From Candidatus Peribacteria bacterium (GTDB taxonomy: Bacteria > Patescibacteriota > Gracilibacteria > Peribacterales > Peribacteraceae): a DNA stretch of 44,661 nt. The stretch lies in assembly GCA_903854455.1 (NCBI GenBank), contig CAINWJ010000159.1:1-44661 (forward strand). Direction: 5' to 3'. The translations under genes were made by a program, and so were the position numbers. This document shows, piece by piece, positions 1 through 44,661 of the stretch. Within the stretch, counting starts at the first letter, position 1; each line of letters starts with the position of its first letter. Below the pieces are notes generated by a model, which did not search any database, was not told the origin of the DNA, and saw only the letters and a list, made by a program, of their open reading frames with translations.

Positions 1-240
1 CTCACATTCCAGAAAGGAGCAAGAAAGTTGAACAAGACTTAAGAATACATTTATTATACTTAGAATTTGGCTTGTTTGTAATGATATTTAGATTATTTAG
101 CATGAATATTTCCAATTTATTGAACACAATATTTATACAGATAATCAGACTAAATTATTTCAGAGTACTACTTTGGTATACAGATAACGAACAAAGGGGG
201 AGCTGGCAAAAATACAAAGAAAGTGCTAGAATGAAACGAT

Positions 241-2034
241 ATGTTTGGATTCAATAAAAAAATCATCATAAGCATTTTCTCAATCCTTGTGATCCTTCTG
301 GCTCACAGCGAAATCGGTATGTTCAACATTGTCCATGCACAGAATGCCAATTCCTTGGGAGTCGATAAAGCAGGAATTCAGAGCCTTGTCTCGAACATCG
401 CAGTCATCAATACATTTCTCTACGTCATTCTGCTTGTGGGTCTCAATATGATGCAATACCTGATGTCCTCCGACTTCTTTAGCAATGGAACGATGATGGG
501 AGCGCTGAATACCATTTGGATCCTCTCGAGAGATATCGTGAACGTGATATTCGCACTCATGCTGGTAGGTGTTGCGGTATATACCATCGTCACTGCGGAT
601 GCCAAGTTCGTAAAAGAGAAACTTGTTCACTTCCTCATGGCTGTAGTGCTGGTCAACTTCTCGTGGTTCTTCCCACGTGTCATCATCGATGTGTCGAATA
701 TCCTAACTGCAACAGTCTTCTCGATCCCCCAGCTGCTGCCCGCAGGCAGTCAGTGCCGGATGATCGGACCGGACGGTAAGCAGGCGGATTGTGACGTGCT
801 CGTCGACAGCATGATCCTGGGAAATGCCAAACAAATGGATGAGTGGTGTACCAAAGTAGAGCCAAAGGAGAAGAAGGGAGAAACGGATTGTTTCCGAAAT
901 GCAGGTTTCTACGCTTGGAAGCGTCAAAAAATGGACTTTGCCATGAAGAACGGCACGATGACACCGTCCACTGCGATGCTCAACGGTCTGGTCATCAGTT
1001 TCGTAAAGGTAACACAGCTATCCAAGGTTCCGCAGATGAGCGTGGGGTGGACAGCTCCGACCGGCACCGCCGATGACTACAAGACGGCATTGAACATCCT
1101 GATCATCATCCTGATGACATTCGTGTTCCTGCTGGCAACCATCCTCCCCATCCTGGGCCTGGCCCTGGGATTCCTCATTAGAATCGTCATCATCTGGATG
1201 TGCATCGCATTCATGCCGTTCACATTCATCGGTTTGGCAGTAAAAGGAAGTCTGACCACCGAGGTCTTTGGTTTCGAAGTTAATCTCTGGAAGCAGTTCA
1301 CATCAGCGGTATTTCTCCCTGCCATCGTTGGAGTTCCCATTGCCATCGGCTTCGTAATGATGTCGACTGTTGCGACGATCCCTCCTCCGCCGAACTTCCC
1401 GCAGAACTTCGGTCTGCCACTCATGGGTGGAGTCGCGAACTGGTGGGCGCTGCTCTGGATGGTCGCCGCTACGGGAATCCTCTGGACGGGTGCATTTACA
1501 GCGCTCAAGAAAAACAATATCGTCGGAAAGTTTGCAGAACCGCTGCAGAACTTCGGACAGGGCATCTTCAACGCCGCCAAGCAGGTCCCGCTCCTCACAC
1601 CGCTGCCCATCCCTCTCATGCCTGCAGGATCCAACGTCGGTACGGCACTCAATAGTGCCAAGATTACCGGGGACTTCATCCGCATGCGCACATCAAGACC
1701 GGACAGCCGGGGCCTTGTGCCGGCATTCAAAGAATTCATCGGTGCCCGACCTGATGCGGCTGCGATCGGCAATAAGCTGGATAAAGGACAAGTCGATAGA
1801 ATTGTTGGAGCTATCGACAGAATTAAGGGCACCACTGATCCAGCTCAACTTTCAACGTTGATAAAAAGTGATTTACAAACGCTCGTTCCCGCAACGAGCA
1901 GAATGGAACCGCGGGAAGCAGCAGAATTCTTCAGAGATATGGCTCAAAGAAGTAATGCCACTGACACAAAAAATACGCCACTATCAACAAAGAAAGGTGA
2001 TCTCGATGCCATTCTCGCAAAATTGCCTAAATAG
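241..2034 (+). CDS. Secreted/polytopic membrane protein, function unknown (597 aa)
   Basis: Long ORF. It has an N-terminal signal-like segment (IIISIFSILVILLAHS) followed by many hydrophobic helices. It also has a Cys-containing hydrophilic loop, a proline patch (IPPPPNFPQNFGLP) and a hydrophilic C-terminal tail. The architecture is reminiscent of VirB6/TrbL-type proteins, but homology cannot be verified by eye. Confidence 0.7.
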   Translation: MFGFNKKIIISIFSILVILLAHSEIGMFNIVHAQNANSLGVDKAGIQSLVSNIAVINTFLYVILLVGLNMMQYLMSSDFFSNGTMMGALNTIWILSRDIVNVIFALMLVGVAVYTIVTADAKFVKEKLVHFLMAVVLVNFSWFFPRVIIDVSNILTATVFSIPQLLPAGSQCRMIGPDGKQADCDVLVDSMILGNAKQMDEWCTKVEPKEKKGETDCFRNAGFYAWKRQKMDFAMKNGTMTPSTAMLNGLVISFVKVTQLSKVPQMSVGWTAPTGTADDYKTALNILIIILMTFVFLLATILPILGLALGFLIRIVIIWMCIAFMPFTFIGLAVKGSLTTEVFGFEVNLWKQFTSAVFLPAIVGVPIAIGFVMMSTVATIPPPPNFPQNFGLPLMGGVANWWALLWMVAATGILWTGAFTALKKNNIVGKFAEPLQNFGQGIFNAAKQVPLLTPLPIPLMPAGSNVGTALNSAKITGDFIRMRTSRPDSRGLVPAFKEFIGARPDAAAIGNKLDKGQVDRIVGAIDRIKGTTDPAQLSTLIKSDLQTLVPATSRMEPREAAEFFRDMAQRSNATDTKNTPLSTKKGDLDAILAKLPK

Positions 2035-2065
2035 TTACATGTAAATTCTGACAACCTGCACACCC

Positions 2066-3322
2066 ATGCCCGACATCGAAACTCCTGCGCAGGCGAACGA
2101 AGAAACCGTCAATGTCGTGAAGGAGCAATTCAGGCAACTGGACGACCTCATCGACAAGACACATCCAAAATACAAAGAATACGAAAAGCTGCAGAATAAT
2201 GCACAGCAGACGTTCCAGCGAATGGAGAAGATGCTCACCATGCCGGGTGTATCCGCTGAAAACTTCAGGGCATTCGTCAATGGAGCAAGGGATCTGCAGA
2301 AGCTTTACGAACAATGCGTGAACATCCATGCAGAGATGGTGTATGACAAACTGAAACGAACGTTCAACGTGGACAAAACATCCACCGTAGAGAAAACACT
2401 CTTCAGTGAGGTACGAACCGCTTTCGGACCATTCCAATCAGATGAATTCAAAAGCATCGAAGCTCGTCTCCAGACGATCAGTGAAACAGCATCAAAACAA
2501 CCTGTCGATATGCTGAATGGAACCGCGGAAGGCGGTGCTGTGGGGTACTACTATTTAGACAGGGCAACGGGGAAGATTTTCCCGAACTTCCGGAAGCTGG
2601 AAGGAGACATACAGTCCCTGGAGGAAGACGAGAAGACCTTCATCGCACAATTGGGACCCGGCGCCACGGGAAAGCATGCGCAGCGCGTACTGCAAATCAT
2701 TGGCAAACTGAAAGCCGGTCTGCAGGAAATTCAGCGCATCGATCCACAGTCACTAGAAATCTGGAAATGGCAGCAGTCACTGAACATCGATCATGACATG
2801 CGCCCGCTGCGCCTCATGCTGATGGTCTCGGGCGGACTGTGTTCCGTTCTGGGTATCGGTATGGCATTGAAAGGAAAAGGAATAAGCCCGTCCACCGGAC
2901 TCTGGATGACCGTTGCCGTCCTCGCTGCCAGACCGGACCTCTTCCGGGGTGGTGACGAGAAAGTCCTGGAAAGCATCCGTGCGCTGGATCACGAAAAACT
3001 CCATGAATTCCTGACCGAGCATGACTGGAAAGATGACAAAGGCATCGCAGCATTCAAGCAAATCCAAGATGTACGTGAGGATGAGACGTTCATCGGTCTT
3101 GTCGGACAAAATACAGTGAACAAGCTGCAGATCGAACAGCTCTTCAAAAAGAAGAGCCCGGCATTCGAGCTGCTCACAAGTGACAAAATGTCTGACAGCA
3201 ACCGTGCCGAGGCGCTTCATTTGTTCGGCAGCAAGTATGATGACGGTCAGAAAGAAATGATCGAATGGACGCTCAGGCTGGGGGAATTTGGGATCGCCAA
3301 AGCAGCAGCAGGAACACTGTGA
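2066..3322 (+). CDS. Hypothetical protein with charged coiled-coil-like N-terminus and central transmembrane hairpin (418 aa)
   Basis: The ORF starts 31 nt after the previous stop. It has two adjacent hydrophobic helices (LRLMLMVSGGLCSVLGIGMAL and GLWMTVAVLAA) flanked by charged regions. No family was recognised. Confidence 0.65.
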   Translation: MPDIETPAQANEETVNVVKEQFRQLDDLIDKTHPKYKEYEKLQNNAQQTFQRMEKMLTMPGVSAENFRAFVNGARDLQKLYEQCVNIHAEMVYDKLKRTFNVDKTSTVEKTLFSEVRTAFGPFQSDEFKSIEARLQTISETASKQPVDMLNGTAEGGAVGYYYLDRATGKIFPNFRKLEGDIQSLEEDEKTFIAQLGPGATGKHAQRVLQIIGKLKAGLQEIQRIDPQSLEIWKWQQSLNIDHDMRPLRLMLMVSGGLCSVLGIGMALKGKGISPSTGLWMTVAVLAARPDLFRGGDEKVLESIRALDHEKLHEFLTEHDWKDDKGIAAFKQIQDVREDETFIGLVGQNTVNKLQIEQLFKKKSPAFELLTSDKMSDSNRAEALHLFGSKYDDGQKEMIEWTLRLGEFGIAKAAAGTL

Positions 3323-3397
3323 CAGGAGTGGTCAGCGATCTGTAATAGTTCGCAGAGATCTTTTCTGCTACATGATTAAGCTGACCGCTGACCGCTG

Positions 3398-5659
3398 CTA
3401 CGCCACCTTCGTGAACTCCTTCGTGAACGCCTCCAGGATATCCCCTGTTTCGATGGTCGAGGTACAGGTGACGCGCATGCCGCACTCGGAACCCTCCTTG
3501 GCTTCCTTGATGTCCTTCTCGACGTGCTTGAGCGATGTGATGCGACCGGTACCGGCAAGCTGCTCCCCACGCATCAGCCTGAACGGCGTACGCTTGAGGT
3601 AGCCGTCTGCAACTTTGCCTCCGATGATTTGCTCGCTGCCCTTGGTGAAGAAGACACCACGAACTTCCAGATGTCCGGTGACACGCTCCTCCTCCACCGG
3701 AACGATCAGACCCTTGAGCAGCAACTCCAGATCCTCGAGCAGCTTGTAGATGATGTCGTACTGCTTGACCGCCACACCTTCACGATCCGCGGTCTTGTGG
3801 ACGGCGGAGGGAACATCTGCGTTGAACCCGACGACGATGGCACCACCGGCGGCAGCCATCATGACATCACTTTCCGTCACATCGCCAACAGCCGCATGAA
3901 TGACCTTGGGATGCACCTTCTCCGTCGTGAGTTTCCTCATAGCTTCCTGGATGGACTCCAGTGATCCCTGTGCATCGGCCTTGAGAATGATCTTGAGTTC
4001 CTTGAGCTTGCCTTCAGAGAGACGGCTCACCAGATCCGCAAAACCGTGCTTGGCTTCACGGCCACGCGATTCCTGGTAGGCAGTGAGATAATCCTTGAGC
4101 TCCCGATCTGTTGCGAAGACCTGCAGAATATCTCCCGCCTGAGGTAGCTTACCAAGCCCCGCGACAACAGCCGGTCCCGACGGACCGACATGATCGATGC
4201 GCTCCGTGCGCTCATCGAATAGCGCTTTCACACGACCATCCACGCCGCCGCATCCGATGATATCGCCGACAGCCAGCGTGCCAGTATTGACGATCACGGT
4301 AGCCAACGGTCCGCGGGATTTGTCGAGGTGACTCTCGATCACGGTTGCGATCGCCGGACGTGAAACATTTGCCTTCAGTTCCTCCATCTCAGCGACAAGT
4401 AGAATGTGCTCGAGAAGCTCCGGAATCCCCTGCTTGGTCACGGCGGAACATGGAATGACCGGGACAGTGCCGCCCCAATCCTCCGGCTGCAATCCCTGAC
4501 CGGCGAGCTCGCCTTTCACACGCTCGGGATCGGCATTGGGACGATCGATCTTGTTGAGTGCGACGATGATGGGCACCTCGGCGTCCTTGGCATGGTTGAT
4601 GGCTTCGATGGTCGTCGGCTTCACACCTTCCTCAGCTGAAACGACCAGAATGGCGATGTCGGTGAGCTGTGCGCCCCTGGCACGCATGGCGGTGAATGCC
4701 TCGTGACCCGGTGTATCGATGAACGTGATGGGCTTGCCCTCGTGGATCACCTGATACGCACCGACGTGCTGCGTGATGCCTCCAGCTTCACCGGCAACAA
4801 CGTTGGCATGACGAATGGCATCCAAAATCGCTGTCTTGCCGTGGTCGACGTGACCCATGACGGTCACGATGGGAGCACGCGGTGTGAGCTTGGCAGGATC
4901 ATCTTCCTTGGTCAGAGTCGCCAAGTCATTGTGCAGCAGCGCCTCCACCGAGACGGAGCCGACGTCCCGCTCCACCGTGACACCCAGCTCCAGCGCAACG
5001 ATGGATGCCGTCTCGAAGTCGATCTGCTGGTTGATGGTCGCCATGACGCCGCTCTTCATGAGTGCACCGATGACGCGCGGAACCTGGATACCCGCTTTCT
5101 CGGCAAATTCTTTGACCGTGATGCTGGAAGGAAGCAAAACAGGACCGGACTTCTGCTTGATCTGGACCTGATGATCGGGATTCGACTTACGATTCAATTG
5201 CTTGAGGAGCTTGTTCTCGACGAGCCGCTGCTCCAGTTCTTCCTTACTCAAGACCTTGGGTCGCTTCATCTCCCGCGCCATCGCCTGCTTCTGACGATCG
5301 ACCGCTGCCTGGGACACGTTCTCCAGTGTCAGCTTGCGCATGATGTTGAGATTCTCAGGCTTCAGCACTTTGGGTGCGGCCTGTTCAGAAGTGACAGGAG
5401 TATCGGTAGACGCAGCTGCTTCCTCCGGCTTCTCATCCTCCTCATCACCTGCCTCTTTCTTGCCGGTACGGATAGCTTCGACCGCCTCCCAATCAACGTT
5501 GATTTTGCGCTTGTTGGCGACAAACCGGATGACACCCATCGCCAGTCCGTCAGCCACTTCACGGTCCGTCGGACGGACACCGAAATCGACCTGCGTCAGT
5601 TCATGACGGAGCTCCTGTCCACTGATGCCGAGGATTTTTGCAACCTGAACGAGACGCAT
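3398..5659 (-). CDS. infB: Translation initiation factor IF-2
   Basis: GTPase motifs [16 protein letters not shown] and NKID are present. The N-terminal helix [12 protein letters not shown] is IF2-N-like. It is 753 aa and full length. Confidence 0.97.
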
Positions 5660-5711
5660 GTGCGAGGCAAGAGTAGCACGGAGGAGGCGCTCGGTGATAG
5701 TGGCTTCGTGA

Positions 5712-5796
5712 GAGGGTCAGGTATCAGGGTCAGGGTCAGGGAACGCGCATGGAAAATTGAGAGGTCAATCCTGACCCCGACCCTCACCCTGACCCT
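5712..5796. repeat. Low-complexity inverted repeat, GGGTCAGG family
   Basis: G-arm 5712-5741 (gagggtcaggtatcagggtcagggtcaggg). C-arm 5770-5796 (cctgaccccgaccctcaccctgaccct). The loop is about 28 nt. It lies between the nrnA-like stop (5795, inside the C-arm) and the infB start (5659). Confidence 0.85.
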
Positions 5797-7102
5797 ACTT
5801 ATTCAACTCCCCAACCACATCAATCGCTGGTTTAGATGGCGTTGATGGCTTCGGCGCTTCCTGAGGCACTGACGCAGAAACGGGCTTCGTCACCACCGGA
5901 GCTTTCACAGCAACGCGCTCCACCCGCTCCCCTTCGCCACGCTGACGCAAGGCTTCCACCTTCATCTGCTGGATGCACTCGACGACCTTGAGCTGGAAGT
6001 TCGGGTACTGCTTCACTTTGAATCCGGACGCACGCGCATGACCACCGCCGCCGAAGAGTCTGCCTGCCATGACGTTCACATCGATCGCGGCGGAGGACCG
6101 GAGACTCGCCTTGAATCCGCCATCCTCGACCTCGGTGAACAGTGCGTGGACGTCGGCATCCGGAACCGTCGTAATCAATTCGTCTAAAATCCCCTGCGTC
6201 TCCTTCGACGTCGCCGCCATCTCCGCGAAGTCATCGCGACTGACAGTCGACCAGACGATGCGCGCCTCGGGGTCAACCTGGATCCGGTTCAGTGCACGAC
6301 CCCAGATCTTCAGGGTCGAGAGCGGCTTGGTCTTGTATACGTGCTGAATAATCTCCTGCTGCCGTGCGCCCATATCCAGCAGATTGGCAGCAACCTCGAG
6401 AGACCGCGGTGTGGTATTCGGATTCTGAAAACTGCGAGTATCGGTGATCAATCCCGTGAGAAGTAAGGTAGCGATATCCGCCGTGACCTTGTCCTTCCAC
6501 TGGGGCGTTGCCATGAACCAGTGATACAGAACTTCGGTAGCACTGGCGGACGTGGGGTCGATGAGATGCGTCTGACCGAACGCTGAATTGCTGATGTGAT
6601 GGTCGACGTTGAGGATGGGCACGTTCGAGAATAGTTCCGTGTGCTCCGTGTACGTGGAGCCAAGCAACGTGAGATCGGCGGTATCGATGACGAGGATGAG
6701 GTCATACTTGGAGCCATCGGAGAACACTGAGACGTTCTTCGGATTGATCCTCCCCTTCTTCGGCATCACGATGATGTTCACCTTGGAGTCCTCAACGGTG
6801 TACCGGAGCTTCTCGATCTCGACGCCATTGGAGCAATCAAGCGTGATGATGCACTCCTGCTCCTCCTTGAGTGTGGTGGAGAGCATCTCCGCATTCGGCA
6901 GAAACTTGAGCGACTCCGGCAGCGTATCAGCACACACCACGGTGCACTCCTTTCCAAGTGAGCGAAACAGCGAATAGCACGCCAGCGCACTCCCGAGTGC
7001 ATCAGGATCAGGATTGGCATGCGGCAGGATGAGGATCTTCTGCGCGTGCTCGATGATCGTCGTGGCCGTCTGGATATCGGTAGAACTCAAGGGCATAGAC
7101 AA
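5795..7102 (-). CDS. nrnA: DHH/DHHA1 family phosphoesterase (NrnA-like oligoribonuclease/pAp phosphatase) with C-terminal extension
   Basis: DHH motif NVDHHISN, DHHA1 motif GGGHARASG and an N-terminal HANPDPDALGS motif are present. A Pro/Val/Ser-rich tail of about 100 aa follows the catalytic core. Confidence 0.82.
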   Translation of the reverse strand: MSMPLSSTDIQTATTIIEHAQKILILPHANPDPDALGSALACYSLFRSLGKECTVVCADTLPESLKFLPNAEMLSTTLKEEQECIITLDCSNGVEIEKLRYTVEDSKVNIIVMPKKGRINPKNVSVFSDGSKYDLILVIDTADLTLLGSTYTEHTELFSNVPILNVDHHISNSAFGQTHLIDPTSASATEVLYHWFMATPQWKDKVTADIATLLLTGLITDTRSFQNPNTTPRSLEVAANLLDMGARQQEIIQHVYKTKPLSTLKIWGRALNRIQVDPEARIVWSTVSRDDFAEMAATSKETQGILDELITTVPDADVHALFTEVEDGGFKASLRSSAAIDVNVMAGRLFGGGGHARASGFKVKQYPNFQLKVVECIQQMKVEALRQRGEGERVERVAVKAPVVTKPVSASVPQEAPKPSTPSKPAIDVVGELNK

Positions 7103-7254
7103 GTGTTCTTACTATTGTAACATAATATTATTAGATAATCAAGTATAGGTTCTGTCTAGTGAGGGGGAAAAGGGCGAGATCGTACAGCAAAGGAGCGGCT
7201 CGTGCCAGAGGAAAGGATCGCTCCGATTGCAACAACAACCCTCATTTATCGAAG

Positions 7255-7273
7255 CTGCGACATCGTGTCGCAG
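7255..7273. other. Perfect 8-bp stem / 3-nt loop hairpin ctgcgaca-tcg-tgtcgcag
   Basis: Read directly from the sequence. It lies 20 nt beyond the 3' end of tRNA-Pro on the minus strand. The same 8-nt stem halves recur at 35919-35926 and 35962-35969. Confidence 0.6.
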
Positions 7274-7293
7274 ACATTTGCTACAAATTATGA

Positions 7294-7369
7294 TGGTCGG
7301 GGTGCAGGGACTCGAACCCTGGGTCTCCAGACCCCCAGCCTGGCGCTTTACCAACTAAGCTACACCCCG
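7294..7369 (-). tRNA. tRNA-Pro (anticodon GGG), CCA encoded
   Basis: Hand-folded cloverleaf on the minus strand. Acceptor CGGGGTG/CACCCCG, D-arm GCTT/AAGC, anticodon stem CCAGG/TCTGG with loop CTGGGGG, and T-arm CAGGG-TTCGAGT-CCCTG. Discriminator A is followed by CCA. Confidence 0.93.
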
Positions 7370-7373
7370 AACG

Positions 7374-7462
7374 GAGCGGTAAGCGGCAAGCGCAGAAATA
7401 TTGGGGATGCCTGACGCAACTCAATCTTAGCGCTGATCGCTAATCGCTGAAAGCTAATCGCT
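7374..7462. repeat. Low-complexity inverted repeat, AGCGGTAA/CGCTAATC family
   Basis: Left arm 7374-7393 (gagcggtaagcggcaagcgc). Right arm 7430-7449 (gcgctgatcgctaatcgctg), continuing as aaagctaatcgct to 7462. Hand pairing gives 16/20 positions paired, counting G.T. Confidence 0.65.
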
Positions 7463-7468
7463 CCTCCG

Positions 7469-9148
7469 TCAGTACACTTCTTTCAGATAGCAGGATTCAC
7501 AATACACAATCTCCGGACGCTCGGGGGCATAGGTGGACTCCATCGTAATGCCACATTTGAAGCAGCACCGCTTCCATATTTTGCGCGGATTCCTGAGCGC
7601 CATCCTTTGTCTATGACGCTCATCGGGATGGATGCGCGGTACGGGCAATTTCATCTCACGGTAGAAATCCAACTCCTTCCTGATAATCCTAAATGGGCGC
7701 GCTGTGACCTCACAACGAATCGCCCACTGCAAAATATCATCAGGAACAGCATCAATCGAATCCGGCAGATGCTTCCCGTCAATCACTTTCTGGACATTCG
7801 GCAGTTCATCACTCGCCTCTCTCCATTTCCAACCTCGCCTCAGAGCCTCCTCCTTCCGTAAAGGGAAATATTCGTTCGCGACGGTTTCGTTATACATAAA
7901 GCGGGATAGCATCACAGGAAAGAACTCACCCCACTCCTCGTCTGCCCGCATCTTCTGAATGATCCGCAAAACGAGCCTTTCGTACTCAGCCTCGGTGTAC
8001 TGCTTATTCAGAATGCAGAACTCGTTGCGCTTCAGTCCGACACAGCCGAAGAGATGACACGAGTTATAGCAATGATCGCAGTAGACCAATGACGTAGTTT
8101 CGGCACCGAATACACAGAAGAGATCGTTGTAACCTTTTGGGAAGATCTCAACCGCCTCATAGCTCAATTCGCAAAAACCTGTCTCATTACAATCCTGACA
8201 ATCCCTACAACCGACACCATCGCAGATGAAACGGCAATCCTGAGAATCCTGCGTATTGAAAGCCTGCGTGACGTTTCTGGACATGGAAATGTAATCACCT
8301 TCACACCCTTCACATTGACGTGAATGAACCGCTCGATGGTGCGCCTTCTGACGCAACCCCGCGAATTTCGCCTGCGCAGCCAGGACGACCACCTCATCTC
8401 CTTGAAGGAATTGTCGGAGCTTCGCTTTGAATTCTTCGGGGGAATACTGGATATTTTCTATGCAATAAGATTTGCCACGGAGCTGTGAGCAGAGAATGCA
8501 ATCATGACAACCGGTACAGTCGTAGCACCAAGCGCACGACGAACAGTTCTCACAATCAATACAGTAACGGCAGGTATCGCACTGCTGGAAATTCAAACAT
8601 TGATAACAACGCCGGCTCCCGATCCCCACACTGCAATCGAAGCAGTCCGTACACTTCTGCAAGCTGGAGACAAAGCAACAATCCTCATTGTAGTCACTGG
8701 AGAAAAGCAAATAACAATTCTTGTTGTACCCACAGACGTTTGTGTACTCGCTGTTCTCATTCTGGAAATAGGCAAGATTGCGGCGCGGGACGCGATCCAT
8801 CAGTTCAGCGATCTGCCCGAAGAAGGGACGACTCTCATCAAACGGTTTCCCGTACGAAAGCGGATCCCACCCATCTCCCCACCACTCTTTCTGCTCATAT
8901 ACGGGAAACTTCGTCTCGGGTGCGTACATGGAAATGATCTCCTTGCCGGTAGCATCGCACTTCCTCTTATACAGCGTTCGTTCATTGCGGAATGCAAGAC
9001 GTCGCTGCTGACGACAGTCGGGGCAGAGCTTTGGTGGAGGGATCAACTCCTTCTTTCCATTGAACACCGGCGAAAGCTTCTCGAGAAACACGAGGTCTTC
9101 AGGCGTAATCTCGAAACCGATGGAGCACTGCAGGCAGGTTTTCTGCAT
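7469..9148 (-). CDS. Cysteine-rich protein (46 Cys in 559 aa) with related Zn-ribbon-like modules at both termini
   Basis: N-terminal and C-terminal modules align with each other (F.I...EL.F....P.P..CPDCR.QRR.A.RN.R...KR.C..G...S.YAPE...VY). Two central blocks are dense in CxxC, for example CDTCRYCIDCENCSSCAWCYDCTGCHDCILC. No family name was recognised. Confidence 0.8.
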   Translation of the reverse strand: MQKTCLQCSIGFEITPEDLVFLEKLSPVFNGKKELIPPPKLCPDCRQQRRLAFRNERTLYKRKCDATGKEIISMYAPETKFPVYEQKEWWGDGWDPLSYGKPFDESRPFFGQIAELMDRVPRRNLAYFQNENSEYTNVCGYNKNCYLLFSSDYNEDCCFVSSLQKCTDCFDCSVGIGSRRCYQCLNFQQCDTCRYCIDCENCSSCAWCYDCTGCHDCILCSQLRGKSYCIENIQYSPEEFKAKLRQFLQGDEVVVLAAQAKFAGLRQKAHHRAVHSRQCEGCEGDYISMSRNVTQAFNTQDSQDCRFICDGVGCRDCQDCNETGFCELSYEAVEIFPKGYNDLFCVFGAETTSLVYCDHCYNSCHLFGCVGLKRNEFCILNKQYTEAEYERLVLRIIQKMRADEEWGEFFPVMLSRFMYNETVANEYFPLRKEEALRRGWKWREASDELPNVQKVIDGKHLPDSIDAVPDDILQWAIRCEVTARPFRIIRKELDFYREMKLPVPRIHPDERHRQRMALRNPRKIWKRCCFKCGITMESTYAPERPEIVYCESCYLKEVY

Positions 9149-9149
9149 A

Positions 9150-9196
9150 CTCGGATTATATACCGAGATGCTGATCGCTTACCGCTAATCGCTTAC
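9150..9196. repeat. Small hairpin plus single arm of the CGCTAATC word family
   Basis: Hairpin ctcgg-attatata-ccgag spans 9150-9167. It is followed by gctgatcgcttaccgctaatcgcttac at 9170-9196. That arm has the same orientation and words as 7430-7462 on the other side of the Cys-rich gene, and it overlaps the eno stop. Confidence 0.6.
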
Positions 9197-10470
9197 TTGA
9201 ACGGCGACTCATATACCGCCTTCGCACCAAGCTCTTCTTCGATCCTGAGGAGCTGGTTGTACTTGCAGACACGATCCGTGCGGCTGGTGGCGCCGGTCTT
9301 GATCTGACCGGTCCCGAGACCGACGACCAAATCCGCAATGGACGTATCCTCCGTCTCGCCTGAGCGATGAGACACCACAGCGGTCCATCCTGCTGCGCGC
9401 GCCATGTCCACGGCATCCACCGTCTCGGTCACGGTGCCGATCTGGTTTAGTTTGATAAGGATGGAGTTGGCTGACTTCTCTTTGATCCCGCGCTTGAGCC
9501 TCTCCACGTTCGTGACAAACAGGTCGTCACCAACGATCTGGATCTTCTTCCCAAGACGCTTCTGCAGGAGATTCCAGCCTTCCCAATCATCTTCCGCCAG
9601 TCCATCCTCGATGGACACGAGTGGGTACTTCTTCGTCCACTCTTCGTAGAAATCAACCAGACCTGCGCTCGGAAGCTTCTTCCCCTCACGACTCAAATTG
9701 TACGTTCCTCCATCGAAGAGTTCGCTGGCTGCACCGTCGATGGCGATGCCGACATCCTTCCCCGGCTTGTAGCCGGCAAGCTCAATGCCAGCGAGGATGA
9801 CTTCAATGACTTTGGAGTTGCTCTCAAGACTCGGGCCGTACGCACCCTCAAAACCGACGTTGATGTTGAAACCCTCCTTCTTCAGAACCTTCGCAATGGC
9901 CTGATAGATCTCTGCGCCCCAGCGCAATCCCTCCGTAAACGTCGGCGCACCGATGGGCATTACCATGAACTCCTGGAAGTCAGAGCTGTCATCCGCGTGC
10001 TTGCCTCCCTCCAGCACCAGCACCATTGGCACCGGCAATTTTAGAGACCGCTTGTCCGACGACAGATCGTGGAAGTACAGATATAGGGGTTGCTTGCGGC
10101 TTGCCGCAACGGCGTGCGAGAACGCGAGCGACACGCCCAGCGTCGCATTCGCACCGAGCTTGCTTTTGTTCGGGGTACCATCGAGTGCGACAAGAGCCAT
10201 ATCCAGCGATCGCTGGTCAAACTCCTTTCCTTTCACAGCTTTGAGAATCAATGTATTGACGTTGCTCACCGCCTTCAGCGTCCCCTTCCCGCCGAAGCGC
10301 ATCTTGTCGCTGTCACGAAGTTCCGTTGCCTCATACTTTCCAGTCGATGCCCCGGAAGGAACCGCTGCTCTGCCGAATGAACCGTCGGAGAGCGTGCAGT
10401 CGACCTCGACGGTCGGTGTACCGCGGGAATCGAGGATCTGGCGGGCATGGAGGGAGGAGATGGAGGTCAT
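9193..10470 (-). CDS. eno: Enolase (phosphopyruvate hydratase)
   Basis: [13 protein letters not shown] near the N-terminus and the [10 protein letters not shown] signature are present. It is 425 aa and full length. Confidence 0.97.
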
Positions 10471-10478
10471 GAGGAATT

Positions 10479-10572
10479 GAGAATGTAAAATGTAGAATGT
10501 AGAATTATTGATTCACCGCAAGAGTAAGCGATGTACCGTCATTCTACATTTTACATTCTACATTTTACATTC
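10479..10572. repeat. Low-complexity inverted repeat, GAATGTA/AAATGTA family (ORF-less copy)
   Basis: G-arm 10479-10505 (gagaatgtaaaatgtagaatgtagaat). C-arm 10541-10572 (attctacattttacattctacattttacattc). The first 21 nt from the gaatgta start of the G-arm match the reverse complement of the C-arm exactly. The loop is 35 nt. Confidence 0.9.
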
Positions 10573-10594
10573 GCTCTTGTCTTGCTATTTTTTT

Positions 10595-11413
10595 CTATGT
10601 CCGTCGGCGTGCACGATTATGCAGTACTGCTGCGTACAAACCCATCAAACCGACGGCAAGGAGAATGAAGTCCTCCGGTCCGGAACGCACCAGACGACGC
10701 GGGCGGCGCTGAAGAATCGCCGGAGCCAGGGAAGAAGCGGTGGACGATTGTGAAGAAGCGGAAGTAACCAAAGGCTTCAGGGGATCCGTACGATTCGAGT
10801 TAATCCGGGGACGCTCAGCCTGCCCATCAACTAATGAACGCATGGCAGTAAAAAAATTCCCGACAACGTGCCTTGCCCCGCTGGGAGGGAATAATGCCGC
10901 AGACAACTTCTGATGCAATCCCATGGCTTCCGTAGAGATGCTTCCGGCAATGAACACCGCTGCAACGATCGAAAGCAAACTGAGCCTGAGCGTGCGACGA
11001 CGGATCACGTGGAAAGCGAACAATCCGAGGAGGATAAGACCAAGAAGTGACAGGGGCAAAGACCAGAGAACGAAGAACCCGAGGAACAGGATATGGAAGG
11101 CACTTCCACGGGGATCGAAGATGGCGAGAACCAGCCAGAGGCAGAGCATGAAGAACGGATACCAGTGAAGCAGACGGAACTCGTAATCAGCACGGTTCTG
11201 ACGGAACTTCCTGTAGAGGCTAAGCGGATACAGAGCGGCAAGAACTGCCAGCAGCGACCAGTACTTCATGCTCTCCGGAAACGGTGGCAGGAGCGCGATG
11301 AGCGCACCAGTCAGACAGATAATTATGCCGAGGAGCAGCATGTACGCCGACTCTGTACGGTGTTTCAGGGGCACAGGAACGGTGATTTTCCTTGGATTGG
11401 AGGGGTATGTCAA
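10595..11413 (-). CDS. Multi-pass membrane protein, function unknown (272 aa)
   Basis: It has several hydrophobic helices, a Ser/Thr-rich linker and a final C-terminal helix. No family was recognised. Confidence 0.6.
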   Translation of the reverse strand: MTYPSNPRKITVPVPLKHRTESAYMLLLGIIICLTGALIALLPPFPESMKYWSLLAVLAALYPLSLYRKFRQNRADYEFRLLHWYPFFMLCLWLVLAIFDPRGSAFHILFLGFFVLWSLPLSLLGLILLGLFAFHVIRRRTLRLSLLSIVAAVFIAGSISTEAMGLHQKLSAALFPPSGARHVVGNFFTAMRSLVDGQAERPRINSNRTDPLKPLVTSASSQSSTASSLAPAILQRRPRRLVRSGPEDFILLAVGLMGLYAAVLHNRARRRT

Positions 11414-11431
11414 TAGAAGTAGACATACGGA

Positions 11432-11510
11432 CGAATAGGCGTATAGGCGTTAAGCGAATAGACGAGTGGGGGAAGACTCGCTTACACGCTTAACGCTTAC
11501 ACGCTTAACG
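11432..11510. repeat. Low-complexity inverted repeat, GGCGTATA/GCGTTAAG family
   Basis: Arms are 11432-11466 and 11477-11510 with a 10-nt loop (tgggggaaga). Hand pairing gives about 24 Watson-Crick pairs, 3 G.T, 4 A.C and 2 A.A. Confidence 0.8.
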
Positions 11511-11515
11511 ATCCA

Positions 11516-11920
11516 TCATTTTTTTCGCTTCGGCAAATACTTCTCCCGCTCATCCACCACACGCTGGCTCTGCAAAACGGTGTAGTGCCTCCGTCTGAAC
11601 GACAGGATCTGGATGAAGAGGTATAACCCGAGCAGCAATCCCCAGACGACCCAGAGAATGCGCATGGACATAAACTGGATCGTCGCCTCACGGCTGACAA
11701 CCAACACCGCACCGACGATGCCAAACCAGAACGCAGCCGAGGGCCAGGACTTGGAGAGAATTTTGGTCATCGGGTTGGATGTCCGTGAACGGAGATAGGC
11801 GATGACAAACGATCCGACGACGAAGAGGAGACAAATTCCGAGAATCAACCTGACGTGGGCATCCGCATAGTGCCATCCTCCGGGATTGGGCCAGAACCAG
11901 TAGACGATGAGAGATTTCAT
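11516..11920 (-). CDS. Small membrane protein, function unknown (134 aa)
   Basis: It has three or four hydrophobic helices and a basic C-terminal tail (EKYLPKRKK). Confidence 0.6.
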   Translation of the reverse strand: MKSLIVYWFWPNPGGWHYADAHVRLILGICLLFVVGSFVIAYLRSRTSNPMTKILSKSWPSAAFWFGIVGAVLVVSREATIQFMSMRILWVVWGLLLGLYLFIQILSFRRRHYTVLQSQRVVDEREKYLPKRKK

Positions 11921-11949
11921 AGGAAGAGGAGAAGAAGATCGAATCGATT

Positions 11950-12041
11950 AGGTAAGGTATGTAAGATAAGTAAGGTACGTACAGCAGGGAAATTCTTCAG
12001 GCACCTACCTTACCTGCCTTACCTTCTTTACCTGCCTTACC
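11950..12041. repeat. Low-complexity inverted repeat, GGTAAGGTA family (locus A)
   Basis: G-arm 11950-11982 and C-arm 12002-12041. The C-arm is read as the last 15 codons (GKAGKEGKAGKVGA) of ORF 11997..12365. Confidence 0.85.
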
Positions 12042-12365
12042 GTTCTTCAATTCCTTTTTCGTCCCCTGCAATTTCGATAGTAAATCCGCCACCTGTCTCT
12101 CCAGTCCGCGCTGGGCAAGTGTGCGTGAGGGACGGATCAGAAGATAAATCAGAAAACCGATCACCGGAAGAACGGCAACGAGCAGAATGCACAGCGTCTG
12201 GTAGATGAAGGAATTGGTTCTGAGGATGATGTCCCGTGTCGCGAAGAGAACCAGGAAAATGATGATGCAGGCAGCCAGGATCATCGAGAGCTGCATGAAG
12301 AACACGGGCGAATCAGCGGAGAAAATCGTTGAAACGTCCGGGAAAATGGAGAGGAGCTGCGACAC
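11997..12365 (-). CDS. Small membrane protein, PLD-nuclease-N-terminal (PLDc_N)-like
   Basis: It has two hydrophobic helices, and the second ends in LPVIGFLIYLLIRP, which is typical of PLDc_N-type small membrane proteins. The C-terminal 15 residues are encoded by the repeat arm. Confidence 0.55.
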   Translation of the reverse strand: MSQLLSIFPDVSTIFSADSPVFFMQLSMILAACIIIFLVLFATRDIILRTNSFIYQTLCILLVAVLPVIGFLIYLLIRPSRTLAQRGLERQVADLLSKLQGTKKELKNGKAGKEGKAGKVGA

Positions 12366-12384
12366 AGGAACAGGGGGAAATGAA

Positions 12385-13308
12385 CTACAGATGGGGATAT
12401 TTCCATCGATGGACTACAACGTATACGACCGCCGCGACCAAGGCAAGAACCGCCAGCACCTGGCTGAATCTGAGCTGATACTGCGGAAAATCGATCCACG
12501 AACGACTCAGAACGTATGCGATGGTGAGCACGCCAATGGCAGCTCCGTAGATCGCGTTGACACGAGGGGTCAGACGCTCTTCCAATACCGCAAGTCCTCC
12601 CAGGCTTGCGATCAAGCAGGCGAGGAAGAGGAAATCCGGCAGTTTGGCGAAGACCGGAATACCCATATCTCCGCGGAAGAATTCGAAGATGAACACGGCG
12701 ACCGATGCGGCGATAATTCCGACAAGAGTTTCAGCGCCGGCACGCTTGGAATGCCTGCGAATGACGAGCAGTGCAAATGTCAGGACGAGGTAGAACAGCG
12801 CGTAGTAGATCTGTACCGGATGGATGGGCACGGTGTACCGGACATCGTAGGTATTGAGCGTCACACCCCAGAATACATTGGTCGGCTTGCCGTATGCCTG
12901 AGCGGACAGGAACATCCCGAACCAGTCGAACAGAAGACCGAAGGTCGTCGCCGGGAGCAGGACATCCATCCACTGCAAGAACGTCGTGCGCTGATTGCGC
13001 GTCGTGAAGAAGATGACGACACCGATCCCCAGTGCCGCACCGATGAAACTGAACCCACCGTCACGAATATCGACGATGCGGAGAGGATGCGAAACATAGA
13101 GCGGATAGTTGGCGACCACCGCCAGCAGACGCCCTCCGATCAAGAATGCCAACGCATGAACCCAGGCAAAATCCTGCAGACTCTGGAGACTCAAGCCGGC
13201 TGACTTGGACAACCGGAAGAAGAACTCCGCCGACATCAGAAGCGCGATCATCAGGAACACCACGCGCATCCAGATGATCATGGGGCCGATCTCAAAAGCC
13301 TCAAACAT
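12385..13308 (-). CDS. lgt: Prolipoprotein diacylglyceryl transferase
   Basis: It is polytopic with the Lgt-like motifs GGRL, FFRGD and HPVQIYY. At 307 aa it is somewhat longer than typical. Confidence 0.82.
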   Translation of the reverse strand: MFEAFEIGPMIIWMRVVFLMIALLMSAEFFFRLSKSAGLSLQSLQDFAWVHALAFLIGGRLLAVVANYPLYVSHPLRIVDIRDGGFSFIGAALGIGVVIFFTTRNQRTTFLQWMDVLLPATTFGLLFDWFGMFLSAQAYGKPTNVFWGVTLNTYDVRYTVPIHPVQIYYALFYLVLTFALLVIRRHSKRAGAETLVGIIAASVAVFIFEFFRGDMGIPVFAKLPDFLFLACLIASLGGLAVLEERLTPRVNAIYGAAIGVLTIAYVLSRSWIDFPQYQLRFSQVLAVLALVAAVVYVVVHRWKYPHL

Positions 13309-13331
13309 TGATGAGAGAATAGCATGTGAAT

Positions 13332-13423
13332 GGCAGGTAAGGTAGGTAAGGAAAGTAAGGTACGTAAAGCACGTGTTTTCACCTACCTTACATACCTTAC
13401 GTGCAATACCTACCTTACTTTCC
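13332..13423. repeat. Low-complexity inverted repeat, GGTAAGGTA family (locus B)
   Basis: G-arm from 13332 (ggcaggtaaggtaggtaaggaaagtaaggtacgtaaag). C-arm 13380-13423 (cacctaccttacataccttacgtgcaatacctaccttactttcc). Confidence 0.88.
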
Positions 13424-13447
13424 GATTCCGGCTTCCAAATTTGCTAT

Positions 13448-13693
13448 TCAGGAAGGATTGGAAACTTCCCGGCCACGATTCAACGCTTGAAATAATTTTT
13501 TCAATGCGTCTGCACCACCACCAGCTAACGTTCGCTCTATAGGTGTCATTTCCCGATGTTCTGCAGAACCTGAACCAGTCGCATAATCATGACTTTCAAC
13601 TATCACCACACCGTCACCTAAGTCATGCATTACTGGTCCAACCTTGGCAAAAGGCAAACCACTAACATTCGAAGAAACAGAACCATTACTCAT
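13448..13693 (-). CDS. Small hypothetical protein (81 aa) translationally coupled to thrS
   Basis: Its ATG overlaps the thrS TGA in the sequence ATGA (13690-13693). No family was recognised. Confidence 0.45.
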   Translation of the reverse strand: MSNGSVSSNVSGLPFAKVGPVMHDLGDGVVIVESHDYATGSGSAEHREMTPIERTLAGGGADALKKLFQALNRGREVSNPS

Positions 13694-15498
13694 ACACCGA
13701 TAGTACTATGCAACAATCGCTTGTCAATATCTGTGATCACACTATCGATGAATGCATCCCGTGCTACCCCCACCTGCTTCTTCGTCTTCACATTGCGTAC
13801 GGTCACCGTCTTCTCCGCAATTTCACGATCACCGAGCACAACCAAGTAAGGAACCTTCATCATCTCACCGTCGCGGATGCGCTTGCCGAGGGAATCAGAT
13901 GACGGAAGAACCTCGACTCTCACTCCCCTCTTCTTGAGATCTGCTGCAAGCGTGGCAGCGGCTTCCTCATGCGGTGCGGCGACCGGAAGAATATTCACCT
14001 GGACAGGGGCAAGCCACAGCGGGAAGAGCCCTGCAAAGTGCTCGATCAGGAATCCAACGAGACGCTCGTGCGTGGAGAGAGGTGCGCGGTGAATGCACAG
14101 CGGCACCTTCTCAACACCATCCTTATCAATGTACTTGAGTCCGACCTTGCCCGGCACATCGAAGTCGACCTGATTGGTGGCCAGAGTAAATTCCCGTCCG
14201 ATGGCACTCCAGATCTGCACGTCGATTTTGGGACCGTAAAACGCCGCCTCGTCCGGCACCTCCACGTAATTGACGTTCTTCTTCTGCATTGCCTTGCGCA
14301 CCATCTCCTCGGTCTTGACCCACAATTTGGGTTCGTTCACGTACTTCTTCCCCAGTTCCTTGGGATCGTGGAGCGAAAGACGCATGACGTACTTGCCAAT
14401 ATCGAAGATCCGGAAATACTCAATGTACAGATCGATGACCGCGTTGAACTCCTGCTCGAACTGCTCCTCGGTCAAATAGATGTGCGCATCGTTCATGCAG
14501 AGCGAGCGAACCCGCATCAGACCGAAGAGCGCACCGGAATCCTCGTAACGATAACAATGGCCATACTCCGCCAGACGCATGGGGAGATCACGATAACTTC
14601 TGGCACTGCTCGCGAAGATCTGGTGGTGGTGCGGACAGTTCATGGGCTTCAGGTAATACTCCTCCTCTCCATCCAGCTTCATGGGCGGGAACATCGATGT
14701 TTTATAATGTGCCAAATGCCCTGTCTGAGCGTAGAGCTTGCCCTTGGCGATATGCGGTGTGCGGACTCTCAAATACCCACCCTTCTCCTCCATCTCTTTT
14801 CCAAGTGCCTCGATCTGGTCAACGATGATCGTCCCACGCGGCGTCCAGAGCGGCAGACCCGGACCCACCATGTCGGAGAATGCGAAGAGATCCAATTCCT
14901 TGCCGAGCTTCCGGTGATCGCGCTTCTTCGCTTCTTCCACCATTTTCAAGTGCGCATCCAATTCCGCCTTCGACGCAAAGGCTGCGACATAGATTCTGGT
15001 GAGCTGCTCACGTTTCTCATCTCCGCGCCAGTACGCACCGGCGAGAGTGGTCACCTTGAAACAATCAGCCGGAATGTCTTTCGTCGTCTCGACGTGCCCG
15101 CCCCGGCAGAGATCGACGAATGTGTTGTCACCCTTGGGGCCAATGTTCGTGTAATGCGTCACCGTCTTCACCTTCTCGTTCTTCTCCAGATCTTCGATCA
15201 GCTCGACCTTGAACTTCTGCTTCAGTTTGCGCCAGAACTTCTTCGCATCGGCGACCTTGAGCTCGTCGCACCGGAACGTCTGACCCTGGTAGATGATCTT
15301 CTTCATCTCCTTCTCGATCTTCGGCAGATCGCTGTCGGTAATAGGCTCAGCGAAGAGGAAGTCGTAGTAGCAACCGGTATCGATCGGCGGTCCGATGGTC
15401 ACGAGCGTGCCAGGCCAGAGATTGGTCACAGCCTGTGCGAGAACGTGCGCCAGGGAATGGCGGAGATGGTGAAGAGAATCTTCAGAGGTGGTGGGCAT
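13690..15498 (-). CDS. thrS: Threonine--tRNA ligase (no N-terminal TGS domain)
   Basis: The editing-domain motif HSLAHVL sits at residues 14-20, whereas it is near residue 70 in E. coli ThrRS. Class II core and anticodon-binding regions are present. 602 aa. Confidence 0.95.
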   Translation of the reverse strand: MPTTSEDSLHHLRHSLAHVLAQAVTNLWPGTLVTIGPPIDTGCYYDFLFAEPITDSDLPKIEKEMKKIIYQGQTFRCDELKVADAKKFWRKLKQKFKVELIEDLEKNEKVKTVTHYTNIGPKGDNTFVDLCRGGHVETTKDIPADCFKVTTLAGAYWRGDEKREQLTRIYVAAFASKAELDAHLKMVEEAKKRDHRKLGKELDLFAFSDMVGPGLPLWTPRGTIIVDQIEALGKEMEEKGGYLRVRTPHIAKGKLYAQTGHLAHYKTSMFPPMKLDGEEEYYLKPMNCPHHHQIFASSARSYRDLPMRLAEYGHCYRYEDSGALFGLMRVRSLCMNDAHIYLTEEQFEQEFNAVIDLYIEYFRIFDIGKYVMRLSLHDPKELGKKYVNEPKLWVKTEEMVRKAMQKKNVNYVEVPDEAAFYGPKIDVQIWSAIGREFTLATNQVDFDVPGKVGLKYIDKDGVEKVPLCIHRAPLSTHERLVGFLIEHFAGLFPLWLAPVQVNILPVAAPHEEAAATLAADLKKRGVRVEVLPSSDSLGKRIRDGEMMKVPYLVVLGDREIAEKTVTVRNVKTKKQVGVARDAFIDSVITDIDKRLLHSTIGV

Positions 15499-15514
15499 GG
15501 TGAGAGAGTACAGG

Positions 15515-15953
15515 GGAGAATGTAGAATGTAGAATGTAAAATGTAGAATGATGGAATTAATTCTTCTTACTGGACTTGATGATCGCTGTCAGCAACCGGA
15601 TCAATTCATCGACATCCTTGAGTAATGAAGCGGCTTCTTTGAGCGTAAAATAACCTCCGTCGCGCAACAGGGAAATCCAGTAATCTGATTCGTGAGCCTC
15701 ATTCAACGCGATATTCAACTTCGAGATAAATTCCTTCTTGCTTTGCGCGTTCACTCCTTCACGAATATTGGCCCCAATGCCAGTCCCTGAACGCAAGAGC
15801 TGATTACTCAAAACAAATTCGTGTTTTATCTTCGTCAAATATTGATACGCCTTCACAATGCGGTGTGCAAAAGCGTAACTCTTGACCACAACAATATTTT
15901 CTTTGGCTGGTTTTTCCATAACGTTCATTCTACATTCTATATTTTACATTCTC
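15515..15953. repeat. GAATGTA/AAATGTA-family inverted repeat whose arms bracket the four-helix-bundle ORF
   Basis: G-arm 15515-15549 (gagaatgtagaatgtagaatgtaaaatgtagaatg). C-arm 15926-15953 (cattctacattctatattttacattctc). The 376-nt loop is essentially the ORF 15557..15928, and the ORF start codon lies inside the C-arm. Confidence 0.85.
15557..15928 (-). CDS. Four-helix-bundle protein (23S rRNA intervening-sequence protein / Avd-like family)
   Basis: Family-typical core: SNQLLRSGTGIGANIREG...SKKEFISKLNIALNEAHESDYWISLL. 123 aa. Confidence 0.85.
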   Translation of the reverse strand: MNVMEKPAKENIVVVKSYAFAHRIVKAYQYLTKIKHEFVLSNQLLRSGTGIGANIREGVNAQSKKEFISKLNIALNEAHESDYWISLLRDGGYFTLKEAASLLKDVDELIRLLTAIIKSSKKN

Positions 15954-15960
15954 AATTTCG

Positions 15961-17388
15961 TCAGGCGCTAATTCCCACCTCCTTCTCGATCGTCCTTACC
16001 TCACGCAGCAACTGACCGTCCTCCTTCATCTTGGTCTCAATCTTCTCCACCGCATTCATGACCGTCGTGTGATCCCGATTGGAGAAAGTGGCACCCAGGC
16101 GGACATAGCTCATGCGAACGTGCTTCTTGCCGATGTACATGGCGATCTGGCGTGGAATCAGGATTTCCCGGACGCGCGATTCGCCGAGCATATCCGGAAC
16201 GGAAACGGAGAAATACTTGCTCACCGTCTCCAGTACATCCTGGAACGCGATGGCTTTCTCCGGCTCCTTCTCGAAACCGACATCCTCCTGCTTCCCATCC
16301 ATGGAATCGCAGAGCTTGTTCATGATCTCGGTCATGGATGAGACGGTCGGTACACACTGCTCCAGCTCATACTGGGCAACCGCCTGCATGAGAATTCCCT
16401 CCAGCTGGCGGATGCTCTTCGTGGCGTGCTCGGCAACGTAGCGAAGCACCTTCTCATCCAAGAGCAAACCGTACTCCTGCGCCTTTTCCGCAAGAATGGC
16501 ATAGCGAGTTTCATAATCAGGCATGGTGACATCCGCAACCATCCCACGCTCGAAGCGTGACACCAGACGATCCTGCATGATGGTCAACTCTTTCGGCGGA
16601 CGGTCGGAACTGATGATGATCTGCTTCCGTTCCTCAGTCAGCGTATTGAACGTATGGAACAATTCTTCCTGTGTTCGCTCTTTGTTCGCCAAGAACTGGA
16701 TGTCATCGATGATCAGCACATCAACTTCACGGTAGCGGCGACGGAACTGCTCCATCTTGCTGTGCTGGATGGCCTCAATGACCTGATTCGTGAAGTCCTC
16801 AGATGTTGTGTAGAGCACCACGGCATGCGGCATCGTGCGCAGGATGGCATTACCGGTTGCCTGCAGAAGGTGCGTCTTGCCGAGACCGACGCCACCGTAG
16901 ATGAAGAGTGGATTGTACTTGCCGCCGGGATCGCCTGCGACGGCTGAGCACGCTGCATGAGCCAACCGATTGACCGGACCCACGACGTAGTTCTCAAGCG
17001 AGTAGCGGGGATTTAAGAGCTTGCTCGTGAGACCTTCTGCGATCCGAACCTCAGCTCTTCCCGGCAACTTCCGGCGCTTCTTGTCGGGGAAATGTTCGAG
17101 GAGACGGAGTGTGCGGGTCGTATCGTCCTTGAGTCCCCCATCGACCTGATACACCACCTGATCGATCGTCGGATCGACCTCCTTGAGCGCGGCAATTGTC
17201 ATCGTCCGGTAGTGCTCCAGATGCCAGTTTAGGAACATCGGGAGCGGCAATCCAATCACCACGTTATTGCCCTCACGACCCAGAATCGTCGTGTCCTTAA
17301 ACCACGTGATGAACTGCCCGCGAGCCATCTGCGGCTCGATGAGAGTCAGTACTTTCAGCCAGAGATCGAGGTCGGGGGCGGGGGTCAC
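15961..17388 (-). CDS. dnaA: Chromosomal replication initiator protein DnaA
   Basis: Walker A GGVGLGKTHLL, Walker B LIIDDIQFL and the C-terminal DNA-binding region with NRDHTTV are present. The track gives a GTG start, so the exact start is uncertain. Confidence 0.95.
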   Translation of the reverse strand: MTPAPDLDLWLKVLTLIEPQMARGQFITWFKDTTILGREGNNVVIGLPLPMFLNWHLEHYRTMTIAALKEVDPTIDQVVYQVDGGLKDDTTRTLRLLEHFPDKKRRKLPGRAEVRIAEGLTSKLLNPRYSLENYVVGPVNRLAHAACSAVAGDPGGKYNPLFIYGGVGLGKTHLLQATGNAILRTMPHAVVLYTTSEDFTNQVIEAIQHSKMEQFRRRYREVDVLIIDDIQFLANKERTQEELFHTFNTLTEERKQIIISSDRPPKELTIMQDRLVSRFERGMVADVTMPDYETRYAILAEKAQEYGLLLDEKVLRYVAEHATKSIRQLEGILMQAVAQYELEQCVPTVSSMTEIMNKLCDSMDGKQEDVGFEKEPEKAIAFQDVLETVSKYFSVSVPDMLGESRVREILIPRQIAMYIGKKHVRMSYVRLGATFSNRDHTTVMNAVEKIETKMKEDGQLLREVRTIEKEVGISA

Positions 17389-17394
17389 GAGACG

Positions 17395-17568
17395 AGGTAA
17401 GGTAAGTAATGTAGGTAAAGGTAGGTAAGGTAGGTGAGATGTAAAAAGAATTATCGAGGATTGATGCTGCTAAGAGAGTGAAAGAAAGACAATAACCGAG
17501 AACTTTGATTGAAGGATTGTGAATGCACGTACCTTACTTACCTTACGTGCCTTACCTACCTTACCTAG
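17395..17568. repeat. Low-complexity inverted repeat, GGTAAGGTA family (locus C)
   Basis: G-arm 17395-17444 and C-arm 17526-17568, with a loop of about 81 nt. The rseP stop (17565-17567) lies in the C-arm, and the dnaA start is 7 nt from the G-arm. Confidence 0.88.
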
Positions 17569-18665
17569 AACAAATGAATCACATCATTAAACGTGATAAT
17601 GATGATGAGCCCGATCAGAAGAAAGAACCCGATCATGTTCGTGAGCAGTTCAAAGCGCTGATTGAGCGGGCGACGGATGACGATCTCGGCAAGCACGAAG
17701 AGCAGACGACCGCCGTCGAGCGCCGGGAGCGGCAGGATGTTCAGAATGGCGAGAGAAAGACTCAGGAGCGCTACAAGCTGCAGGTACGTCATGAACCCTT
17801 CCTGCACGGCACTGGAAGTAAGTCCGTAGATGCCGACAATGCCCGTGATCCCCTCGGGAACATTGAGCCTCGTGAGGAGTGTGTGGAATAAATTGTAAAT
17901 GCCTTTGATGGTCTGCACGGTCATGAACATCATCTCGTTCCATGCCACGACAACCGACCGAAGCAGCGGACGCGTATTCGAACGGATACTGCTGTCGGCA
18001 AGTGCGATGCCGGCTTTGCCGTCAGCCAGCGGAACCGTCATCGTCACGGTCTTGCCGGTGGTCACCCGGAGTGTGTACGCGACACTCGCCTTCCCTTTCT
18101 GGAATGCGATGACTTCTTCGGGTGTCGTCACGGGATGGTTATCGACAGAAAGAATGGCAGATCCTTTGGGCACACCGGCGGTGTCAGCAGCTCCACCTTT
18201 GATGAGTGCCTGCACAAAGACACCCTTGTCTACAACCAACTCGCCGCGTGCGATGGCATCCTCGAGCTGCACCTTGGTGTAGTGGTATGGAACCCAGCGA
18301 CCAACGGAGAATCCTGCAGTGAAGAGCACGAATGCGAGGATGAAGTTCATGGCGACACCGCCACACAAAATGCAAATGCGTGCGAAGTTCCCTGCACCGC
18401 CGAAACTCCCCTTCTCAAACCGCCGCTCCACGATGACCTCATTCTCACCCTTGAGCCGGACGAAGCCTCCAAACGGCACCCAGTTCAGACTGAATACGGT
18501 GCCAGCGGCACGGAATAATGTAAGCGCACGTGGCGGCAGACCGAAGCCGAATTCCTCGACTGTTACACCGAAAAGCTTCGCGAGGAGGAAGTGACCGAGC
18601 TCGTGAATGATGATGAGCAACGTCAAGAGAAGAACGAACGCGATGACAGTGATCAGGGTGGTCAT
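17565..18665 (-). CDS. rseP: RIP metalloprotease RseP (site-2 protease)
   Basis: HELGHFLLAK (HExxH) lies in the first helix, a PDZ-like middle region follows, and the C-terminal motif is LNILPLPALDGGRL. Confidence 0.92.
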   Translation of the reverse strand: MTTLITVIAFVLLLTLLIIIHELGHFLLAKLFGVTVEEFGFGLPPRALTLFRAAGTVFSLNWVPFGGFVRLKGENEVIVERRFEKGSFGGAGNFARICILCGGVAMNFILAFVLFTAGFSVGRWVPYHYTKVQLEDAIARGELVVDKGVFVQALIKGGAADTAGVPKGSAILSVDNHPVTTPEEVIAFQKGKASVAYTLRVTTGKTVTMTVPLADGKAGIALADSSIRSNTRPLLRSVVVAWNEMMFMTVQTIKGIYNLFHTLLTRLNVPEGITGIVGIYGLTSSAVQEGFMTYLQLVALLSLSLAILNILPLPALDGGRLLFVLAEIVIRRPLNQRFELLTNMIGFFLLIGLIIIITFNDVIHLF

Positions 18666-18705
18666 GAAAACAACTTGGAAGGGAGGAACCGGACAATATC
18701 AGACA

Positions 18706-18731
18706 TGTGGATAATGAAAAAGTTTTCCACA
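18706..18731. promoter_or_regulatory. Inverted pair of DnaA boxes
   Basis: TGTGGATAA at 18706-18714 is a perfect reverse complement of TTATCCACA. TTTTCCACA at 18723-18731 matches 8/9. The spacer is 8 nt. The pair lies 41-66 nt upstream of the rseP start. Confidence 0.45.
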
Positions 18732-18813
18732 GCCACTTCGGGTTGCAGATGTTTAGGAAGAATGATGGAGAGGAAGATCCATCGATTTGTTTTCGCCGAT
18801 TGCTCAGGAGATG

Positions 18814-18842
18814 TTGACGATAGCGTCGCTTCTCTTTACCCT
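18814..18842 (+). promoter_or_regulatory. Candidate sigma70-type promoter for tRNA-Val
   Basis: TTGACG (18814-18819), a 17-nt spacer, then TACCCT (18837-18842). The tRNA begins at 18857. The -10 element is weak. Confidence 0.3.
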
Positions 18843-18856
18843 TGCCAAGCTCACTC

Positions 18857-18933
18857 GGGCAATTAGCTCAGCTGGTTAGAGCGCCACATTGACATTGTGG
18901 AGGTCACTGGTTCGAGTCCAGTATTGCCCACCA
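18857..18933 (+). tRNA. tRNA-Val (anticodon GAC), CCA encoded
   Basis: Hand fold: GGGCAAT/ATTGCCC acceptor, GCTC/GAGC D-arm, CCACA-TTGACAT-TGTGG anticodon arm and ACTGG-TTCGAGT-CCAGT T-arm, followed by A and CCA. Confidence 0.93.
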
Positions 18934-18982
18934 TTCGACTCGCTGCGGCTCGCTTATAGCAAGCCGTTTGTTGATAGGTATC

Positions 18983-19008
18983 TCACTGGTTCGAGCCTGC
19001 TCTGACGA
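18983..19008 (+). pseudogene. tRNA T-arm remnant (partial duplicate of the tRNA-Val 3' half)
   Basis: tcactggttcgag at 18983-18995 is identical to 18904-18916 in tRNA-Val. The downstream part has diverged and no full cloverleaf can be folded. Confidence 0.4.
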
Positions 19009-19023
19009 ACAATAACCCAAGTC

Positions 19024-22000
19024 CTATCTGCTGCCACCAAGGGTACTGATCCTCGCATCGATCCTCCGGAGCAAACGGTCACGTATGTTTCCGAGAATCA
19101 TTCGTGCCCCAGGAAACTGAGTCAATGCAAGTCGTTGATCGATGCGCTTGAGCAAACGCATGCGCATGAATTGAAGGAGCTGGAGAGCGGAAGAGGAGGA
19201 ATCATGAGTATCGGAGGCAGCATGAAGCACAGATGATGACGAGGAAGAAGATGCCATCGTTTGTTGTGCCGCTACCTCCATGCGACGTGCCAGTGTCTGA
19301 GAACGAGCACCTCCTGACGTCACGACGGTTGCCTGGGATGAAGCAGCGGACACTGAAGAGGAGGAGGATGACGAAGAGGAAGATGATGATGACGAAGAAG
19401 AGTCTGACGATGCTTGAGTGAAGACGCTGATCCTGTTACCGGAAGCATCTGAAACGAAAAGGCGACTTGAAGCCCCATCGTAAGTAACACCGGTGGGGTT
19501 ACTCATGCCATTCTGCGTGCCACCCCCCGCCGTACTCCGGGTGAAGTTCGGCTGTCCGAGAACGCTCAGAGCATTTTGTCCGTCAGTGATAGTGGCGATG
19601 TTCTGAATCGTGATTCTGTTATTCAAATATTCTACGATGAAGAGACGGCTCCCTGTCGGATCGTACGAGAGCCCGTAGGGATAGGAGACGCCGTTCTGCG
19701 TCGTAGCCGTCGCACTGGTATAGAAAACCGGCTGACCGAGCACGTTGTCCGGAATGCGATCGACAAACGTGCCGTTTGCATTGAGTGCATAGACGAGGAC
19801 GCGGTGATTGCCGAACTCGGAAACGAAGAGCCTGTGTCCGATAGTATCCACGGCCAGGGCGTAAGGAGATGACAACCCGAACTTGTTTGGCGCATTGCTC
19901 GACGATACTTTATTGAAGACCATGACCGGTGCCGCGATACTGTCATCCAGTTGCCCGAGACCATCGATAGCATTCTGACCGTCGGTCACGGTACTCACAT
20001 TCTGAACGATCATGCGATTATTCCCCGCATCAGAAATGAATAGGCGGTTCGATATCGGATCAAAAAGAACGCCATAGGGAGTCCTGAGGGTGTTCTGGGT
20101 GGTCCCGTAAGCACTCGCAGTGAAATTCGATTGTCCGAGGACATTCACGGCATTCTGACCGTTGACAATCGCTGCGACACTGAATGCCAGAACACGGTTA
20201 TTCTGAGTATCACTGACGAAGAGGCGACTGCCTGTCGGATCGTACGTGACGCCGAAAGGCGTATTCATGCCGTTCTGAGTCGCAGCGGAAGTGCTGCGGG
20301 AAAAGTTCGGTTGACCAAGGACGTTCGCCGCGTTTTGCCCGTCAGAAATGGACGCCACTGCCTGCACGATGACACGATTGTTGAGGTAATCCGCAATGAA
20401 GAGACGACTGTTTGTTGCATCGTAGTCGAGGCAGTAGGGATAATTCATACCGTTCTGCGTCGTGACACCCGCACTCCTCGCATAGTTCGGTTGACCTAAA
20501 ACATTCGCAGCATTCTGCCCGTCCGTGATGGAAGCAACATTCTGAACTAGCACGCGGCTATTACCGTAGTCAGCGATGAAGAGGCGGTTGCCGGCAGCAT
20601 CAAAGACCAAGCCATATGGATTGGAAATCCCGTTCTGGGTTGTGGCGGATGCACTCGATACGTAGTTCGGCTGACCCAGAATGTTCGCCGCGTTCTGCCC
20701 ATCGGTGATCGTACTGATGCTCTGAACGAGGATGCGCTTGTTGGTGTAATCGGCGATGAAGAGACGGCTGCCCGCCGGATCGTAGGCGAGACCAGTGGGA
20801 TACCCCATCCCGTTCTGCGTTACCGCAGTCACGTTGGTATAGAACACCGATTGTCCGAGGACGTTATCAGGGATGCGATCGACGAACGTGCCGTCGGCAT
20901 TCAGAGCAAACACGAGGACACGGTAGTTGTAGTAATCGGCGACGAAAAACCGATGACCCGTTGAATCCAGAGCAACGGCGCGACTGCCGCTGAGACCAAG
21001 CCTGTTCGGCAGATTCTGGACCGTTCCTTTCGTGAAAACCGGCGACGGGGCGCTGATGTTGTCATCGTATTGACCCAGAGCATCGACGGCATTCTGACCA
21101 TTAGAGATCACACTCACATCGTGGACGGAAACGCGATGATTGCCGTACTCGGCGACGAAGAGGCGACTATTCGTTGCGTCGTAGGCGATGCCGTAGGGGT
21201 TTTTGAGCCCGTTCTGCGTCGTAGCGGATGCAACAGACGAGAAGTTCGGTTGCCCGAGGACGTTCGCAGCATTCTGCCCGTCCGTGATGGAAGCAACGTT
21301 CTGCACAGTAACGCGTTGATTGCTACCCTCGGAGATGAAGAGTCGACTGTTCGTCGGATCGTACGCAAGCCCGACAGGACGATTCATGCCATTCTGCGTT
21401 GCTGCCGAGGCACCCGTCGAAAACACTGATTGCCCGAGGACGTTGTCAGGGATGCGATCGACGAAGGTGCCGTCTGCATTCAGGGCATACACGAGGACGC
21501 GGCTGTTCATGTAGTCCGCGACGAAGAGACGATGGCCCGCAGTATCGATGGCAGTGGAATAGGGCGAATACAGACCGAACTTGTTCGGATTGTTGTGCGC
21601 CGCGCCCTTGATGTAGACAGGCTGGGGCGCAATCACACTGTCGTCATACTGACCAAGTACATCCGCCGCATTCTGACCGTCGGTGATGGAAGCGACACTC
21701 TGGACAGAAACCCTGTTGTTATCTTTCTCTGAAATGAAGAGGCGGCTTGTTGCAGGTGAGTATGCAAGACCATACGGACCCTTCATACCATTCTGTGTCG
21801 TAGCGAAAGTAGCTGACGCATAGTTCGGTTGTCCCAGAACATTCGTCGCGTTCTGTCCGTCAGTGATGGAGGCGACAGTAAAAACCGTGACACGATGATT
21901 GCTGTTTTCAGCAACGAAGAGACGGCTTGTTGCCGAGTCGTAGGCGAGAAACATGGGAGTAGCCATGCCGTTCTGCGTAGTGACGTTGGTGATCTTTGTA

Positions 22001-22884
22001 TAGTTCGGTTGCCCGAGAACATTGGCGGCGTTCTGTCCGTCGGTGATCGTACTAACGCTATAGACGATGACGCGGTTATTGGTTGAGTCGGCGACGAAGA
22101 GGCGGCTGTTCGTTGAATCGTAGGCGAGACTGAAGGGATTCCTGAGCCCGTTCTGCGTCCCGGCAGATGTGCCGATCGAATAGTTCGGTTGACCCAGGAC
22201 ATTGGCGGCATTCTGTCCGTCGGTAATCGAACTGACGTTCTGAACGATGATGCGGTTATTGGTGTATTCAGAAATGAAGAGACGACTATTCGTTTCGTCG
22301 TAGACGATGCCAAAAGGAGTCTTGAGTCCGTTCTGTGTCGTGACGGCAGCATTGGAGGAATAGTTCGGCTGACCGAGGACATTCGTCGCGTTCTGTCCGT
22401 CGGTAATCGTACTGACGTTATAGACGATGACACGAATGTTGCCGTAGTCGACGACGAAGAGACGGCTGCCCGTCGAATCGTATGCGAGACTCATCGGAGA
22501 ACTCATCCCGTTCTGCGTTAATGCGGCTGTCGAGACGGAATAGGAACCTTGTCCAAGAACGTTATCCGGTATGCGATCAACGAACGTGTCGTCCGCGTTC
22601 AGCGCATAGACAAGGACACGGTTATTGGAATAATCAGCCAAGAACAGACGGTGTGCCACGGTATCGAGTGCCATCCCCTCTGGAGAATTCAGACCGAATC
22701 TATTGGGTCCGTTGCCCGCTCCGTTCTTGGAGAATACCGGTGACGGTACTGAGACATTGTCATTGTACTGACCGAGGACATCGACAGCGTTCTGACCATC
22801 CGTGAACGCCGCATGAACTTCGCCATGTACAAAAAATACTGCTCCAATGAACAGAATATTGAGGATGTATTGTTGCCAACGCAT
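19024..22884 (-). CDS. Secreted NHL-repeat beta-propeller protein (about 18 blades) with poly-Ser linker and helical C-terminal tail
   Basis: Signal peptide MRWQQYILNILFIGAVFFVHGEVHA. There are about 18 units of about 60 aa (NSRLF[VI]AD..NNRV.V..V.SITDGQNA.NVLGQPN...T.QNG...P.GLAYD). The DNA shows a 180-nt periodicity, for example at 22013, 22193 and 22373. An S-rich tract of 21 Ser in 22 residues (SSDSSS...) precedes the tail. Confidence 0.9.
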   Translation of the reverse strand: MRWQQYILNILFIGAVFFVHGEVHAAFTDGQNAVDVLGQYNDNVSVPSPVFSKNGAGNGPNRFGLNSPEGMALDTVAHRLFLADYSNNRVLVYALNADDTFVDRIPDNVLGQGSYSVSTAALTQNGMSSPMSLAYDSTGSRLFVVDYGNIRVIVYNVSTITDGQNATNVLGQPNYSSNAAVTTQNGLKTPFGIVYDETNSRLFISEYTNNRIIVQNVSSITDGQNAANVLGQPNYSIGTSAGTQNGLRNPFSLAYDSTNSRLFVADSTNNRVIVYSVSTITDGQNAANVLGQPNYTKITNVTTQNGMATPMFLAYDSATSRLFVAENSNHRVTVFTVASITDGQNATNVLGQPNYASATFATTQNGMKGPYGLAYSPATSRLFISEKDNNRVSVQSVASITDGQNAADVLGQYDDSVIAPQPVYIKGAAHNNPNKFGLYSPYSTAIDTAGHRLFVADYMNSRVLVYALNADGTFVDRIPDNVLGQSVFSTGASAATQNGMNRPVGLAYDPTNSRLFISEGSNQRVTVQNVASITDGQNAANVLGQPNFSSVASATTQNGLKNPYGIAYDATNSRLFVAEYGNHRVSVHDVSVISNGQNAVDALGQYDDNISAPSPVFTKGTVQNLPNRLGLSGSRAVALDSTGHRFFVADYYNYRVLVFALNADGTFVDRIPDNVLGQSVFYTNVTAVTQNGMGYPTGLAYDPAGSRLFIADYTNKRILVQSISTITDGQNAANILGQPNYVSSASATTQNGISNPYGLVFDAAGNRLFIADYGNSRVLVQNVASITDGQNAANVLGQPNYARSAGVTTQNGMNYPYCLDYDATNSRLFIADYLNNRVIVQAVASISDGQNAANVLGQPNFSRSTSAATQNGMNTPFGVTYDPTGSRLFVSDTQNNRVLAFSVAAIVNGQNAVNVLGQSNFTASAYGTTQNTLRTPYGVLFDPISNRLFISDAGNNRMIVQNVSTVTDGQNAIDGLGQLDDSIAAPVMVFNKVSSSNAPNKFGLSSPYALAVDTIGHRLFVSEFGNHRVLVYALNANGTFVDRIPDNVLGQPVFYTSATATTQNGVSYPYGLSYDPTGSRLFIVEYLNNRITIQNIATITDGQNALSVLGQPNFTRSTAGGGTQNGMSNPTGVTYDGASSRLFVSDASGNRISVFTQASSDSSSSSSSSSSSSSSSSVSAASSQATVVTSGGARSQTLARRMEVAAQQTMASSSSSSSVLHAASDTHDSSSSALQLLQFMRMRLLKRIDQRLALTQFPGARMILGNIRDRLLRRIDARISTLGGSR

Positions 22885-23013
22885 TGAAAGTGGTGGAAGC
22901 GTTGGAAATCATAGTATCTACTCTTCATCTAATTACATAGACGATCTGACTGAGCGGTTACTGACAAACTTCTTCAATAATGGACAGACAACAATTTCGC
23001 TACAATCCTGCTT

Positions 23014-23679
23014 ATGTTCAACATCCTCCTCGACTTCCTCTTCCCACGTCGCTCGATCGGCGGACGGGAAGGTGCCTGGATCACGGAAGATGAGCGCAAG
23101 CAAATCAAGTTAACGCCACTGTTGCTGGATAAAGAAGCATTGAAAAAGAAGGGTCTCAAATTCGTCGATGCAATCATTGCAGCCGGGAGTTACGACGACT
23201 CCCCTCTCCTCAAGAAAGCCATCCTGACCTTCAAGTACGGACGGGTACAGACACTCGGCCCGGAGCTGGGAAACTGGATGACCGGAGCGATCCATGGTCT
23301 CCTGATTCCACCTGCCAGACTTAGGGATACCACGCCGGTTCTCTGTCCGGTTCCGCTCCACTGGACGCGGAAATTCCAACGGGGATTCAACCAGGCTCTG
23401 GTGCTTGCCGAACAAATTTCCAATCGGACGAGCTGGCCGGTGCGTGAGATCGTCCGGAGGATCAGGCCGACCGGACACCAGGCATGGAGATCGCGATCTG
23501 AGCGATTGACCGCCTTGACCGATGCATTTGCATCAACCGAGCGCCGGGGGCATGCACCGCAGTACGTCATCCTGATCGATGACATCTGCACGACGGGAAC
23601 GACGCTGGACGAGTGTGCGAAAGCGCTGAAGGATGCGGGAACGGACGCTGTTGTTGCGGTAGTTGCAGCTTATGGTTGA
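23014..23679 (+). CDS. comF: ComF family protein (phosphoribosyltransferase-type, ComFC-like)
   Basis: The PRTase motif VILIDDICTTGTTLDE lies near the C-terminus, with a typical LLDFLFP N-terminus. The usual N-terminal CxxC is absent. Confidence 0.85.
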   Translation: MFNILLDFLFPRRSIGGREGAWITEDERKQIKLTPLLLDKEALKKKGLKFVDAIIAAGSYDDSPLLKKAILTFKYGRVQTLGPELGNWMTGAIHGLLIPPARLRDTTPVLCPVPLHWTRKFQRGFNQALVLAEQISNRTSWPVREIVRRIRPTGHQAWRSRSERLTALTDAFASTERRGHAPQYVILIDDICTTGTTLDECAKALKDAGTDAVVAVVAAYG

Positions 23680-23681
23680 AC

Positions 23682-23790
23682 GGGGGGTAAGGTAGGTAAA
23701 GAAAGTAAGGTATGTAAGGTTGGTTTTTGGCTTTTATATGAGCTTTTCACCTACATTACGTACCTTACCTACAATACTTACATTACCTAG
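23682..23790. repeat. Low-complexity inverted repeat, GGTAAGGTA family (locus D)
   Basis: G-arm 23682-23723 and C-arm 23748-23790. It begins 3 nt after the comF stop. The G-arm is 31/34 identical to the G-arm of locus B. Confidence 0.88.
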
Positions 23791-23867
23791 CTCCTATAAC
23801 ATTTCCTTTTCCCGTCAATCTCCCCGCCTCGCAAGAAATCGAATTTTCAGGTAAAATAAGCAGATTT

Positions 23868-24341
23868 ATGCCAACAAACACAAACCCCATCCTGGAGTGG
23901 CAGGCTGCGATGAAAGTCGACTACGAGCGTTCGACGACCTGGTACATCCGTGCCGGGATCCTCTGCCTCCTCATGATCGTCTACGGGATCCTGACTTCTG
24001 CCTGGAGTTTGGCGATCGTCTTCGCACTGTGTCCGGGGCTCTACTTCCTGGTGCGCAATCAGCCACACCCGCTCCATACGATCAGGATCTACGAGAACGG
24101 CATTGAGTGGGACGGACAGCTCCAGTCCTGGAATGAATTCAACGAGTTTTGGATCCTGCAAGGCAAGGGTTATTACGAGCTGCATGTCGGCAATCCCAAG
24201 AAATTCAAGCGCGATCTCGTGGTACTCACTGGCAACGCCGATCCGCACCAGATCCGTGATGTCATGAGTGCATACCTGCCGCAGACGACAAAGCACCGTG
24301 AACGACCGATTGATGCACTAACGCGATTTCTGAAACTCTGA
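23868..24341 (+). CDS. Small two-helix membrane protein with C-terminal PH-like soluble domain (157 aa)
   Basis: ILEWQA..YERSTTWY is followed by two hydrophobic helices and then a soluble domain (IRIYENGIEWDGQLQSWNEFNEFWIL). From memory it resembles a small membrane-protein family common in Patescibacteria. This is unverified. Confidence 0.6.
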   Translation: MPTNTNPILEWQAAMKVDYERSTTWYIRAGILCLLMIVYGILTSAWSLAIVFALCPGLYFLVRNQPHPLHTIRIYENGIEWDGQLQSWNEFNEFWILQGKGYYELHVGNPKKFKRDLVVLTGNADPHQIRDVMSAYLPQTTKHRERPIDALTRFLKL

Positions 24342-24349
24342 CAAGAAAC

Positions 24350-27300
24350 ATGATCAAGACAAACATTCATTGTCGGCTCACAGTCACCGAGCACTCGCTC
24401 CGGGAGCACAGAATGCTACGGGACGTGCCGGACCGCCGGCTGAGTGCCGATGGATATTTGCCACCGAATGATGACATGCCATCCGCTGACCAGCAGGATC
24501 AGGAAACAAGCGAACACCGATTCGAGCGATGGAAACTCGGCGGAGCAGAAGCAACGGGCACAGGTATCAGTGACATCATGAAGAGAACTCACGAGAACGT
24601 TGTCGTGATTGACCCACAGCTGGAGCTGGGAGCACTGCGCGAAAGCGATATATTGTGGGATCTGGTCTCGGTAGACGGAATCATGGACAGAGAGATGGGA
24701 GAACTACTCAAGAGTAAAGCTTCATCGGTCAACCTCACCATGAATGAGAAAGAAACCAATCTGCAGGAATTGATGTCAGCGAAACCCAAGAACGTGGGAA
24801 GCATCCTCTGGGTGATCAGAAACAATATCGAATCGGCAGAGGAGCTCAGTCAAATGCTCGAGAAACGGCTGAAGGTGCTAGGAATGCATGATCCGGCAAT
24901 GCTCCAGAAAAAATTGGAGGAACTGCGGGATACGAGTACATCCGAAGAGAAATTCGGTGTGCTTACGGAAGCAGGGATAACGAAACAAGATGTGCAACGC
25001 ATCGCAGAAAAGATTTCTGGACAGAAAGACGCTGCCAAAGAGTTAACAGATCGCACCCTGGATGCCGTGATCAATTTTCTCTGGAATACGGTTATCATCA
25101 GAAAGCGTCAAAGTCTCTTCGCAGAGCGAACGGGGAAAGAAAATCCATATACCTCGGATGCTCGCGCTGACTACATCCGGACGCTGAAGCAGCAAGAAGA
25201 GTGTGTAGAGAAATACCTGAAGGCGATGCTGCAGTCGAAGATCAAGCTCATCGGCGACCGGTTGAAGCTCTACTACACGCAAATCGGGAGGAAGGGTGCC
25301 GGGATGGATGTGAAAGATTTTGATCGTGCGTACGGACTGGAAGACCGGATGCGCGATATCGAAGGTCTGCAGGCGAAGATCGAAGCAGCAGCCGGACTGC
25401 AGCGCGGTAGAGCAGGCGGCAAGAAACCTATCGATTTCGAAAGCCTCATGACATCACTCGGAACACTGGAAACGCTGGAACGGGAAGTGGGATCGTTGCC
25501 AAGTGCGGGGAAAACAGAACTCGGCTCAGATGCAGAAGATGTGAACTTCAAGAACAATGTCGAGCAAAGTGTGGAGGAAGGAAACCGGAACGAAGACATG
25601 GCGGTCGAGATAGCCAAGTCACTCAAGCATGTCCGTGAGACGAATACCGATCCCGCTGCAACAGCGGAATTGGACAGAATGTGGGAGCGGTACCAGCCAT
25701 ACGCCGCAGGTCTGGATAGCATTGAAAGACAATTTACGTCTCAGGCTGACTGCACTGTGCATCGCATGTCGATGCGGCAGATGCCGTACCATCACATTCA
25801 ACGGGATCTCATCACGGTCTCTACCCTCACACTCGAACCAACGTACTTCTCCGACGGTTTGGCCAAACAGGAAGCAGCACGAAAGAATCATCCGAATACG
25901 AAGCAAGGACGTGAAGAGCTTAGGCAACTCCTCGGCACTTCGATTACGGGAATCCAGAAGCAGACACAGGGAGACATCGCCCGTGTCCTCTCCATCGGTC
26001 CCAATCTGGCCAAGCAAAACGAAGTACTGGAGGCTCAACTCCGCGACGCAGAGAAGCATCCGGATATCACTAAACGCGAACAGATGTTCCTCGCAGCCGC
26101 GACGGAAATCCGGGAGCTAGCGGCAGCAAATCGACTCCTGGGTGAGACTTGGGTGGTGGAAATAGATAAACCAACTGTGTTTGAAAAAATCACGCAATTG
26201 CAGCCGGGAATTGCGATGAATACATACGGATACTATGTGCTCGGCACCGGCAAGATCTATCTCAACATGAGCAGCGTCCGCCGGGATAAAGTGAACAAAC
26301 AACGAGTCATCGAGCATGAGCGCAATCACGCATTCATCGATGTGATGTGCAGACGAACCAAAGCGCTGCCGGGTCTGCTGGTGCATACGCGCATGGCTCT
26401 GGACAACGCCGCCAGTGAACAGGGAACGACCGCAGAAGAATTGCTGAAGACATTCGCGAAAGAATGCAAAATCGACATGACACATCCCGGCTGGAGAGAA
26501 CTCACGATGGATGAAGCAGCCGTCGTCTGTGCGGATTATCTGGGAGGCAAGAAGAAAACACTGACCGATGCGCAGAAGAATGTCCTCAGGACACTGGGTT
26601 TGGAGAAGAGTGCTGACGACGGAATTCCAGACCACGACTCTCTGCGACAAACAACACCGAAAGAGCAGAGGGCCAAGTCTGGTAAACAGAAAATCGGACA
26701 ACGCATGGCAGCAGATGATATTCAAGAAGGATACGAACCAGAGAGCGGTGCAGTTGAGACGAAATCAACAGAAGCGGAAGGTGAATACCCGTTCCTCAAA
26801 AATCTGGATGAGGTGAAATGGAAACTCGACCGCATCGATGACTTCATGAAAGTGTATCCGCAGAATCTCCAAGCCGATGCCGGAGAAGGGCAAAACTATG
26901 AGCAGTACATCAATGAAATCAAGAAAAGGCTCAAAGTCACGGAAAACCTCTTCACACAAAAAAACGTGGCAGATGATCGTCAAGAAAAAATACTCCAGCA
27001 GATGATTGAAGACCTTGATTTCGACACGGGAGATATCATGAAAGCCATCAAAGAATTTGATTCGAAGAGAATGGATATGACGCACGTTGCACCCAGTACA
27101 AAAAGAACACTATTCCAGAAAGCATCCGAGCGCATCGTCTGGTGCTCACTCTCCGACATCTGGGGAATGATCAAGGATGCTGGTGAAGACATCAACCGCA
27201 TGTGGAAGCGCCGTAGCGAGGATGCACGTGCCAAACTGGGACGAGCCGTCACCGCCACGTTCATCCCGGAGAAAATTCCGTACTTCGGACGTCTGCAGTA

Positions 27301-28894
27301 TGACTTCCGCGGACGCGAGAAGCACTCGGAAGAGGAGGAAGTAGGCGTATGGGAGAAGCGCTTCGGGCATATCGATAATCACGCCCTTCAGCACATGCTT
27401 GTGGGACAGACCGACAAAGACAAGGTGAAAGCCATCATCAACCTCCTCACCAAGCGCGGACGCATGGACTTTGAGGACGATCAGCTCTGGTACACACTTG
27501 AGCGATTGTCGAAATATGGCATGCCGCATGACGCTTGCCATCGGGACAACATTCTCCGTAACGCCTACCTGCAGAAACTCATCGCCCAAATCTGGGATGA
27601 CAAAGACCAATTCGAGCACTGGAAGACAGCGAACGACAGCGCTATCAAAAAAGGTAAAGACTCGTTTGCAGCTACAGTAGATGATCTATCGAGCCTTCCG
27701 AAGGGTCAGGCAAGCGCGCTAGCACGCCTGCTGGAAGCATGGGATAAACAAAAGGATCATGGAGCGAAAGTATCTCCGGAAGAAGAGGTAAATCCGCATC
27801 TCTTCGAAGAGCACATTCACTACGCGATGAGAAACGGAAAAATGGGAATGGAAGACAAATTCTTCTACCTCATACAAGGCGTTGCACGCGGTTTACTTAA
27901 CGTCGATCGCCTGCGCTCATTCAATGGACAGGAGGGAAAAATTTTGAATGCCTTTCCGTTTATCGACTTCTTCGATAAGAAAAATAATACCCTAGATGAG
28001 ATCAGAACTATCGCCGAGAGTATTACGAACAAGAAGGCACCATACACACCGGACTACAGAACAACGTACCTTCTGTACGAAGAGGTAAGGAGAAACAAAG
28101 CCGTCCGTGATCGTGCGGCAAAAGGCATCAAGAACTCACAAAACGTCGATCATGAAGACCTGCCAATGCTTATCAGTTTGCTGGATTACGGTAACATCAA
28201 CCAAGCAACAGGCATTGCCGGAGGACAGCTGTGGAGAGTCTCCGCTCCTGCAATGAAGAATATCTATGTGGGATACAATTCGCTATTCCAGTATTATGCT
28301 ATACGCGCCAGAATGATCCTAGAAGGCGTTTCGGGTGTAAAACCATTGACGATGGAGGATATCACAGCGATCACAACTGCTCTGGTTGCGTTCATTCACT
28401 ATGACAACCTAATAACAAGAGCAGCAGATACGGGATCTCGTCCATATTTGACATGGAATGAAATCAATAACGATCCACCTGTTTCGGGTACCCTGCTCAC
28501 AAAGAACTACCGCGACAAAGCGACAGGATTCGCAAAAGAAATTGTAAAAGACAAATTGGGAATCGCTGAGATAACTACAAAAGAAGGAAATGTTACCATA
28601 GATGATGCAATCGGTGTCGGTCGGGACGCAGCTACAGTGGATGAATTAGGTGCTACTAAGAAAAAAGTTCTGATGAGTCAGGCTTGCCAGGAAGATTTGA
28701 CGAAGAACATCAAGAAAAATCTGACAAAGGCTTTCAAAGAAAACCCACAACAAATCCTGAAATGGCTTGCAAAATTTACAGAAGACCCAAGTAAAACACT
28801 CCATCCCGAAGAAGAGGAATTTACATACAGTAACATTAAATCAATCGTACCAACGTGGAGACAAGCGGTTCCACAAACACACGCAATCCACTAG
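24350..28894 (+). CDS. Giant orphan soluble protein (1514 aa) with a single HExxH motif
   Basis: The ORF is uninterrupted over 4.5 kb and starts 9 nt after the preceding stop. It has no signal peptide or TM helices and is highly charged. The motif context is GTGKIYLNMSSVRRDKVNKQRVIEHERNHAFIDV. The start could instead be the internal Met at 24410. Confidence 0.8.
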   Translation: MIKTNIHCRLTVTEHSLREHRMLRDVPDRRLSADGYLPPNDDMPSADQQDQETSEHRFERWKLGGAEATGTGISDIMKRTHENVVVIDPQLELGALRESDILWDLVSVDGIMDREMGELLKSKASSVNLTMNEKETNLQELMSAKPKNVGSILWVIRNNIESAEELSQMLEKRLKVLGMHDPAMLQKKLEELRDTSTSEEKFGVLTEAGITKQDVQRIAEKISGQKDAAKELTDRTLDAVINFLWNTVIIRKRQSLFAERTGKENPYTSDARADYIRTLKQQEECVEKYLKAMLQSKIKLIGDRLKLYYTQIGRKGAGMDVKDFDRAYGLEDRMRDIEGLQAKIEAAAGLQRGRAGGKKPIDFESLMTSLGTLETLEREVGSLPSAGKTELGSDAEDVNFKNNVEQSVEEGNRNEDMAVEIAKSLKHVRETNTDPAATAELDRMWERYQPYAAGLDSIERQFTSQADCTVHRMSMRQMPYHHIQRDLITVSTLTLEPTYFSDGLAKQEAARKNHPNTKQGREELRQLLGTSITGIQKQTQGDIARVLSIGPNLAKQNEVLEAQLRDAEKHPDITKREQMFLAAATEIRELAAANRLLGETWVVEIDKPTVFEKITQLQPGIAMNTYGYYVLGTGKIYLNMSSVRRDKVNKQRVIEHERNHAFIDVMCRRTKALPGLLVHTRMALDNAASEQGTTAEELLKTFAKECKIDMTHPGWRELTMDEAAVVCADYLGGKKKTLTDAQKNVLRTLGLEKSADDGIPDHDSLRQTTPKEQRAKSGKQKIGQRMAADDIQEGYEPESGAVETKSTEAEGEYPFLKNLDEVKWKLDRIDDFMKVYPQNLQADAGEGQNYEQYINEIKKRLKVTENLFTQKNVADDRQEKILQQMIEDLDFDTGDIMKAIKEFDSKRMDMTHVAPSTKRTLFQKASERIVWCSLSDIWGMIKDAGEDINRMWKRRSEDARAKLGRAVTATFIPEKIPYFGRLQYDFRGREKHSEEEEVGVWEKRFGHIDNHALQHMLVGQTDKDKVKAIINLLTKRGRMDFEDDQLWYTLERLSKYGMPHDACHRDNILRNAYLQKLIAQIWDDKDQFEHWKTANDSAIKKGKDSFAATVDDLSSLPKGQASALARLLEAWDKQKDHGAKVSPEEEVNPHLFEEHIHYAMRNGKMGMEDKFFYLIQGVARGLLNVDRLRSFNGQEGKILNAFPFIDFFDKKNNTLDEIRTIAESITNKKAPYTPDYRTTYLLYEEVRRNKAVRDRAAKGIKNSQNVDHEDLPMLISLLDYGNINQATGIAGGQLWRVSAPAMKNIYVGYNSLFQYYAIRARMILEGVSGVKPLTMEDITAITTALVAFIHYDNLITRAADTGSRPYLTWNEINNDPPVSGTLLTKNYRDKATGFAKEIVKDKLGIAEITTKEGNVTIDDAIGVGRDAATVDELGATKKKVLMSQACQEDLTKNIKKNLTKAFKENPQQILKWLAKFTEDPSKTLHPEEEEFTYSNIKSIVPTWRQAVPQTHAIH

Positions 28895-28905
28895 AATGAC
28901 TGAGC

Positions 28906-30039
28906 ATGATTGCTCAGTCACGCCGCATCATCGTCAAAGTCGGCACCAACGTACTTACCACACCGGAGGGTTTATTGAATGCTGACATGATGGCATCACT
29001 GGTTCAGCAAATCGTAACCCTGCAGCAGAAGGGAACTGAAATCATTCTCGTCTCCTCGGGAGCCATGGCAGCGGGGAGAGCTGTCGTGAGAGCCCACAAT
29101 CGTCGGCGATCCACATCTCGCTTGTCGCCCTTCGACTACGCTCAGGGTGACAAGCAGCGTAATGACGTCACCAACCGGCAAATCCTCGCCGCCGTCGGGC
29201 AGGTGCACCTCATGAAACGGTACGCTGAATTATTCGGCACTCACAATGCCATTTGCGCTCAAGTTCTTGCGACAAAGGAGGATTTTCGCGACCGGCGACA
29301 TTACCTGAATATGCGCGGCTGCTTCGCATCTCTATTGGAAGAAGGCATCGTTCCGGTGGTAAATGAGAATGATGTGGTGGCAGTCGATGAGCTGATGTTC
29401 ACGGACAATGACGAACTCGCGGGGTTGATCGCTGCAATGGTCGACGCCGATGCGCTCCTGATCCTCTCCAGTGTACCGGGAATACTGACCTGCGATCCCA
29501 AGGATCCAGATTCGACTGTCATCAAAGAAGTCCGCAGTGACGCGGATTGGAAAAAATACTTACGCGCCGGAACATCATCCTTCGGTCGCGGCGGCATGCA
29601 CACCAAGTGCGAGAGTGCCAGGAAACTCGCGTCACTAGGCATTACGACGCACATCGCACTCGGAACTTTGCCCGATGTGCTCCTGAAGATCGAAAGCGGG
29701 AAGAGTCCTGGAACCGTCTTCATTCCGGAGAAATCGACCTCCAGCATCAAGCGATGGGTAGCAGAGAGCGAAGGTCAGGAGAAAGGGATCATCGTAATCA
29801 ACAAGTGCGCTGTAGAAGCCATCACGGCACCGGGGCGCGCACGGAGTCTGCTTCCGGTCGGCATCGTGAAAATCAAGGGAGACTTCGAGAAAAATGATTT
29901 ACTAAGAATCAGAAGTGAAGAAGGAAAAGACATCGGAATTGGACGAGCGCAATATGCATCGACTCCGGCGAAGGAGGCAATGGGGAAGCAGGGGCAGAGG
30001 GCGTTGATACATTACGATTACCTCTATTTGAATACGTGA
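28906..30039 (+). CDS. proB: Glutamate 5-kinase with PUA domain
   Basis: RIIVKVGTNVLT, VSSGAMAAGR, ILAAVGQ, VNENDVV and a C-terminal PUA-like region are present. An insertion of about 18 aa relative to E. coli ProB lies between AAGR and ILAAVGQ. Confidence 0.95.
   Translation: MIAQSRRIIVKVGTNVLTTPEGLLNADMMASLVQQIVTLQQKGTEIILVSSGAMAAGRAVVRAHNRRRSTSRLSPFDYAQGDKQRNDVTNRQILAAVGQVHLMKRYAELFGTHNAICAQVLATKEDFRDRRHYLNMRGCFASLLEEGIVPVVNENDVVAVDELMFTDNDELAGLIAAMVDADALLILSSVPGILTCDPKDPDSTVIKEVRSDADWKKYLRAGTSSFGRGGMHTKCESARKLASLGITTHIALGTLPDVLLKIESGKSPGTVFIPEKSTSSIKRWVAESEGQEKGIIVINKCAVEAITAPGRARSLLPVGIVKIKGDFEKNDLLRIRSEEGKDIGIGRAQYASTPAKEAMGKQGQRALIHYDYLYLNT
29120..29155. repeat. 11-bp-stem palindrome inside the proB coding sequence
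   Basis: gcttgtcgccc (29120-29130) pairs with gggtgacaagc (29145-29155), including one G.T. The loop is 14 nt (ttcgactacgctca). The region encodes SRLSPFDYAQGDKQ in frame. Confidence 0.8.
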
Positions 30040-30046
30040 TACGAAA

Positions 30047-30146
30047 AGTAAGGTAGGTATTGTAGGTAAGGTAAGTAAAGTAGGTGATCAATCAGCCCAC
30101 ATACCTTACGTACATTACCTACCTTACGTACCTTACATACCTTACC
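30047..30146. repeat. Low-complexity inverted repeat, GGTAAGGTA family (locus E)
   Basis: G-arm 30047-30087 and C-arm 30098-30146. It lies between the proB stop and the proC start. The 44-nt stretch 30044-30087, which contains the G-arm, is 39/44 identical to the reverse complement of the locus B C-arm. Confidence 0.88.
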
Positions 30147-30185
30147 ATCCGCAGACACTTGCTCTCTCTTGCCTCCTGCTATTCA

Positions 30186-31067
30186 ATGCCATTGATGAAG
30201 CCCTCCCTCACCATCATCGGCGTCGGCAATATGGGAAGTGCATTCGCTTATGGATTGCTAATCCCGCAGCCAGGAATGGCTGCTCCCCAGAAGAATAAAT
30301 CTACAAAGAATATTGATGGGGAGCGCCCGTTCCCGGGCGCGGAGCAGAATGACACAATCATCCAACTTCATCTCTGCGACGGCAACAATGAGAAGTTGAA
30401 GCAATTCCCGAAAGCGAAGCACTTCACCGATCCGAAGAAAGCGATTGCCAAATCATCAACCGTACTCCTCGCTGTGAAACCACAATCAGCACGAGAACTG
30501 CTCCAGGATCTTTCCCCGTTACTGAAGGATAAGCTGGTTATTTCCATTATGGCCGGCATCAGCATCAAAACACTCGGTAAGCTTACCGGTTCCAAGAGAA
30601 TCGTTCGTGCGATGCCCAACCTGCCGGCAACAGTAGGACTCGGCTGCACGGGATGGTGCGCCACCAAAGCGATCACCGCTGCCGATCACACAATGATTGA
30701 AACTATATTCGCAGCCGTCGGCACGCAGATCGAGCTCATGGATGAATCGAAACTCGACGCAGTCACCGCCATCTCCGGCTCCGGACCGGCGTACTTCTTC
30801 CTCCTTGCGGAACTACTCGGAATGAAAGCCCTGGAGGAAGGATTCACGGCACAGCAAGCCGCAGTGTTAGCACGTGCAACGCTCATCGGCAGTGGCGTGC
30901 TCGTTGCCAATGACAAGCGGACACTGACGGCACTGCGTGAAGCCGTGACGTCGAAAGGCGGCACGACCGAAGCGGCACTCGCCTCATTCAGTGCGAATCA
31001 GCTGGATACGCTCATCAATGAAGCGGTCGACGCCGCCATTATCCGCTGTCGGAAACTCAACCAATGA
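30186..31067 (+). CDS. proC: Pyrroline-5-carboxylate reductase
   Basis: [10 protein letters not shown] dinucleotide-binding motif and [10 protein letters not shown] are present. The track ORF starts at 30084 but its first 34 codons are repeat-arm translation (YLTYITYLTYLTYL). I place the start at ATG 30186, or possibly 30195. There is an insertion of about 25 aa after the GxGxxG helix. Confidence 0.88.
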
Positions 31068-32317
31068 CCAATTCAATCCTTAAGCAGTTGGCGAAGACGA
31101 AAACGGCAAGCCGCACGCTTGTAACAGTGCCTGAAAAGACGATCAATGCTATCCTCCTCGATCTCGCCGACCGGCTCATGAAAGACGGAAAAGCGATCAT
31201 CGCCGCCAATGGCAAAGATTGTGCGCGAATGGACAAAAACGATCCGCGCTACGACCGCCTGCTACTCACGACTGATCGATTGGAAGGAATGGCAGCGGAC
31301 ATCCGAACCGTGGCACTCCTCCCCTCCCCGCTCAAGAGAATTCTAGAGAATCGGAAGCGCCCCAATGGCTTGCAGATCAAAAAGATCACGGTTCCACTCG
31401 GCGTGATCGGCATCATCTATGAAGCGCGACCGAACGTCACCGTCGACACCTTCTCACTCTGCTTCAAGGCTGGAAACGCCTGCGTTCTCAAAGGTGGCAG
31501 CGATGCGAAAGATTCCAACGCCGCCATTGTTGAGGTGATTCAATCTGTCCTGAAAAAGCACGGCGTTGATCAATATGTTGTTCAGCTGCTCCCGCCTGAC
31601 CGAAAAGCTGTAGAAACCATGCTGCATGCCGATGACATGATCGACGTGGTGATTCCCCGCGGGAGTCAATCGCTGATCGACTTCGTCCGGAAGACGAGCC
31701 ACATTCCGGTAATCGAAACCGGCGCCGGTATCGTTCACACATACGTCGATGCGAGTGGTGATACCAGGAAAGCAGCCGCCATCGTTTTCAATGCCAAGAC
31801 GCGTCGACCATCGGTATGCAACACGCTCGATACGTTGATCATTCATGAATCGAAACTCAAAGACCTGCCGACGATCGTGAAGCCGCTCCTGGCAAAGAAT
31901 GTTGAAATCTTCGCAGATACAAATGCATTTCAGGCAATCAAATCTTCGTACGATCCGAGACTGCTCAAAAAAGCCACTGCCAAGCACTACGGAACGGAAT
32001 TCCTATCACTCAGAATGTCGATCAAAACAGTGAAGAATTTGGATGAGGCTCTCGATCACATTGCTCAGTACAGCTCGAAGCACAGTGAAGCTATCATTGC
32101 CGAAGACTCGAAAGCCATTCAGCGATTCCTCTCCGAGGTCGACGCAGCGGCCGTCTACGCCAATGCCTCCACCGCATTCACAGACGGTGCTCAGTTCGGC
32201 ATGGGGGCAGAGATCGGTATTTCGACGCAGAAGCTCCACGCCCGCGGTCCCATGGCGCTGCAGGAATTGACGAGCTATAAATGGGTGATTGAGGGGAAGG
32301 GGCAGACTCGAACGTGA
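31064..32317 (+). CDS. proA: Glutamate-5-semialdehyde dehydrogenase (gamma-glutamyl phosphate reductase)
   Basis: [14 protein letters not shown] and an ALDH-type core are present. It shares a 4-nt ATGA overlap with proC. Confidence 0.96.
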
Positions 32318-32413
32318 TGGTTTGGTGGTTTGGTAGTTTACTGGTTGGGTAGTTTGGCTGTTTCAAAAAAGCATAAACCAGTAAACCATGAAAACCACCA
32401 AACTAGTAAACCC
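32318..32413. repeat. Low-complexity inverted repeat, GGTTTGGT/AGTTTACT family
   Basis: G-arm 32318-32357 (tggtttggtggtttggtagtttactggttgggtagtttgg). C-arm 32375-32413 (aaaccagtaaaccatgaaaaccaccaaactagtaaaccc). The loop contains tttcaaaaaagc. It fills the spacer between the convergent genes proA and dut. Confidence 0.88.
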
Positions 32414-32422
32414 GTCCAGTGT

Positions 32423-32851
32423 TCATCCTGTACTCCCAAAACCTCCCCTCGTCTCCGCTCCGTGATCATCAACCTCCTGCCACTCTGCACGATCGATTCT
32501 GACGAATAATCCCTGTGCAATCCGCTCCCCTCTCTCCACGGTCACCGGCTTGTCCGTCACGTTCTGCACCTGCACAAAGATCTCGTCCTTGGGTCCGTGG
32601 TAGTCATGATCGATCAATCCGAGCGAATGCGGGCAAATAAGCCCCTTCTTCCGCGGCAAGGAGGATCTCGGCATGACAAGCAACGCGTAACCTTCCGGAA
32701 CCTTGATGATGACGTTCCCCGGAATCAGGCCAATGGCATGCGGTGCGACCGTCGTGGTTTCCCGTGTAACGAAATCGAACGCAGCCGAACCCGAGGTCTC
32801 GTACCTAGGTAGCGGCAGTGCCGGATCGACGCGGGTGATGGGGACGAGCAT
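32423..32851 (-). CDS. dut: dUTP diphosphatase
   Basis: Motifs GSAAFD, PRSS, GLIDHDYHG and a C-terminal RGGFGSTG are present. The track ORF extends to 32956 through the repeat (PDPDPD). I place the start at ATG 32851, which gives 142 aa. Confidence 0.92.
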   Translation of the reverse strand: MLVPITRVDPALPLPRYETSGSAAFDFVTRETTTVAPHAIGLIPGNVIIKVPEGYALLVMPRSSLPRKKGLICPHSLGLIDHDYHGPKDEIFVQVQNVTDKPVTVERGERIAQGLFVRIDRAEWQEVDDHGAETRGGFGSTG

Positions 32852-32856
32852 GGAAC

Positions 32857-32984
32857 GGGGTCGGGTATCGGGGTCAGGGTCAGGAAAGTATTGAAAACTG
32901 AACCGGGCGAGTGAATCAACAATGATCGAATGGTCGAGATGATCAAATTCAAGCATGCCCGACCCTGACCCTCCCCCTGACCCT
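32857..32984. repeat. Low-complexity inverted repeat, GGGTCAGG family
   Basis: G-arm 32857-32884 (ggggtcgggtatcggggtcagggtcagg). C-arm 32958-32984 (cccgaccctgaccctccccctgaccct). The loop is 73 nt. It lies between the ftsZ stop (32983) and the dut start. Confidence 0.85.
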
Positions 32985-34269
32985 ATTTCCCAATTTTCTT
33001 CCTCATAAACGTCGGCACCTCCAGCTCTTCCTCATTCAGCTGTGAGCCGGAGAGCTTGATAACAGCATCATCCGTGCGTTCGCCGGAACGGGTGAGATCG
33101 GAAGGAGCGGATTTCTTAAAGGAGGGGAGACTCTTGAGAACCGGCACTTGTGACTGCGCCATCGGCGAATCTTTCTTCTCGTCGAAACCGGTGGCGATCA
33201 CCGTACACTTCACCTGACCGGTGTACGCATCGTCGATGACGGCACCGAAGATGATGTTGGCCTCCGGATCGGCGGCCTCCGTGATGATGCGGGCGGCTTC
33301 ATCGACCTCGAACATGCTCATGTCGTTGCCACCGGTGATGTTGAAGAGAATGCCCTTGGCTCCGCTGATACTGAGTTCCAGGAGCGGAGAATCGACGGCT
33401 GCACGTGCGGCTTCCGACGCCCTGCTGTCACCGGTGCCATACCCGATGCCCATGAGAGCGGAACCGGCATCCTGCATGACAGAACGAACGTCCGCGAAGT
33501 CGACGTTCACCAGTCCGTGGATGGTGATGAGGCTCGCGATGCCCTCGATACCGTGGCGGAGAATTTCATCAACGATCTGGAACGCCTCGGTGAGCGGGGT
33601 TGTTTTGTCGATGAGCGAGAGGATGCGATCGTTCGGGATCGTGATGAGCGTATCGACCTTGCCGCGAAGTGCCTCCAACGCCTCATCAGCCTGCTTGCGA
33701 CGACGAAGTCCTTCGAAGCTGAACGGTCTCGTAACCACACCGACGGTCAGAACACCGAGTGAGCGTGCCAGTTCGGCAATGTACGGAGCGGCACCGGAAC
33801 CTGTTCCTCCACCCAGACCAGCCGTGATGAAGACGAGGTCAGCTCCTTCGATAACCTTCTTGAGCTCCTCCGCACTCTCCTTGGCTGACTGCAGTCCGAT
33901 GTCCGGATTGGCACCGGCACCCAGCCCGCGTGTCGTTCCGCGACCGATGTTCACCTTCTGTGCCGCAGGACTGTGGAACAGTGCCTGTGCATCCGTATTG
34001 ACGGCGATGAACTCGACTCCCCCGACCTTGCCGGAGATCATCCGTGAGACGGCGTTGCTGCCACCGCCACCGACGCCGATAACTTTGATGATGGCATTGG
34101 GAGCGATATCCGGACGGACTTCCTGATGACCGCTGGCGGAAGCCGGAGGTGTCGCGGTGTCATCGAAGCTGCTGCTGCCGGCGGAGGAAGCCTTGGTACC
34201 GCCGAACAGATTGCCGGACGAGGAGGAACCCTTGGAACCGGAGAAGAGGGAACGGAGCGTGTCGGACAT
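32983..34269 (-). CDS. ftsZ: Cell division protein FtsZ
   Basis: The tubulin signature [10 protein letters not shown] is present. There is a Ser/Gly-rich N-terminal extension of about 55 aa and a C-terminal peptide [11 protein letters not shown]. Confidence 0.97.
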
Positions 34270-34290
34270 GGGAATGGGGGGAACGAAGAT

Positions 34291-34359
34291 GCGGATTCAA
34301 TGATCCGCGATAATGAGAGCGCAGGGCTGCTGCCCCGCAGACGCGGGGGCTTGCCCCGC
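34291..34359. promoter_or_regulatory. Cluster of GC-rich hairpins between ftsA and ftsZ (alternative helices)
   Basis: gcggat-tcaatg-atccgc spans 34291-34308. Four alternately complementary hexamers follow: gcaggg (34321-26), ccccgc (34333-38), gcgggg (34343-48) and ccccgc (34354-59). Confidence 0.5.
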
Positions 34360-34364
34360 AAAAA

Positions 34365-35603
34365 TTAAGGCAATAAATTCTTAAACCAGGAACCGACCTG
34401 GCCAAACGTGCGCTTGAAGTCGAAGCTGGAAAGTGAGAACGCCGTGTGACGCTGACCCTCACGGACACCCCAGAGGAGCGTGCCGAGTGCGGTGGCGTAG
34501 GCAGGATCGTCGACCTTCTCGATGACGCCGCCGATCTCGACCGGAAAACCCATCTGGACCGGGAGACCCAGAACCTCGCGGGCGATATCCAAGACACCCG
34601 GTGCCTTCACTGCGGCACCCGTGAGCAGAACACCTGCAGGGAGCAGACCATCCCGACCGATGCGCTTGAGCTCCTCCTTTACCAGGGAGAACGTCTCGTA
34701 GTACCTGGCCTGCATGATCTCGGCCATGTACCGCTTGCCGACCATTTGAGTATCCATCTTGCTGACCTGGGACAGATCGATCATCTCGCGCTCCTGGATC
34801 TCGGCTGGAAGAACGGACCCGAACTCGATCTTGATCTTCTCCGCTGTATCGATGGATGTGCGAAGACCGATGGCAATATCGTTGGTCACGTTCTCGCCGC
34901 CAACCGGAAGGCTGACAGAGTGCAGGATGGTCCCCTCTTCGAAGACGGCAACACTCGTGGAACCTGCACCTATATCTATGGTGACAACTCCGAGTTCCTT
35001 CTGACGCTTGGTAAGGACAGCCTCGGAAATGGCAATCGTTGCCGGCACGAGGGAGTCGATGTCGACACCTGCCTGATCGATGCACTTCTCCAGATTCTTC
35101 ACATGCTGGATCTGACCGGTGATGATGTGCGCCTCCACCTCCAGACGGATGCCGGTCATACCGACAGGATTCTTGATGCCGCGCTGCTCATCGACGGCGT
35201 ACGACTTGGGTTCGATGTGCAGGATGCGACGATTACTCGGAATGCTCACCGCTTGAGCCGCCTCCAGAACGCGTGCCACATCCTCCACGGTAATCTCGCT
35301 GCCGGAGATGGCGATGACTCCGCGGCTGTCGAAGGCTTCGATGTGCGATCCGCTCATGCCGACGAACACGTGGTTCACCGGTACACCTGCCATGCGCTCG
35401 GCATCCTCCAGGGCTGAGATGATGTTGTGGATGGTTTCCTCGATATCGATGACATGCCCCTTGCGCATACCGAGTGACGGGGACAACCCGACCCCGATGA
35501 CACTGGGAACCTGACCACCGTCGGTCGAATCGACGACTGCGATGATCACACGGATCTTGGAGCTACCGATATCGAGACTGCAGACAACGCGTTCCTTGGC
35601 CAT
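34365..35603 (-). CDS. ftsA: Cell division protein FtsA
   Basis: The actin-fold N-terminus VCSLDIGSSKIRV and the motifs DIGAGSTS and GGGA-like are present. The track ORF extends to 35741, but the conserved protein begins at MAKERVV (ATG 35603). Confidence 0.92.
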   Translation of the reverse strand: MAKERVVCSLDIGSSKIRVIIAVVDSTDGGQVPSVIGVGLSPSLGMRKGHVIDIEETIHNIISALEDAERMAGVPVNHVFVGMSGSHIEAFDSRGVIAISGSEITVEDVARVLEAAQAVSIPSNRRILHIEPKSYAVDEQRGIKNPVGMTGIRLEVEAHIITGQIQHVKNLEKCIDQAGVDIDSLVPATIAISEAVLTKRQKELGVVTIDIGAGSTSVAVFEEGTILHSVSLPVGGENVTNDIAIGLRTSIDTAEKIKIEFGSVLPAEIQEREMIDLSQVSKMDTQMVGKRYMAEIMQARYYETFSLVKEELKRIGRDGLLPAGVLLTGAAVKAPGVLDIAREVLGLPVQMGFPVEIGGVIEKVDDPAYATALGTLLWGVREGQRHTAFSLSSFDFKRTFGQVGSWFKNLLP

Positions 35604-35725
35604 AGAGAGTGGTGTGGAGTGAAACGGAAGCAATGTGCAAAGTTGAATATGCACACAACGAAAGCAGTCTAGAGAAAGAGGTGAAGGGCTCGCAACCCTG
35701 TCATGACTACGTTTCGTATTCAATT

Positions 35726-35764
35726 CATGGAAAATTCCCATGAAATTGGAAAATTATTTTCCAT
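35726..35764. promoter_or_regulatory. AT-rich operator-like palindrome GGAAAAT-T-ATTTTCC plus a third half-site
   Basis: A perfect 7-1-7 palindrome lies at 35748-35762, and an additional ATGGAAAAT lies at 35727-35735. The site is 125-160 nt upstream of the ftsA start. Confidence 0.3.
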
Positions 35765-35889
35765 ATGTAGATAAGGAAAGAACGTCCAAGTAACACTAAA
35801 TGTATTCATCAAAAATTCACCGAGTACAAAAAGTGCACGAGATTCGGTATTTGCTGATGAGCTAGGGCTCGGGGAAATCCTATTACATC

Positions 35890-35974
35890 CGTAGCCGGGG
35901 CATCGTGCCCCGGTCGTCCTGCGACACGCCGCTTGCCGGCCAAAGCCGAGCGAAGGCTGGATGTCGCAGCTACG
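35890..35974. ncRNA. Unassigned GC-rich structured element (three-helix junction); strand undetermined
   Basis: Hand fold: closing helix cgtag/ctacg (35890-94 with 35970-74). Hairpin ccggggca-tcg-tgccccgg (35895-35913). Helix ctgcgaca/tgtcgcag (35919-26 with 35962-69), which encloses a further cggc-caaa-gccg hairpin. No match to SRP, 6S, tmRNA or RNase P consensus that I can recognise. Confidence 0.3.
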
Positions 35975-35991
35975 AAAATATTCAATTCCTC

Positions 35992-36969
35992 CTATAACAA
36001 CGACATCTGCTCCTGTTCCTTTTGAGGCAATGATTCCTTTGAAGGCGTCAGATTGCTGCTTAGGGATCCATCCATCCGGAAATGATTCTGCCCATACGGT
36101 GTTGCAAGCAATGCCTGAAATCTCTTCATCGGTAATGTGAACTCCAGATCGGAAAACAATTGGATGATCGGTGCGGATGGAATGTCCTTGAGCTCGAGGT
36201 CTGCAAGGGAAACAGGGAGATCGATATCGCACTTGAGCTGGCTCATCCGTTCGCAGAAGAATGCCTGCTCTCTGCCAGCCTCCAATTTAGACCTCCAGGA
36301 GGATTTGATATCCGGAAGATGCTTGTAGATCTCCTCGGTGGAACCATACTGCTGGATCAGTGCCGCAGCTGCCTTGGGACCGATCCCCTTCACGCCGGGA
36401 AGATTGTCCGACGAATCTCCGACCAATCCTTTATAAGAAGGTATCTGTGCAGGTGTCACACCGTACTTCGTGAACACTTCCTTATCCGACAGATACTCAG
36501 CCTCCTGATATCCCTTGTGCGGGATGGCGATCCGGATGGTAGAGGAAGCAAGCTGGAACAGATCCCGGTCACCGGAGACAATCGTCACCCGATCCCCTGC
36601 CCTCTCGGCAGCCCGAGCATAGGAACATGCCAGATCATCGGCTTCGTACCGGCGATCCTCGACACTGCGGATACCGAAGGAATCGATAACGGACCTGGCA
36701 CGCGGAATCTGCACGTAGAAATCATCCGGTGTTGTCTGCCTGCCACTCTTGTAGTCGGCGTACTCCGTGTGCCGGAACGTCTCATCACCGGCATCGAAGC
36801 AGAACAACACACTGTCGGGCTGCTCGGTGCGCAATATAAGGAGAAGCATGGAGGCGATGCCGAAGACCGTATTCACCTGCTCACCCTTGGATGTCCGCAT
36901 CGTGCGGGGAATAGCCCAGTACGCTCTATATAAGAGGTGGTGACCGTCGATAATGACGAGATGCTTCAT
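35992..36969 (-). CDS. Stand-alone 5'-3' exonuclease (Pol I N-terminal/FEN-like domain, no polymerase domain)
   Basis: MKHLVIIDGHHLLYRAYWA, the acidic metal-binding motifs, and the H3TH motif GDSSDNLPGVKGIGPKAAAALI are present. 325 aa. Confidence 0.93.
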   Translation of the reverse strand: MKHLVIIDGHHLLYRAYWAIPRTMRTSKGEQVNTVFGIASMLLLILRTEQPDSVLFCFDAGDETFRHTEYADYKSGRQTTPDDFYVQIPRARSVIDSFGIRSVEDRRYEADDLACSYARAAERAGDRVTIVSGDRDLFQLASSTIRIAIPHKGYQEAEYLSDKEVFTKYGVTPAQIPSYKGLVGDSSDNLPGVKGIGPKAAAALIQQYGSTEEIYKHLPDIKSSWRSKLEAGREQAFFCERMSQLKCDIDLPVSLADLELKDIPSAPIIQLFSDLEFTLPMKRFQALLATPYGQNHFRMDGSLSSNLTPSKESLPQKEQEQMSLL

Positions 36970-37120
36970 GGGAGGGATCAGGGATCAGTAATCAGGGATC
37001 AGTAATCGGGAACAGGGAAATACTCAGAACAAACGAAACTGAGTATGAAGAGTATCAGAAGATAACCAAAGCTGTATCTCCTAAGTAGTAAACCTCCCTG
37101 ACCCTCACACCCGATCCTCA
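36970..37120. repeat. Low-complexity inverted repeat, GGGATCAG / CCCTGACCC words, with nested 8-bp hairpin
   Basis: G-arm 36970-37016 (gggagggatcagggatcagtaatcagggatcagtaatcgggaacaggg). C-arm 37093-37120 (cctccctgaccctcacacccgatcctca). Arm complementarity is only partial. A nested hairpin atactcag/ctgagtat lies at 37020-27 and 37039-46. Confidence 0.6.
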
Positions 37121-37222
37121 TAACTGTCATCATCAAACAATCTATCAATTCTGACAACTCTGAAGGATTCCGGAAAAACCAAAAAACCTGTATAATAATT
37201 CGATTCATCCACACCAACATTC

Positions 37223-37861
37223 ATGACCACTGTCTCACCAGCCTATGACAACAAGATCGTGCGCAAATACTCGGCGCGCACTGTCGAGCACAAAGCCGAG
37301 AACAAGGCTGCGTTGCAGGAGGAGTTGAAATGGATCGCTGAGCCCAAACAGCCCATCATCTGCCTGCCGACCGGTATCACCGATGCGCTGGGCGGAGAAC
37401 TATTTGAGCAGGTGCTCCCGGGACTTCTGGAACTGCCGGTCTCACTCGTCATCCGCGGACGCGGATCCAAGAAGTACGGAGACACACTCACCAAGCTTGC
37501 GAAGACGAAGAACCATCGCGTGGCGATCATCCAGGACGATGACGTTCACATCCGGCACATGCTCGCCGGAAGCGACATCGCCGTCTTCTTCTCGACCAAT
37601 AACGACGAGGAGATGCTGGAGAACTGCCTTCGCTACGGTGTCATCCCAGTCTCCCTCCCCATGGAATCACTGGAGAACTACAACCCGGTACAGGAGAGCG
37701 GTAATGCGTTCGTGTACGAAGATCCCAGTCACTGGATGTGCTTCGCGAGTCTGGTGCGCGCACTCGAAACATTCAAGTTCCCCTTCGACTGGAGAACCAT
37801 CCAACGCCATGCGATGGATGCAATGGACAGGAAGACAGCAATGGCAGAAGCAACGGCGTAA
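37223..37861 (+). CDS. Glycogen-synthase (GlgA)-like C-terminal domain only; catalytic residues lost (remnant or pseudoenzyme)
   Basis: It aligns by eye with the GlgA C-terminal half (VSPAY...KAENKAALQ...LPGLLE...YGVIPV...AFVYED...AMD). SRLTSQKG is replaced by TGITDALGG and SRFEPCGL by STNNDEEML. The N-terminal Rossmann domain is absent. Confidence 0.6.
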   Translation: MTTVSPAYDNKIVRKYSARTVEHKAENKAALQEELKWIAEPKQPIICLPTGITDALGGELFEQVLPGLLELPVSLVIRGRGSKKYGDTLTKLAKTKNHRVAIIQDDDVHIRHMLAGSDIAVFFSTNNDEEMLENCLRYGVIPVSLPMESLENYNPVQESGNAFVYEDPSHWMCFASLVRALETFKFPFDWRTIQRHAMDAMDRKTAMAEATA

Positions 37862-37920
37862 ACAAAACCACGGAACAATGAACCGTGAATTGTTAATAGT
37901 TAATTGTTAACAGTTTCCAT

Positions 37921-38115
37921 TTATACATCATCGTCATCCGGAATCCCGAGTTCGTTATCGTCCTCCTCATCGTCAGTAACAAATTCATCATCGTCATCAC
38001 CCAAGACAAAGCCGTCATCATCACCCGCTCCAGACCCTGACCCCGATCCGGTTCCGTCATCATCGTCATCGCCCAGAAGAAATAGCCAGCTGAAGGGGAA
38101 AACAAGAGGAAACAT
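37921..38115 (-). CDS. Possible small extremely acidic protein with hydrophobic N-terminus (64 aa); coding status uncertain
   Basis: MFPLVFPFSWLFLLG is followed by D/E/G-rich low complexity. The DNA is (gatgac)-like low complexity and contains a GGGTCAGG-family C-arm (38033-38052). A Ser-rich ORF exists on the opposite strand. Confidence 0.3.
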   Translation of the reverse strand: MFPLVFPFSWLFLLGDDDDDGTGSGSGSGAGDDDGFVLGDDDDEFVTDDEEDDNELGIPDDDDV

Positions 38116-38179
38116 AGGTGAGAGGAAAATGCGCCGCGAAGTATAATGAGAGTTAAAGATGATGCAAGGCGATTTTTAT

Positions 38180-38309
38180 GAGGAAATAGAGGAAAGAGAC
38201 GAAATAGAAGAATGAGAGAATTACCAAAAAAACGAACTGAAGATCCATTCTGATCTCCTCCTCTATTTCTTCGATTTCCAAATTTTCTTGTATCCTCTAT
38301 TTCCTCTCC
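38180..38309. repeat. Low-complexity inverted repeat, GAAATAGAGGA family
   Basis: G-arm 38180-38218 (gaggaaatagaggaaagagacgaaatagaagaatgagag). C-arm 38255-38309 (ctcctcctctatttcttcgatttcc...cctctatttcctctcc). It lies upstream of the Sel1 lipoprotein gene. Confidence 0.8.
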
Positions 38310-38337
38310 ACCCCTCCTCCTCTACCATACGTCCGCT

Positions 38338-39027
38338 ATGCGTACCTCCCACCTCATCATCACCGCGATCAGCTGCACTGCACTCCTGACAGGATGCGGT
38401 GCCAAAAAAGAAACTCCAACCGCTCCACTGGAATCCAGACAATCACTGGAAGTGAAAGCCAATGCCGGCGATGCTGCTGCTCAGTTCGAGCTGGGTGCCG
38501 CCTACCACGATGGTTCCGGCGGTCCCAAAGACCTCACACTCGCCAAGAGCTGGTTCGAGAAGTCTGCAAAGCAGGGAGATGTCCGGGCGGAGTTTAATCT
38601 GGGTGTGATGTACTACATGGGAGAAGGGTTGAAACAGAATTACGCCGTAGCTCGTAATTGGTTCGAGAAAGCGGCTGCCAAACAGAATCCACGAGCGCAG
38701 TTCAACCTGGGCGTGATGTACTACCGCGGCGAAGGCGTGAAGCAGGATTACAAGAAAGCCATAGACTATTTCTCGCAGGCAGGAACACAGGGTTTCCAGG
38801 AAGCGGCATTCAACCTGGGCGTGATGTATGCCAAGGGTGAAGGTGGAGAAGTGGATGTTGGCAAGGCATACGCGTGGTTCTCCCTCGCACGGGATCTGGG
38901 AAGCGAACGAGCACCGGAGGTACTGAAGAACATCGAACGTGCTCTGAAGCCGGAGCAGGTTACGCTTGCCAAGAGCATGGCAACCGCACTGAAGGAAGAG
39001 GTTCAGAAGCAGACGAAGAAGCAGTAA
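38338..39027 (+). CDS. Sel1-repeat (SLR/TPR-like) lipoprotein
   Basis: The lipobox is LLTGC. Five tandem Sel1 repeats follow (AQFNLGVMYY.GEGV.QDY..A..WF.KAA). Confidence 0.9.
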   Translation: MRTSHLIITAISCTALLTGCGAKKETPTAPLESRQSLEVKANAGDAAAQFELGAAYHDGSGGPKDLTLAKSWFEKSAKQGDVRAEFNLGVMYYMGEGLKQNYAVARNWFEKAAAKQNPRAQFNLGVMYYRGEGVKQDYKKAIDYFSQAGTQGFQEAAFNLGVMYAKGEGGEVDVGKAYAWFSLARDLGSERAPEVLKNIERALKPEQVTLAKSMATALKEEVQKQTKKQ

Positions 39028-39049
39028 CTCGTGCATTTTCAGCCAACGA

Positions 39050-41743
39050 ATGCCCTTCCTCTTTCGCTCTGTCCACATAGGCAAAGGAAGTGTCAAAACA
39101 CTTGCAGATGAAGTGCAGAAGCTGCTGACGACATGTACACACCTCGAAACGGATCAGGTGCTGGCGTGGCTTGGTACGCCGTATGGAGGCCTGACGGAGA
39201 ATGAAGCGGCACACAGACTGCAGGAAGAGGGGTCCAATGATGTGACGCACGAGAAGGCATCACCGTGGTACATCCTCCTCCTTAAGAACATCGGCAACCC
39301 GTTCGTCGTGGTGCTGCTGGCACTGGGGATTGTCTCGTATCTCACAGGCGATCATCGTTCCGTCATTGTCGTGGGAACCATGGTGATCGCGAGCGTCCTC
39401 CTGCGATTCATCCAGGAGTACCGCTCCACGCGTGCAGCTGAATCTTTGCAAGCCTTGGTACGAACGACTGCAACAGTCATGCGTCAGCACGAGGACCATG
39501 AAGACGATGAGAACATCAAGCTGGTGAGTGAATGGCGCGAGATACCGTTACGGCAGCTCGTCCGTGGTGACGTCATCCGGCTGGCAGCGGGAGACATGAT
39601 CCCGGCGGACGTCCGCCTGCTCCAATCCAAAGACCTCTTCGTCAGCCAATCCGTCCTCACCGGTGAATCCATGCCGGTCGAGAAAGCGGACATTCATCAT
39701 CTGCACACCGGACAGAAACAATCTCCACAATCGAAGAACGACAGCCCGCTGGAGCAGGAAAATCTCTGCTTCCTCGGTACCAACATCATCAGCGGATCAG
39801 CTACTGCCGCCGTAGTGACAACCGGTGAACGAACCATGCTCGGGTCACTCGCGAAAGCCGTTGCCGGTCATCGGACCGAGACGAGCTTCGACAAGGGACT
39901 CAAGAGCGTCTCGTGGCTCTTGGTCCGCTTCATGCTCGTGATGACTCCGCTCATCTTCGTCTTAAGCGGGGTCACCAAGGGAGACTGGAAGCAGGCATTC
40001 CTCTTCGCAGTCGCAGTCGCGGTGGGACTGACACCGGAAATGCTACCGATGGTCGTCACCGCGAACCTGGCAAAAGGTGCTTTGTCGATGGCACGGAAGA
40101 AGGTAATCGTAAAGAACCTCAATGCCATCCAGAACCTGGGAGCCATGGACGTCCTCTGCACAGACAAGACCGGCACACTCACGCAGGACAAGATCGTGCT
40201 GATCGAGTACATGGACATCCACGGGAAGCATAGTCCGCAAGTCCTGGAGTACGCCTACGTCAACAGTCACTTCCAGACGGGGCTCAAGGATCTCCTCGAT
40301 CGCGCAGTCGTCGAACATGCCGAACTCACGGAGAAGCTTAAGCTTCCGACTACCAAGAAAATCGACGAGATCCCGTTCGACTTCTCCCGCCGCCGCATGT
40401 CGGTCGTGGTGGAGAAATCCCCGGAGCAGCACGTCTTGATCTGCAAAGGAGCCATAGAAGAACTGCTCAAGATCTGCACACAGGTGGAGGATGAAGGTTC
40501 GCTGCAGCCACTGACCGATGAGCGGAGAGCATCGATCCTGAAGCTGACGGATGATCTGAACGGGCGTGGTCTGCGGGTCGTTGCAGTCGCGTACAAGACG
40601 ATGACACCGACCGGCAAACCCTGCACCGTCTCCGATGAACAGAACCTGACTCTCGCCGGCTTCATCGATTTCTTAGATCCGCCGAAGGAAAGTGCCGGAC
40701 CTGCGATCGTCCTCCTTAGGAAAGCCGGCATCACCGTAAAAGTGATCACGGGAGACAATGACGTCGTCACGAGGCGCGTCTGCAAAGATGTCGGACTGGA
40801 TGTAGAGAATCTTCTCCTCGGTCAGGACGTCGAAACGATGTCGGATGCCGAACTCCTGGTCGCAGTAGAACAAACAACGGTGTTCGCCAAAGTGACCCCG
40901 GCGCAGAAAGCCCGAATCGTGCGTGCAATCAAAGACAATAATCATACAGTCGGCTATCTGGGCGACGGTATCAATGACGCGTCAGCGCTGAGAGATGCAG
41001 ACGTCGGCGTCTCGGTCGATTCCGCGACGGACATCGCCAAGGAGTCAGCGGACATCATCTTGCTCGAGAAGAGTCTGCTCGTACTCAATGATGGAGTCAT
41101 CCGCGGACGCGAGGTCTACGGCAACATCATCAAGTACATCAAGATGGCGACGAGTTCGAACTTCGGGAACATGTTCTCCATGCTGGCAGCGAGTGCCTTC
41201 CTGCCGTTCCTGCCCATGCTCCCGATCCAGCTCCTGATCCAGAACCTGCTCTACGATTTCTCGCAGCTCTCACTGCCGTGGGACAAGATGAACCCGGAGT
41301 TCCTGGCTCAGCCCAGGAAGTGGGAGCCCAAGGGCATCGCGCGGTTCATGCTCTGCATAGGACCCCTGAGCTCCATCTTCGACATCACGACGTTCGTGAT
41401 CCTCTGGTACGTATTCAAAGCAAATGTCCCCGCAATGCAATCTCTCTTCCAGTCAGGCTGGTTCGTGGAAGGTCTCCTCTCCCAGACACTGATCGTCCAC
41501 ATGATCCGCACACGGGAAATCCCGTTCATCCAGAGCCGGGCAGCAACACCGGTGTTACTGACAACGGGTGCCGTCATGCTCGCAGGACTCCTGATCCCCT
41601 TCTCCAGCTTCGGTGCAGCGGTAGGGATGGTCCCGCTGCCACTCTCCTACTTCCCGTGGCTCCTCGGAATCCTGATCGGTTACTGCGCGGTAACGCAGAC
41701 GGTGAAGACGCTGTACATCCGGACGTTCGGGGGGTGGTTGTGA
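39050..41743 (+). CDS. mgtA: Magnesium-translocating P-type ATPase
   Basis: CTDKTGTLTQDKIVL (MgtA-type phosphorylation site), TGES, TGDN and GDGINDA are present, with 10 predicted TM helices. 897 aa. Confidence 0.94.
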   Translation: MPFLFRSVHIGKGSVKTLADEVQKLLTTCTHLETDQVLAWLGTPYGGLTENEAAHRLQEEGSNDVTHEKASPWYILLLKNIGNPFVVVLLALGIVSYLTGDHRSVIVVGTMVIASVLLRFIQEYRSTRAAESLQALVRTTATVMRQHEDHEDDENIKLVSEWREIPLRQLVRGDVIRLAAGDMIPADVRLLQSKDLFVSQSVLTGESMPVEKADIHHLHTGQKQSPQSKNDSPLEQENLCFLGTNIISGSATAAVVTTGERTMLGSLAKAVAGHRTETSFDKGLKSVSWLLVRFMLVMTPLIFVLSGVTKGDWKQAFLFAVAVAVGLTPEMLPMVVTANLAKGALSMARKKVIVKNLNAIQNLGAMDVLCTDKTGTLTQDKIVLIEYMDIHGKHSPQVLEYAYVNSHFQTGLKDLLDRAVVEHAELTEKLKLPTTKKIDEIPFDFSRRRMSVVVEKSPEQHVLICKGAIEELLKICTQVEDEGSLQPLTDERRASILKLTDDLNGRGLRVVAVAYKTMTPTGKPCTVSDEQNLTLAGFIDFLDPPKESAGPAIVLLRKAGITVKVITGDNDVVTRRVCKDVGLDVENLLLGQDVETMSDAELLVAVEQTTVFAKVTPAQKARIVRAIKDNNHTVGYLGDGINDASALRDADVGVSVDSATDIAKESADIILLEKSLLVLNDGVIRGREVYGNIIKYIKMATSSNFGNMFSMLAASAFLPFLPMLPIQLLIQNLLYDFSQLSLPWDKMNPEFLAQPRKWEPKGIARFMLCIGPLSSIFDITTFVILWYVFKANVPAMQSLFQSGWFVEGLLSQTLIVHMIRTREIPFIQSRAATPVLLTTGAVMLAGLLIPFSSFGAAVGMVPLPLSYFPWLLGILIGYCAVTQTVKTLYIRTFGGWL

Positions 41744-41758
41744 CGAAAAGGAATCCTA

Positions 41759-41791
41759 GGAAACCAAAGAAACCAAGGAGTCCAAGGAAGG
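41759..41791. repeat. Single low-complexity arm (AAACCAA/CCAAGGA words)
   Basis: ggaaaccaaagaaaccaaggagtccaaggaagg lies between mgtA and the hydrolase gene. I could find no partner arm in the spacer. Confidence 0.5.
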
Positions 41792-41808
41792 ACGCTATAA
41801 TCAATTCA

Positions 41809-42354
41809 ATGAAGAACGCAGTGATCATCCACGGCACCGGAACACGGAATGATGAGTTCTGGTTTCCGTGGTTTAAGAAGGAACTCGAAGCCAAGGGTTA
41901 TACCGTTTGGCTCCCGCAAATGCCGAATGCGGATCATCCGAATCTGGAGGAATGGCTGCCGTTCATCATGGACCAGGCGTCGTTTACCGAGGATACGATC
42001 TTGATCGGGCATTCCGCCGGAGCGCAGCTGATCCTGAGTATTCTGGAAAGAATCCCGACACCAATTAAACAGGCGATCCTCGTTGCCGGTTATGCCAGGG
42101 CACTACGAGCAAGCGCCGATGATGAAAGTGACGGACTCGTAGATTGGAATAATGCGCACGGGAAATGCCGAAAGATCATCTTTATCAACTCCGATAACGA
42201 TCCGTGGGGATGTGATGATGCACAGGGAAGGATCATGCAGGAAAATCTCGGTGGAGAATTGATTGTAACGAAGGGCGAAGGGCACATGGGATCGACGACC
42301 TACAACCAGCCCTACAAGGAATTCCCGCTGCTGGTGAAATTGTTGAATGCGTGA
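41809..42354 (+). CDS. Alpha/beta serine hydrolase, RBBP9/YdeN-like
   Basis: MKNAVIIHG, the nucleophile elbow LIGHSAG, and the late motifs NSDNDPW and GEGHM are present. The track ORF 41278..42354 overlaps mgtA, so the start is placed at ATG 41809. Confidence 0.85.
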   Translation: MKNAVIIHGTGTRNDEFWFPWFKKELEAKGYTVWLPQMPNADHPNLEEWLPFIMDQASFTEDTILIGHSAGAQLILSILERIPTPIKQAILVAGYARALRASADDESDGLVDWNNAHGKCRKIIFINSDNDPWGCDDAQGRIMQENLGGELIVTKGEGHMGSTTYNQPYKEFPLLVKLLNA

Positions 42355-42372
42355 ATGGAATTGATTGCTTGC

Positions 42373-42430
42373 CTGCGGGGCGGCAGCCCCGCGCTCCTGA
42401 CCCTCACCCCGACCCTCACCCCGACCCTCA
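42373..42430. repeat. GC hairpin motif plus orphan GGGTCAGG-family C-arm
   Basis: ctgcggggcggcagccccgcgctc (42373-42396) is 22/24 identical to the reverse complement of 34317-34340. It is followed by cctgaccctcaccccgaccctcaccccgaccctca (42396-42430). Confidence 0.75.
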
Positions 42431-42450
42431 TCTTCTGATATTCTCCCCGC

Positions 42451-43479
42451 ATGCTCAACTACATCGGTCTCACCGGCTACATGGGAAGCGGCAAAGGCGA
42501 ACTCGTGAGGATGCTGCAGGAACATGGATATAACTACATTTCGCTCTCGGACATGGTTCGTGAAGAAGCGACGAAGCAGGGCTTGCCACACGAACGCGAG
42601 TACCTCCAGAAGATCGGCAATGCGCTCCGAAAATCCGGTGGAGCCGGCGTGCTGGGCAAGAAAGTACGTGAAAAGATTGAGAAAGATCCCGGCAAGAAGT
42701 GGGTGATCGATGGGATACGCAATCCGGGCGAGTGGAAGGAGCTGAAATTGCTTCCCGGTTTCCAGATGATCGGCGTGAGTGCGCATCCGGACATCTTGGT
42801 CGATCGCCTGATCTCCCGTCAGCGCGAGGGAGGGAAGCAAGAAAAGGAAGAGATCCTGGAGCGACTCAAGAAAGAACGCGGGATCGGCGAACCACCGGAC
42901 GGTCAGCAGGTGCAGAAGTGCCTGGATGAGGCAGATTACTTCATTTTGAATGAAGGATCGCTCGATGAACTCAAGAAGAAGCTCAATCACTTCCTCAGGC
43001 TGGATACAGGCGAGGATCGCCCGACATTCCACGAAGTCTTCATGGAGATCGCCTACACGTGGGCCAAGCGTGCTACCTGCCTCCGCCGCACCGTCGGCGC
43101 AGTGATCGCGAAAGACAGTCAGCAGCTCACGGCAGGCTACAACGGCGCACCCCGCGGCGTCCCGCACTGCGCGGAGCTGGGAGGATGCCTACGGGAAAAG
43201 CTTGGCATCCCGTCCGGCCAGCGCCACGAGATCTGCCGCGGCACGCATGCCGAACAGAATGCGATCACGCAAGCCGCCAAGCTGGGTATTTCCATCGCAG
43301 GTTCAACGCTCTACTGCAACACCTTCCCCTGCGTCATCTGTACCAAGATGATCCTCAACGCCGGCATCTCGACCGTCGTGTACGACGCCGACTACGACGA
43401 TCCTCTCTCCAAGGAAATCCTGGGACAGCAGAAGGATCTCAAGCTGATCCGGTATGAAGGGAGGAGGGTGAGGGGCTGA
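42451..43479 (+). CDS. Fusion protein: N-terminal P-loop nucleotide kinase-like domain + C-terminal dCMP deaminase
   Basis: The N-terminus has IGLTGYMGSGKGE (P-loop), DGIRNPGE and an ADYFILNEGSL-type tail. The C-terminus has the deaminase zinc motifs HAEQNAI and PCVICTKMI. Confidence 0.88.
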   Translation: MLNYIGLTGYMGSGKGELVRMLQEHGYNYISLSDMVREEATKQGLPHEREYLQKIGNALRKSGGAGVLGKKVREKIEKDPGKKWVIDGIRNPGEWKELKLLPGFQMIGVSAHPDILVDRLISRQREGGKQEKEEILERLKKERGIGEPPDGQQVQKCLDEADYFILNEGSLDELKKKLNHFLRLDTGEDRPTFHEVFMEIAYTWAKRATCLRRTVGAVIAKDSQQLTAGYNGAPRGVPHCAELGGCLREKLGIPSGQRHEICRGTHAEQNAITQAAKLGISIAGSTLYCNTFPCVICTKMILNAGISTVVYDADYDDPLSKEILGQQKDLKLIRYEGRRVRG

Positions 43480-43608
43480 TTGATGTAGATAGATGGTGGA
43501 CCAGATTAGATTGAATTCGAACACACTGCTGCCAAACATTGAACAGGTGGCGCGGATTGTTGATAAAAACGCGAAAGTACAAAAAATCGCTCAGATAGAA
43601 GTTATGAG

Positions 43609-43633
43609 GCAGGTAGGGAAAAAGTGTCAGGCT
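43609..43633. repeat. IS left terminal inverted repeat
   Basis: See the IS feature. The sequence was read directly. Confidence 0.88.
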
Positions 43634-43683
43634 GAAAAGTAAGTATCTTCGCTAGGATTAGCACAATATCCTTTCCCAAATTC

Positions 43684-44642
43684 ATGATGCCCAAAAAAAG
43701 TGCAAGCAATGCGGCTCGTTTCACATAAAGAAAAACGGTCGGCAAAGAGCAAGACAGCTCTACAAATGTCTCCACTGCGGTCATCAATTTCTGCGTGCCT
43801 ACAGGAGCAATCGTGTCCCTCGTTCAGTGCGAAAGTTGTACCGCATGTATGCGAAGCAGAAACAAACCTACAAGGAACTCCGCGACGATTACGGTTTTGA
43901 TCCAAAGACCGCTCGAAAATACTTCGATCAGTTCCCTCTGCACACCGGAGAAATGAGGGTTGCCAGTAAACCGGTGGCACTCACGATGGACGCTACATTT
44001 TTCTCGCGGACCGATGGCATTTTGGTCTGTCGTGCACTGGGAAAGAACTTCTACTGGCGCTACATCTCAACCGAGAAGATTGAGGAGTATGCACGTTGCC
44101 TGGATGCCCTCGAAGCTGCAGGCAATCGATTCTCATCGTTCACCATCGATGGGCGTCGCGGAGTGCGTCAGTATCTCGAAAAACGCCATGGAGGCATTCC
44201 AGTGCAATTCTGCCATTTCCATATGCGTCAGCTCGTCACAACCCGTCTCACGAAACGCCCCAAGCTTCCTGCGGGCAAGGAACTTGCTTGCATCGCAGCG
44301 ACCCTGTCGGAGACGACGCAGAGACGATTTGAGCATGCGCTGGTGGGTTGGGAGAAACGGTGGAAAGCTCTCCTGCGGGAACGAACTGAGAACCCATTCG
44401 GAAAACGTAAATGGCAGTACACACATCGGCGACTGCGCAGTGCGTTCTATTCACTCAAACGGAATCTCCACTGGCTCTTCACATATCAACGCTTTCCAGG
44501 TTTGAACATCCCACGCACAACAAACTCTTGTGACGGCTATTTCGGTCACCTGAAGAAGAAGATTGCCGCTCACCAAGGAATCAGTCGGAAGAGACGAAAT
44601 CAGATGCTGAATTACCTTCTGGAGCTACCCAATCTAGCCTGA
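43684..44642 (+). CDS. DDE-type transposase with N-terminal C2C2 zinc ribbon; needs a -1 shift in an A7 run right after the ATG
   Basis: The zinc ribbon CKQCGSFH...YKCLHCGHQF (from 43701) is in frame with the body (LTMDATFF, FTIDGRRG, VQFCHFH, TTNSCDGYFGHLKKK) down to the stop at 44640-42. That frame has no ATG/GTG/TTG start after the TAG at 43659. ATGATG at 43684 is in the +1 frame and joins through A7 (43693-43699). The IS family is unresolved, with IS1/IS1595/ISL3/IS256-like features. Confidence 0.75.
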
Positions 44643-44661
44643 CACTTTTTCCCTACCTGCC
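44636..44661. repeat. IS right terminal inverted repeat
   Basis: agcctgacactttttccctacctgcc is the reverse complement of IRL apart from a 1-nt homopolymer indel. Confidence 0.88.

Follow-up and report, generated by a model that had tools for sequence, protein, structure and literature searches.

Hairpins made of short repeat words have been described before. The STRR of cyanobacteria are heptamer hairpins (PMC2670836), and the GGGAATC repeats of Xanthomonas form "convergent" inverted pairs that are depleted between divergent genes; an orientation rule is also reported for the G4-forming repeats of Xanthomonas and Nostoc (PMC4692102). With these two precedents, the statement of a first-pass annotation that no described element class resembles the repeats considered here is wrong. 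The stretch of DNA analysed (the window, 44,661 nucleotides) belongs to an uncultured groundwater Candidatus Peribacteria, a lineage of the candidate phyla radiation (CPR), and word hairpins are present throughout the class.

Long imperfect hairpins lie, on both strands, at all 15 window loci of the first-pass annotation, and 13 of the 15 beat shuffled controls. Folding was compared with dinucleotide shuffles and with stricter half-wise shuffles that preserve the G-rich and C-rich halves, while inverted-repeat alignment scores from our own scan were set against 20 block-shuffled windows. Twelve of the 14 short-loop loci, which were judged by folding z, reach about -3 to -10 with both kinds of shuffle; at 38180-38309, 32318-32413 and 11950-12041 the half-wise z is only -2.3 to -3.0. 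The pair with a 376-nt loop (15524-15551 / 15925-15952), judged by inverted-repeat score, has 20.5 against 17.0 for the best of the 20 block-shuffled windows. Two loci, 7374-7462 (z -2.1 and -0.9) and 36970-37120 (z -1.3 and -1.9), are weak, since they fold not far better than dinucleotide shuffles, and the second amounts to one strong G-rich array whose partner is poor. Tandem Repeats Finder (TRF), which was used for the word make-up of the arms, agrees on tandem words, with periods of 5, 7, 8 and 9. Loops span 4 to 110 nt, not 10-81 nt as first given. Strong inverted repeats in the window are intergenic without exception, the sole coding match of the strict scan being weak (21153, score 12.5). 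"Nearly every spacer" was too strong a description: about 13 of the 22 spacers of at least 25 nt hold a hairpin, and the remaining ones have conventional GC-rich hairpins (35895-35969, 42375-42392) or no hairpin. The G-rich arm does come first at every window locus, and inspection of the sequence confirms that the window hairpins have no following U-tract.

The GGTAAGGTA family forms hairpins at 11950..12041 (z -3.4 and -4.0), whose right arm supplies the C-terminal codons of the ORF 11997..12365, as had been observed; at 13328..13428 (arms 48 nt, score 20.0, z -5.9 and -9.3), adjoining the lgt promoter TGCTATTCT (13316-13324); at 17395..17566 (arms 42 nt, loop 89 nt, z -6.3 and -6.9), which lies between the M50 stop codon and the dnaA start codon and has the highest score in the window, 23.0; at 23686..23787, 6 nt 3' of the PRT gene stop (z -6.5 and -5.7); and at 30048..30146, 8 nt 3' of the proB stop (score 21.5, z -4.8 and -5.7). 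As the true start of proC, an ATG at 30186 or 30195 is more probable than the GTG at 30084. GAATGTA words build the hairpin of the hyp272/eno spacer at 10481..10572 (arms 25 nt, loop 42 nt, z -6.7 and -9.4), whose score of 22.5 exceeds all shuffled windows, and the long-loop pair at 15524..15952. The arms of this pair enclose a minus-strand 23S_rRNA_IVP four-helix-bundle gene (15557-15928; Pfam PF05635, E 8e-27), which is missing from 141 related loci; its start codon at 15928 lies inside an arm, and a promoter scan finds that the arm words supply its promoter, TTGAGA-17-TAGAAT. A GGGTCAG-word hairpin at 5713..5796 (z -5.3 and -6.8, score 16.5) holds in its arm the stop codon (5795-5797) of a DHH/nrnA-like gene and is followed by the infB promoter TGCTACTCT at 5670-5678, 11 nt before the infB ATG. 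Its family relative at 32857..32984 (z -4.2 and -3.6) starts at the ftsZ stop (TAG 32983-32985) and ends about 5 nt from the likely dut ATG (32850-32852). The stops at 5795, 17565 and 32983 are arm sequence, as first annotated.

Other words make up the remaining loci. A small GGTCAGC/GCTGACC hairpin occupies the convergent hyp418/infB spacer at 3324..3399 (z -3.3 and -3.8, score 9.5; TRF: GCTGACC x2.6); GGCGTATA/GCGTTAAG words form 11436..11507 (arms 32 nt, loop 8 nt, z -8.1 and -9.8), GGTTTGGT/AGTTTACT words form 32320..32411 in the convergent proA/dut spacer (score 16.5, z -4.4 and -4.3), and GAGGAAATA words form 38180..38306 between hyp80 and the Sel1 gene (z -4.6 and -3.2). The weak GCGGTAA/CGCTAAT pair of the hyp559/tRNA-Pro spacer (7374..7462) consists of arrays that TRF finds real, and the strict inverted-repeat scan finds none there. 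In the divergent exo/hyp212 spacer (36973..37120), TRF detects AGGGATC x6.7 with a weak C-rich partner, z not being significant. TRF also detects single-arm arrays. On the minus strand, GGTAAGCGATTAGC (sense strand, 9170..9196) lies between the eno stop codon and a TATAAT that is 6 nt from the hyp559 ATG. On the plus strand, purine-rich AAGGAAACC x4.7 (41748..41789) lies directly 3' of the ATPase stop codon, and 7 nt separate the TATAAT that follows it from the start ATG of a serine hydrolase gene (41809-42354, Pfam PF06821). Beyond this gene, a 7-bp conventional GC hairpin (42375-42392) and the C-rich array GACCCTCACCCC x2.7, together 42375..42430, lead to TGATATTCT, 6 nt and an ATG at 42451. 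Two conventional GC-rich hairpins, not of the word type, sit 3' of the 5'-3' exonuclease gene stop on the minus strand (35895..35969, z -3.76; whole spacer z -5.1 and -4.1), so ordinary hairpins occupy the same position in some spacers.

In a census of 1.27 Mb of Peribacteria DNA, with loci all drawn from around dnaA apart from a few, inverted repeats scoring at least 14 have a density of 0.68 per kb of spacer and 0.025 per kb of coding sequence, a 27-fold difference. The median distance from stop codon to stem over 97 gene ends is 7 nt (interquartile range -1 to 17), and the stem overlaps the stop codon at 33% of them. Occupancy decreases from convergent spacers (15/87) to tandem (57/415) and divergent ones (6/108), the divergent class being lower than the others (p = 0.011). 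The G-rich arm is 5' in 39 of 40 intergenic word hairpins (25 loci), in 8/8 away from dnaA, and in 8/8 of convergent-class spacers, a class assigned by automatic gene calls and including one hairpin (window 13328-13428) that is really in a tandem spacer. Inverted repeats in coding sequence have no such bias (24 to 19), and polarity was not found at sister CPR loci from Moranbacteria (L075-L080). Only 3 of the 40 word hairpins have at least six T in the 9 nt downstream, and hairpin-plus-U-tract sites in the window are not enriched (24 against 15.7 +/- 4.5 expected; 15 against 20.7 +/- 5.2). The 10 nt downstream of word hairpins are 67% pyrimidine, the 10 nt upstream 64% purine. Inverted-repeat arms hold 83 of 141 intergenic arrays; single-arm arrays outside scored inverted repeats are G-rich 15 to 5 near stops and 3 to 13 near starts (p = 0.002). 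Since these keep the orientation rule without a hairpin, part of the signal is not about pairing, an observation that counts against a termination reading.

Among 293 conserved gene starts of the lineage, 181 are preceded at 5-13 nt by a -10 hexamer of the form TANNNT, most often at 6 nt (61 starts), and 91 have TGNTANNNT 6-11 nt before the start, a motif almost absent at other distances. A Shine-Dalgarno (SD)-like motif is present at only 14, and start codons are in general preceded by 20 nt rich in pyrimidines. Because most genes have the -10 box 6-10 nt from the start codon and SD motifs are nearly absent, leaderless mRNAs are predicted. Genes with a hairpin upstream have a -10 promoter more often (39/49 against 130/226, p = 0.0036). 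Given these statistics and the own promoters of infB and proB (TAGAAT, 8 nt before the proB start), most genes look like separate leaderless transcription units, and the argument that the repeats are not simply terminators because they lie inside operons (proB/proC, ftsZ/dut, nrnA/infB) therefore fails. At dut, dnaA and eno the 3' arm reaches to 4-10 nt from the next start codon and so leaves no separate promoter room, which also counts against termination.

On the best-supported reading, which we hold tentatively and from sequence features, the hairpins would be bidirectional, U-tract-less terminators or 3'-end structures between transcription units of one gene each, derived from fast-evolving microsatellites; the first-pass annotation had this reading on its menu (bidirectional terminators that lack a U-tract, or stems for RNA stability). 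The loci would then be transcript-end punctuation in a compact genome of mostly separate leaderless units, each RNA hairpin extending from at or just past a stop codon to at or just before the promoter of the next gene. The anchoring to stop codons, the distribution over spacer classes, the promoters of downstream genes, the G-first polarity and the lack of a listed rho in a complete genome of the class speak for this reading. We infer that, with no need of a U-tract, such a hairpin could halt RNA polymerase arriving from either side or strongly attenuate it, and would probably also shield the 3' end of the upstream mRNA from 3'-5' exonucleases such as PNPase. Stretches that are G-rich on the non-template strand promote pausing and blockage of transcription, and polymerase from either direction would meet such an arm first, which may be the physical cause of the polarity. 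The G-poor, pyrimidine-rich arm would be transcribed next, and its intrinsically weak RNA:DNA hybrid may replace the rU:dA hybrid of the U-tract while the long stem zips. Arms of tandem words may nucleate pairing in several registers and so fold faster during transcription. Loops of 20-110 nt and mismatched stems fit RNA hairpins better than cruciform extrusion. Word and conventional GC hairpins seem equivalent, as they take the same position in the window and downstream of dnaA, where about 100 relatives have a hairpin of one kind or the other, the conventional ones being short. The RNA polymerase of mycobacteria is indicated (PMC3993855) to need a U-tract at intrinsic terminators, so on that indication U-tract-less termination is no safe assumption.

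Words vary from genome to genome: genomes about 94% identical have unrelated words at the same spacers. Turnover is extremely rapid: L083 and L125, with coding DNA 91-97% identical, have unrelated words at 4/4 unaligned spacers between coding blocks, and L010 and the window compare likewise. The same family also recurs at several loci within one genome (the window; MFXU01). Under the terminator reading, words would grow by slippage, microsatellite-like, template switching or conversion would copy them to the opposite arm, and they would be replaced far faster than by point substitution. Such turnover and recurrence, and the existence of single-arm arrays, would also suit slippage microsatellites in unconstrained DNA, by-products or selfish repeats whose hairpin and polarity are consequences and not functions; template switching, or reiterative synthesis from 3' ends at breaks, would create the mirroring, ectopic conversion would carry the arrays from locus to locus, and polarity would come from the manner of making or gene-end tolerance. 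Many bacteria have an excess of heptamer SSRs, for which polymerase slippage is a proposed cause (PMC4692102). Arm mismatches have no sense-strand G.U preference (28 G.U against 25 A.C) and thus no strand-specific RNA signature, and folding energy favours the sense strand only weakly (mean -2 kcal/mol, p = 0.03); both observations count against termination. A DNA-level origin of this sort is nevertheless less likely than the terminator reading, because the hairpin outlasts its sequence, being kept at the same spacer of relatives while the words are replaced or conventional hairpins substitute, and because word variants are mirrored between arms better than when the order of the words is permuted (Fisher 9e-7, mean z 1.4). 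The tight anchoring to stop codons, at distances of a few nt, depletion of divergent spacers despite their length, the Moranbacteria loci without polarity and the lack of target-site duplications also argue against it.

Somewhat less probable still are RNase III-type processing stems, in which read-through or polycistronic transcripts would be cut, separating cistrons and leaving, a few nt from the AUG, the near-leaderless 5' ends required by SD-less translation. At 25-48 bp the stems are longer than the roughly 20 bp required by RNase III, an enzyme retained across CPR (PMC12641178), with rnc in the complete Ca. P. riflensis genome; the 23S_rRNA_IVP gene within a stem is laid out like the rRNA intervening sequences that RNase III excises, and the near-absence of SD motifs and the 3' stem bases close to the dut, dnaA and eno starts would agree with such cutting. 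Occupancy, however, is highest in convergent spacers, where no downstream cistron needs release, stop codons anchor stems much more tightly than start codons, most genes downstream of a stem carry a -10 hexamer themselves, and G-first polarity is left without a reason. Single-strand motif arrays, G-rich after stops and C/U-rich before starts, acting separately (as G-quadruplex/i-motif, backup stop codons or S1/Csp-like sites aiding SD-less initiation) with incidental complementarity, are improbable: the orientation of lone arrays, the same rule in the G4-forming repeats of Xanthomonas and Nostoc (PMC4692102), the pyrimidine-rich start regions, the four G3 tracts in GGGTCAG and GGGATCA arms and the proposal that start-adjacent TAACTGA arrays bind S1 or Csp (PMC4679880) favour them, but most families (GAATGTA, ATTGTTAA, TAGAATAT) are unable to form G-quadruplexes, arms are mirrored copy for copy with most arrays paired, leaderless promoters would place the C-rich array outside the gene's own mRNA, and genome-specific words would require a co-evolving sequence-specific binder. 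Rut-like C-rich sites, an earlier suggestion, are unlikely since, in the annotation table of the complete Ca. Peribacter riflensis genome, nusA, nusG, rnc, rny and pnp have entries and rho has none (PMC4736985 supplement 2).

The Peribacteria hairpins resemble the cyanobacterial STRR as hairpins of short repeat words, and both the orientation rule of the Xanthomonas GGGAATC pairs and the depletion of these between divergent genes hold for them as well. Architecture and orientation rule are already known from these two systems, whose repeat hairpins were seen earlier and have so far been without explanation.

The inverted repeats in the spacers of the window are long, imperfect hairpins whose arms are made of degenerate tandem words. 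All 15 loci proposed in the first-pass annotation fold as such hairpins on both strands. Folding beyond the level of dinucleotide shuffles holds for 12 of the 14 loci with short loops (z about -3 to -10) and fails for 7374-7462 and 36970-37120, which are at chance level although their tandem arrays are real. The same 12 loci also beat half-wise shuffles that preserve the G-rich and C-rich halves, with half-wise z of just -2.3 to -3.0 for 38180-38309, 32318-32413 and 11950-12041. For the pair separated by a 376-nt loop, the alignment score exceeds that of all 20 block-shuffled windows. The arms are 20-48 nt long, the loci have a GC content of 32-59% and loops of 4-110 nt, and the predicted stems span 25-48 bp with mismatches. 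Raw sliding-window MFE does not discriminate between spacers and genes, as coding sequence rich in GC folds no worse than the spacers. Since BLAST self-comparison missed short-loop palindromes, a banded inverted-repeat alignment of our own was written. In the window scan, strong inverted repeats are limited to spacers. The claim that nearly every spacer holds one was too strong; about 13 of the 22 spacers of at least 25 nt do so. Some other spacers have conventional GC-rich hairpins (35895-35969, 42375-42392). The spacer between ftsA and the exonuclease gene (35742-35991) is strongly structured (z -3.8 to -5), with conventional GC-rich hairpins and without word arms, and gave no credible Rfam match. 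At gathering score, Rfam found two tRNAs in the window and nothing else.

At least eight unrelated word families, most of them without G tracts, occur in 44 kb of the window. The tandem units have periods of 5-9 in the window by TRF and of 7, 8 or 9 across relatives. Arms of the GGGTCAG and GGGATCA families (5713-5741, 32857-32884, 36970-37018) carry at least four G3-4 tracts at G-quadruplex spacing, have i-motif-like partners and are similar to the GGGNATC repeats studied in Xanthomonas and Nostoc. The loop of the GAATGTA hairpin at 15524-15952, between dnaA and thrS, contains the 23S_rRNA_IVP gene (PF05635, an Avd-like four-helix bundle), whose promoter, TTGAGA-17-TAGAAT, consists of arm words. 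This gene was found in 0 of 141 related loci, and at this position the closest relative, L010, shows a plain hairpin.

By Pfam, the window genes include infB, a DHH/nrnA-like gene, eno, lgt, thrS, dnaA, an M50 protease, proB, proC, proA, dut, ftsZ, ftsA, a 5'-3' exonuclease and a P-type ATPase; there are two tRNA genes. The window appears to span the replication origin, since cumulative GC skew turns and gene orientation switches near 16-19 kb. The origin, oriC, is probably located at 18666-18856; GC skew has its minimum near 16-19 kb. A DnaA box without mismatch (18706-18714, minus strand) and one with a single mismatch (18723-18731, plus strand) lie upstream of the M50 gene; window-wide, the count of perfect or one-mismatch boxes is not above chance. 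The gene of a 1286-aa NHL-repeat protein has coding tandem repeats at 21914-22543 and 19355-19412, comprising a 180-nt unit present 3.4 times and an acidic GAAGAG-type stretch. These are ordinary protein repeats with no relation to the spacer hairpins.

The polarity of the word hairpins, in which the G-rich, C-poor arm is 5' and the C-rich, G-poor arm is 3' (G-first), proved real and general. In 25 loci, intergenic word-type hairpins are G-first rather than C-first by 39:1 (binomial 7.5e-11), and the 5' arm is the purine-rich one by 34:4. Word-type hairpins in spacers called convergent are G-first by 8:0 (one of these spacers, window 13328-13428, is really tandem), as are the hairpins in loci away from dnaA (8:0). 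The G-first to C-first ratio is 33:19 for non-word intergenic repeats and 24:19 for coding-sequence repeats, and all repeats of the Moranbacteria outgroup loci together have no polarity bias. On the sense strand of tandem spacers, arrays in the stop-proximal half are G-rich in 38 cases and C-rich in 10, while the start-proximal half has 8 and 32 (p = 3e-8). Arrays outside scored inverted repeats give 15:5 in the stop-proximal half vs 3:13 in the start-proximal half (p = 0.002), and single arms in the window (9170-9196, 41748-41789, 42399-42430, 36973-37018) follow the rule too. Because unpaired arrays obey the same orientation rule, the polarity is tied to gene ends, beyond pairing alone. Backup stop codons were rejected as its explanation, since that pattern follows from base composition alone and the GGGTCAG and AGGGCAG words hold no stop triplet.

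Word hairpins are a property of the class, beyond this window. The relatives found with DnaA are almost only MAGs of Candidatus Peribacteria (Peregrinibacteria, CPR/Patescibacteria), L010 being the closest with 94% DnaA identity. The census covered the window and 74 Peribacteria loci (1.27 Mb) by the banded alignment at a score of at least 14. Inverted repeats, mostly of tandem words, occur at 0.68 per kb in spacers vs 0.025 per kb elsewhere, a 27-fold excess over coding sequence; in this census, gene calls in relatives are longest-ORF heuristics, nearly all loci surround dnaA, and loci from one genome or family are non-independent. The words vary by genome: among the related loci, ATTGTTAA is an arm word in L010 and L012, AGGTAGGTA in L020, AGGGCAG in L027, L030 and L045, TAGGTTTT in L024, TAGAATAT in L046, L051 and L057, and TGAGACTT in L034. 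Hairpins of the GGTAAGG type are not restricted to the dnaA region: the L012 genome has them on five further contigs, and they also occur in one marine Patescibacteria MAG and two Thermoflexales MAGs. Across 596 Gb, most matches to the 16-mer GGTAAGGTAGGTAAGG are at chance level (about 278 expected) and lie within genes; the hairpins among these matches belong only to Peribacteria, other Patescibacteria and Thermoflexales. The Thermoflexales (Chloroflexota) loci L145:4780 and L225:897 have very long G-first hairpins of GTGGTCAGGTGGGTAAGGT words, with arms of 70-90 nt and scores of 39-41, so the architecture is not limited to CPR. Word hairpins seem to break or confuse short-read assemblies; in the related locus L004, an N run (assembly gap) at 9759-9976 is inside a GGTAGCG-word hairpin region.

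The hairpins are anchored at the ends of genes. They are present at 97 of 567 homology-checked gene ends, where the median distance from stop codon to stem is 7 nt (interquartile range -1 to 17) and a third of the hairpins overlap it; the spacing to the following start codon is less tight. In the window, the ORF 11997..12365 has about 15 terminal codons that are arm sequence. A hairpin occupies 17% of convergent, 14% of tandem and 6% of divergent spacers, the scarcity in divergent spacers being significant (6/108 vs 72/502 in the rest, p = 0.011). As the first-pass annotation had stated, no U-tract follows the stem as a rule: at least six T in the next 9 nt were found in just 3 of 40 word hairpins. 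Pyrimidines make up 67% of the 10 nt past the stem, and purines 64% of the 10 nt ahead of it. A consensus terminator scan of the window gave matches no more frequent than in shuffles.

The sequences in front of the start codons have features of their own. An SD-like motif at -20 to -4 is present at just 14 of 293 homology-checked starts, and positions -10 to -1 of these starts are 70% pyrimidine. At 181 of the 293, the start codon has a TANNNT hexamer ending 5-13 nt upstream of it, with a sharp peak at 6 nt (61 starts), and the extended -10 form TGNTANNNT is found at 6-11 nt in 91 and is almost absent elsewhere. Examples of the -10 motif in the window are at 224-232, 5670-5678, 7114-7122, 13316-13324, 28890-28897, 41796-41801 and 42436-42444, and further ones occur in the related loci L001-L074. 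The promoter element is TGCTACTCT for infB, followed by 11 nt to the start; TGCTATTCT for lgt and TACAAT for the PRT gene, each with 7 nt; TATAAT for hyp559 and for the hydrolase gene, with 6 and 7 nt, respectively; TAGAAT for proB, with 8 nt; and TGATATTCT for the deaminase gene, with 6 nt. A sigma-70 promoter scan of the window showed no enrichment. Based on the position-specific -10 motifs near starts, the scarcity of SD motifs and the pyrimidine-rich stretch before the start, Peribacteria are predicted to have a promoter in front of almost every gene and to make leaderless mRNAs that lack SD sequences. We found no published report of leaderless mRNAs without SD in CPR. The motif evidence also bears on gene calling in Peribacteria MAGs. 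Because ORFs extend into hairpin arms, the longest-ORF starts of proC at 30084 and of dut at 32956 are probably wrong; translation of proC more likely begins at the ATG at 30186 or 30195, and that of dut at the minus-strand ATG at 32850-32852.

The -10 promoter is commoner at genes preceded by a hairpin (39/49 vs 130/226 without, p = 0.0036), and the predicted layout is stop codon, hairpin, promoter, start codon. The first-pass annotation had argued that hairpins inside apparent operons are not simply terminators; with this layout, in which the genes there have putative promoters of their own, the objection loses force. Upstream of lgt in four related loci (L057, L046, L051 and L071), the -10 hexamer is the last word of the hairpin 3' arm, as in AATACTC AATACTC TATACTC, then 6 nt, then ATG, and some word arrays resemble a -10 box repeated in tandem. 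The proposal that arm words are -10 hexamers fits TACCTT, TACATT and TATTCT, fails for GGGTCAG, GGGATCA, GCGGTAA and others, and is not general.

The lineage is probably without Rho. The full annotation table of Ca. Peribacter riflensis, a complete genome of the same class, has no entry for rho/K03628, and nusA, nusB, nusG, rnc, rny and pnp are present in it (PMC4736985 supplement 2). Judging from these arrangements, the hairpins may serve as RNA-level punctuation, that is, as U-tract-less bidirectional terminators or attenuators and as 3'-end protective stems between leaderless single-gene units of an apparently Rho-less lineage. We hold this reading tentatively, with somewhat less than even confidence. 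Non-template G-rich stretches block transcription in an orientation-dependent manner, and the hybrid of G-poor, pyrimidine-rich RNA with DNA is intrinsically weak. A polymerase coming from either side would first meet a G-rich stretch in the non-template strand and would next make G-poor, pyrimidine-rich RNA, whose weak RNA:DNA hybrid could substitute for the rU:dA hybrid of a U-tract. Several findings count against a terminator: arm mismatches have no preference for G.U on the sense strand (28 vs 25), the sense-strand energy bias is weak, some arms end 4-10 nt from the next start codon, and single arms keep the orientation rule without pairing. According to mycobacterial work (PMC3993855), moreover, the U-tract can be indispensable for termination. 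If the hairpins are U-tract-independent bidirectional terminators, predictors that look for a hairpin plus U-tract overlook transcript ends class-wide, and the polarity rule would be a new, testable design principle.

Position and architecture are preserved among relatives, while the sequence is replaced far faster than by point substitution. The closest relative, L010, is syntenic with the window and has coding DNA 73-83% identical; the orthologous spacers do not align, and those inspected in L010 have hairpins of words unrelated to those of the window. The related loci L083 and L125 have coding DNA 91-97% identical, and in both genomes all four of their unaligned spacers between coding blocks contain a hairpin or a word array. 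In three of these four pairs the word families are unrelated: AATGGAC vs GGGACCGAA, AGCAGNA vs GGGACTTAG, and AGGCAGAAA vs GTAGCTG. Compensatory arm changes were sought by aligning orthologous spacers, but at 94% coding identity these spacers can no longer be aligned. Strain pairs that are nearly identical (99.5-99.98%) do not differ within hairpins, and metagenome scans for strain-level relatives gave none closer than L010. Within a genome, one word family recurs at several loci. The slot downstream of dnaA, compared in about 100 relatives, is occupied by a word hairpin in some and by a short conventional GC hairpin in many; the rest have no detectable repeat. It is rather unlikely that the hairpins are a microsatellite by-product at the DNA level or a selfish repeat. 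The mirroring of word variants from arm to arm exceeds that of word-order permutation (Fisher 9e-7, mean z 1.4), with arm boundaries optimised on the real order.

Less likely still is that RNase III processing at the stems releases downstream cistrons as near-leaderless mRNAs. The predicted stems reach the length of at least about 20 bp of dsRNA expected of an RNase III substrate, rnc is present in the complete Ca. P. riflensis genome, and the 23S_rRNA_IVP gene within GAATGTA arms mimics an rRNA intervening sequence. It is quite improbable that the separate single-strand arrays act as G4/i-motif structures or as S1-type binding sites; single arms do follow the orientation rule, and G3 tracts are confined to the GGGTCAG and GGGATCA families. 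Other candidates were rejected: MITEs, because target-site duplications are missing (the best flanking direct repeat has a mean of 2.2 nt vs 3.4 in random controls, none reaching 5 nt) and the loops are unrelated; REP/BIME elements, because no unit sequence is common to the copies, the five GGTAAGGTA loci having words alone in common, with no resemblance in word order, arm length or loop; integron attC sites, which are set apart by gene context, since dnaA, thrS, eno, infB and ftsZ, which flank the hairpins, are syntenic housekeeping genes and have promoters of their own; CRISPR, because the repeats are inverted, not direct; and an assembly artefact, because the same architecture is found in dozens of independent assemblies and in spacers only. 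No RAYT (Y1 transposase) was found among the Pfam matches of the window genes.

The reading as RNA-level punctuation may be carried further. The hairpins might represent a distinct, factor-independent, two-way mode of transcript ending without U-tract, combining a G-rich non-template stretch, a weak pyrimidine-RNA hybrid and a register-tolerant stem, which would have evolved in Rho-less, SD-less genomes with leaderless mRNAs and whose words would be rebuilt continually by a dedicated or biased DNA process within about 6% divergence. In this extended form the proposal is doubtful. If it is true, the same logic accounts for the STRR repeats, the GGGAATC pairs of Xanthomonas and the hairpins of Thermoflexales.

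We found no paper describing word hairpins in Peribacteria. The earlier claim that no such element class has been described has to be withdrawn, the architecture being known from cyanobacteria (PMC2670836) and Xanthomonas (PMC4692102). The GGGAATC repeats of Xanthomonas, with 70-75 convergent inverted pairs per genome (Rehm et al. 2015, PMC4692102), and the GGGGA(C/T)T heptamers of Nostoc are intergenic tandem heptamers, form inverted pairs with the G-rich strand inward, that is, G-first, are scarce between divergent genes and occupy constant spacers with sequence and length variable between close relatives (PMC4692102). The Xanthomonas repeats also have the same orientation relative to coding strands as those of Peribacteria (PMC4692102). 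Like these heptameric repeats, the Peribacteria elements are tandem units in spacers, G-rich downstream and C-rich upstream of genes, with convergent pairs and depletion between divergent genes; one or a few genome-wide G3-4 units able to form G-quadruplexes were not found in them. Xanthomonas and Nostoc have one dominant unit per genome around G3-4 tracts, whereas Peribacteria have at least eight families with periods of 5-9, most arrays paired into long stems, words replaced between genomes about 94% identical, and an apparently Rho-less CPR host with predicted leaderless mRNAs. Cyanobacterial STRR heptamers (e.g. hupS-hupL) are likewise 7-bp tandem units in spacers, hairpin-capable and of several unit families, and transcript stability, termination and translational coupling have been proposed as their roles, none of them proven (PMC2670836). 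They belong to another phylum, and the Peribacteria arms are longer and present in about half of the window spacers. TAACTGA arrays adjoin start codons in Beggiatoaceae, cyanobacteria and Bacteroidetes (PMC4679880).

Intrinsic terminators, including bidirectional ones, similarly place a stable hairpin just past the stop codon, between transcription units, and the purine-rich 5' and pyrimidine-rich 3' flanks of the Peribacteria stems recall the A-tract and U-tract of bidirectional terminators. However, the Peribacteria stems have no 7-9-nt U-rich tract directly 3' and are 25-48 nt long, AT-rich and mismatched, with loops of up to 110 nt, in place of a short GC-rich stem of about 5-14 bp with a small loop. 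REP/BIME elements of enterobacteria and pseudomonads, which stabilise upstream mRNA and attenuate transcription, are also imperfect spacer palindromes at gene 3' ends that occur in families and vary among strains, but REPs have a conserved unit and RAYT mobilisation, while the Peribacteria copies have just a word in common. The 3' inverted repeats of chloroplast mRNAs, reportedly described by Stern and Gruissem in 1987 as 3'-end processing and stabilising signals and not efficient terminators, resemble the Peribacteria hairpins in following most genes without a U-tract; they are not made of tandem words, and we know of no polarity rule for them. Peribacteria differ in the many unrelated word families under one architecture, the near-absolute polarity, the tight anchoring to the stop codon and the very fast word replacement, together with the predicted leaderless, SD-less and probably Rho-less context. 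The same polarity rule recurs in the Xanthomonas and Nostoc repeats, whose role has been a puzzle since 1990, and since many word families have one architecture in Peribacteria, these genomes provide a natural experiment to separate structure from sequence.

Follow-up and report, generated by a model that had tools for sequence, protein, structure and literature searches.

The STRR elements of cyanobacteria are intergenic hairpins built of 7-bp repeats; their function is unproven, and transcript stabilisation or translational coupling has been proposed for them (PMC2670836). The TAACTGA heptamer repeats of Beggiatoaceae, cyanobacteria and Bacteroidetes form 2-6 tandem units, mostly intergenic and near start codons; spacers in close relatives are shorter and repeat-free, and a post-transcriptional role has been proposed (PMC4679880).

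Here we examine a window of 44,661 nucleotides, contig CAINWJ010000159.1 of a Candidatus Peribacteria genome. Five loci that a first-pass annotation had picked out (A-E in the table) are all present and all intergenic, and the motif GGTAAGGTA, counted with at most one mismatch, is far over-represented, with 31 matches in the window against 2.3 expected from dinucleotide shuffles. These five loci are true members of an intergenic hairpin class of this uncultivated groundwater lineage, a class that has apparently not been described before. The GTAAGGTA family to which they belong is real and forms part of a wider tandem-unit hairpin class in this Peribacteraceae (CPR) genome. The explanation we favour, with a probability of roughly one half, is that these are STRR-like inter-cistron tandem-unit hairpins, distributed across the Peribacteraceae and evolving in concert by array turnover. 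Its observed basis comprises a fixed 4+4 architecture, the polarity of the arms, an inter-cistron position, a very fast turnover at orthologous sites, concerted evolution of the units and genome-specific signatures.

The layout is stereotyped: a stop codon is followed by a G/purine-rich array, a loop, the complementary array and the next start codon. Each GTAAGGTA arm in the window consists of four 9-nt units of the form NGTAnnGTA plus a partial fifth (NGTG); in element A, for instance, the 5' arm reads GGTAAGGTA TGTAAGATA AGTAAGGTA CGTACAGCA. The loops differ among the copies and are unrelated. Beyond this family, Tandem Repeats Finder reports arrays of period 6-9 with about four copies in most spacers, and nearly all co-directional or convergent spacers of at least 75 nt hold such a hairpin; the dG predicted for the inverted array pairs lies between about -35 and -60 kcal/mol. 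At the gathering score, Rfam 15 recovers only two tRNAs in the window and leaves the hairpins unmatched.

Table. Tandem-unit hairpins in the window, by position, with their arms or units and their genomic setting.
Feature	Position	Strand	Arms, loop or unit	Setting
GGTCAGC-type hairpin	3327-3397	.		Convergent spacer, infB 3' end
Hairpin	5713-5796	.	AGGGTC / GACCCT (period 6)	infB / DHH-family gene spacer; adjoins upstream stop codon
Hairpin	10474-10572	.	(AGAATGT)n ... (CATTCTA)n	272-aa gene / enolase spacer; 3' arm (sense orientation) stops 3 nt short of enolase start codon
Hairpin	11435-11510	.	ATAGGCGT / CGCTTACA (period 8)	134-aa / 272-aa gene spacer
Element A, GTAAGGTA family	11951-12041	.	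5' arm 11951-11986; loop 19 nt; 3' arm 12006-12041	Neighbours: small PLDc_N ORF (11997-12365, -), which reads through the 3' arm, and 134-aa gene (11516-11920, -)
Element B, GTAAGGTA family	13332-13423	.	Arms 13336-13371 and 13384-13419 (4+4 units); loop 12 nt; inverted repeat reaches out to 13332/13423	Between thrS/81-aa ORF and lgt start (13308), all on - strand
Inverted AGAATGT arrays	15517-15958	.	15517-15550 and 15926-15958	dnaA / thrS interval; arrays enclose 123-aa PF05635 ORF (15557-15928, -)
Element C, GTAAGGTA family	17393-17568	.	5' arm 17396-17432 (includes one 10-nt unit); loop ~95 nt; 3' arm 17530-17565	3' arm adjoined by stop codon of rseP-like gene (17565-17567); other arm 6 nt from dnaA start (17388)
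Element D, GTAAGGTA family	23686-23787	.	Arms 23686-23721 and 23752-23787; loop 30 nt	Begins 6 nt past comF-like stop codon (23679); 157-aa ORF (23868, +) downstream
Element E, GTAAGGTA family	30046-30146	.	5' arm 30047-30082 (4 units); loop 19 nt; 3' arm 30102-30146 (5 units)	Begins 7 nt past proB stop codon (30039); proC start 30186 or 30195
Hairpin	32318-32412	.	TGGTTTGG / TAAACCAG (period 8)	Fills convergent proA/dut spacer; bounded by stop codons (proA 32317, dut 32423)
GGGTCA-type hairpin	32868-32984	.		ftsZ stop codon (32983) to true dut start (~32840)
Hairpin	38180-38307	.	GAGGAAATA / TCCTCTATT (period 9)	80-aa ORF / Sel1-repeat gene spacer

The first-pass annotation had asked for further copies, and many exist: a pattern scan finds GTAAGGTA hairpins in at least 13 species-level Peribacteria MAGs, nearly always with 4+4 units, and 51 of the 79 Peribacteria arrays have exactly four. 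Across species, the unit is near-invariant at G2 T3 A4 ... G7 (T8) A9 and free at positions 1, 5 and 6, a pattern that arises partly by construction, since the detection rule was set on precisely these six positions and tolerated no more than one mismatch among them. Perfect arrays, such as (AGTAAGGTA)x4 and x11 and (AGGAAGGTA)x7, indicate recent amplification of units. An unbiased census covering 0.5 Mb of DnaA-anchored loci yielded 24 inverted array pairs in about 20 unit families, with about four units per arm where the period is 7-9; the 5' arm is richer in G than in C in 20 of 23 pairs (P=0.0005). GGTAAGGTA is one widespread unit among about 20 (periods 6-9). Relatives at 40% DnaA identity yielded just three inverted array pairs in 0.25 Mb. 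The genome scan also matched Microcoleus and Calothrix, where clusters of the GGTAAGGTA-type motif lie in inverted array pairs.

The first-pass annotation had gone further and read the arms as modules recombined between loci, on the strength of identities aligned by hand. The numbers themselves were recovered, but only once coordinates had been moved by 1 nt. Two G-arms are 31/34 identical at 13336-13369 and 23686-23719, and not with the first placed at 13335-13368 (12/34); similarly, 39/44 holds for the reverse complement of 13380-13423 against 30043-30086, and not against 30044-30087 (13/44). The 28/30 identity of the reverse complement of 23748-23790 with locus E was reproduced, and ttttcacctac, said to be common to two loci, occurs exactly twice, at 13376 and 23744. 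What these identities mean is a different matter. Among the 36-nt arm cores the top pair reaches 32/36, as do 93-99% of simulations under repeat-aware nulls (unit shuffles, PWM sampling and odd/even-slot shuffles). With flanks included, the top pair within the window reaches 39/44, and window arms match arms of other species at up to 38/44 (five pairs out of 344). The annotation had said that its argument from identity would fall if such values were expected of tandem words under a suitable null, and this is what we find. Its claim of a true repeat family, as opposed to low-complexity drift, is borne out by the fixed architecture and not by the identities, which are no higher than the repeat-aware nulls. 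Moreover, an orientation eigen-test gives no sign of more than one module type among the arms (P=0.34-0.42). That one module should serve as a 5' arm here and a 3' arm there is expected without any exchange, because both arms of each element are arrays of one unit and the observation is automatic. The likeness of arms across loci is that of a common degenerate 9-mer in four-unit arrays, not of discrete modules being exchanged. Hand-aligned identities of tandem-repeat arms are therefore no evidence for module exchange, and the main value of this result is corrective.

Comparison of orthologous sites reveals a very fast turnover. At the rseP>dnaA junction, relatives carry eight different units or a spacer of at most 5 nt, and other orthologous junctions behave alike, with different units or no spacer. 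For instance, the site of the hairpin at 3327-3397 holds a GGTAAGGA/GGTAAGGTA hairpin in MAG RIFCSPHIGHO2_02_FULL_51_15 (L145), and that of 32868-32984 holds a GTAAGGTA hairpin in MAG STB_185 (L133), which is 84-87% identical to the window over ftsZ, and none in L162 or L164. Between sister genomes of 93-97% identity the hairpins are unrelated, and the difference stops at the ends of the genes; at about 95% identity, we observe either wholesale replacement or compensatory change that has run in concert through all units of the two arms. The latter is seen at rseP>dnaA in L193, L202 and L216, whose units are ACATGG/CCATGT, TCATTG/CAATGA and GAATGG/CCATTC: one substitution runs throughout the units of an arm and the complementary change throughout its partner, with double changes in 6 of 32 pairs recurring at one unit position. 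Additionally, the families bear genome-specific signatures. The loop-side NGTG ending is found in 7 of 9 window arms and 18 of 67 elsewhere (P=0.005); a base other than T at unit position 8 occurs in 0/71 in one genome and 17/42 in another (chi-square P=6e-8); and arm identity, out of 36, is slightly higher within genomes (28.9) than between them (28.5; P=0.02). These signatures imply some homogenising or copying process within genomes.

Such turnover could mean that the hairpins are a non-functional by-product of slippage-prone or repair-poor replication, which would make and erase inverted arrays in short, tolerant spacers. Spacers of at most 5 nt at the same junctions in many relatives, where the hairpin is evidently dispensable, are consistent with this reading, and so is the location in hairpins of three of the four differences between near-identical strains. 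The signals expected of a functional RNA, whose absence also counts against the explanation we favour, are likewise missing: folding the sense strand gives no more stable structures than folding the antisense strand (21 versus 32, P=0.34), and TTTT follows within 10 nt of the hairpin in only 4 of 53 cases. The GTAAGGTA family also lacks covariation. Its in-register pairing is 81.6%, against 83.3% for shuffled partners (497 of 500 shuffles at or above the observed value), covariation across 19 hairpins lies below shuffles, both measures fall below the shuffles in every register tested, and the two arms of one element are slightly less similar than unrelated arms. Pairing at the variable positions is thus not maintained in this family, in contrast to the compensatory change at rseP>dnaA across three genomes. 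That stem-preserving change speaks against a mere by-product, as do the sharp four-unit mode per arm at periods 7-9 across species, the strong purine-first polarity (20/23) and the long persistence of one unit family in different species. Together these features suggest constraint, although mechanistic bias and limits on palindrome length could mimic some of them, and we consider this explanation unlikely.

A second alternative, which the first-pass annotation had favoured, holds that the elements are MITE/REP-type non-autonomous palindromes, moved or copied between spacers by a transposase encoded elsewhere (e.g., a RAYT/IS200-like Y1 enzyme). One unit family does occupy several, often adjacent, spacers per genome without occupying the orthologous sites of relatives, elements are gained and lost at gene junctions, and the signatures are specific to each genome. 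An IMG/VR contig (37-40% GC) carries three near-identical 125-nt GGTAAGGTA hairpins in both orientations, with the loop conserved too, which represents true copy-paste within that genome. Nevertheless, the five window elements include no near-identical copies (best 32/36, or 39/44 with flanks, the level of the repeat-aware null and of cross-species comparisons), and the loops of copies are unrelated. Target-site duplications are not above chance, the best direct repeats flanking A-E being 2-4 nt against a null median of 3 nt. The annotation had seen no transposase in the window, and a Pfam scan of its approximately 38 ORFs agrees, with no transposase, integrase, HUH or RAYT domain (Y1/HUH, PF01797-type). 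Nor did orthologous junctions provide clean filled-versus-empty sites: homology ends at the stop codon and returns a few nucleotides before the start (at most about 25 nt at thrS>lgt), so that the entire spacer differs. Furthermore, one architecture in about 20 unrelated unit families would require about 20 element families, and the L193, L202 and L216 hairpins were altered in situ and in concert. With null-level identities and neither arm types, target-site duplications, near-identical copies nor a transposase in the window, the recombined-module and mobile-element readings are not supported, and we regard mobilisation, too, as unlikely.

It is improbable that the arms are instead binding-site arrays, in which a conserved protein, or a ribosome or RNA, recognises GTA..GTA on DNA or RNA and the inversion reflects a dimeric or bidirectional binder. 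The retention of the GTAAGGTA unit in at least 13 species with six near-invariant positions (a conservation estimate that is partly circular), the near-equality of arm identity between and within genomes, the fixed length of four units and the unmaintained pairing at variable positions would all fit a motif rather than a stem constraint. However, about 20 unrelated units occupy equivalent sites in the same architecture and take the place of GTAAGGTA at orthologous junctions, so that the class as a whole cannot be explained by one sequence-specific factor.

A more speculative proposal, which we hold to be very improbable, is that an active process in Peribacteria, independent of unit sequence, writes and rewrites, at the borders of genes, hairpins of the form (unit)x4 - loop - (complementary unit)x4. 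This could be a dedicated enzymatic or a retro- or template-switch mechanism, possibly tied to the PF05635 Avd-like genes inside hairpins; if so, they would not be passive satellites but would punctuate operons in a programmed way and diversify rapidly.

PF05635 is the 23S rRNA intervening-sequence (IVS) protein family, and such intervening sequences are excised via RNase III cleavage of their terminal stem, an analogy in favour of the explanation preferred here. The array pair at 15517-15958 is effectively a tandem-unit hairpin with a gene as its loop: the PF05635 gene exactly occupies the space between the arrays and is missing from all of about 35 syntenic relatives, the frame of a homologue in L085 is (AATTGAC)x4 ... 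GTCAATT, and arrays of the heptamer type lie directly downstream of three further homologues. That this IVS-protein or Avd-like four-helix-bundle gene in inverted arrays forms an autonomous cassette, with the ORF-less hairpins as its remnants or non-autonomous relatives, is nonetheless extremely improbable, given one such gene against about 15 ORF-less hairpins in the window, framing units that differ between cases, a protein family with no known mobilising activity and the simpler possibility that the gene inserted into an existing hairpin loop or is tolerated there.

Under the favoured explanation, that of STRR-like hairpins evolving by array turnover, the arms would be small satellite arrays whose units are gained, lost and homogenised by replication slippage or flap-type duplication. 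The arms may occasionally be re-templated on each other by quasi-palindrome template switching, or compensated under selection on the stem, and long-palindrome instability would limit their length to about 30-40 bp. In-situ slippage alone is insufficient for the one 9-mer kept in at least 13 species; most other units appear specific to one genome or to a few related ones. The hairpins begin a median of 14 nt past the stop codon, and their 3' arms adjoin start codons whose leaders have no Shine-Dalgarno signal; divergent spacers are not significantly poorer in them (24% versus 36%, P=0.24, with crude ORF-based gene calls). The product would be a long stem-loop serving as punctuation in polycistronic transcripts, where it would either be processed by an RNase III-type enzyme or block 3' decay; the function probably lies in RNA processing or stability, or in DNA structure.

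If this explanation is correct, Peribacteria, and perhaps other CPR, give much of their very scarce non-coding DNA the form of a single stereotyped structure, whose turnover outpaces the divergence of the genes on either side. The hairpins would provide a compact natural system of concerted evolution, in which one base-pair change spreads over eight repeat units, suited to the study of slippage and hairpin-templated repair. They would also hint at a means of punctuating or stabilising operon transcripts in genomes without a Shine-Dalgarno signal, where canonical terminators are not apparent. Finally, they would account for breaks in metagenome contigs and offer hypervariable markers for strain tracking. 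One metagenome contig (L001) terminates within the loop of element D.

Several known systems share part of this design. Intrinsic terminators also place a stem-loop a few nucleotides past the stop codon, and in them too the 5' arm is rich in G and the 3' arm in C, but their stems measure about 5-14 bp. A canonical terminator was rejected for the hairpins described here, whose imperfect stems have a minimum of 20 bp and typically reach 28-40 bp, with the U-tract missing (4/53 with TTTT). Many of these hairpins adjoin the next start codon and so leave no room for a promoter. REP/BIME and REPIN sequences are likewise imperfect palindromes that abound outside genes, at gene 3' ends or between cistrons, in genome-specific families, with roles proposed at the RNA (mRNA 3' protection) and DNA levels, as for the Peribacteria hairpins. 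REPs, however, are single palindromes of 20-40 nt with a conserved 5' GT[AG]G that occur in many near-identical copies and typically flank an associated RAYT gene, whereas the Peribacteria elements span 90-180 nt, have two 36-nt, four-unit tandem-array arms with null-level likeness, carry GTAG at every unit junction rather than as a unique terminal motif, and comprise about 20 families with no RAYT in the window. MITEs (Correia/NEMIS, RUP, BOX, ERIC) are also small, non-coding, hairpin-capable repeats between genes, sometimes co-transcribed, but have IS-derived terminal inverted repeats, target-site duplications and near-identical dispersed copies, none of which were found here. Eukaryotic foldback (FB) transposons have inverted arms built of short tandem subrepeats, an architectural likeness; they are kilobase-scale and encode a transposase in some copies, whereas the Peribacteria hairpins give no evidence of transposition. 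In the TAACTGA repeats one heptamer is repeated directly and always faces the same way (only one inverted case is reported), in contrast to the inverted pairs and many unit families seen here.

The closest parallel is with STRR, such as the hupS-hupL hairpin of Nostoc/Anabaena. Both systems have short units (about 7 nt) tandemly amplified in intergenic DNA, hairpin-capable arrays between co-transcribed genes and several unit families per genome. An RNA role would parallel the one proposed for the cyanobacterial hairpins, and the Peribacteria elements are probably neither canonical terminators nor transposons. STRR were defined in filamentous/heterocystous cyanobacteria and typically have 7-bp units, whereas the Peribacteraceae/CPR units measure 6-9 nt (9 nt is the commonest length in the focal family). 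They are strictly arranged in two arms of about 4+4 units, the G-rich one leading, and in this genome most inter-cistron spacers are occupied. To our knowledge, neither the concerted compensatory evolution nor the same-site family replacement documented here has been described for STRR. The Peribacteria hairpins work like STRR, and they are not members of that group by descent or taxon.

The intergenic hairpins of this genome and its relatives share a common architecture and position, turn over at orthologous junctions, change their units in concert and carry genome-specific signatures. The five GTAAGGTA loci of the first-pass annotation lie where it placed them, and all are intergenic. In the window, GGTAAGGTA occurs 31 times with at most one mismatch, against 2.3 occurrences expected from dinucleotide-preserving shuffles. 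Read from the base of the stem towards the loop, with the G-rich strand as reference, each arm consists of four 9-nt NGTAnnGTA units and a partial fifth unit, usually NGTG; units 1 and 3 are close to the consensus and units 2 and 4 are more variable. A scan for GTAAGGTANGTAAGGTANGT across one genome per GTDB species returned 96 loci, concentrated in at least 13 Candidatus Peribacteria/Peribacteraceae MAGs, with further loci in two Peregrinibacteria MAGs and one marine Patescibacteria MAG. Exactly four units were counted in 51 of the 79 arrays from Peribacteria loci, a sharp mode unlike the decaying lengths of a free microsatellite, and nearly all Peribacteria hairpins are 4+4; the GTAAGGTA family is therefore real and its architecture fixed. 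In the marine Patescibacteria MAG JAHIYH01 (a subset of the fetched loci L062-L153), the motif arrays are mostly one-stranded and tandem, at ~10 loci. In Microcoleus, GTAAGGTA-like clusters of 250-350 nt have the order of the arms reversed, the C-rich array preceding the G-rich one.

Tandem-repeat (TRF) and inverted-repeat scans of the window also identified hairpins built on other units, namely AGAATGT at two loci, AGGGTC/GGGTCA at several, ATAGGCGT, GGTCAGC, TGGTTTGG, GAGGAAATA and a few more. An unbiased survey covering 0.5 Mb of DnaA-anchored loci yielded 24 clean inverted array pairs from ~20 unit families, with ~4 units per arm at period 7, 8 or 9 alike; in 20 of 23 the G-rich array, not the C-rich one, forms the 5' arm (P=0.0005). 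Relatives with only ~40% DnaA identity contributed 3 inverted array pairs in 0.25 Mb. Nearly all co-directional or convergent window spacers of at least 75 nt contain a hairpin, and two of the three divergent ones lack it. Long hairpins were present in 44% of convergent, 34% of co-directional and 24% of divergent spacers; an enrichment by spacer class was not accepted, since this difference, in the expected direction, is not significant.

The median distance from the upstream stop codon to the start of the hairpin is 14 nt, and the pyrimidine-rich 3' arm often extends to the next start codon. The layout is stop codon, purine-rich array, loop, pyrimidine-rich array and start codon, and because many such layouts leave no room for a promoter, the hairpins are placed between cistrons. 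At several genes, the end of a 3' arm is separated from the start codon by 3-30 nt. Shine-Dalgarno mimicry, suggested by the resemblance of GGTAAGGTAGGTGA to TAAGGAGGTGA, was dropped because no Shine-Dalgarno signal precedes ~30 window gene starts; the 30 nt upstream of these start codons are pyrimidine-rich and G-poor.

Turnover becomes apparent when orthologous junctions are compared. The window DnaA is 64-78% identical to that of ~35 syntenic metagenome loci, and ftsZ is 84-87% identical to that of the related MAG STB_185, which places the window in a Peribacteraceae (CPR) genome. The rseP>dnaA junction carries GTAAGGTA in the window; in relatives it holds CCGAGGAAA, CATTGTTT, ACATGGTT, GAATGGTT, GCCCTTGT, CCATTTG or GGTCAGT-type hairpins, and in ~15 relatives the spacer is 5 nt or less. 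Other orthologous junctions switch content in the same manner. The ftsZ>dut junction exists in three states: the window has GGGTCA, STB_185 has GTAAGGTA and the metagenome loci L162/L164 have no hairpin. Its flanks are homologous as far as the stop codon and again from ~5 nt ahead of the start codon. The infB 3' end carries GGTAAGGA/TA in one MAG versus GGTCAGC in the window, and the site of element E, one of the five GTAAGGTA hairpins, is devoid of a GTAAGGTA element in STB_185. Two sister genomes, L160(+L193) and L202, whose genes are 93-97% identical, display two behaviours: unrelated hairpins bounded by the gene ends, and a hairpin that can still be aligned but has undergone a concerted change of its unit. 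With a third locus (L216) added, the rseP>dnaA units are ACATGG/CCATGT, TCATTG/CAATGA and GAATGG/CCATTC, and 6 of the 32 predicted pairs show double compensatory changes, which fall on the same position of the unit from one repeat to the next.

Within a genome, one family occupies several, often neighbouring, spacers, as with AACAATTT in L161 and GGGACCGAA in L202, each on both sides of thrS, and GTAAGGTA five times in the window. The loop-side ending NGTG marks 7/9 window arms versus 18/67 elsewhere (P=0.005), and a base other than T at unit position 8 is found in 0/71 and 0/24 cases in two genomes versus 17/42, 9/37 and 8/38 in three others (chi-square P=6e-8). Arms of the same genome are barely more alike than arms of different genomes (28.9 versus 28.5 of 36, P=0.02). 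This slight excess represents homogenisation around a shared consensus rather than a recent burst of copies. Two near-identical contigs, L157 and L001, were obtained through comF and proB look-ups, while exact-protein look-ups with lgt and rseP returned no match; they differ from the window at 4 positions in ~7.4 kb, too few to be informative. Both differences in hairpin D turn unit 4 into the consensus GGTAAGGTA; they may be assembly artefacts, lying 13-21 nt from a contig end, and L001 terminates within the loop of this hairpin.

As for mechanism, each arm may be regarded as a miniature satellite in which units are added, lost and homogenised through slippage or flap-type duplication; the perfect arrays (AGTAAGGTA)x4/x11 and (AGGAAGGTA)x7 are consistent with recent unit amplification. 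Occasionally one arm would be rewritten on the template of the other, or compensation would occur under selection, and stem length would be capped near 30-40 bp. As to function, our best guess is that the hairpins serve as long stem-loops punctuating polycistronic transcripts, with a part in RNA processing or stability, following the comparable role in transcripts proposed for cyanobacterial STRR hairpins (PMC2670836). The guess would also fit the one window hairpin whose loop is a PF05635 gene. This ORF (“23S rRNA intervening-sequence protein”/Avd-like, E=8e-27) takes up exactly the whole loop, with inverted AGAATGT arrays on either side; no counterpart was found in the ~35 syntenic relatives. 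RNase III removes rRNA intervening sequences by cleavage of the terminal stem. A homologue in Ca. Peribacter UBA2144, 53% identical, is framed by (AATTGAC)x4 ... GTCAATT, and at the fetched loci L089, L141 and L134 the homologue is followed immediately by heptamer-type arrays. The hairpins merit genome-wide and transcriptomic study.

Maintenance of pairing gave a mixed picture. The rseP>dnaA series is textbook compensation. Across 19 GTAAGGTA hairpins, 81.6% of cells in the in-register stem are paired, versus 83.3 +/- 0.8% when 3' partners are shuffled among elements (497 of 500 shuffles equalled or exceeded the observed value). Covariation is likewise lower than in shuffles. Permutation tests concur; the effect is small and inflated by scan-pattern ascertainment, and it is still present in elements found independently of that pattern (window only, P=0.035). 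Pairing in these stems involves the conserved GTA blocks; at the variable positions, about half of the elements have mismatches. A register offset hiding covariation was rejected, as shifts of one or two units gave none and no register was better; an association of pure with variant arms (r=-0.58), partly an artefact of the same ascertainment, was given no weight. Folding of the sense strand gives no greater stability than that of the antisense strand (21 versus 32, P=0.34), and TTTT follows only 4 of 53 hairpins. Given the lack of strand asymmetry, of U-tracts and, in the GTAAGGTA family, of covariation, a DNA-level or non-adaptive reading may also hold.

The first-pass annotation had interpreted the arms as modules copied between loci, the same module serving as a 5' arm at one and a 3' arm at another. 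After a 1-nt correction of its coordinates, 31/34 was recovered for 13336-13369 versus 23686-23719 and 39/44 for the reverse complement of 13380-13423 versus 30043-30086, the third comparison (28/30) was reproduced, and ttttcacctac is present exactly twice in the window. When arms were cut in register, the best of 45 pairs matched at 32/36 positions of the 36-nt core, a value reached in 93-99% of simulations under all three rebuilt-arm nulls (real units shuffled, sampling from the unit weight matrix, and shuffling within odd and even slots). Comparison with other species provided a second, model-free null: with 4-nt flanks, window arms match arms of other species at up to 38/44 (five pairs), and the best window-window pair reaches 39/44. 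These identities do not exceed what the repeat structure yields and are no evidence of module copying. An exchange of 5' and 3' roles needs distinguishable arm types, and the two-type model was rejected, given that an eigen-analysis of same-versus-flipped similarity in 19 elements revealed no consistent polarity (P=0.34-0.42). The finding as first written is largely corrected.

Mobilisation of MITE/REP type, also proposed there, is not borne out, as target-site duplications are not above chance at the elements. The observation that no dedicated transposase is visible in the window holds: a Pfam scan of its ~38 ORFs detected no transposase or HUH domain, and these ORFs are housekeeping genes or have no Pfam match (among them infB, eno, lgt, thrS, dnaA, rseP, comF, proBCA, dut, ftsZ, ftsA, a 5'-3' exonuclease and a P-type ATPase). 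On IMGVR_UViG_3300047481_001293, a 28-kb “viral” contig whose GC content is only 37-40%, there are three ~125-nt (GGTAAGGTA)x4 hairpins that are near-identical and keep a conserved ~50-nt loop; this is a true copy-paste family, in an organism different from that of the window. Origin-of-replication repeats, considered in view of dnaA in the window and the 9-mer unit, were rejected by inspection only, since members of the family are scattered across many contigs in other genomes and the unit does not resemble a DnaA box. The cumulative GC skew minimum adjoins dnaA at ~16000-17000 and gene orientation switches at 22885-23013, which suggests a replication origin in or near the former stretch.

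Other features of the window are collected in the table. A small PLDc_N-domain ORF passes through arm A3 in the only frame free of stop codons; the 9-nt repeats encode its C-terminus, ...GKAGKEGKAGKVGA, and it terminates within the loop of the hairpin. In every relative the lgt>g134 spacer measures 324 nt or more, which agrees with conservation of a small gene at this site. The longest dut ORF is over-extended across a GGGTCA hairpin, as indicated by the STB_185 alignment and by a Pfam match beginning at residue 48. The 180-nt tandem repeats encode NHL/beta-propeller repeats.

Coordinates of features in the window and in fetched loci
Feature	Position	Strand	Remarks
PF05635 hairpin	15517-15958; ORF (123 aa) 15557-15928	-	between dnaA and thrS
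PF05635 homologue, UBA2144	L085 7579-7950
PLDc_N-domain ORF	11997-12365	-
dut, longest ORF	32423-32956	-	true start ~32840
1286-aa NHL-repeat gene	19024-22884	-
180-nt tandem repeat	21914-22543		~3.4 copies, within 1286-aa gene
tRNA gene	18857-18930	+	358-nt spacer, downstream of 1286-aa gene, upstream of rseP-like gene (both -)
tRNA gene	7297-7369	-
Longest-ORF call	7139-7354		overlaps tRNA 7297-7369; probably spurious
L157/L001 differences	30088; 23713 and 23721; 22086		3/4 inside hairpins E and D
IMGVR_UViG_3300047481_001293 hairpins	L004 3430-3571; L045 5660-5795; L049 6441-6574	both
Microcoleus GTAAGGTA-like clusters	L096 3052-3409; L101 2912-3158; L108 1578-1824

Rfam matches in the window are limited to two tRNAs. 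In the literature on Peribacteria, Patescibacteria or CPR we found no earlier description of these hairpins, and the only repeats mentioned in the 2016 Peribacteria genome paper are short ones near the origin. On the features tested, the hairpins fail membership of the REP/RAYT, MITE and intrinsic terminator classes. The nearest known kind is the STRR, followed by intergenic heptamer arrays (PMC4679880) and REP/BIME elements.

Follow-up and report, generated by a model that had tools for sequence, protein, structure and literature searches.

The open reading frame (ORF) at 15557..15928 of the window, the whole stretch of 44,661 nucleotides of Candidatus Peribacteria DNA that was analysed, is on balance probably the gene of a selfish cassette of the type found in rRNA as 23S intervening sequences (IVSs). 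This cassette lies in an mRNA junction, would be expressed by read-through from dnaA, and has arms that would serve as RNase III-type substrates and probably also as recognition sites. We hold this reading with modest confidence. The architecture would mark the window locus as one of a kind of cassette known until now only as rRNA-splitting inserts. The element is envisaged as compact and horizontally travelling, made up of a four-helix-bundle (4HB) gene and two terminal tandem-repeat arrays of about 33 nt in inverted order and nothing else, and placed in a protein-coding operon junction rather than in rRNA. It would have little space for a promoter of its own and would be transcribed by read-through from dnaA. 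In the read-through transcript, base pairing between the arms would give a stem of about 27 bp with the ORF enclosed in its loop, and RNase III would cut this stem as in the Coxiella and Leptospira IVSs, which would free the 4HB mRNA and divide the dnaA message from that of thrS. Cleavage by RNase III at the window arms is proposed by analogy, such cleavage having been shown only for the Coxiella, Leptospira and Salmonella IVSs (PMC4990558). The features of the locus are as follows.

15557..15928, minus strand: 4HB ORF, 123 aa, identified by PF05635 and TIGR02436 profile matches and an AF2 model
15925..15957, minus strand: 5' arm (in the sense of the ORF), about 4.7 heptamers, AATTGAG AATGTAA AATATAG AATGTAG AATGA
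15515..15551, minus strand: 3' arm (in the sense of the ORF), five heptamers (TCATTCTACATTTTACATTCTACATTCTACATTCTC)
15961..17388, minus strand: dnaA, upstream co-directional host gene, from a profile search of the ORFs
13690..15498, minus strand: thrS, downstream co-directional host gene, from a profile search of the ORFs
about 15501..15514 (approximate coordinates), minus strand: thrS leader motif CCTGTACTCTCT, outside the cassette

An earlier sequence-only reading held that the ORF is bracketed by inverted GAATGTA arms. This was confirmed and the arms were refined to 15519-15551 and 15925-15957, a pair of 33 nt that is 85% complementary with 373 nt between; the pairing given earlier, 15516-15543 with 15926-15953, is 28 nt long at 89% complementarity. 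Both arms consist of tandem heptamers (TRF, period 7), and the window unit GAATGTA becomes AATGTAG when put in the register of the AAT[T/G]NNN family described below. The sequence GAATGTARAATGTA, at no more than one mismatch, occurs 10 times in the window, always either at this cassette or at the ORF-less hairpin of 10474-10572 described below, and 0 times in shuffled sequences. The cassette fits tightly between its host genes. The dnaA stop codon, TGA, occupies 15963-15961 and the onset of the 5' array is 3 nt beyond it, while the 3' arm begins 5 nt past the stop of the 4HB ORF and ends 16 nt short of the thrS ATG. The start codon of the ORF lies within an arm, as had been noticed earlier: the first ATG (15928-15926) falls within the 5' arm. 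An alternative in-frame ATG at 15919, nine bases on, gives a protein of 120 aa, which is the form held in the protein database (P0001).

The possibility was considered that the 4HB ORF is an ordinary resident small gene, neither mobile nor processed, whose arrays are its operator, promoter or terminator sites. The minus strand of the 5' arm at 15927-15955 contains TTGAGA and TAGAAT separated by 17 nt, which agrees with the sigma-70 consensus at 10 of 12 positions and ends 7 nt ahead of the second in-frame ATG (15919). Because the 5' arm resembles a sigma-70 promoter, read-through from dnaA may not be required. The mirror (3') arm yields a weaker promoter-like match that faces inward. The purifying selection on the protein, described below, would also suit a resident gene. 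However, the promoter scan returned 2 sites against 1.2 expected from shuffles, so that the promoter-like match is not above chance. Moreover, the distribution of the ORF is patchy, with a 4HB ORF at the junction in the window and L158 only among about 70 Peribacteria, the protein and its arms are common to different phyla, and there are copies on viral contigs. A resident gene is considered improbable.

The product of the window ORF scored 94 bits against PF05635 (cut-off 33.8) and 103.5 bits against TIGR02436 (cut-off 24). [quoted passage not shown] The AF2 model has four helices with a pLDDT of 94, arranged as an up-and-down four-helix bundle. The closest solved structure by Foldseek was 2RLD (BT_0352), at a TM score of 0.87-0.98 and 51% identity; further matches were 2GSC (Xcc0516), the Avd protein 4DWL at a TM score of 0.74-0.84 and 15% identity, and the ribonucleoprotein of a diversity-generating retroelement (DGR), 8UB7. 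PF05635 is the sole family matched by the cassette protein, which has no known nuclease or recombinase motif, and PADLOC defence-family profiles gave nothing for the ORF at E <= 0.1.

The likeness of the fold to Avd 4DWL and to the DGR ribonucleoprotein 8UB7, together with the inclusion of Avd-like proteins in PF05635 (PMC10053308), raises the possibility that the ORF encodes the accessory protein of a DGR. The neighbours, however, are housekeeping genes, and the nearest solved relative, BT_0352, is a non-DGR protein. A greedy longest-ORF scan of the window gave 31 non-overlapping ORFs with a minimum length of 80 aa; checked against Pfam, they included no reverse transcriptase, transposase or integrase, and inverted-repeat and tandem-repeat searches found no TR/VR-like long direct repeat near the 4HB ORF, in keeping with the earlier statement that the window has no DGR partners. 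The arm-less 4HB genes on viral contigs were also considered as candidate DGR Avds, and no reverse transcriptase was found among their neighbours. A DGR role for the window ORF is not supported and is regarded as extremely improbable.

The packaging of the window ORF was compared with that of two 4HB subfamilies. The first (A1) was taken from a homologue alignment as the best 80 most similar 4HB loci and spans a wide range of phyla; the second (A2, the L158 type) comprised 77 metagenomic loci drawn from the best 80 most similar to the query. In A1, an inverted repeat with a score of at least 17 brackets 60 of 79 4HB ORFs, compared with 1 of 120 control genes, which were non-adjacent genes of the same loci (Mann-Whitney p = 1e-27). 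The brackets are inverted arrays, 25-40 nt long, of AAT[T/G]NNN heptamers such as AATTACG, AATTGAC, AATTAGG and AATGCAC, and the period was 7 in 61 of the 61 arms analysed. The median gap is 15 nt from arm to ATG and 6 nt from stop to arm. On either side of the A2 ORFs stand NNATTG[T/C]T octamers in inverted arrays, whose period was 8 in 51 of 52 scored loci. The arm length is constant, at five heptamers in A1 or four octamers in A2, that is, about 32-35 nt. Similar packaging was found in 11 of 18 relatives on viral contigs. The family is large, two PF05635/TIGR02436 searches having listed at least 769 and at least 2,759 relatives.

A pattern search for GAATGTA arrays returned at least 119 loci from many phyla. 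Six of them (L009, L053, L065, L072, L087 and L092) have a 4HB ORF between inverted arrays, and ORF-less hairpins are many more. Four of the loci (L002, L003, L087 and L111) belong to one Bacillota MAG, in which one ORF-bearing copy is accompanied by at least three ORF-less copies whose loops contain small terminator-like hairpins in place of ORF remnants. Three GAATGTA-armed hairpins stand head to tail, every 170 nt, at the contig end of a Cloacimonadota MAG (L013 5604-6027). The content of the loop differs in Moorena producens (L019 5398-5918), where inverted GAATGTA arrays enclose a long tandem repeat that translates as (LLPIAYC)n, with no 4HB gene. A link to the published TAACTGA heptamer repeats (PMC4679880), which read AGTTATC on the other strand, was considered and rejected, as 0 4HB genes were found in 120 loci; these loci, 94 of which have direct arrays only, were used as a specificity control. 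The fetched loci included no rRNA-embedded copies and only tRNA neighbours. At three loci (L259 2362-2446, L272 2883-2955 and L278 2533-2612) the 4HB cassette directly adjoins a co-directional tRNA gene, and stable-RNA transcripts besides rRNA therefore host cassettes.

The cassettes have a fixed orientation relative to their hosts. The upstream gene is co-directional with the ORF at 53 of 56 A1 loci and 56 of 59 A2 loci. Within co-directional spacers, the ORF was found in the '++' arrangement 35 times in A1 and 47 times in A2 and never in the '--' arrangement, a total of 82 versus 0. As a symmetric DNA element needs no orientation, this bias points to dependence on the host transcript. Measured from the stop codon of the upstream gene, the onset of the 5' array falls at a median of -3 nt for one set and +2 nt for the other, about 20 host ORFs have their stop codon inside the 5' array, and the 3' arm often adjoins the start codon of the next gene.

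Furthermore, the repeat unit is matched to the protein. Protein pairs that share a repeat unit are 65% identical, compared with 53% for other pairs (permutation p < 0.0005), and cross-phylum pairs with common AATTACG, AATTAGG or AATTCGG arms reach 74-83% protein identity. The dN/dS ratio of the 4HB genes is 0.03-0.09, indicative of purifying selection, with synonymous sites saturated where it could be computed. The match between unit and protein similarity and the low dN/dS argue that the arms and the ORF move together and that the protein is functional. The features of a cut-and-paste IS or MITE were not seen: direct-repeat flanks occurred at 2 of 47 loci at k = 2, against 2.9 expected by chance, so that there is no target-site duplication, and there is no transposase in the cassette or among the 31 window ORFs. 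Nor did these 47 loci and 31 ORFs reveal a recombinase, reverse transcriptase or target-site duplication that would account for mobility.

When the 461-nt sense RNA was folded, the long-range stem between the arms was present in both the minimum-free-energy and the centroid structures. The topology of an IVS, a long stem with the ORF in its loop, which the sequence-only reading had proposed in an mRNA context, therefore holds for the window, and the analogy was strengthened by the stem and heptamers of the Coxiella IVS (PMC4990558) and by the packaging of the two subfamilies. The insert is enclosed, as in an IVS, by a terminal inverted-repeat stem of at least about 20 bp; the site, however, is the dnaA-thrS junction and not a helix within a 23S or 16S rRNA gene.

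In their composition, the arms give no sign of selection for pairing. Mismatches between the arms are G.U in 47 cases and A.C in 49 in one subfamily, and 109 and 103 in the other, so that G.U pairs are not in excess. Where the octamer varies between T and C, a C in the 5' arm stands opposite G 90 times and opposite A 77 times; pairing as such is therefore not visibly selected. The core motif specific to each subfamily is nevertheless conserved, with no compensatory covariation. This combination suggests that the arms are more than a generic RNase III stem. Since the subfamily-specific core is kept in the absence of compensatory change, the arms are probably also sequence-specific recognition sites, perhaps for the 4HB pentamer, and the arrays would thus behave as repeated recognition sites set in inverted order. 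More tentatively, the 4HB pentamer itself is predicted to be the likeliest reader of the arms, because in the pentamer of its homologue Avd all five protomers take part in binding an RNA stem-loop (bioRxiv 10.1101/2023.10.23.563531).

The window contains a second, ORF-less hairpin of the GAATGTA family, 5 kb away from the cassette. Its presence, with a 35-nt loop, had been reported by the sequence-only reading and was confirmed, with arms placed as follows.

10474..10505, no strand assigned: first arm of the ORF-less hairpin, its end 3 nt away from the start codon of eno (10470)
10541..10572, no strand assigned: second arm of the ORF-less hairpin, 22 nt from the stop of ORF 10595-11413

The hairpin at 10474-10572 can alternatively be drawn with 25-nt arms at 96% complementarity and folds at -43.2 kcal/mol (z = -10). 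By eye, its 35-nt loop has no similarity to the interior of the cassette. Tentatively, this hairpin may be a copy that has decayed, or else a satellite site belonging to the cassette system.

About ten more intergenic hairpins with tandem-repeat arms of other periods (6, 8 and 9) are present in the window, among them the following.

5713-5796: hairpin, tandem-repeat arms
11436-11507: hairpin, tandem-repeat arms
11950-12033: hairpin, tandem-repeat arms
13337-13418: hairpin, tandem-repeat arms
17395-17566: hairpin, tandem-repeat arms
23686-23787: hairpin, tandem-repeat arms
30046-30146: hairpin, tandem-repeat arms
32320-32403: hairpin, tandem-repeat arms
38180-38306: hairpin, tandem-repeat arms

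Five of these are built of the 9-mer AGGTAAGGT, and the rest have periods of 8 and 6. They enclose no ORF, and no cognate gene for them was found within the window. A search of the window with Rfam returned just two tRNAs at the gathering score, and the hairpins are covered by no RNA family. A further 4HB subfamily with period-9 arms was not found among 74 Peribacteria loci. Tandem repetition is also seen in coding sequence: a 180-nt tandem repeat is present in about 3.4 copies at 21914-22543 within ORF 19024-22884, which encodes a 1286-aa NHL-repeat/beta-propeller protein with a weak Ntox43 match.

The main rival explanation is a DNA system of the REP/RAYT type, in which the 4HB protein would bind its cognate arrays and spread or maintain them, the array-flanked gene being the master copy, the ORF-less hairpins the dispersed sites and the RNA stem incidental. 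The subfamily-specific core motif, with neither compensatory covariation nor G.U bias, agrees with such a system, as do the ORF-less GAATGTA hairpin of the window and the ORF-less copies that accompany the single ORF-bearing copy in the Bacillota MAG. Some ORFs, moreover, lie between two complete hairpins. At L234 (2331-2888), and also at L205 and L253, the 4HB ORF has a whole ORF-less hairpin (arm-loop-arm) on one or both sides, an arrangement that is reminiscent of REPtrons. The absence of target-site duplication is likewise shared with IS200/IS605 and REP elements, which do not duplicate their targets. On the other hand, the protein is a small all-helical bundle in which no known nuclease or recombinase motif is recognised, the 82-to-0 co-orientation is unexpected of a symmetric DNA element, and the same genome has the hairpins of periods 6, 8 and 9 with no cognate ORF in view. 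This explanation is considered unlikely but by no means negligible.

The history of the insertion was approached through the dnaA-thrS junction of related genomes. DnaA relatives put the window among the Candidatus Peribacteria, within the CPR. The synteny of the two genes is kept in about 70 Peribacteria, with spacers whose length ranges between 3 nt and over 2 kb. In 15 relatives the spacer is 3-56 nt and the hairpin is absent. The closest genome by DnaA (L129, 94% identity) and L131 have ORF-less junction hairpins of ATTGTT octamers, which differ from the GAATGTA arms of the window; L137, L148 and L124 have ORF-less junction hairpins of other heptamers; and L158 has a distant 4HB ORF within ATTGTT arms. 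The varied contents of the junction argue that the 4HB ORF of the window is a gain, at a site colonised repeatedly by different lineages of such elements. The motif CTGCTACTCTT is found just ahead of thrS in the relatives with an empty junction, and the window retains it outside the 3' arm; it therefore represents the host side of the 3' junction. A CTG(C)TACTCT(T) motif is found 5-15 nt before the thrS start across Peribacteria (the window, L128, L163, L132, L137 and L135), some of them with an empty junction, and could represent an operator or leader element of thrS. In the genome of the closest relative, Peribacteraceae STB_185 (L038 7551-7590), about five TACATTY heptamers form a solo array, with no inverted partner, that is placed between the L7/L12 gene start and the TAA of the ORF upstream. 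The GAATGTA family is therefore present in the sister genome too.

The sequence-only reading had offered, as an alternative, that heptamer hairpins are host structures such as terminators or insulators and that their loops are where a free 4HB ORF inserts. The ORF-less tandem-repeat hairpins at the junction in L129, L131, L137, L148 and L124 would be expected if this were so, as would the ten or so other hairpins of the window. However, across phyla the unit and the period go with the protein subfamily and with how similar the proteins are, each subfamily having a repeat of its own, and in the relative with 94% identity the arms at this very junction are ATTGTT octamers rather than GAATGTA. 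In addition, the arms come within 6-15 nt of the ORF and conserved ORF-proximal ends are not visible, and the 120 AGTTATC loci of the specificity control have no 4HB genes. Loop insertion by a free ORF is thus highly improbable. What stood of the earlier interpretation was the protein family, the IVS-like topology and the lack of DGR partners; the loop-insertion alternative did not.

Proteins of the PF05635/TIGR02436 family are abundant, and no function for them outside DGRs was found in the literature consulted. Since the 1990s the term selfish has been applied to intervening sequences of rRNA with ORFs of this family, and the same literature yielded no explanation of the way in which those that bear 4HB genes spread. 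The general architecture of arms and 4HB gene was not found described in the searchable literature, in which the Coxiella heptamers alone were noted, as a local detail. The stereotyped package, with subfamily-specific arms of constant length, co-orientation, a start at the stop codon and co-inheritance of arms and protein, makes this a defined element. One may go further and suppose that each 4HB subfamily is a protein-plus-repeat system, the pentamer recognising its own arms as an RNA duplex or a DNA hairpin; we regard this as rather unlikely. It is a comparably speculative step to suppose that such recognition would drive the spread of the cassette and its ORF-less satellites to the stop-codon side of operon junctions, to tRNA genes and to rRNA helices. 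If a protein-plus-repeat system of this kind were true, it would constitute a new class of mobile element that has no conventional recombinase and would explain the 23S rRNA IVSs as well as many genes of unknown function annotated 'four helix bundle protein'.

The results also call for caution, in that 4HB genes found within cas, ribosomal or replication operons are not thereby functional partners. In Pleurocapsa sp. PCC 7327, a 4HB gene between cmr3 and cmr2 was reported as 'CRISPR-associated' (PMC3936711). A 4HB gene between co-directional cas genes is what an operon-junction cassette predicts, and the association may therefore be positional rather than functional.

The selfish IVS-type cassette favoured here shares individual features with several known systems. 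The omega repressor operators of inc18 plasmids and the subterminal repeats of transposons are arrays of 7-bp units, direct or inverted, to which proteins bind cooperatively. The cassette arms are like the omega heptad operators in their 7-bp units; the omega repressor, however, is a ribbon-helix-helix protein in a plasmid context, whereas the cassette protein is a 4HB whose binding to the arms is putative. The Correia/NEMIS elements of Neisseria are short, have terminal inverted repeats, are co-transcribed with their neighbours and form an RNA hairpin cut by RNase III. The cassette is similar in its short length and terminal inverted repeats. Unlike it, Correia elements have no ORF; they also occur in one genus only and generate a duplication of their TA target.

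In a REPtron, a short repeat stands in inverted orientation on both sides of the RAYT gene and is also present as ORF-less intergenic hairpins. A repeat-flanked gene with dispersed ORF-less copies was likewise found in the window and in the Bacillota MAG. However, RAYT is an HUH/Y1 transposase and the cassette protein is a 4HB with no nuclease motif. Furthermore, the repeats of the cassette are tandem 7- or 8-mers and its ORF is strictly co-oriented with the upstream gene, in contrast to the REP/RAYT system.

With Avd (4DWL, 8UB7) the cassette protein shares the four-helix-bundle fold, and homologues crystallise as five chains. In a DGR, avd is base-paired at its end with RNA that lies downstream (bioRxiv 10.1101/2023.10.23.563531). 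The window locus differs from avd in having no reverse transcriptase or TR/VR pair and a sequence identity of just 15%, and flanking tandem-repeat arrays like those of the cassette are undescribed in the DGR literature consulted.

In arrangement, the cassette is like the 23S rRNA IVSs of Coxiella and Leptospira, whose terminal inverted repeats form a stem of about 28 bp with an ORF of the same family in its loop. In the Coxiella IVS, RNase III cuts the 28-bp terminal stem midway along its length, and the S23p ORF is accompanied by tandem GACAGAT heptamers, variable in copy number between strains; this IVS is contained within the host transcript, is patchy in distribution and is viewed as selfish (PMC4990558). 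The window cassette resembles these IVSs in the tandem heptamers that adjoin the ORF, in its patchy distribution and, by analogy, in being part of a host transcript. It differs in that the host transcript would be an mRNA (dnaA-thrS), whereas theirs is 23S rRNA, at helix 45, and in that the window arms consist entirely of five heptamers, unlike the Coxiella IVS. Finally, the S23p of Coxiella is decaying and apparently not made (PMC4990558), whereas the window protein is intact and belongs to a family under purifying selection.
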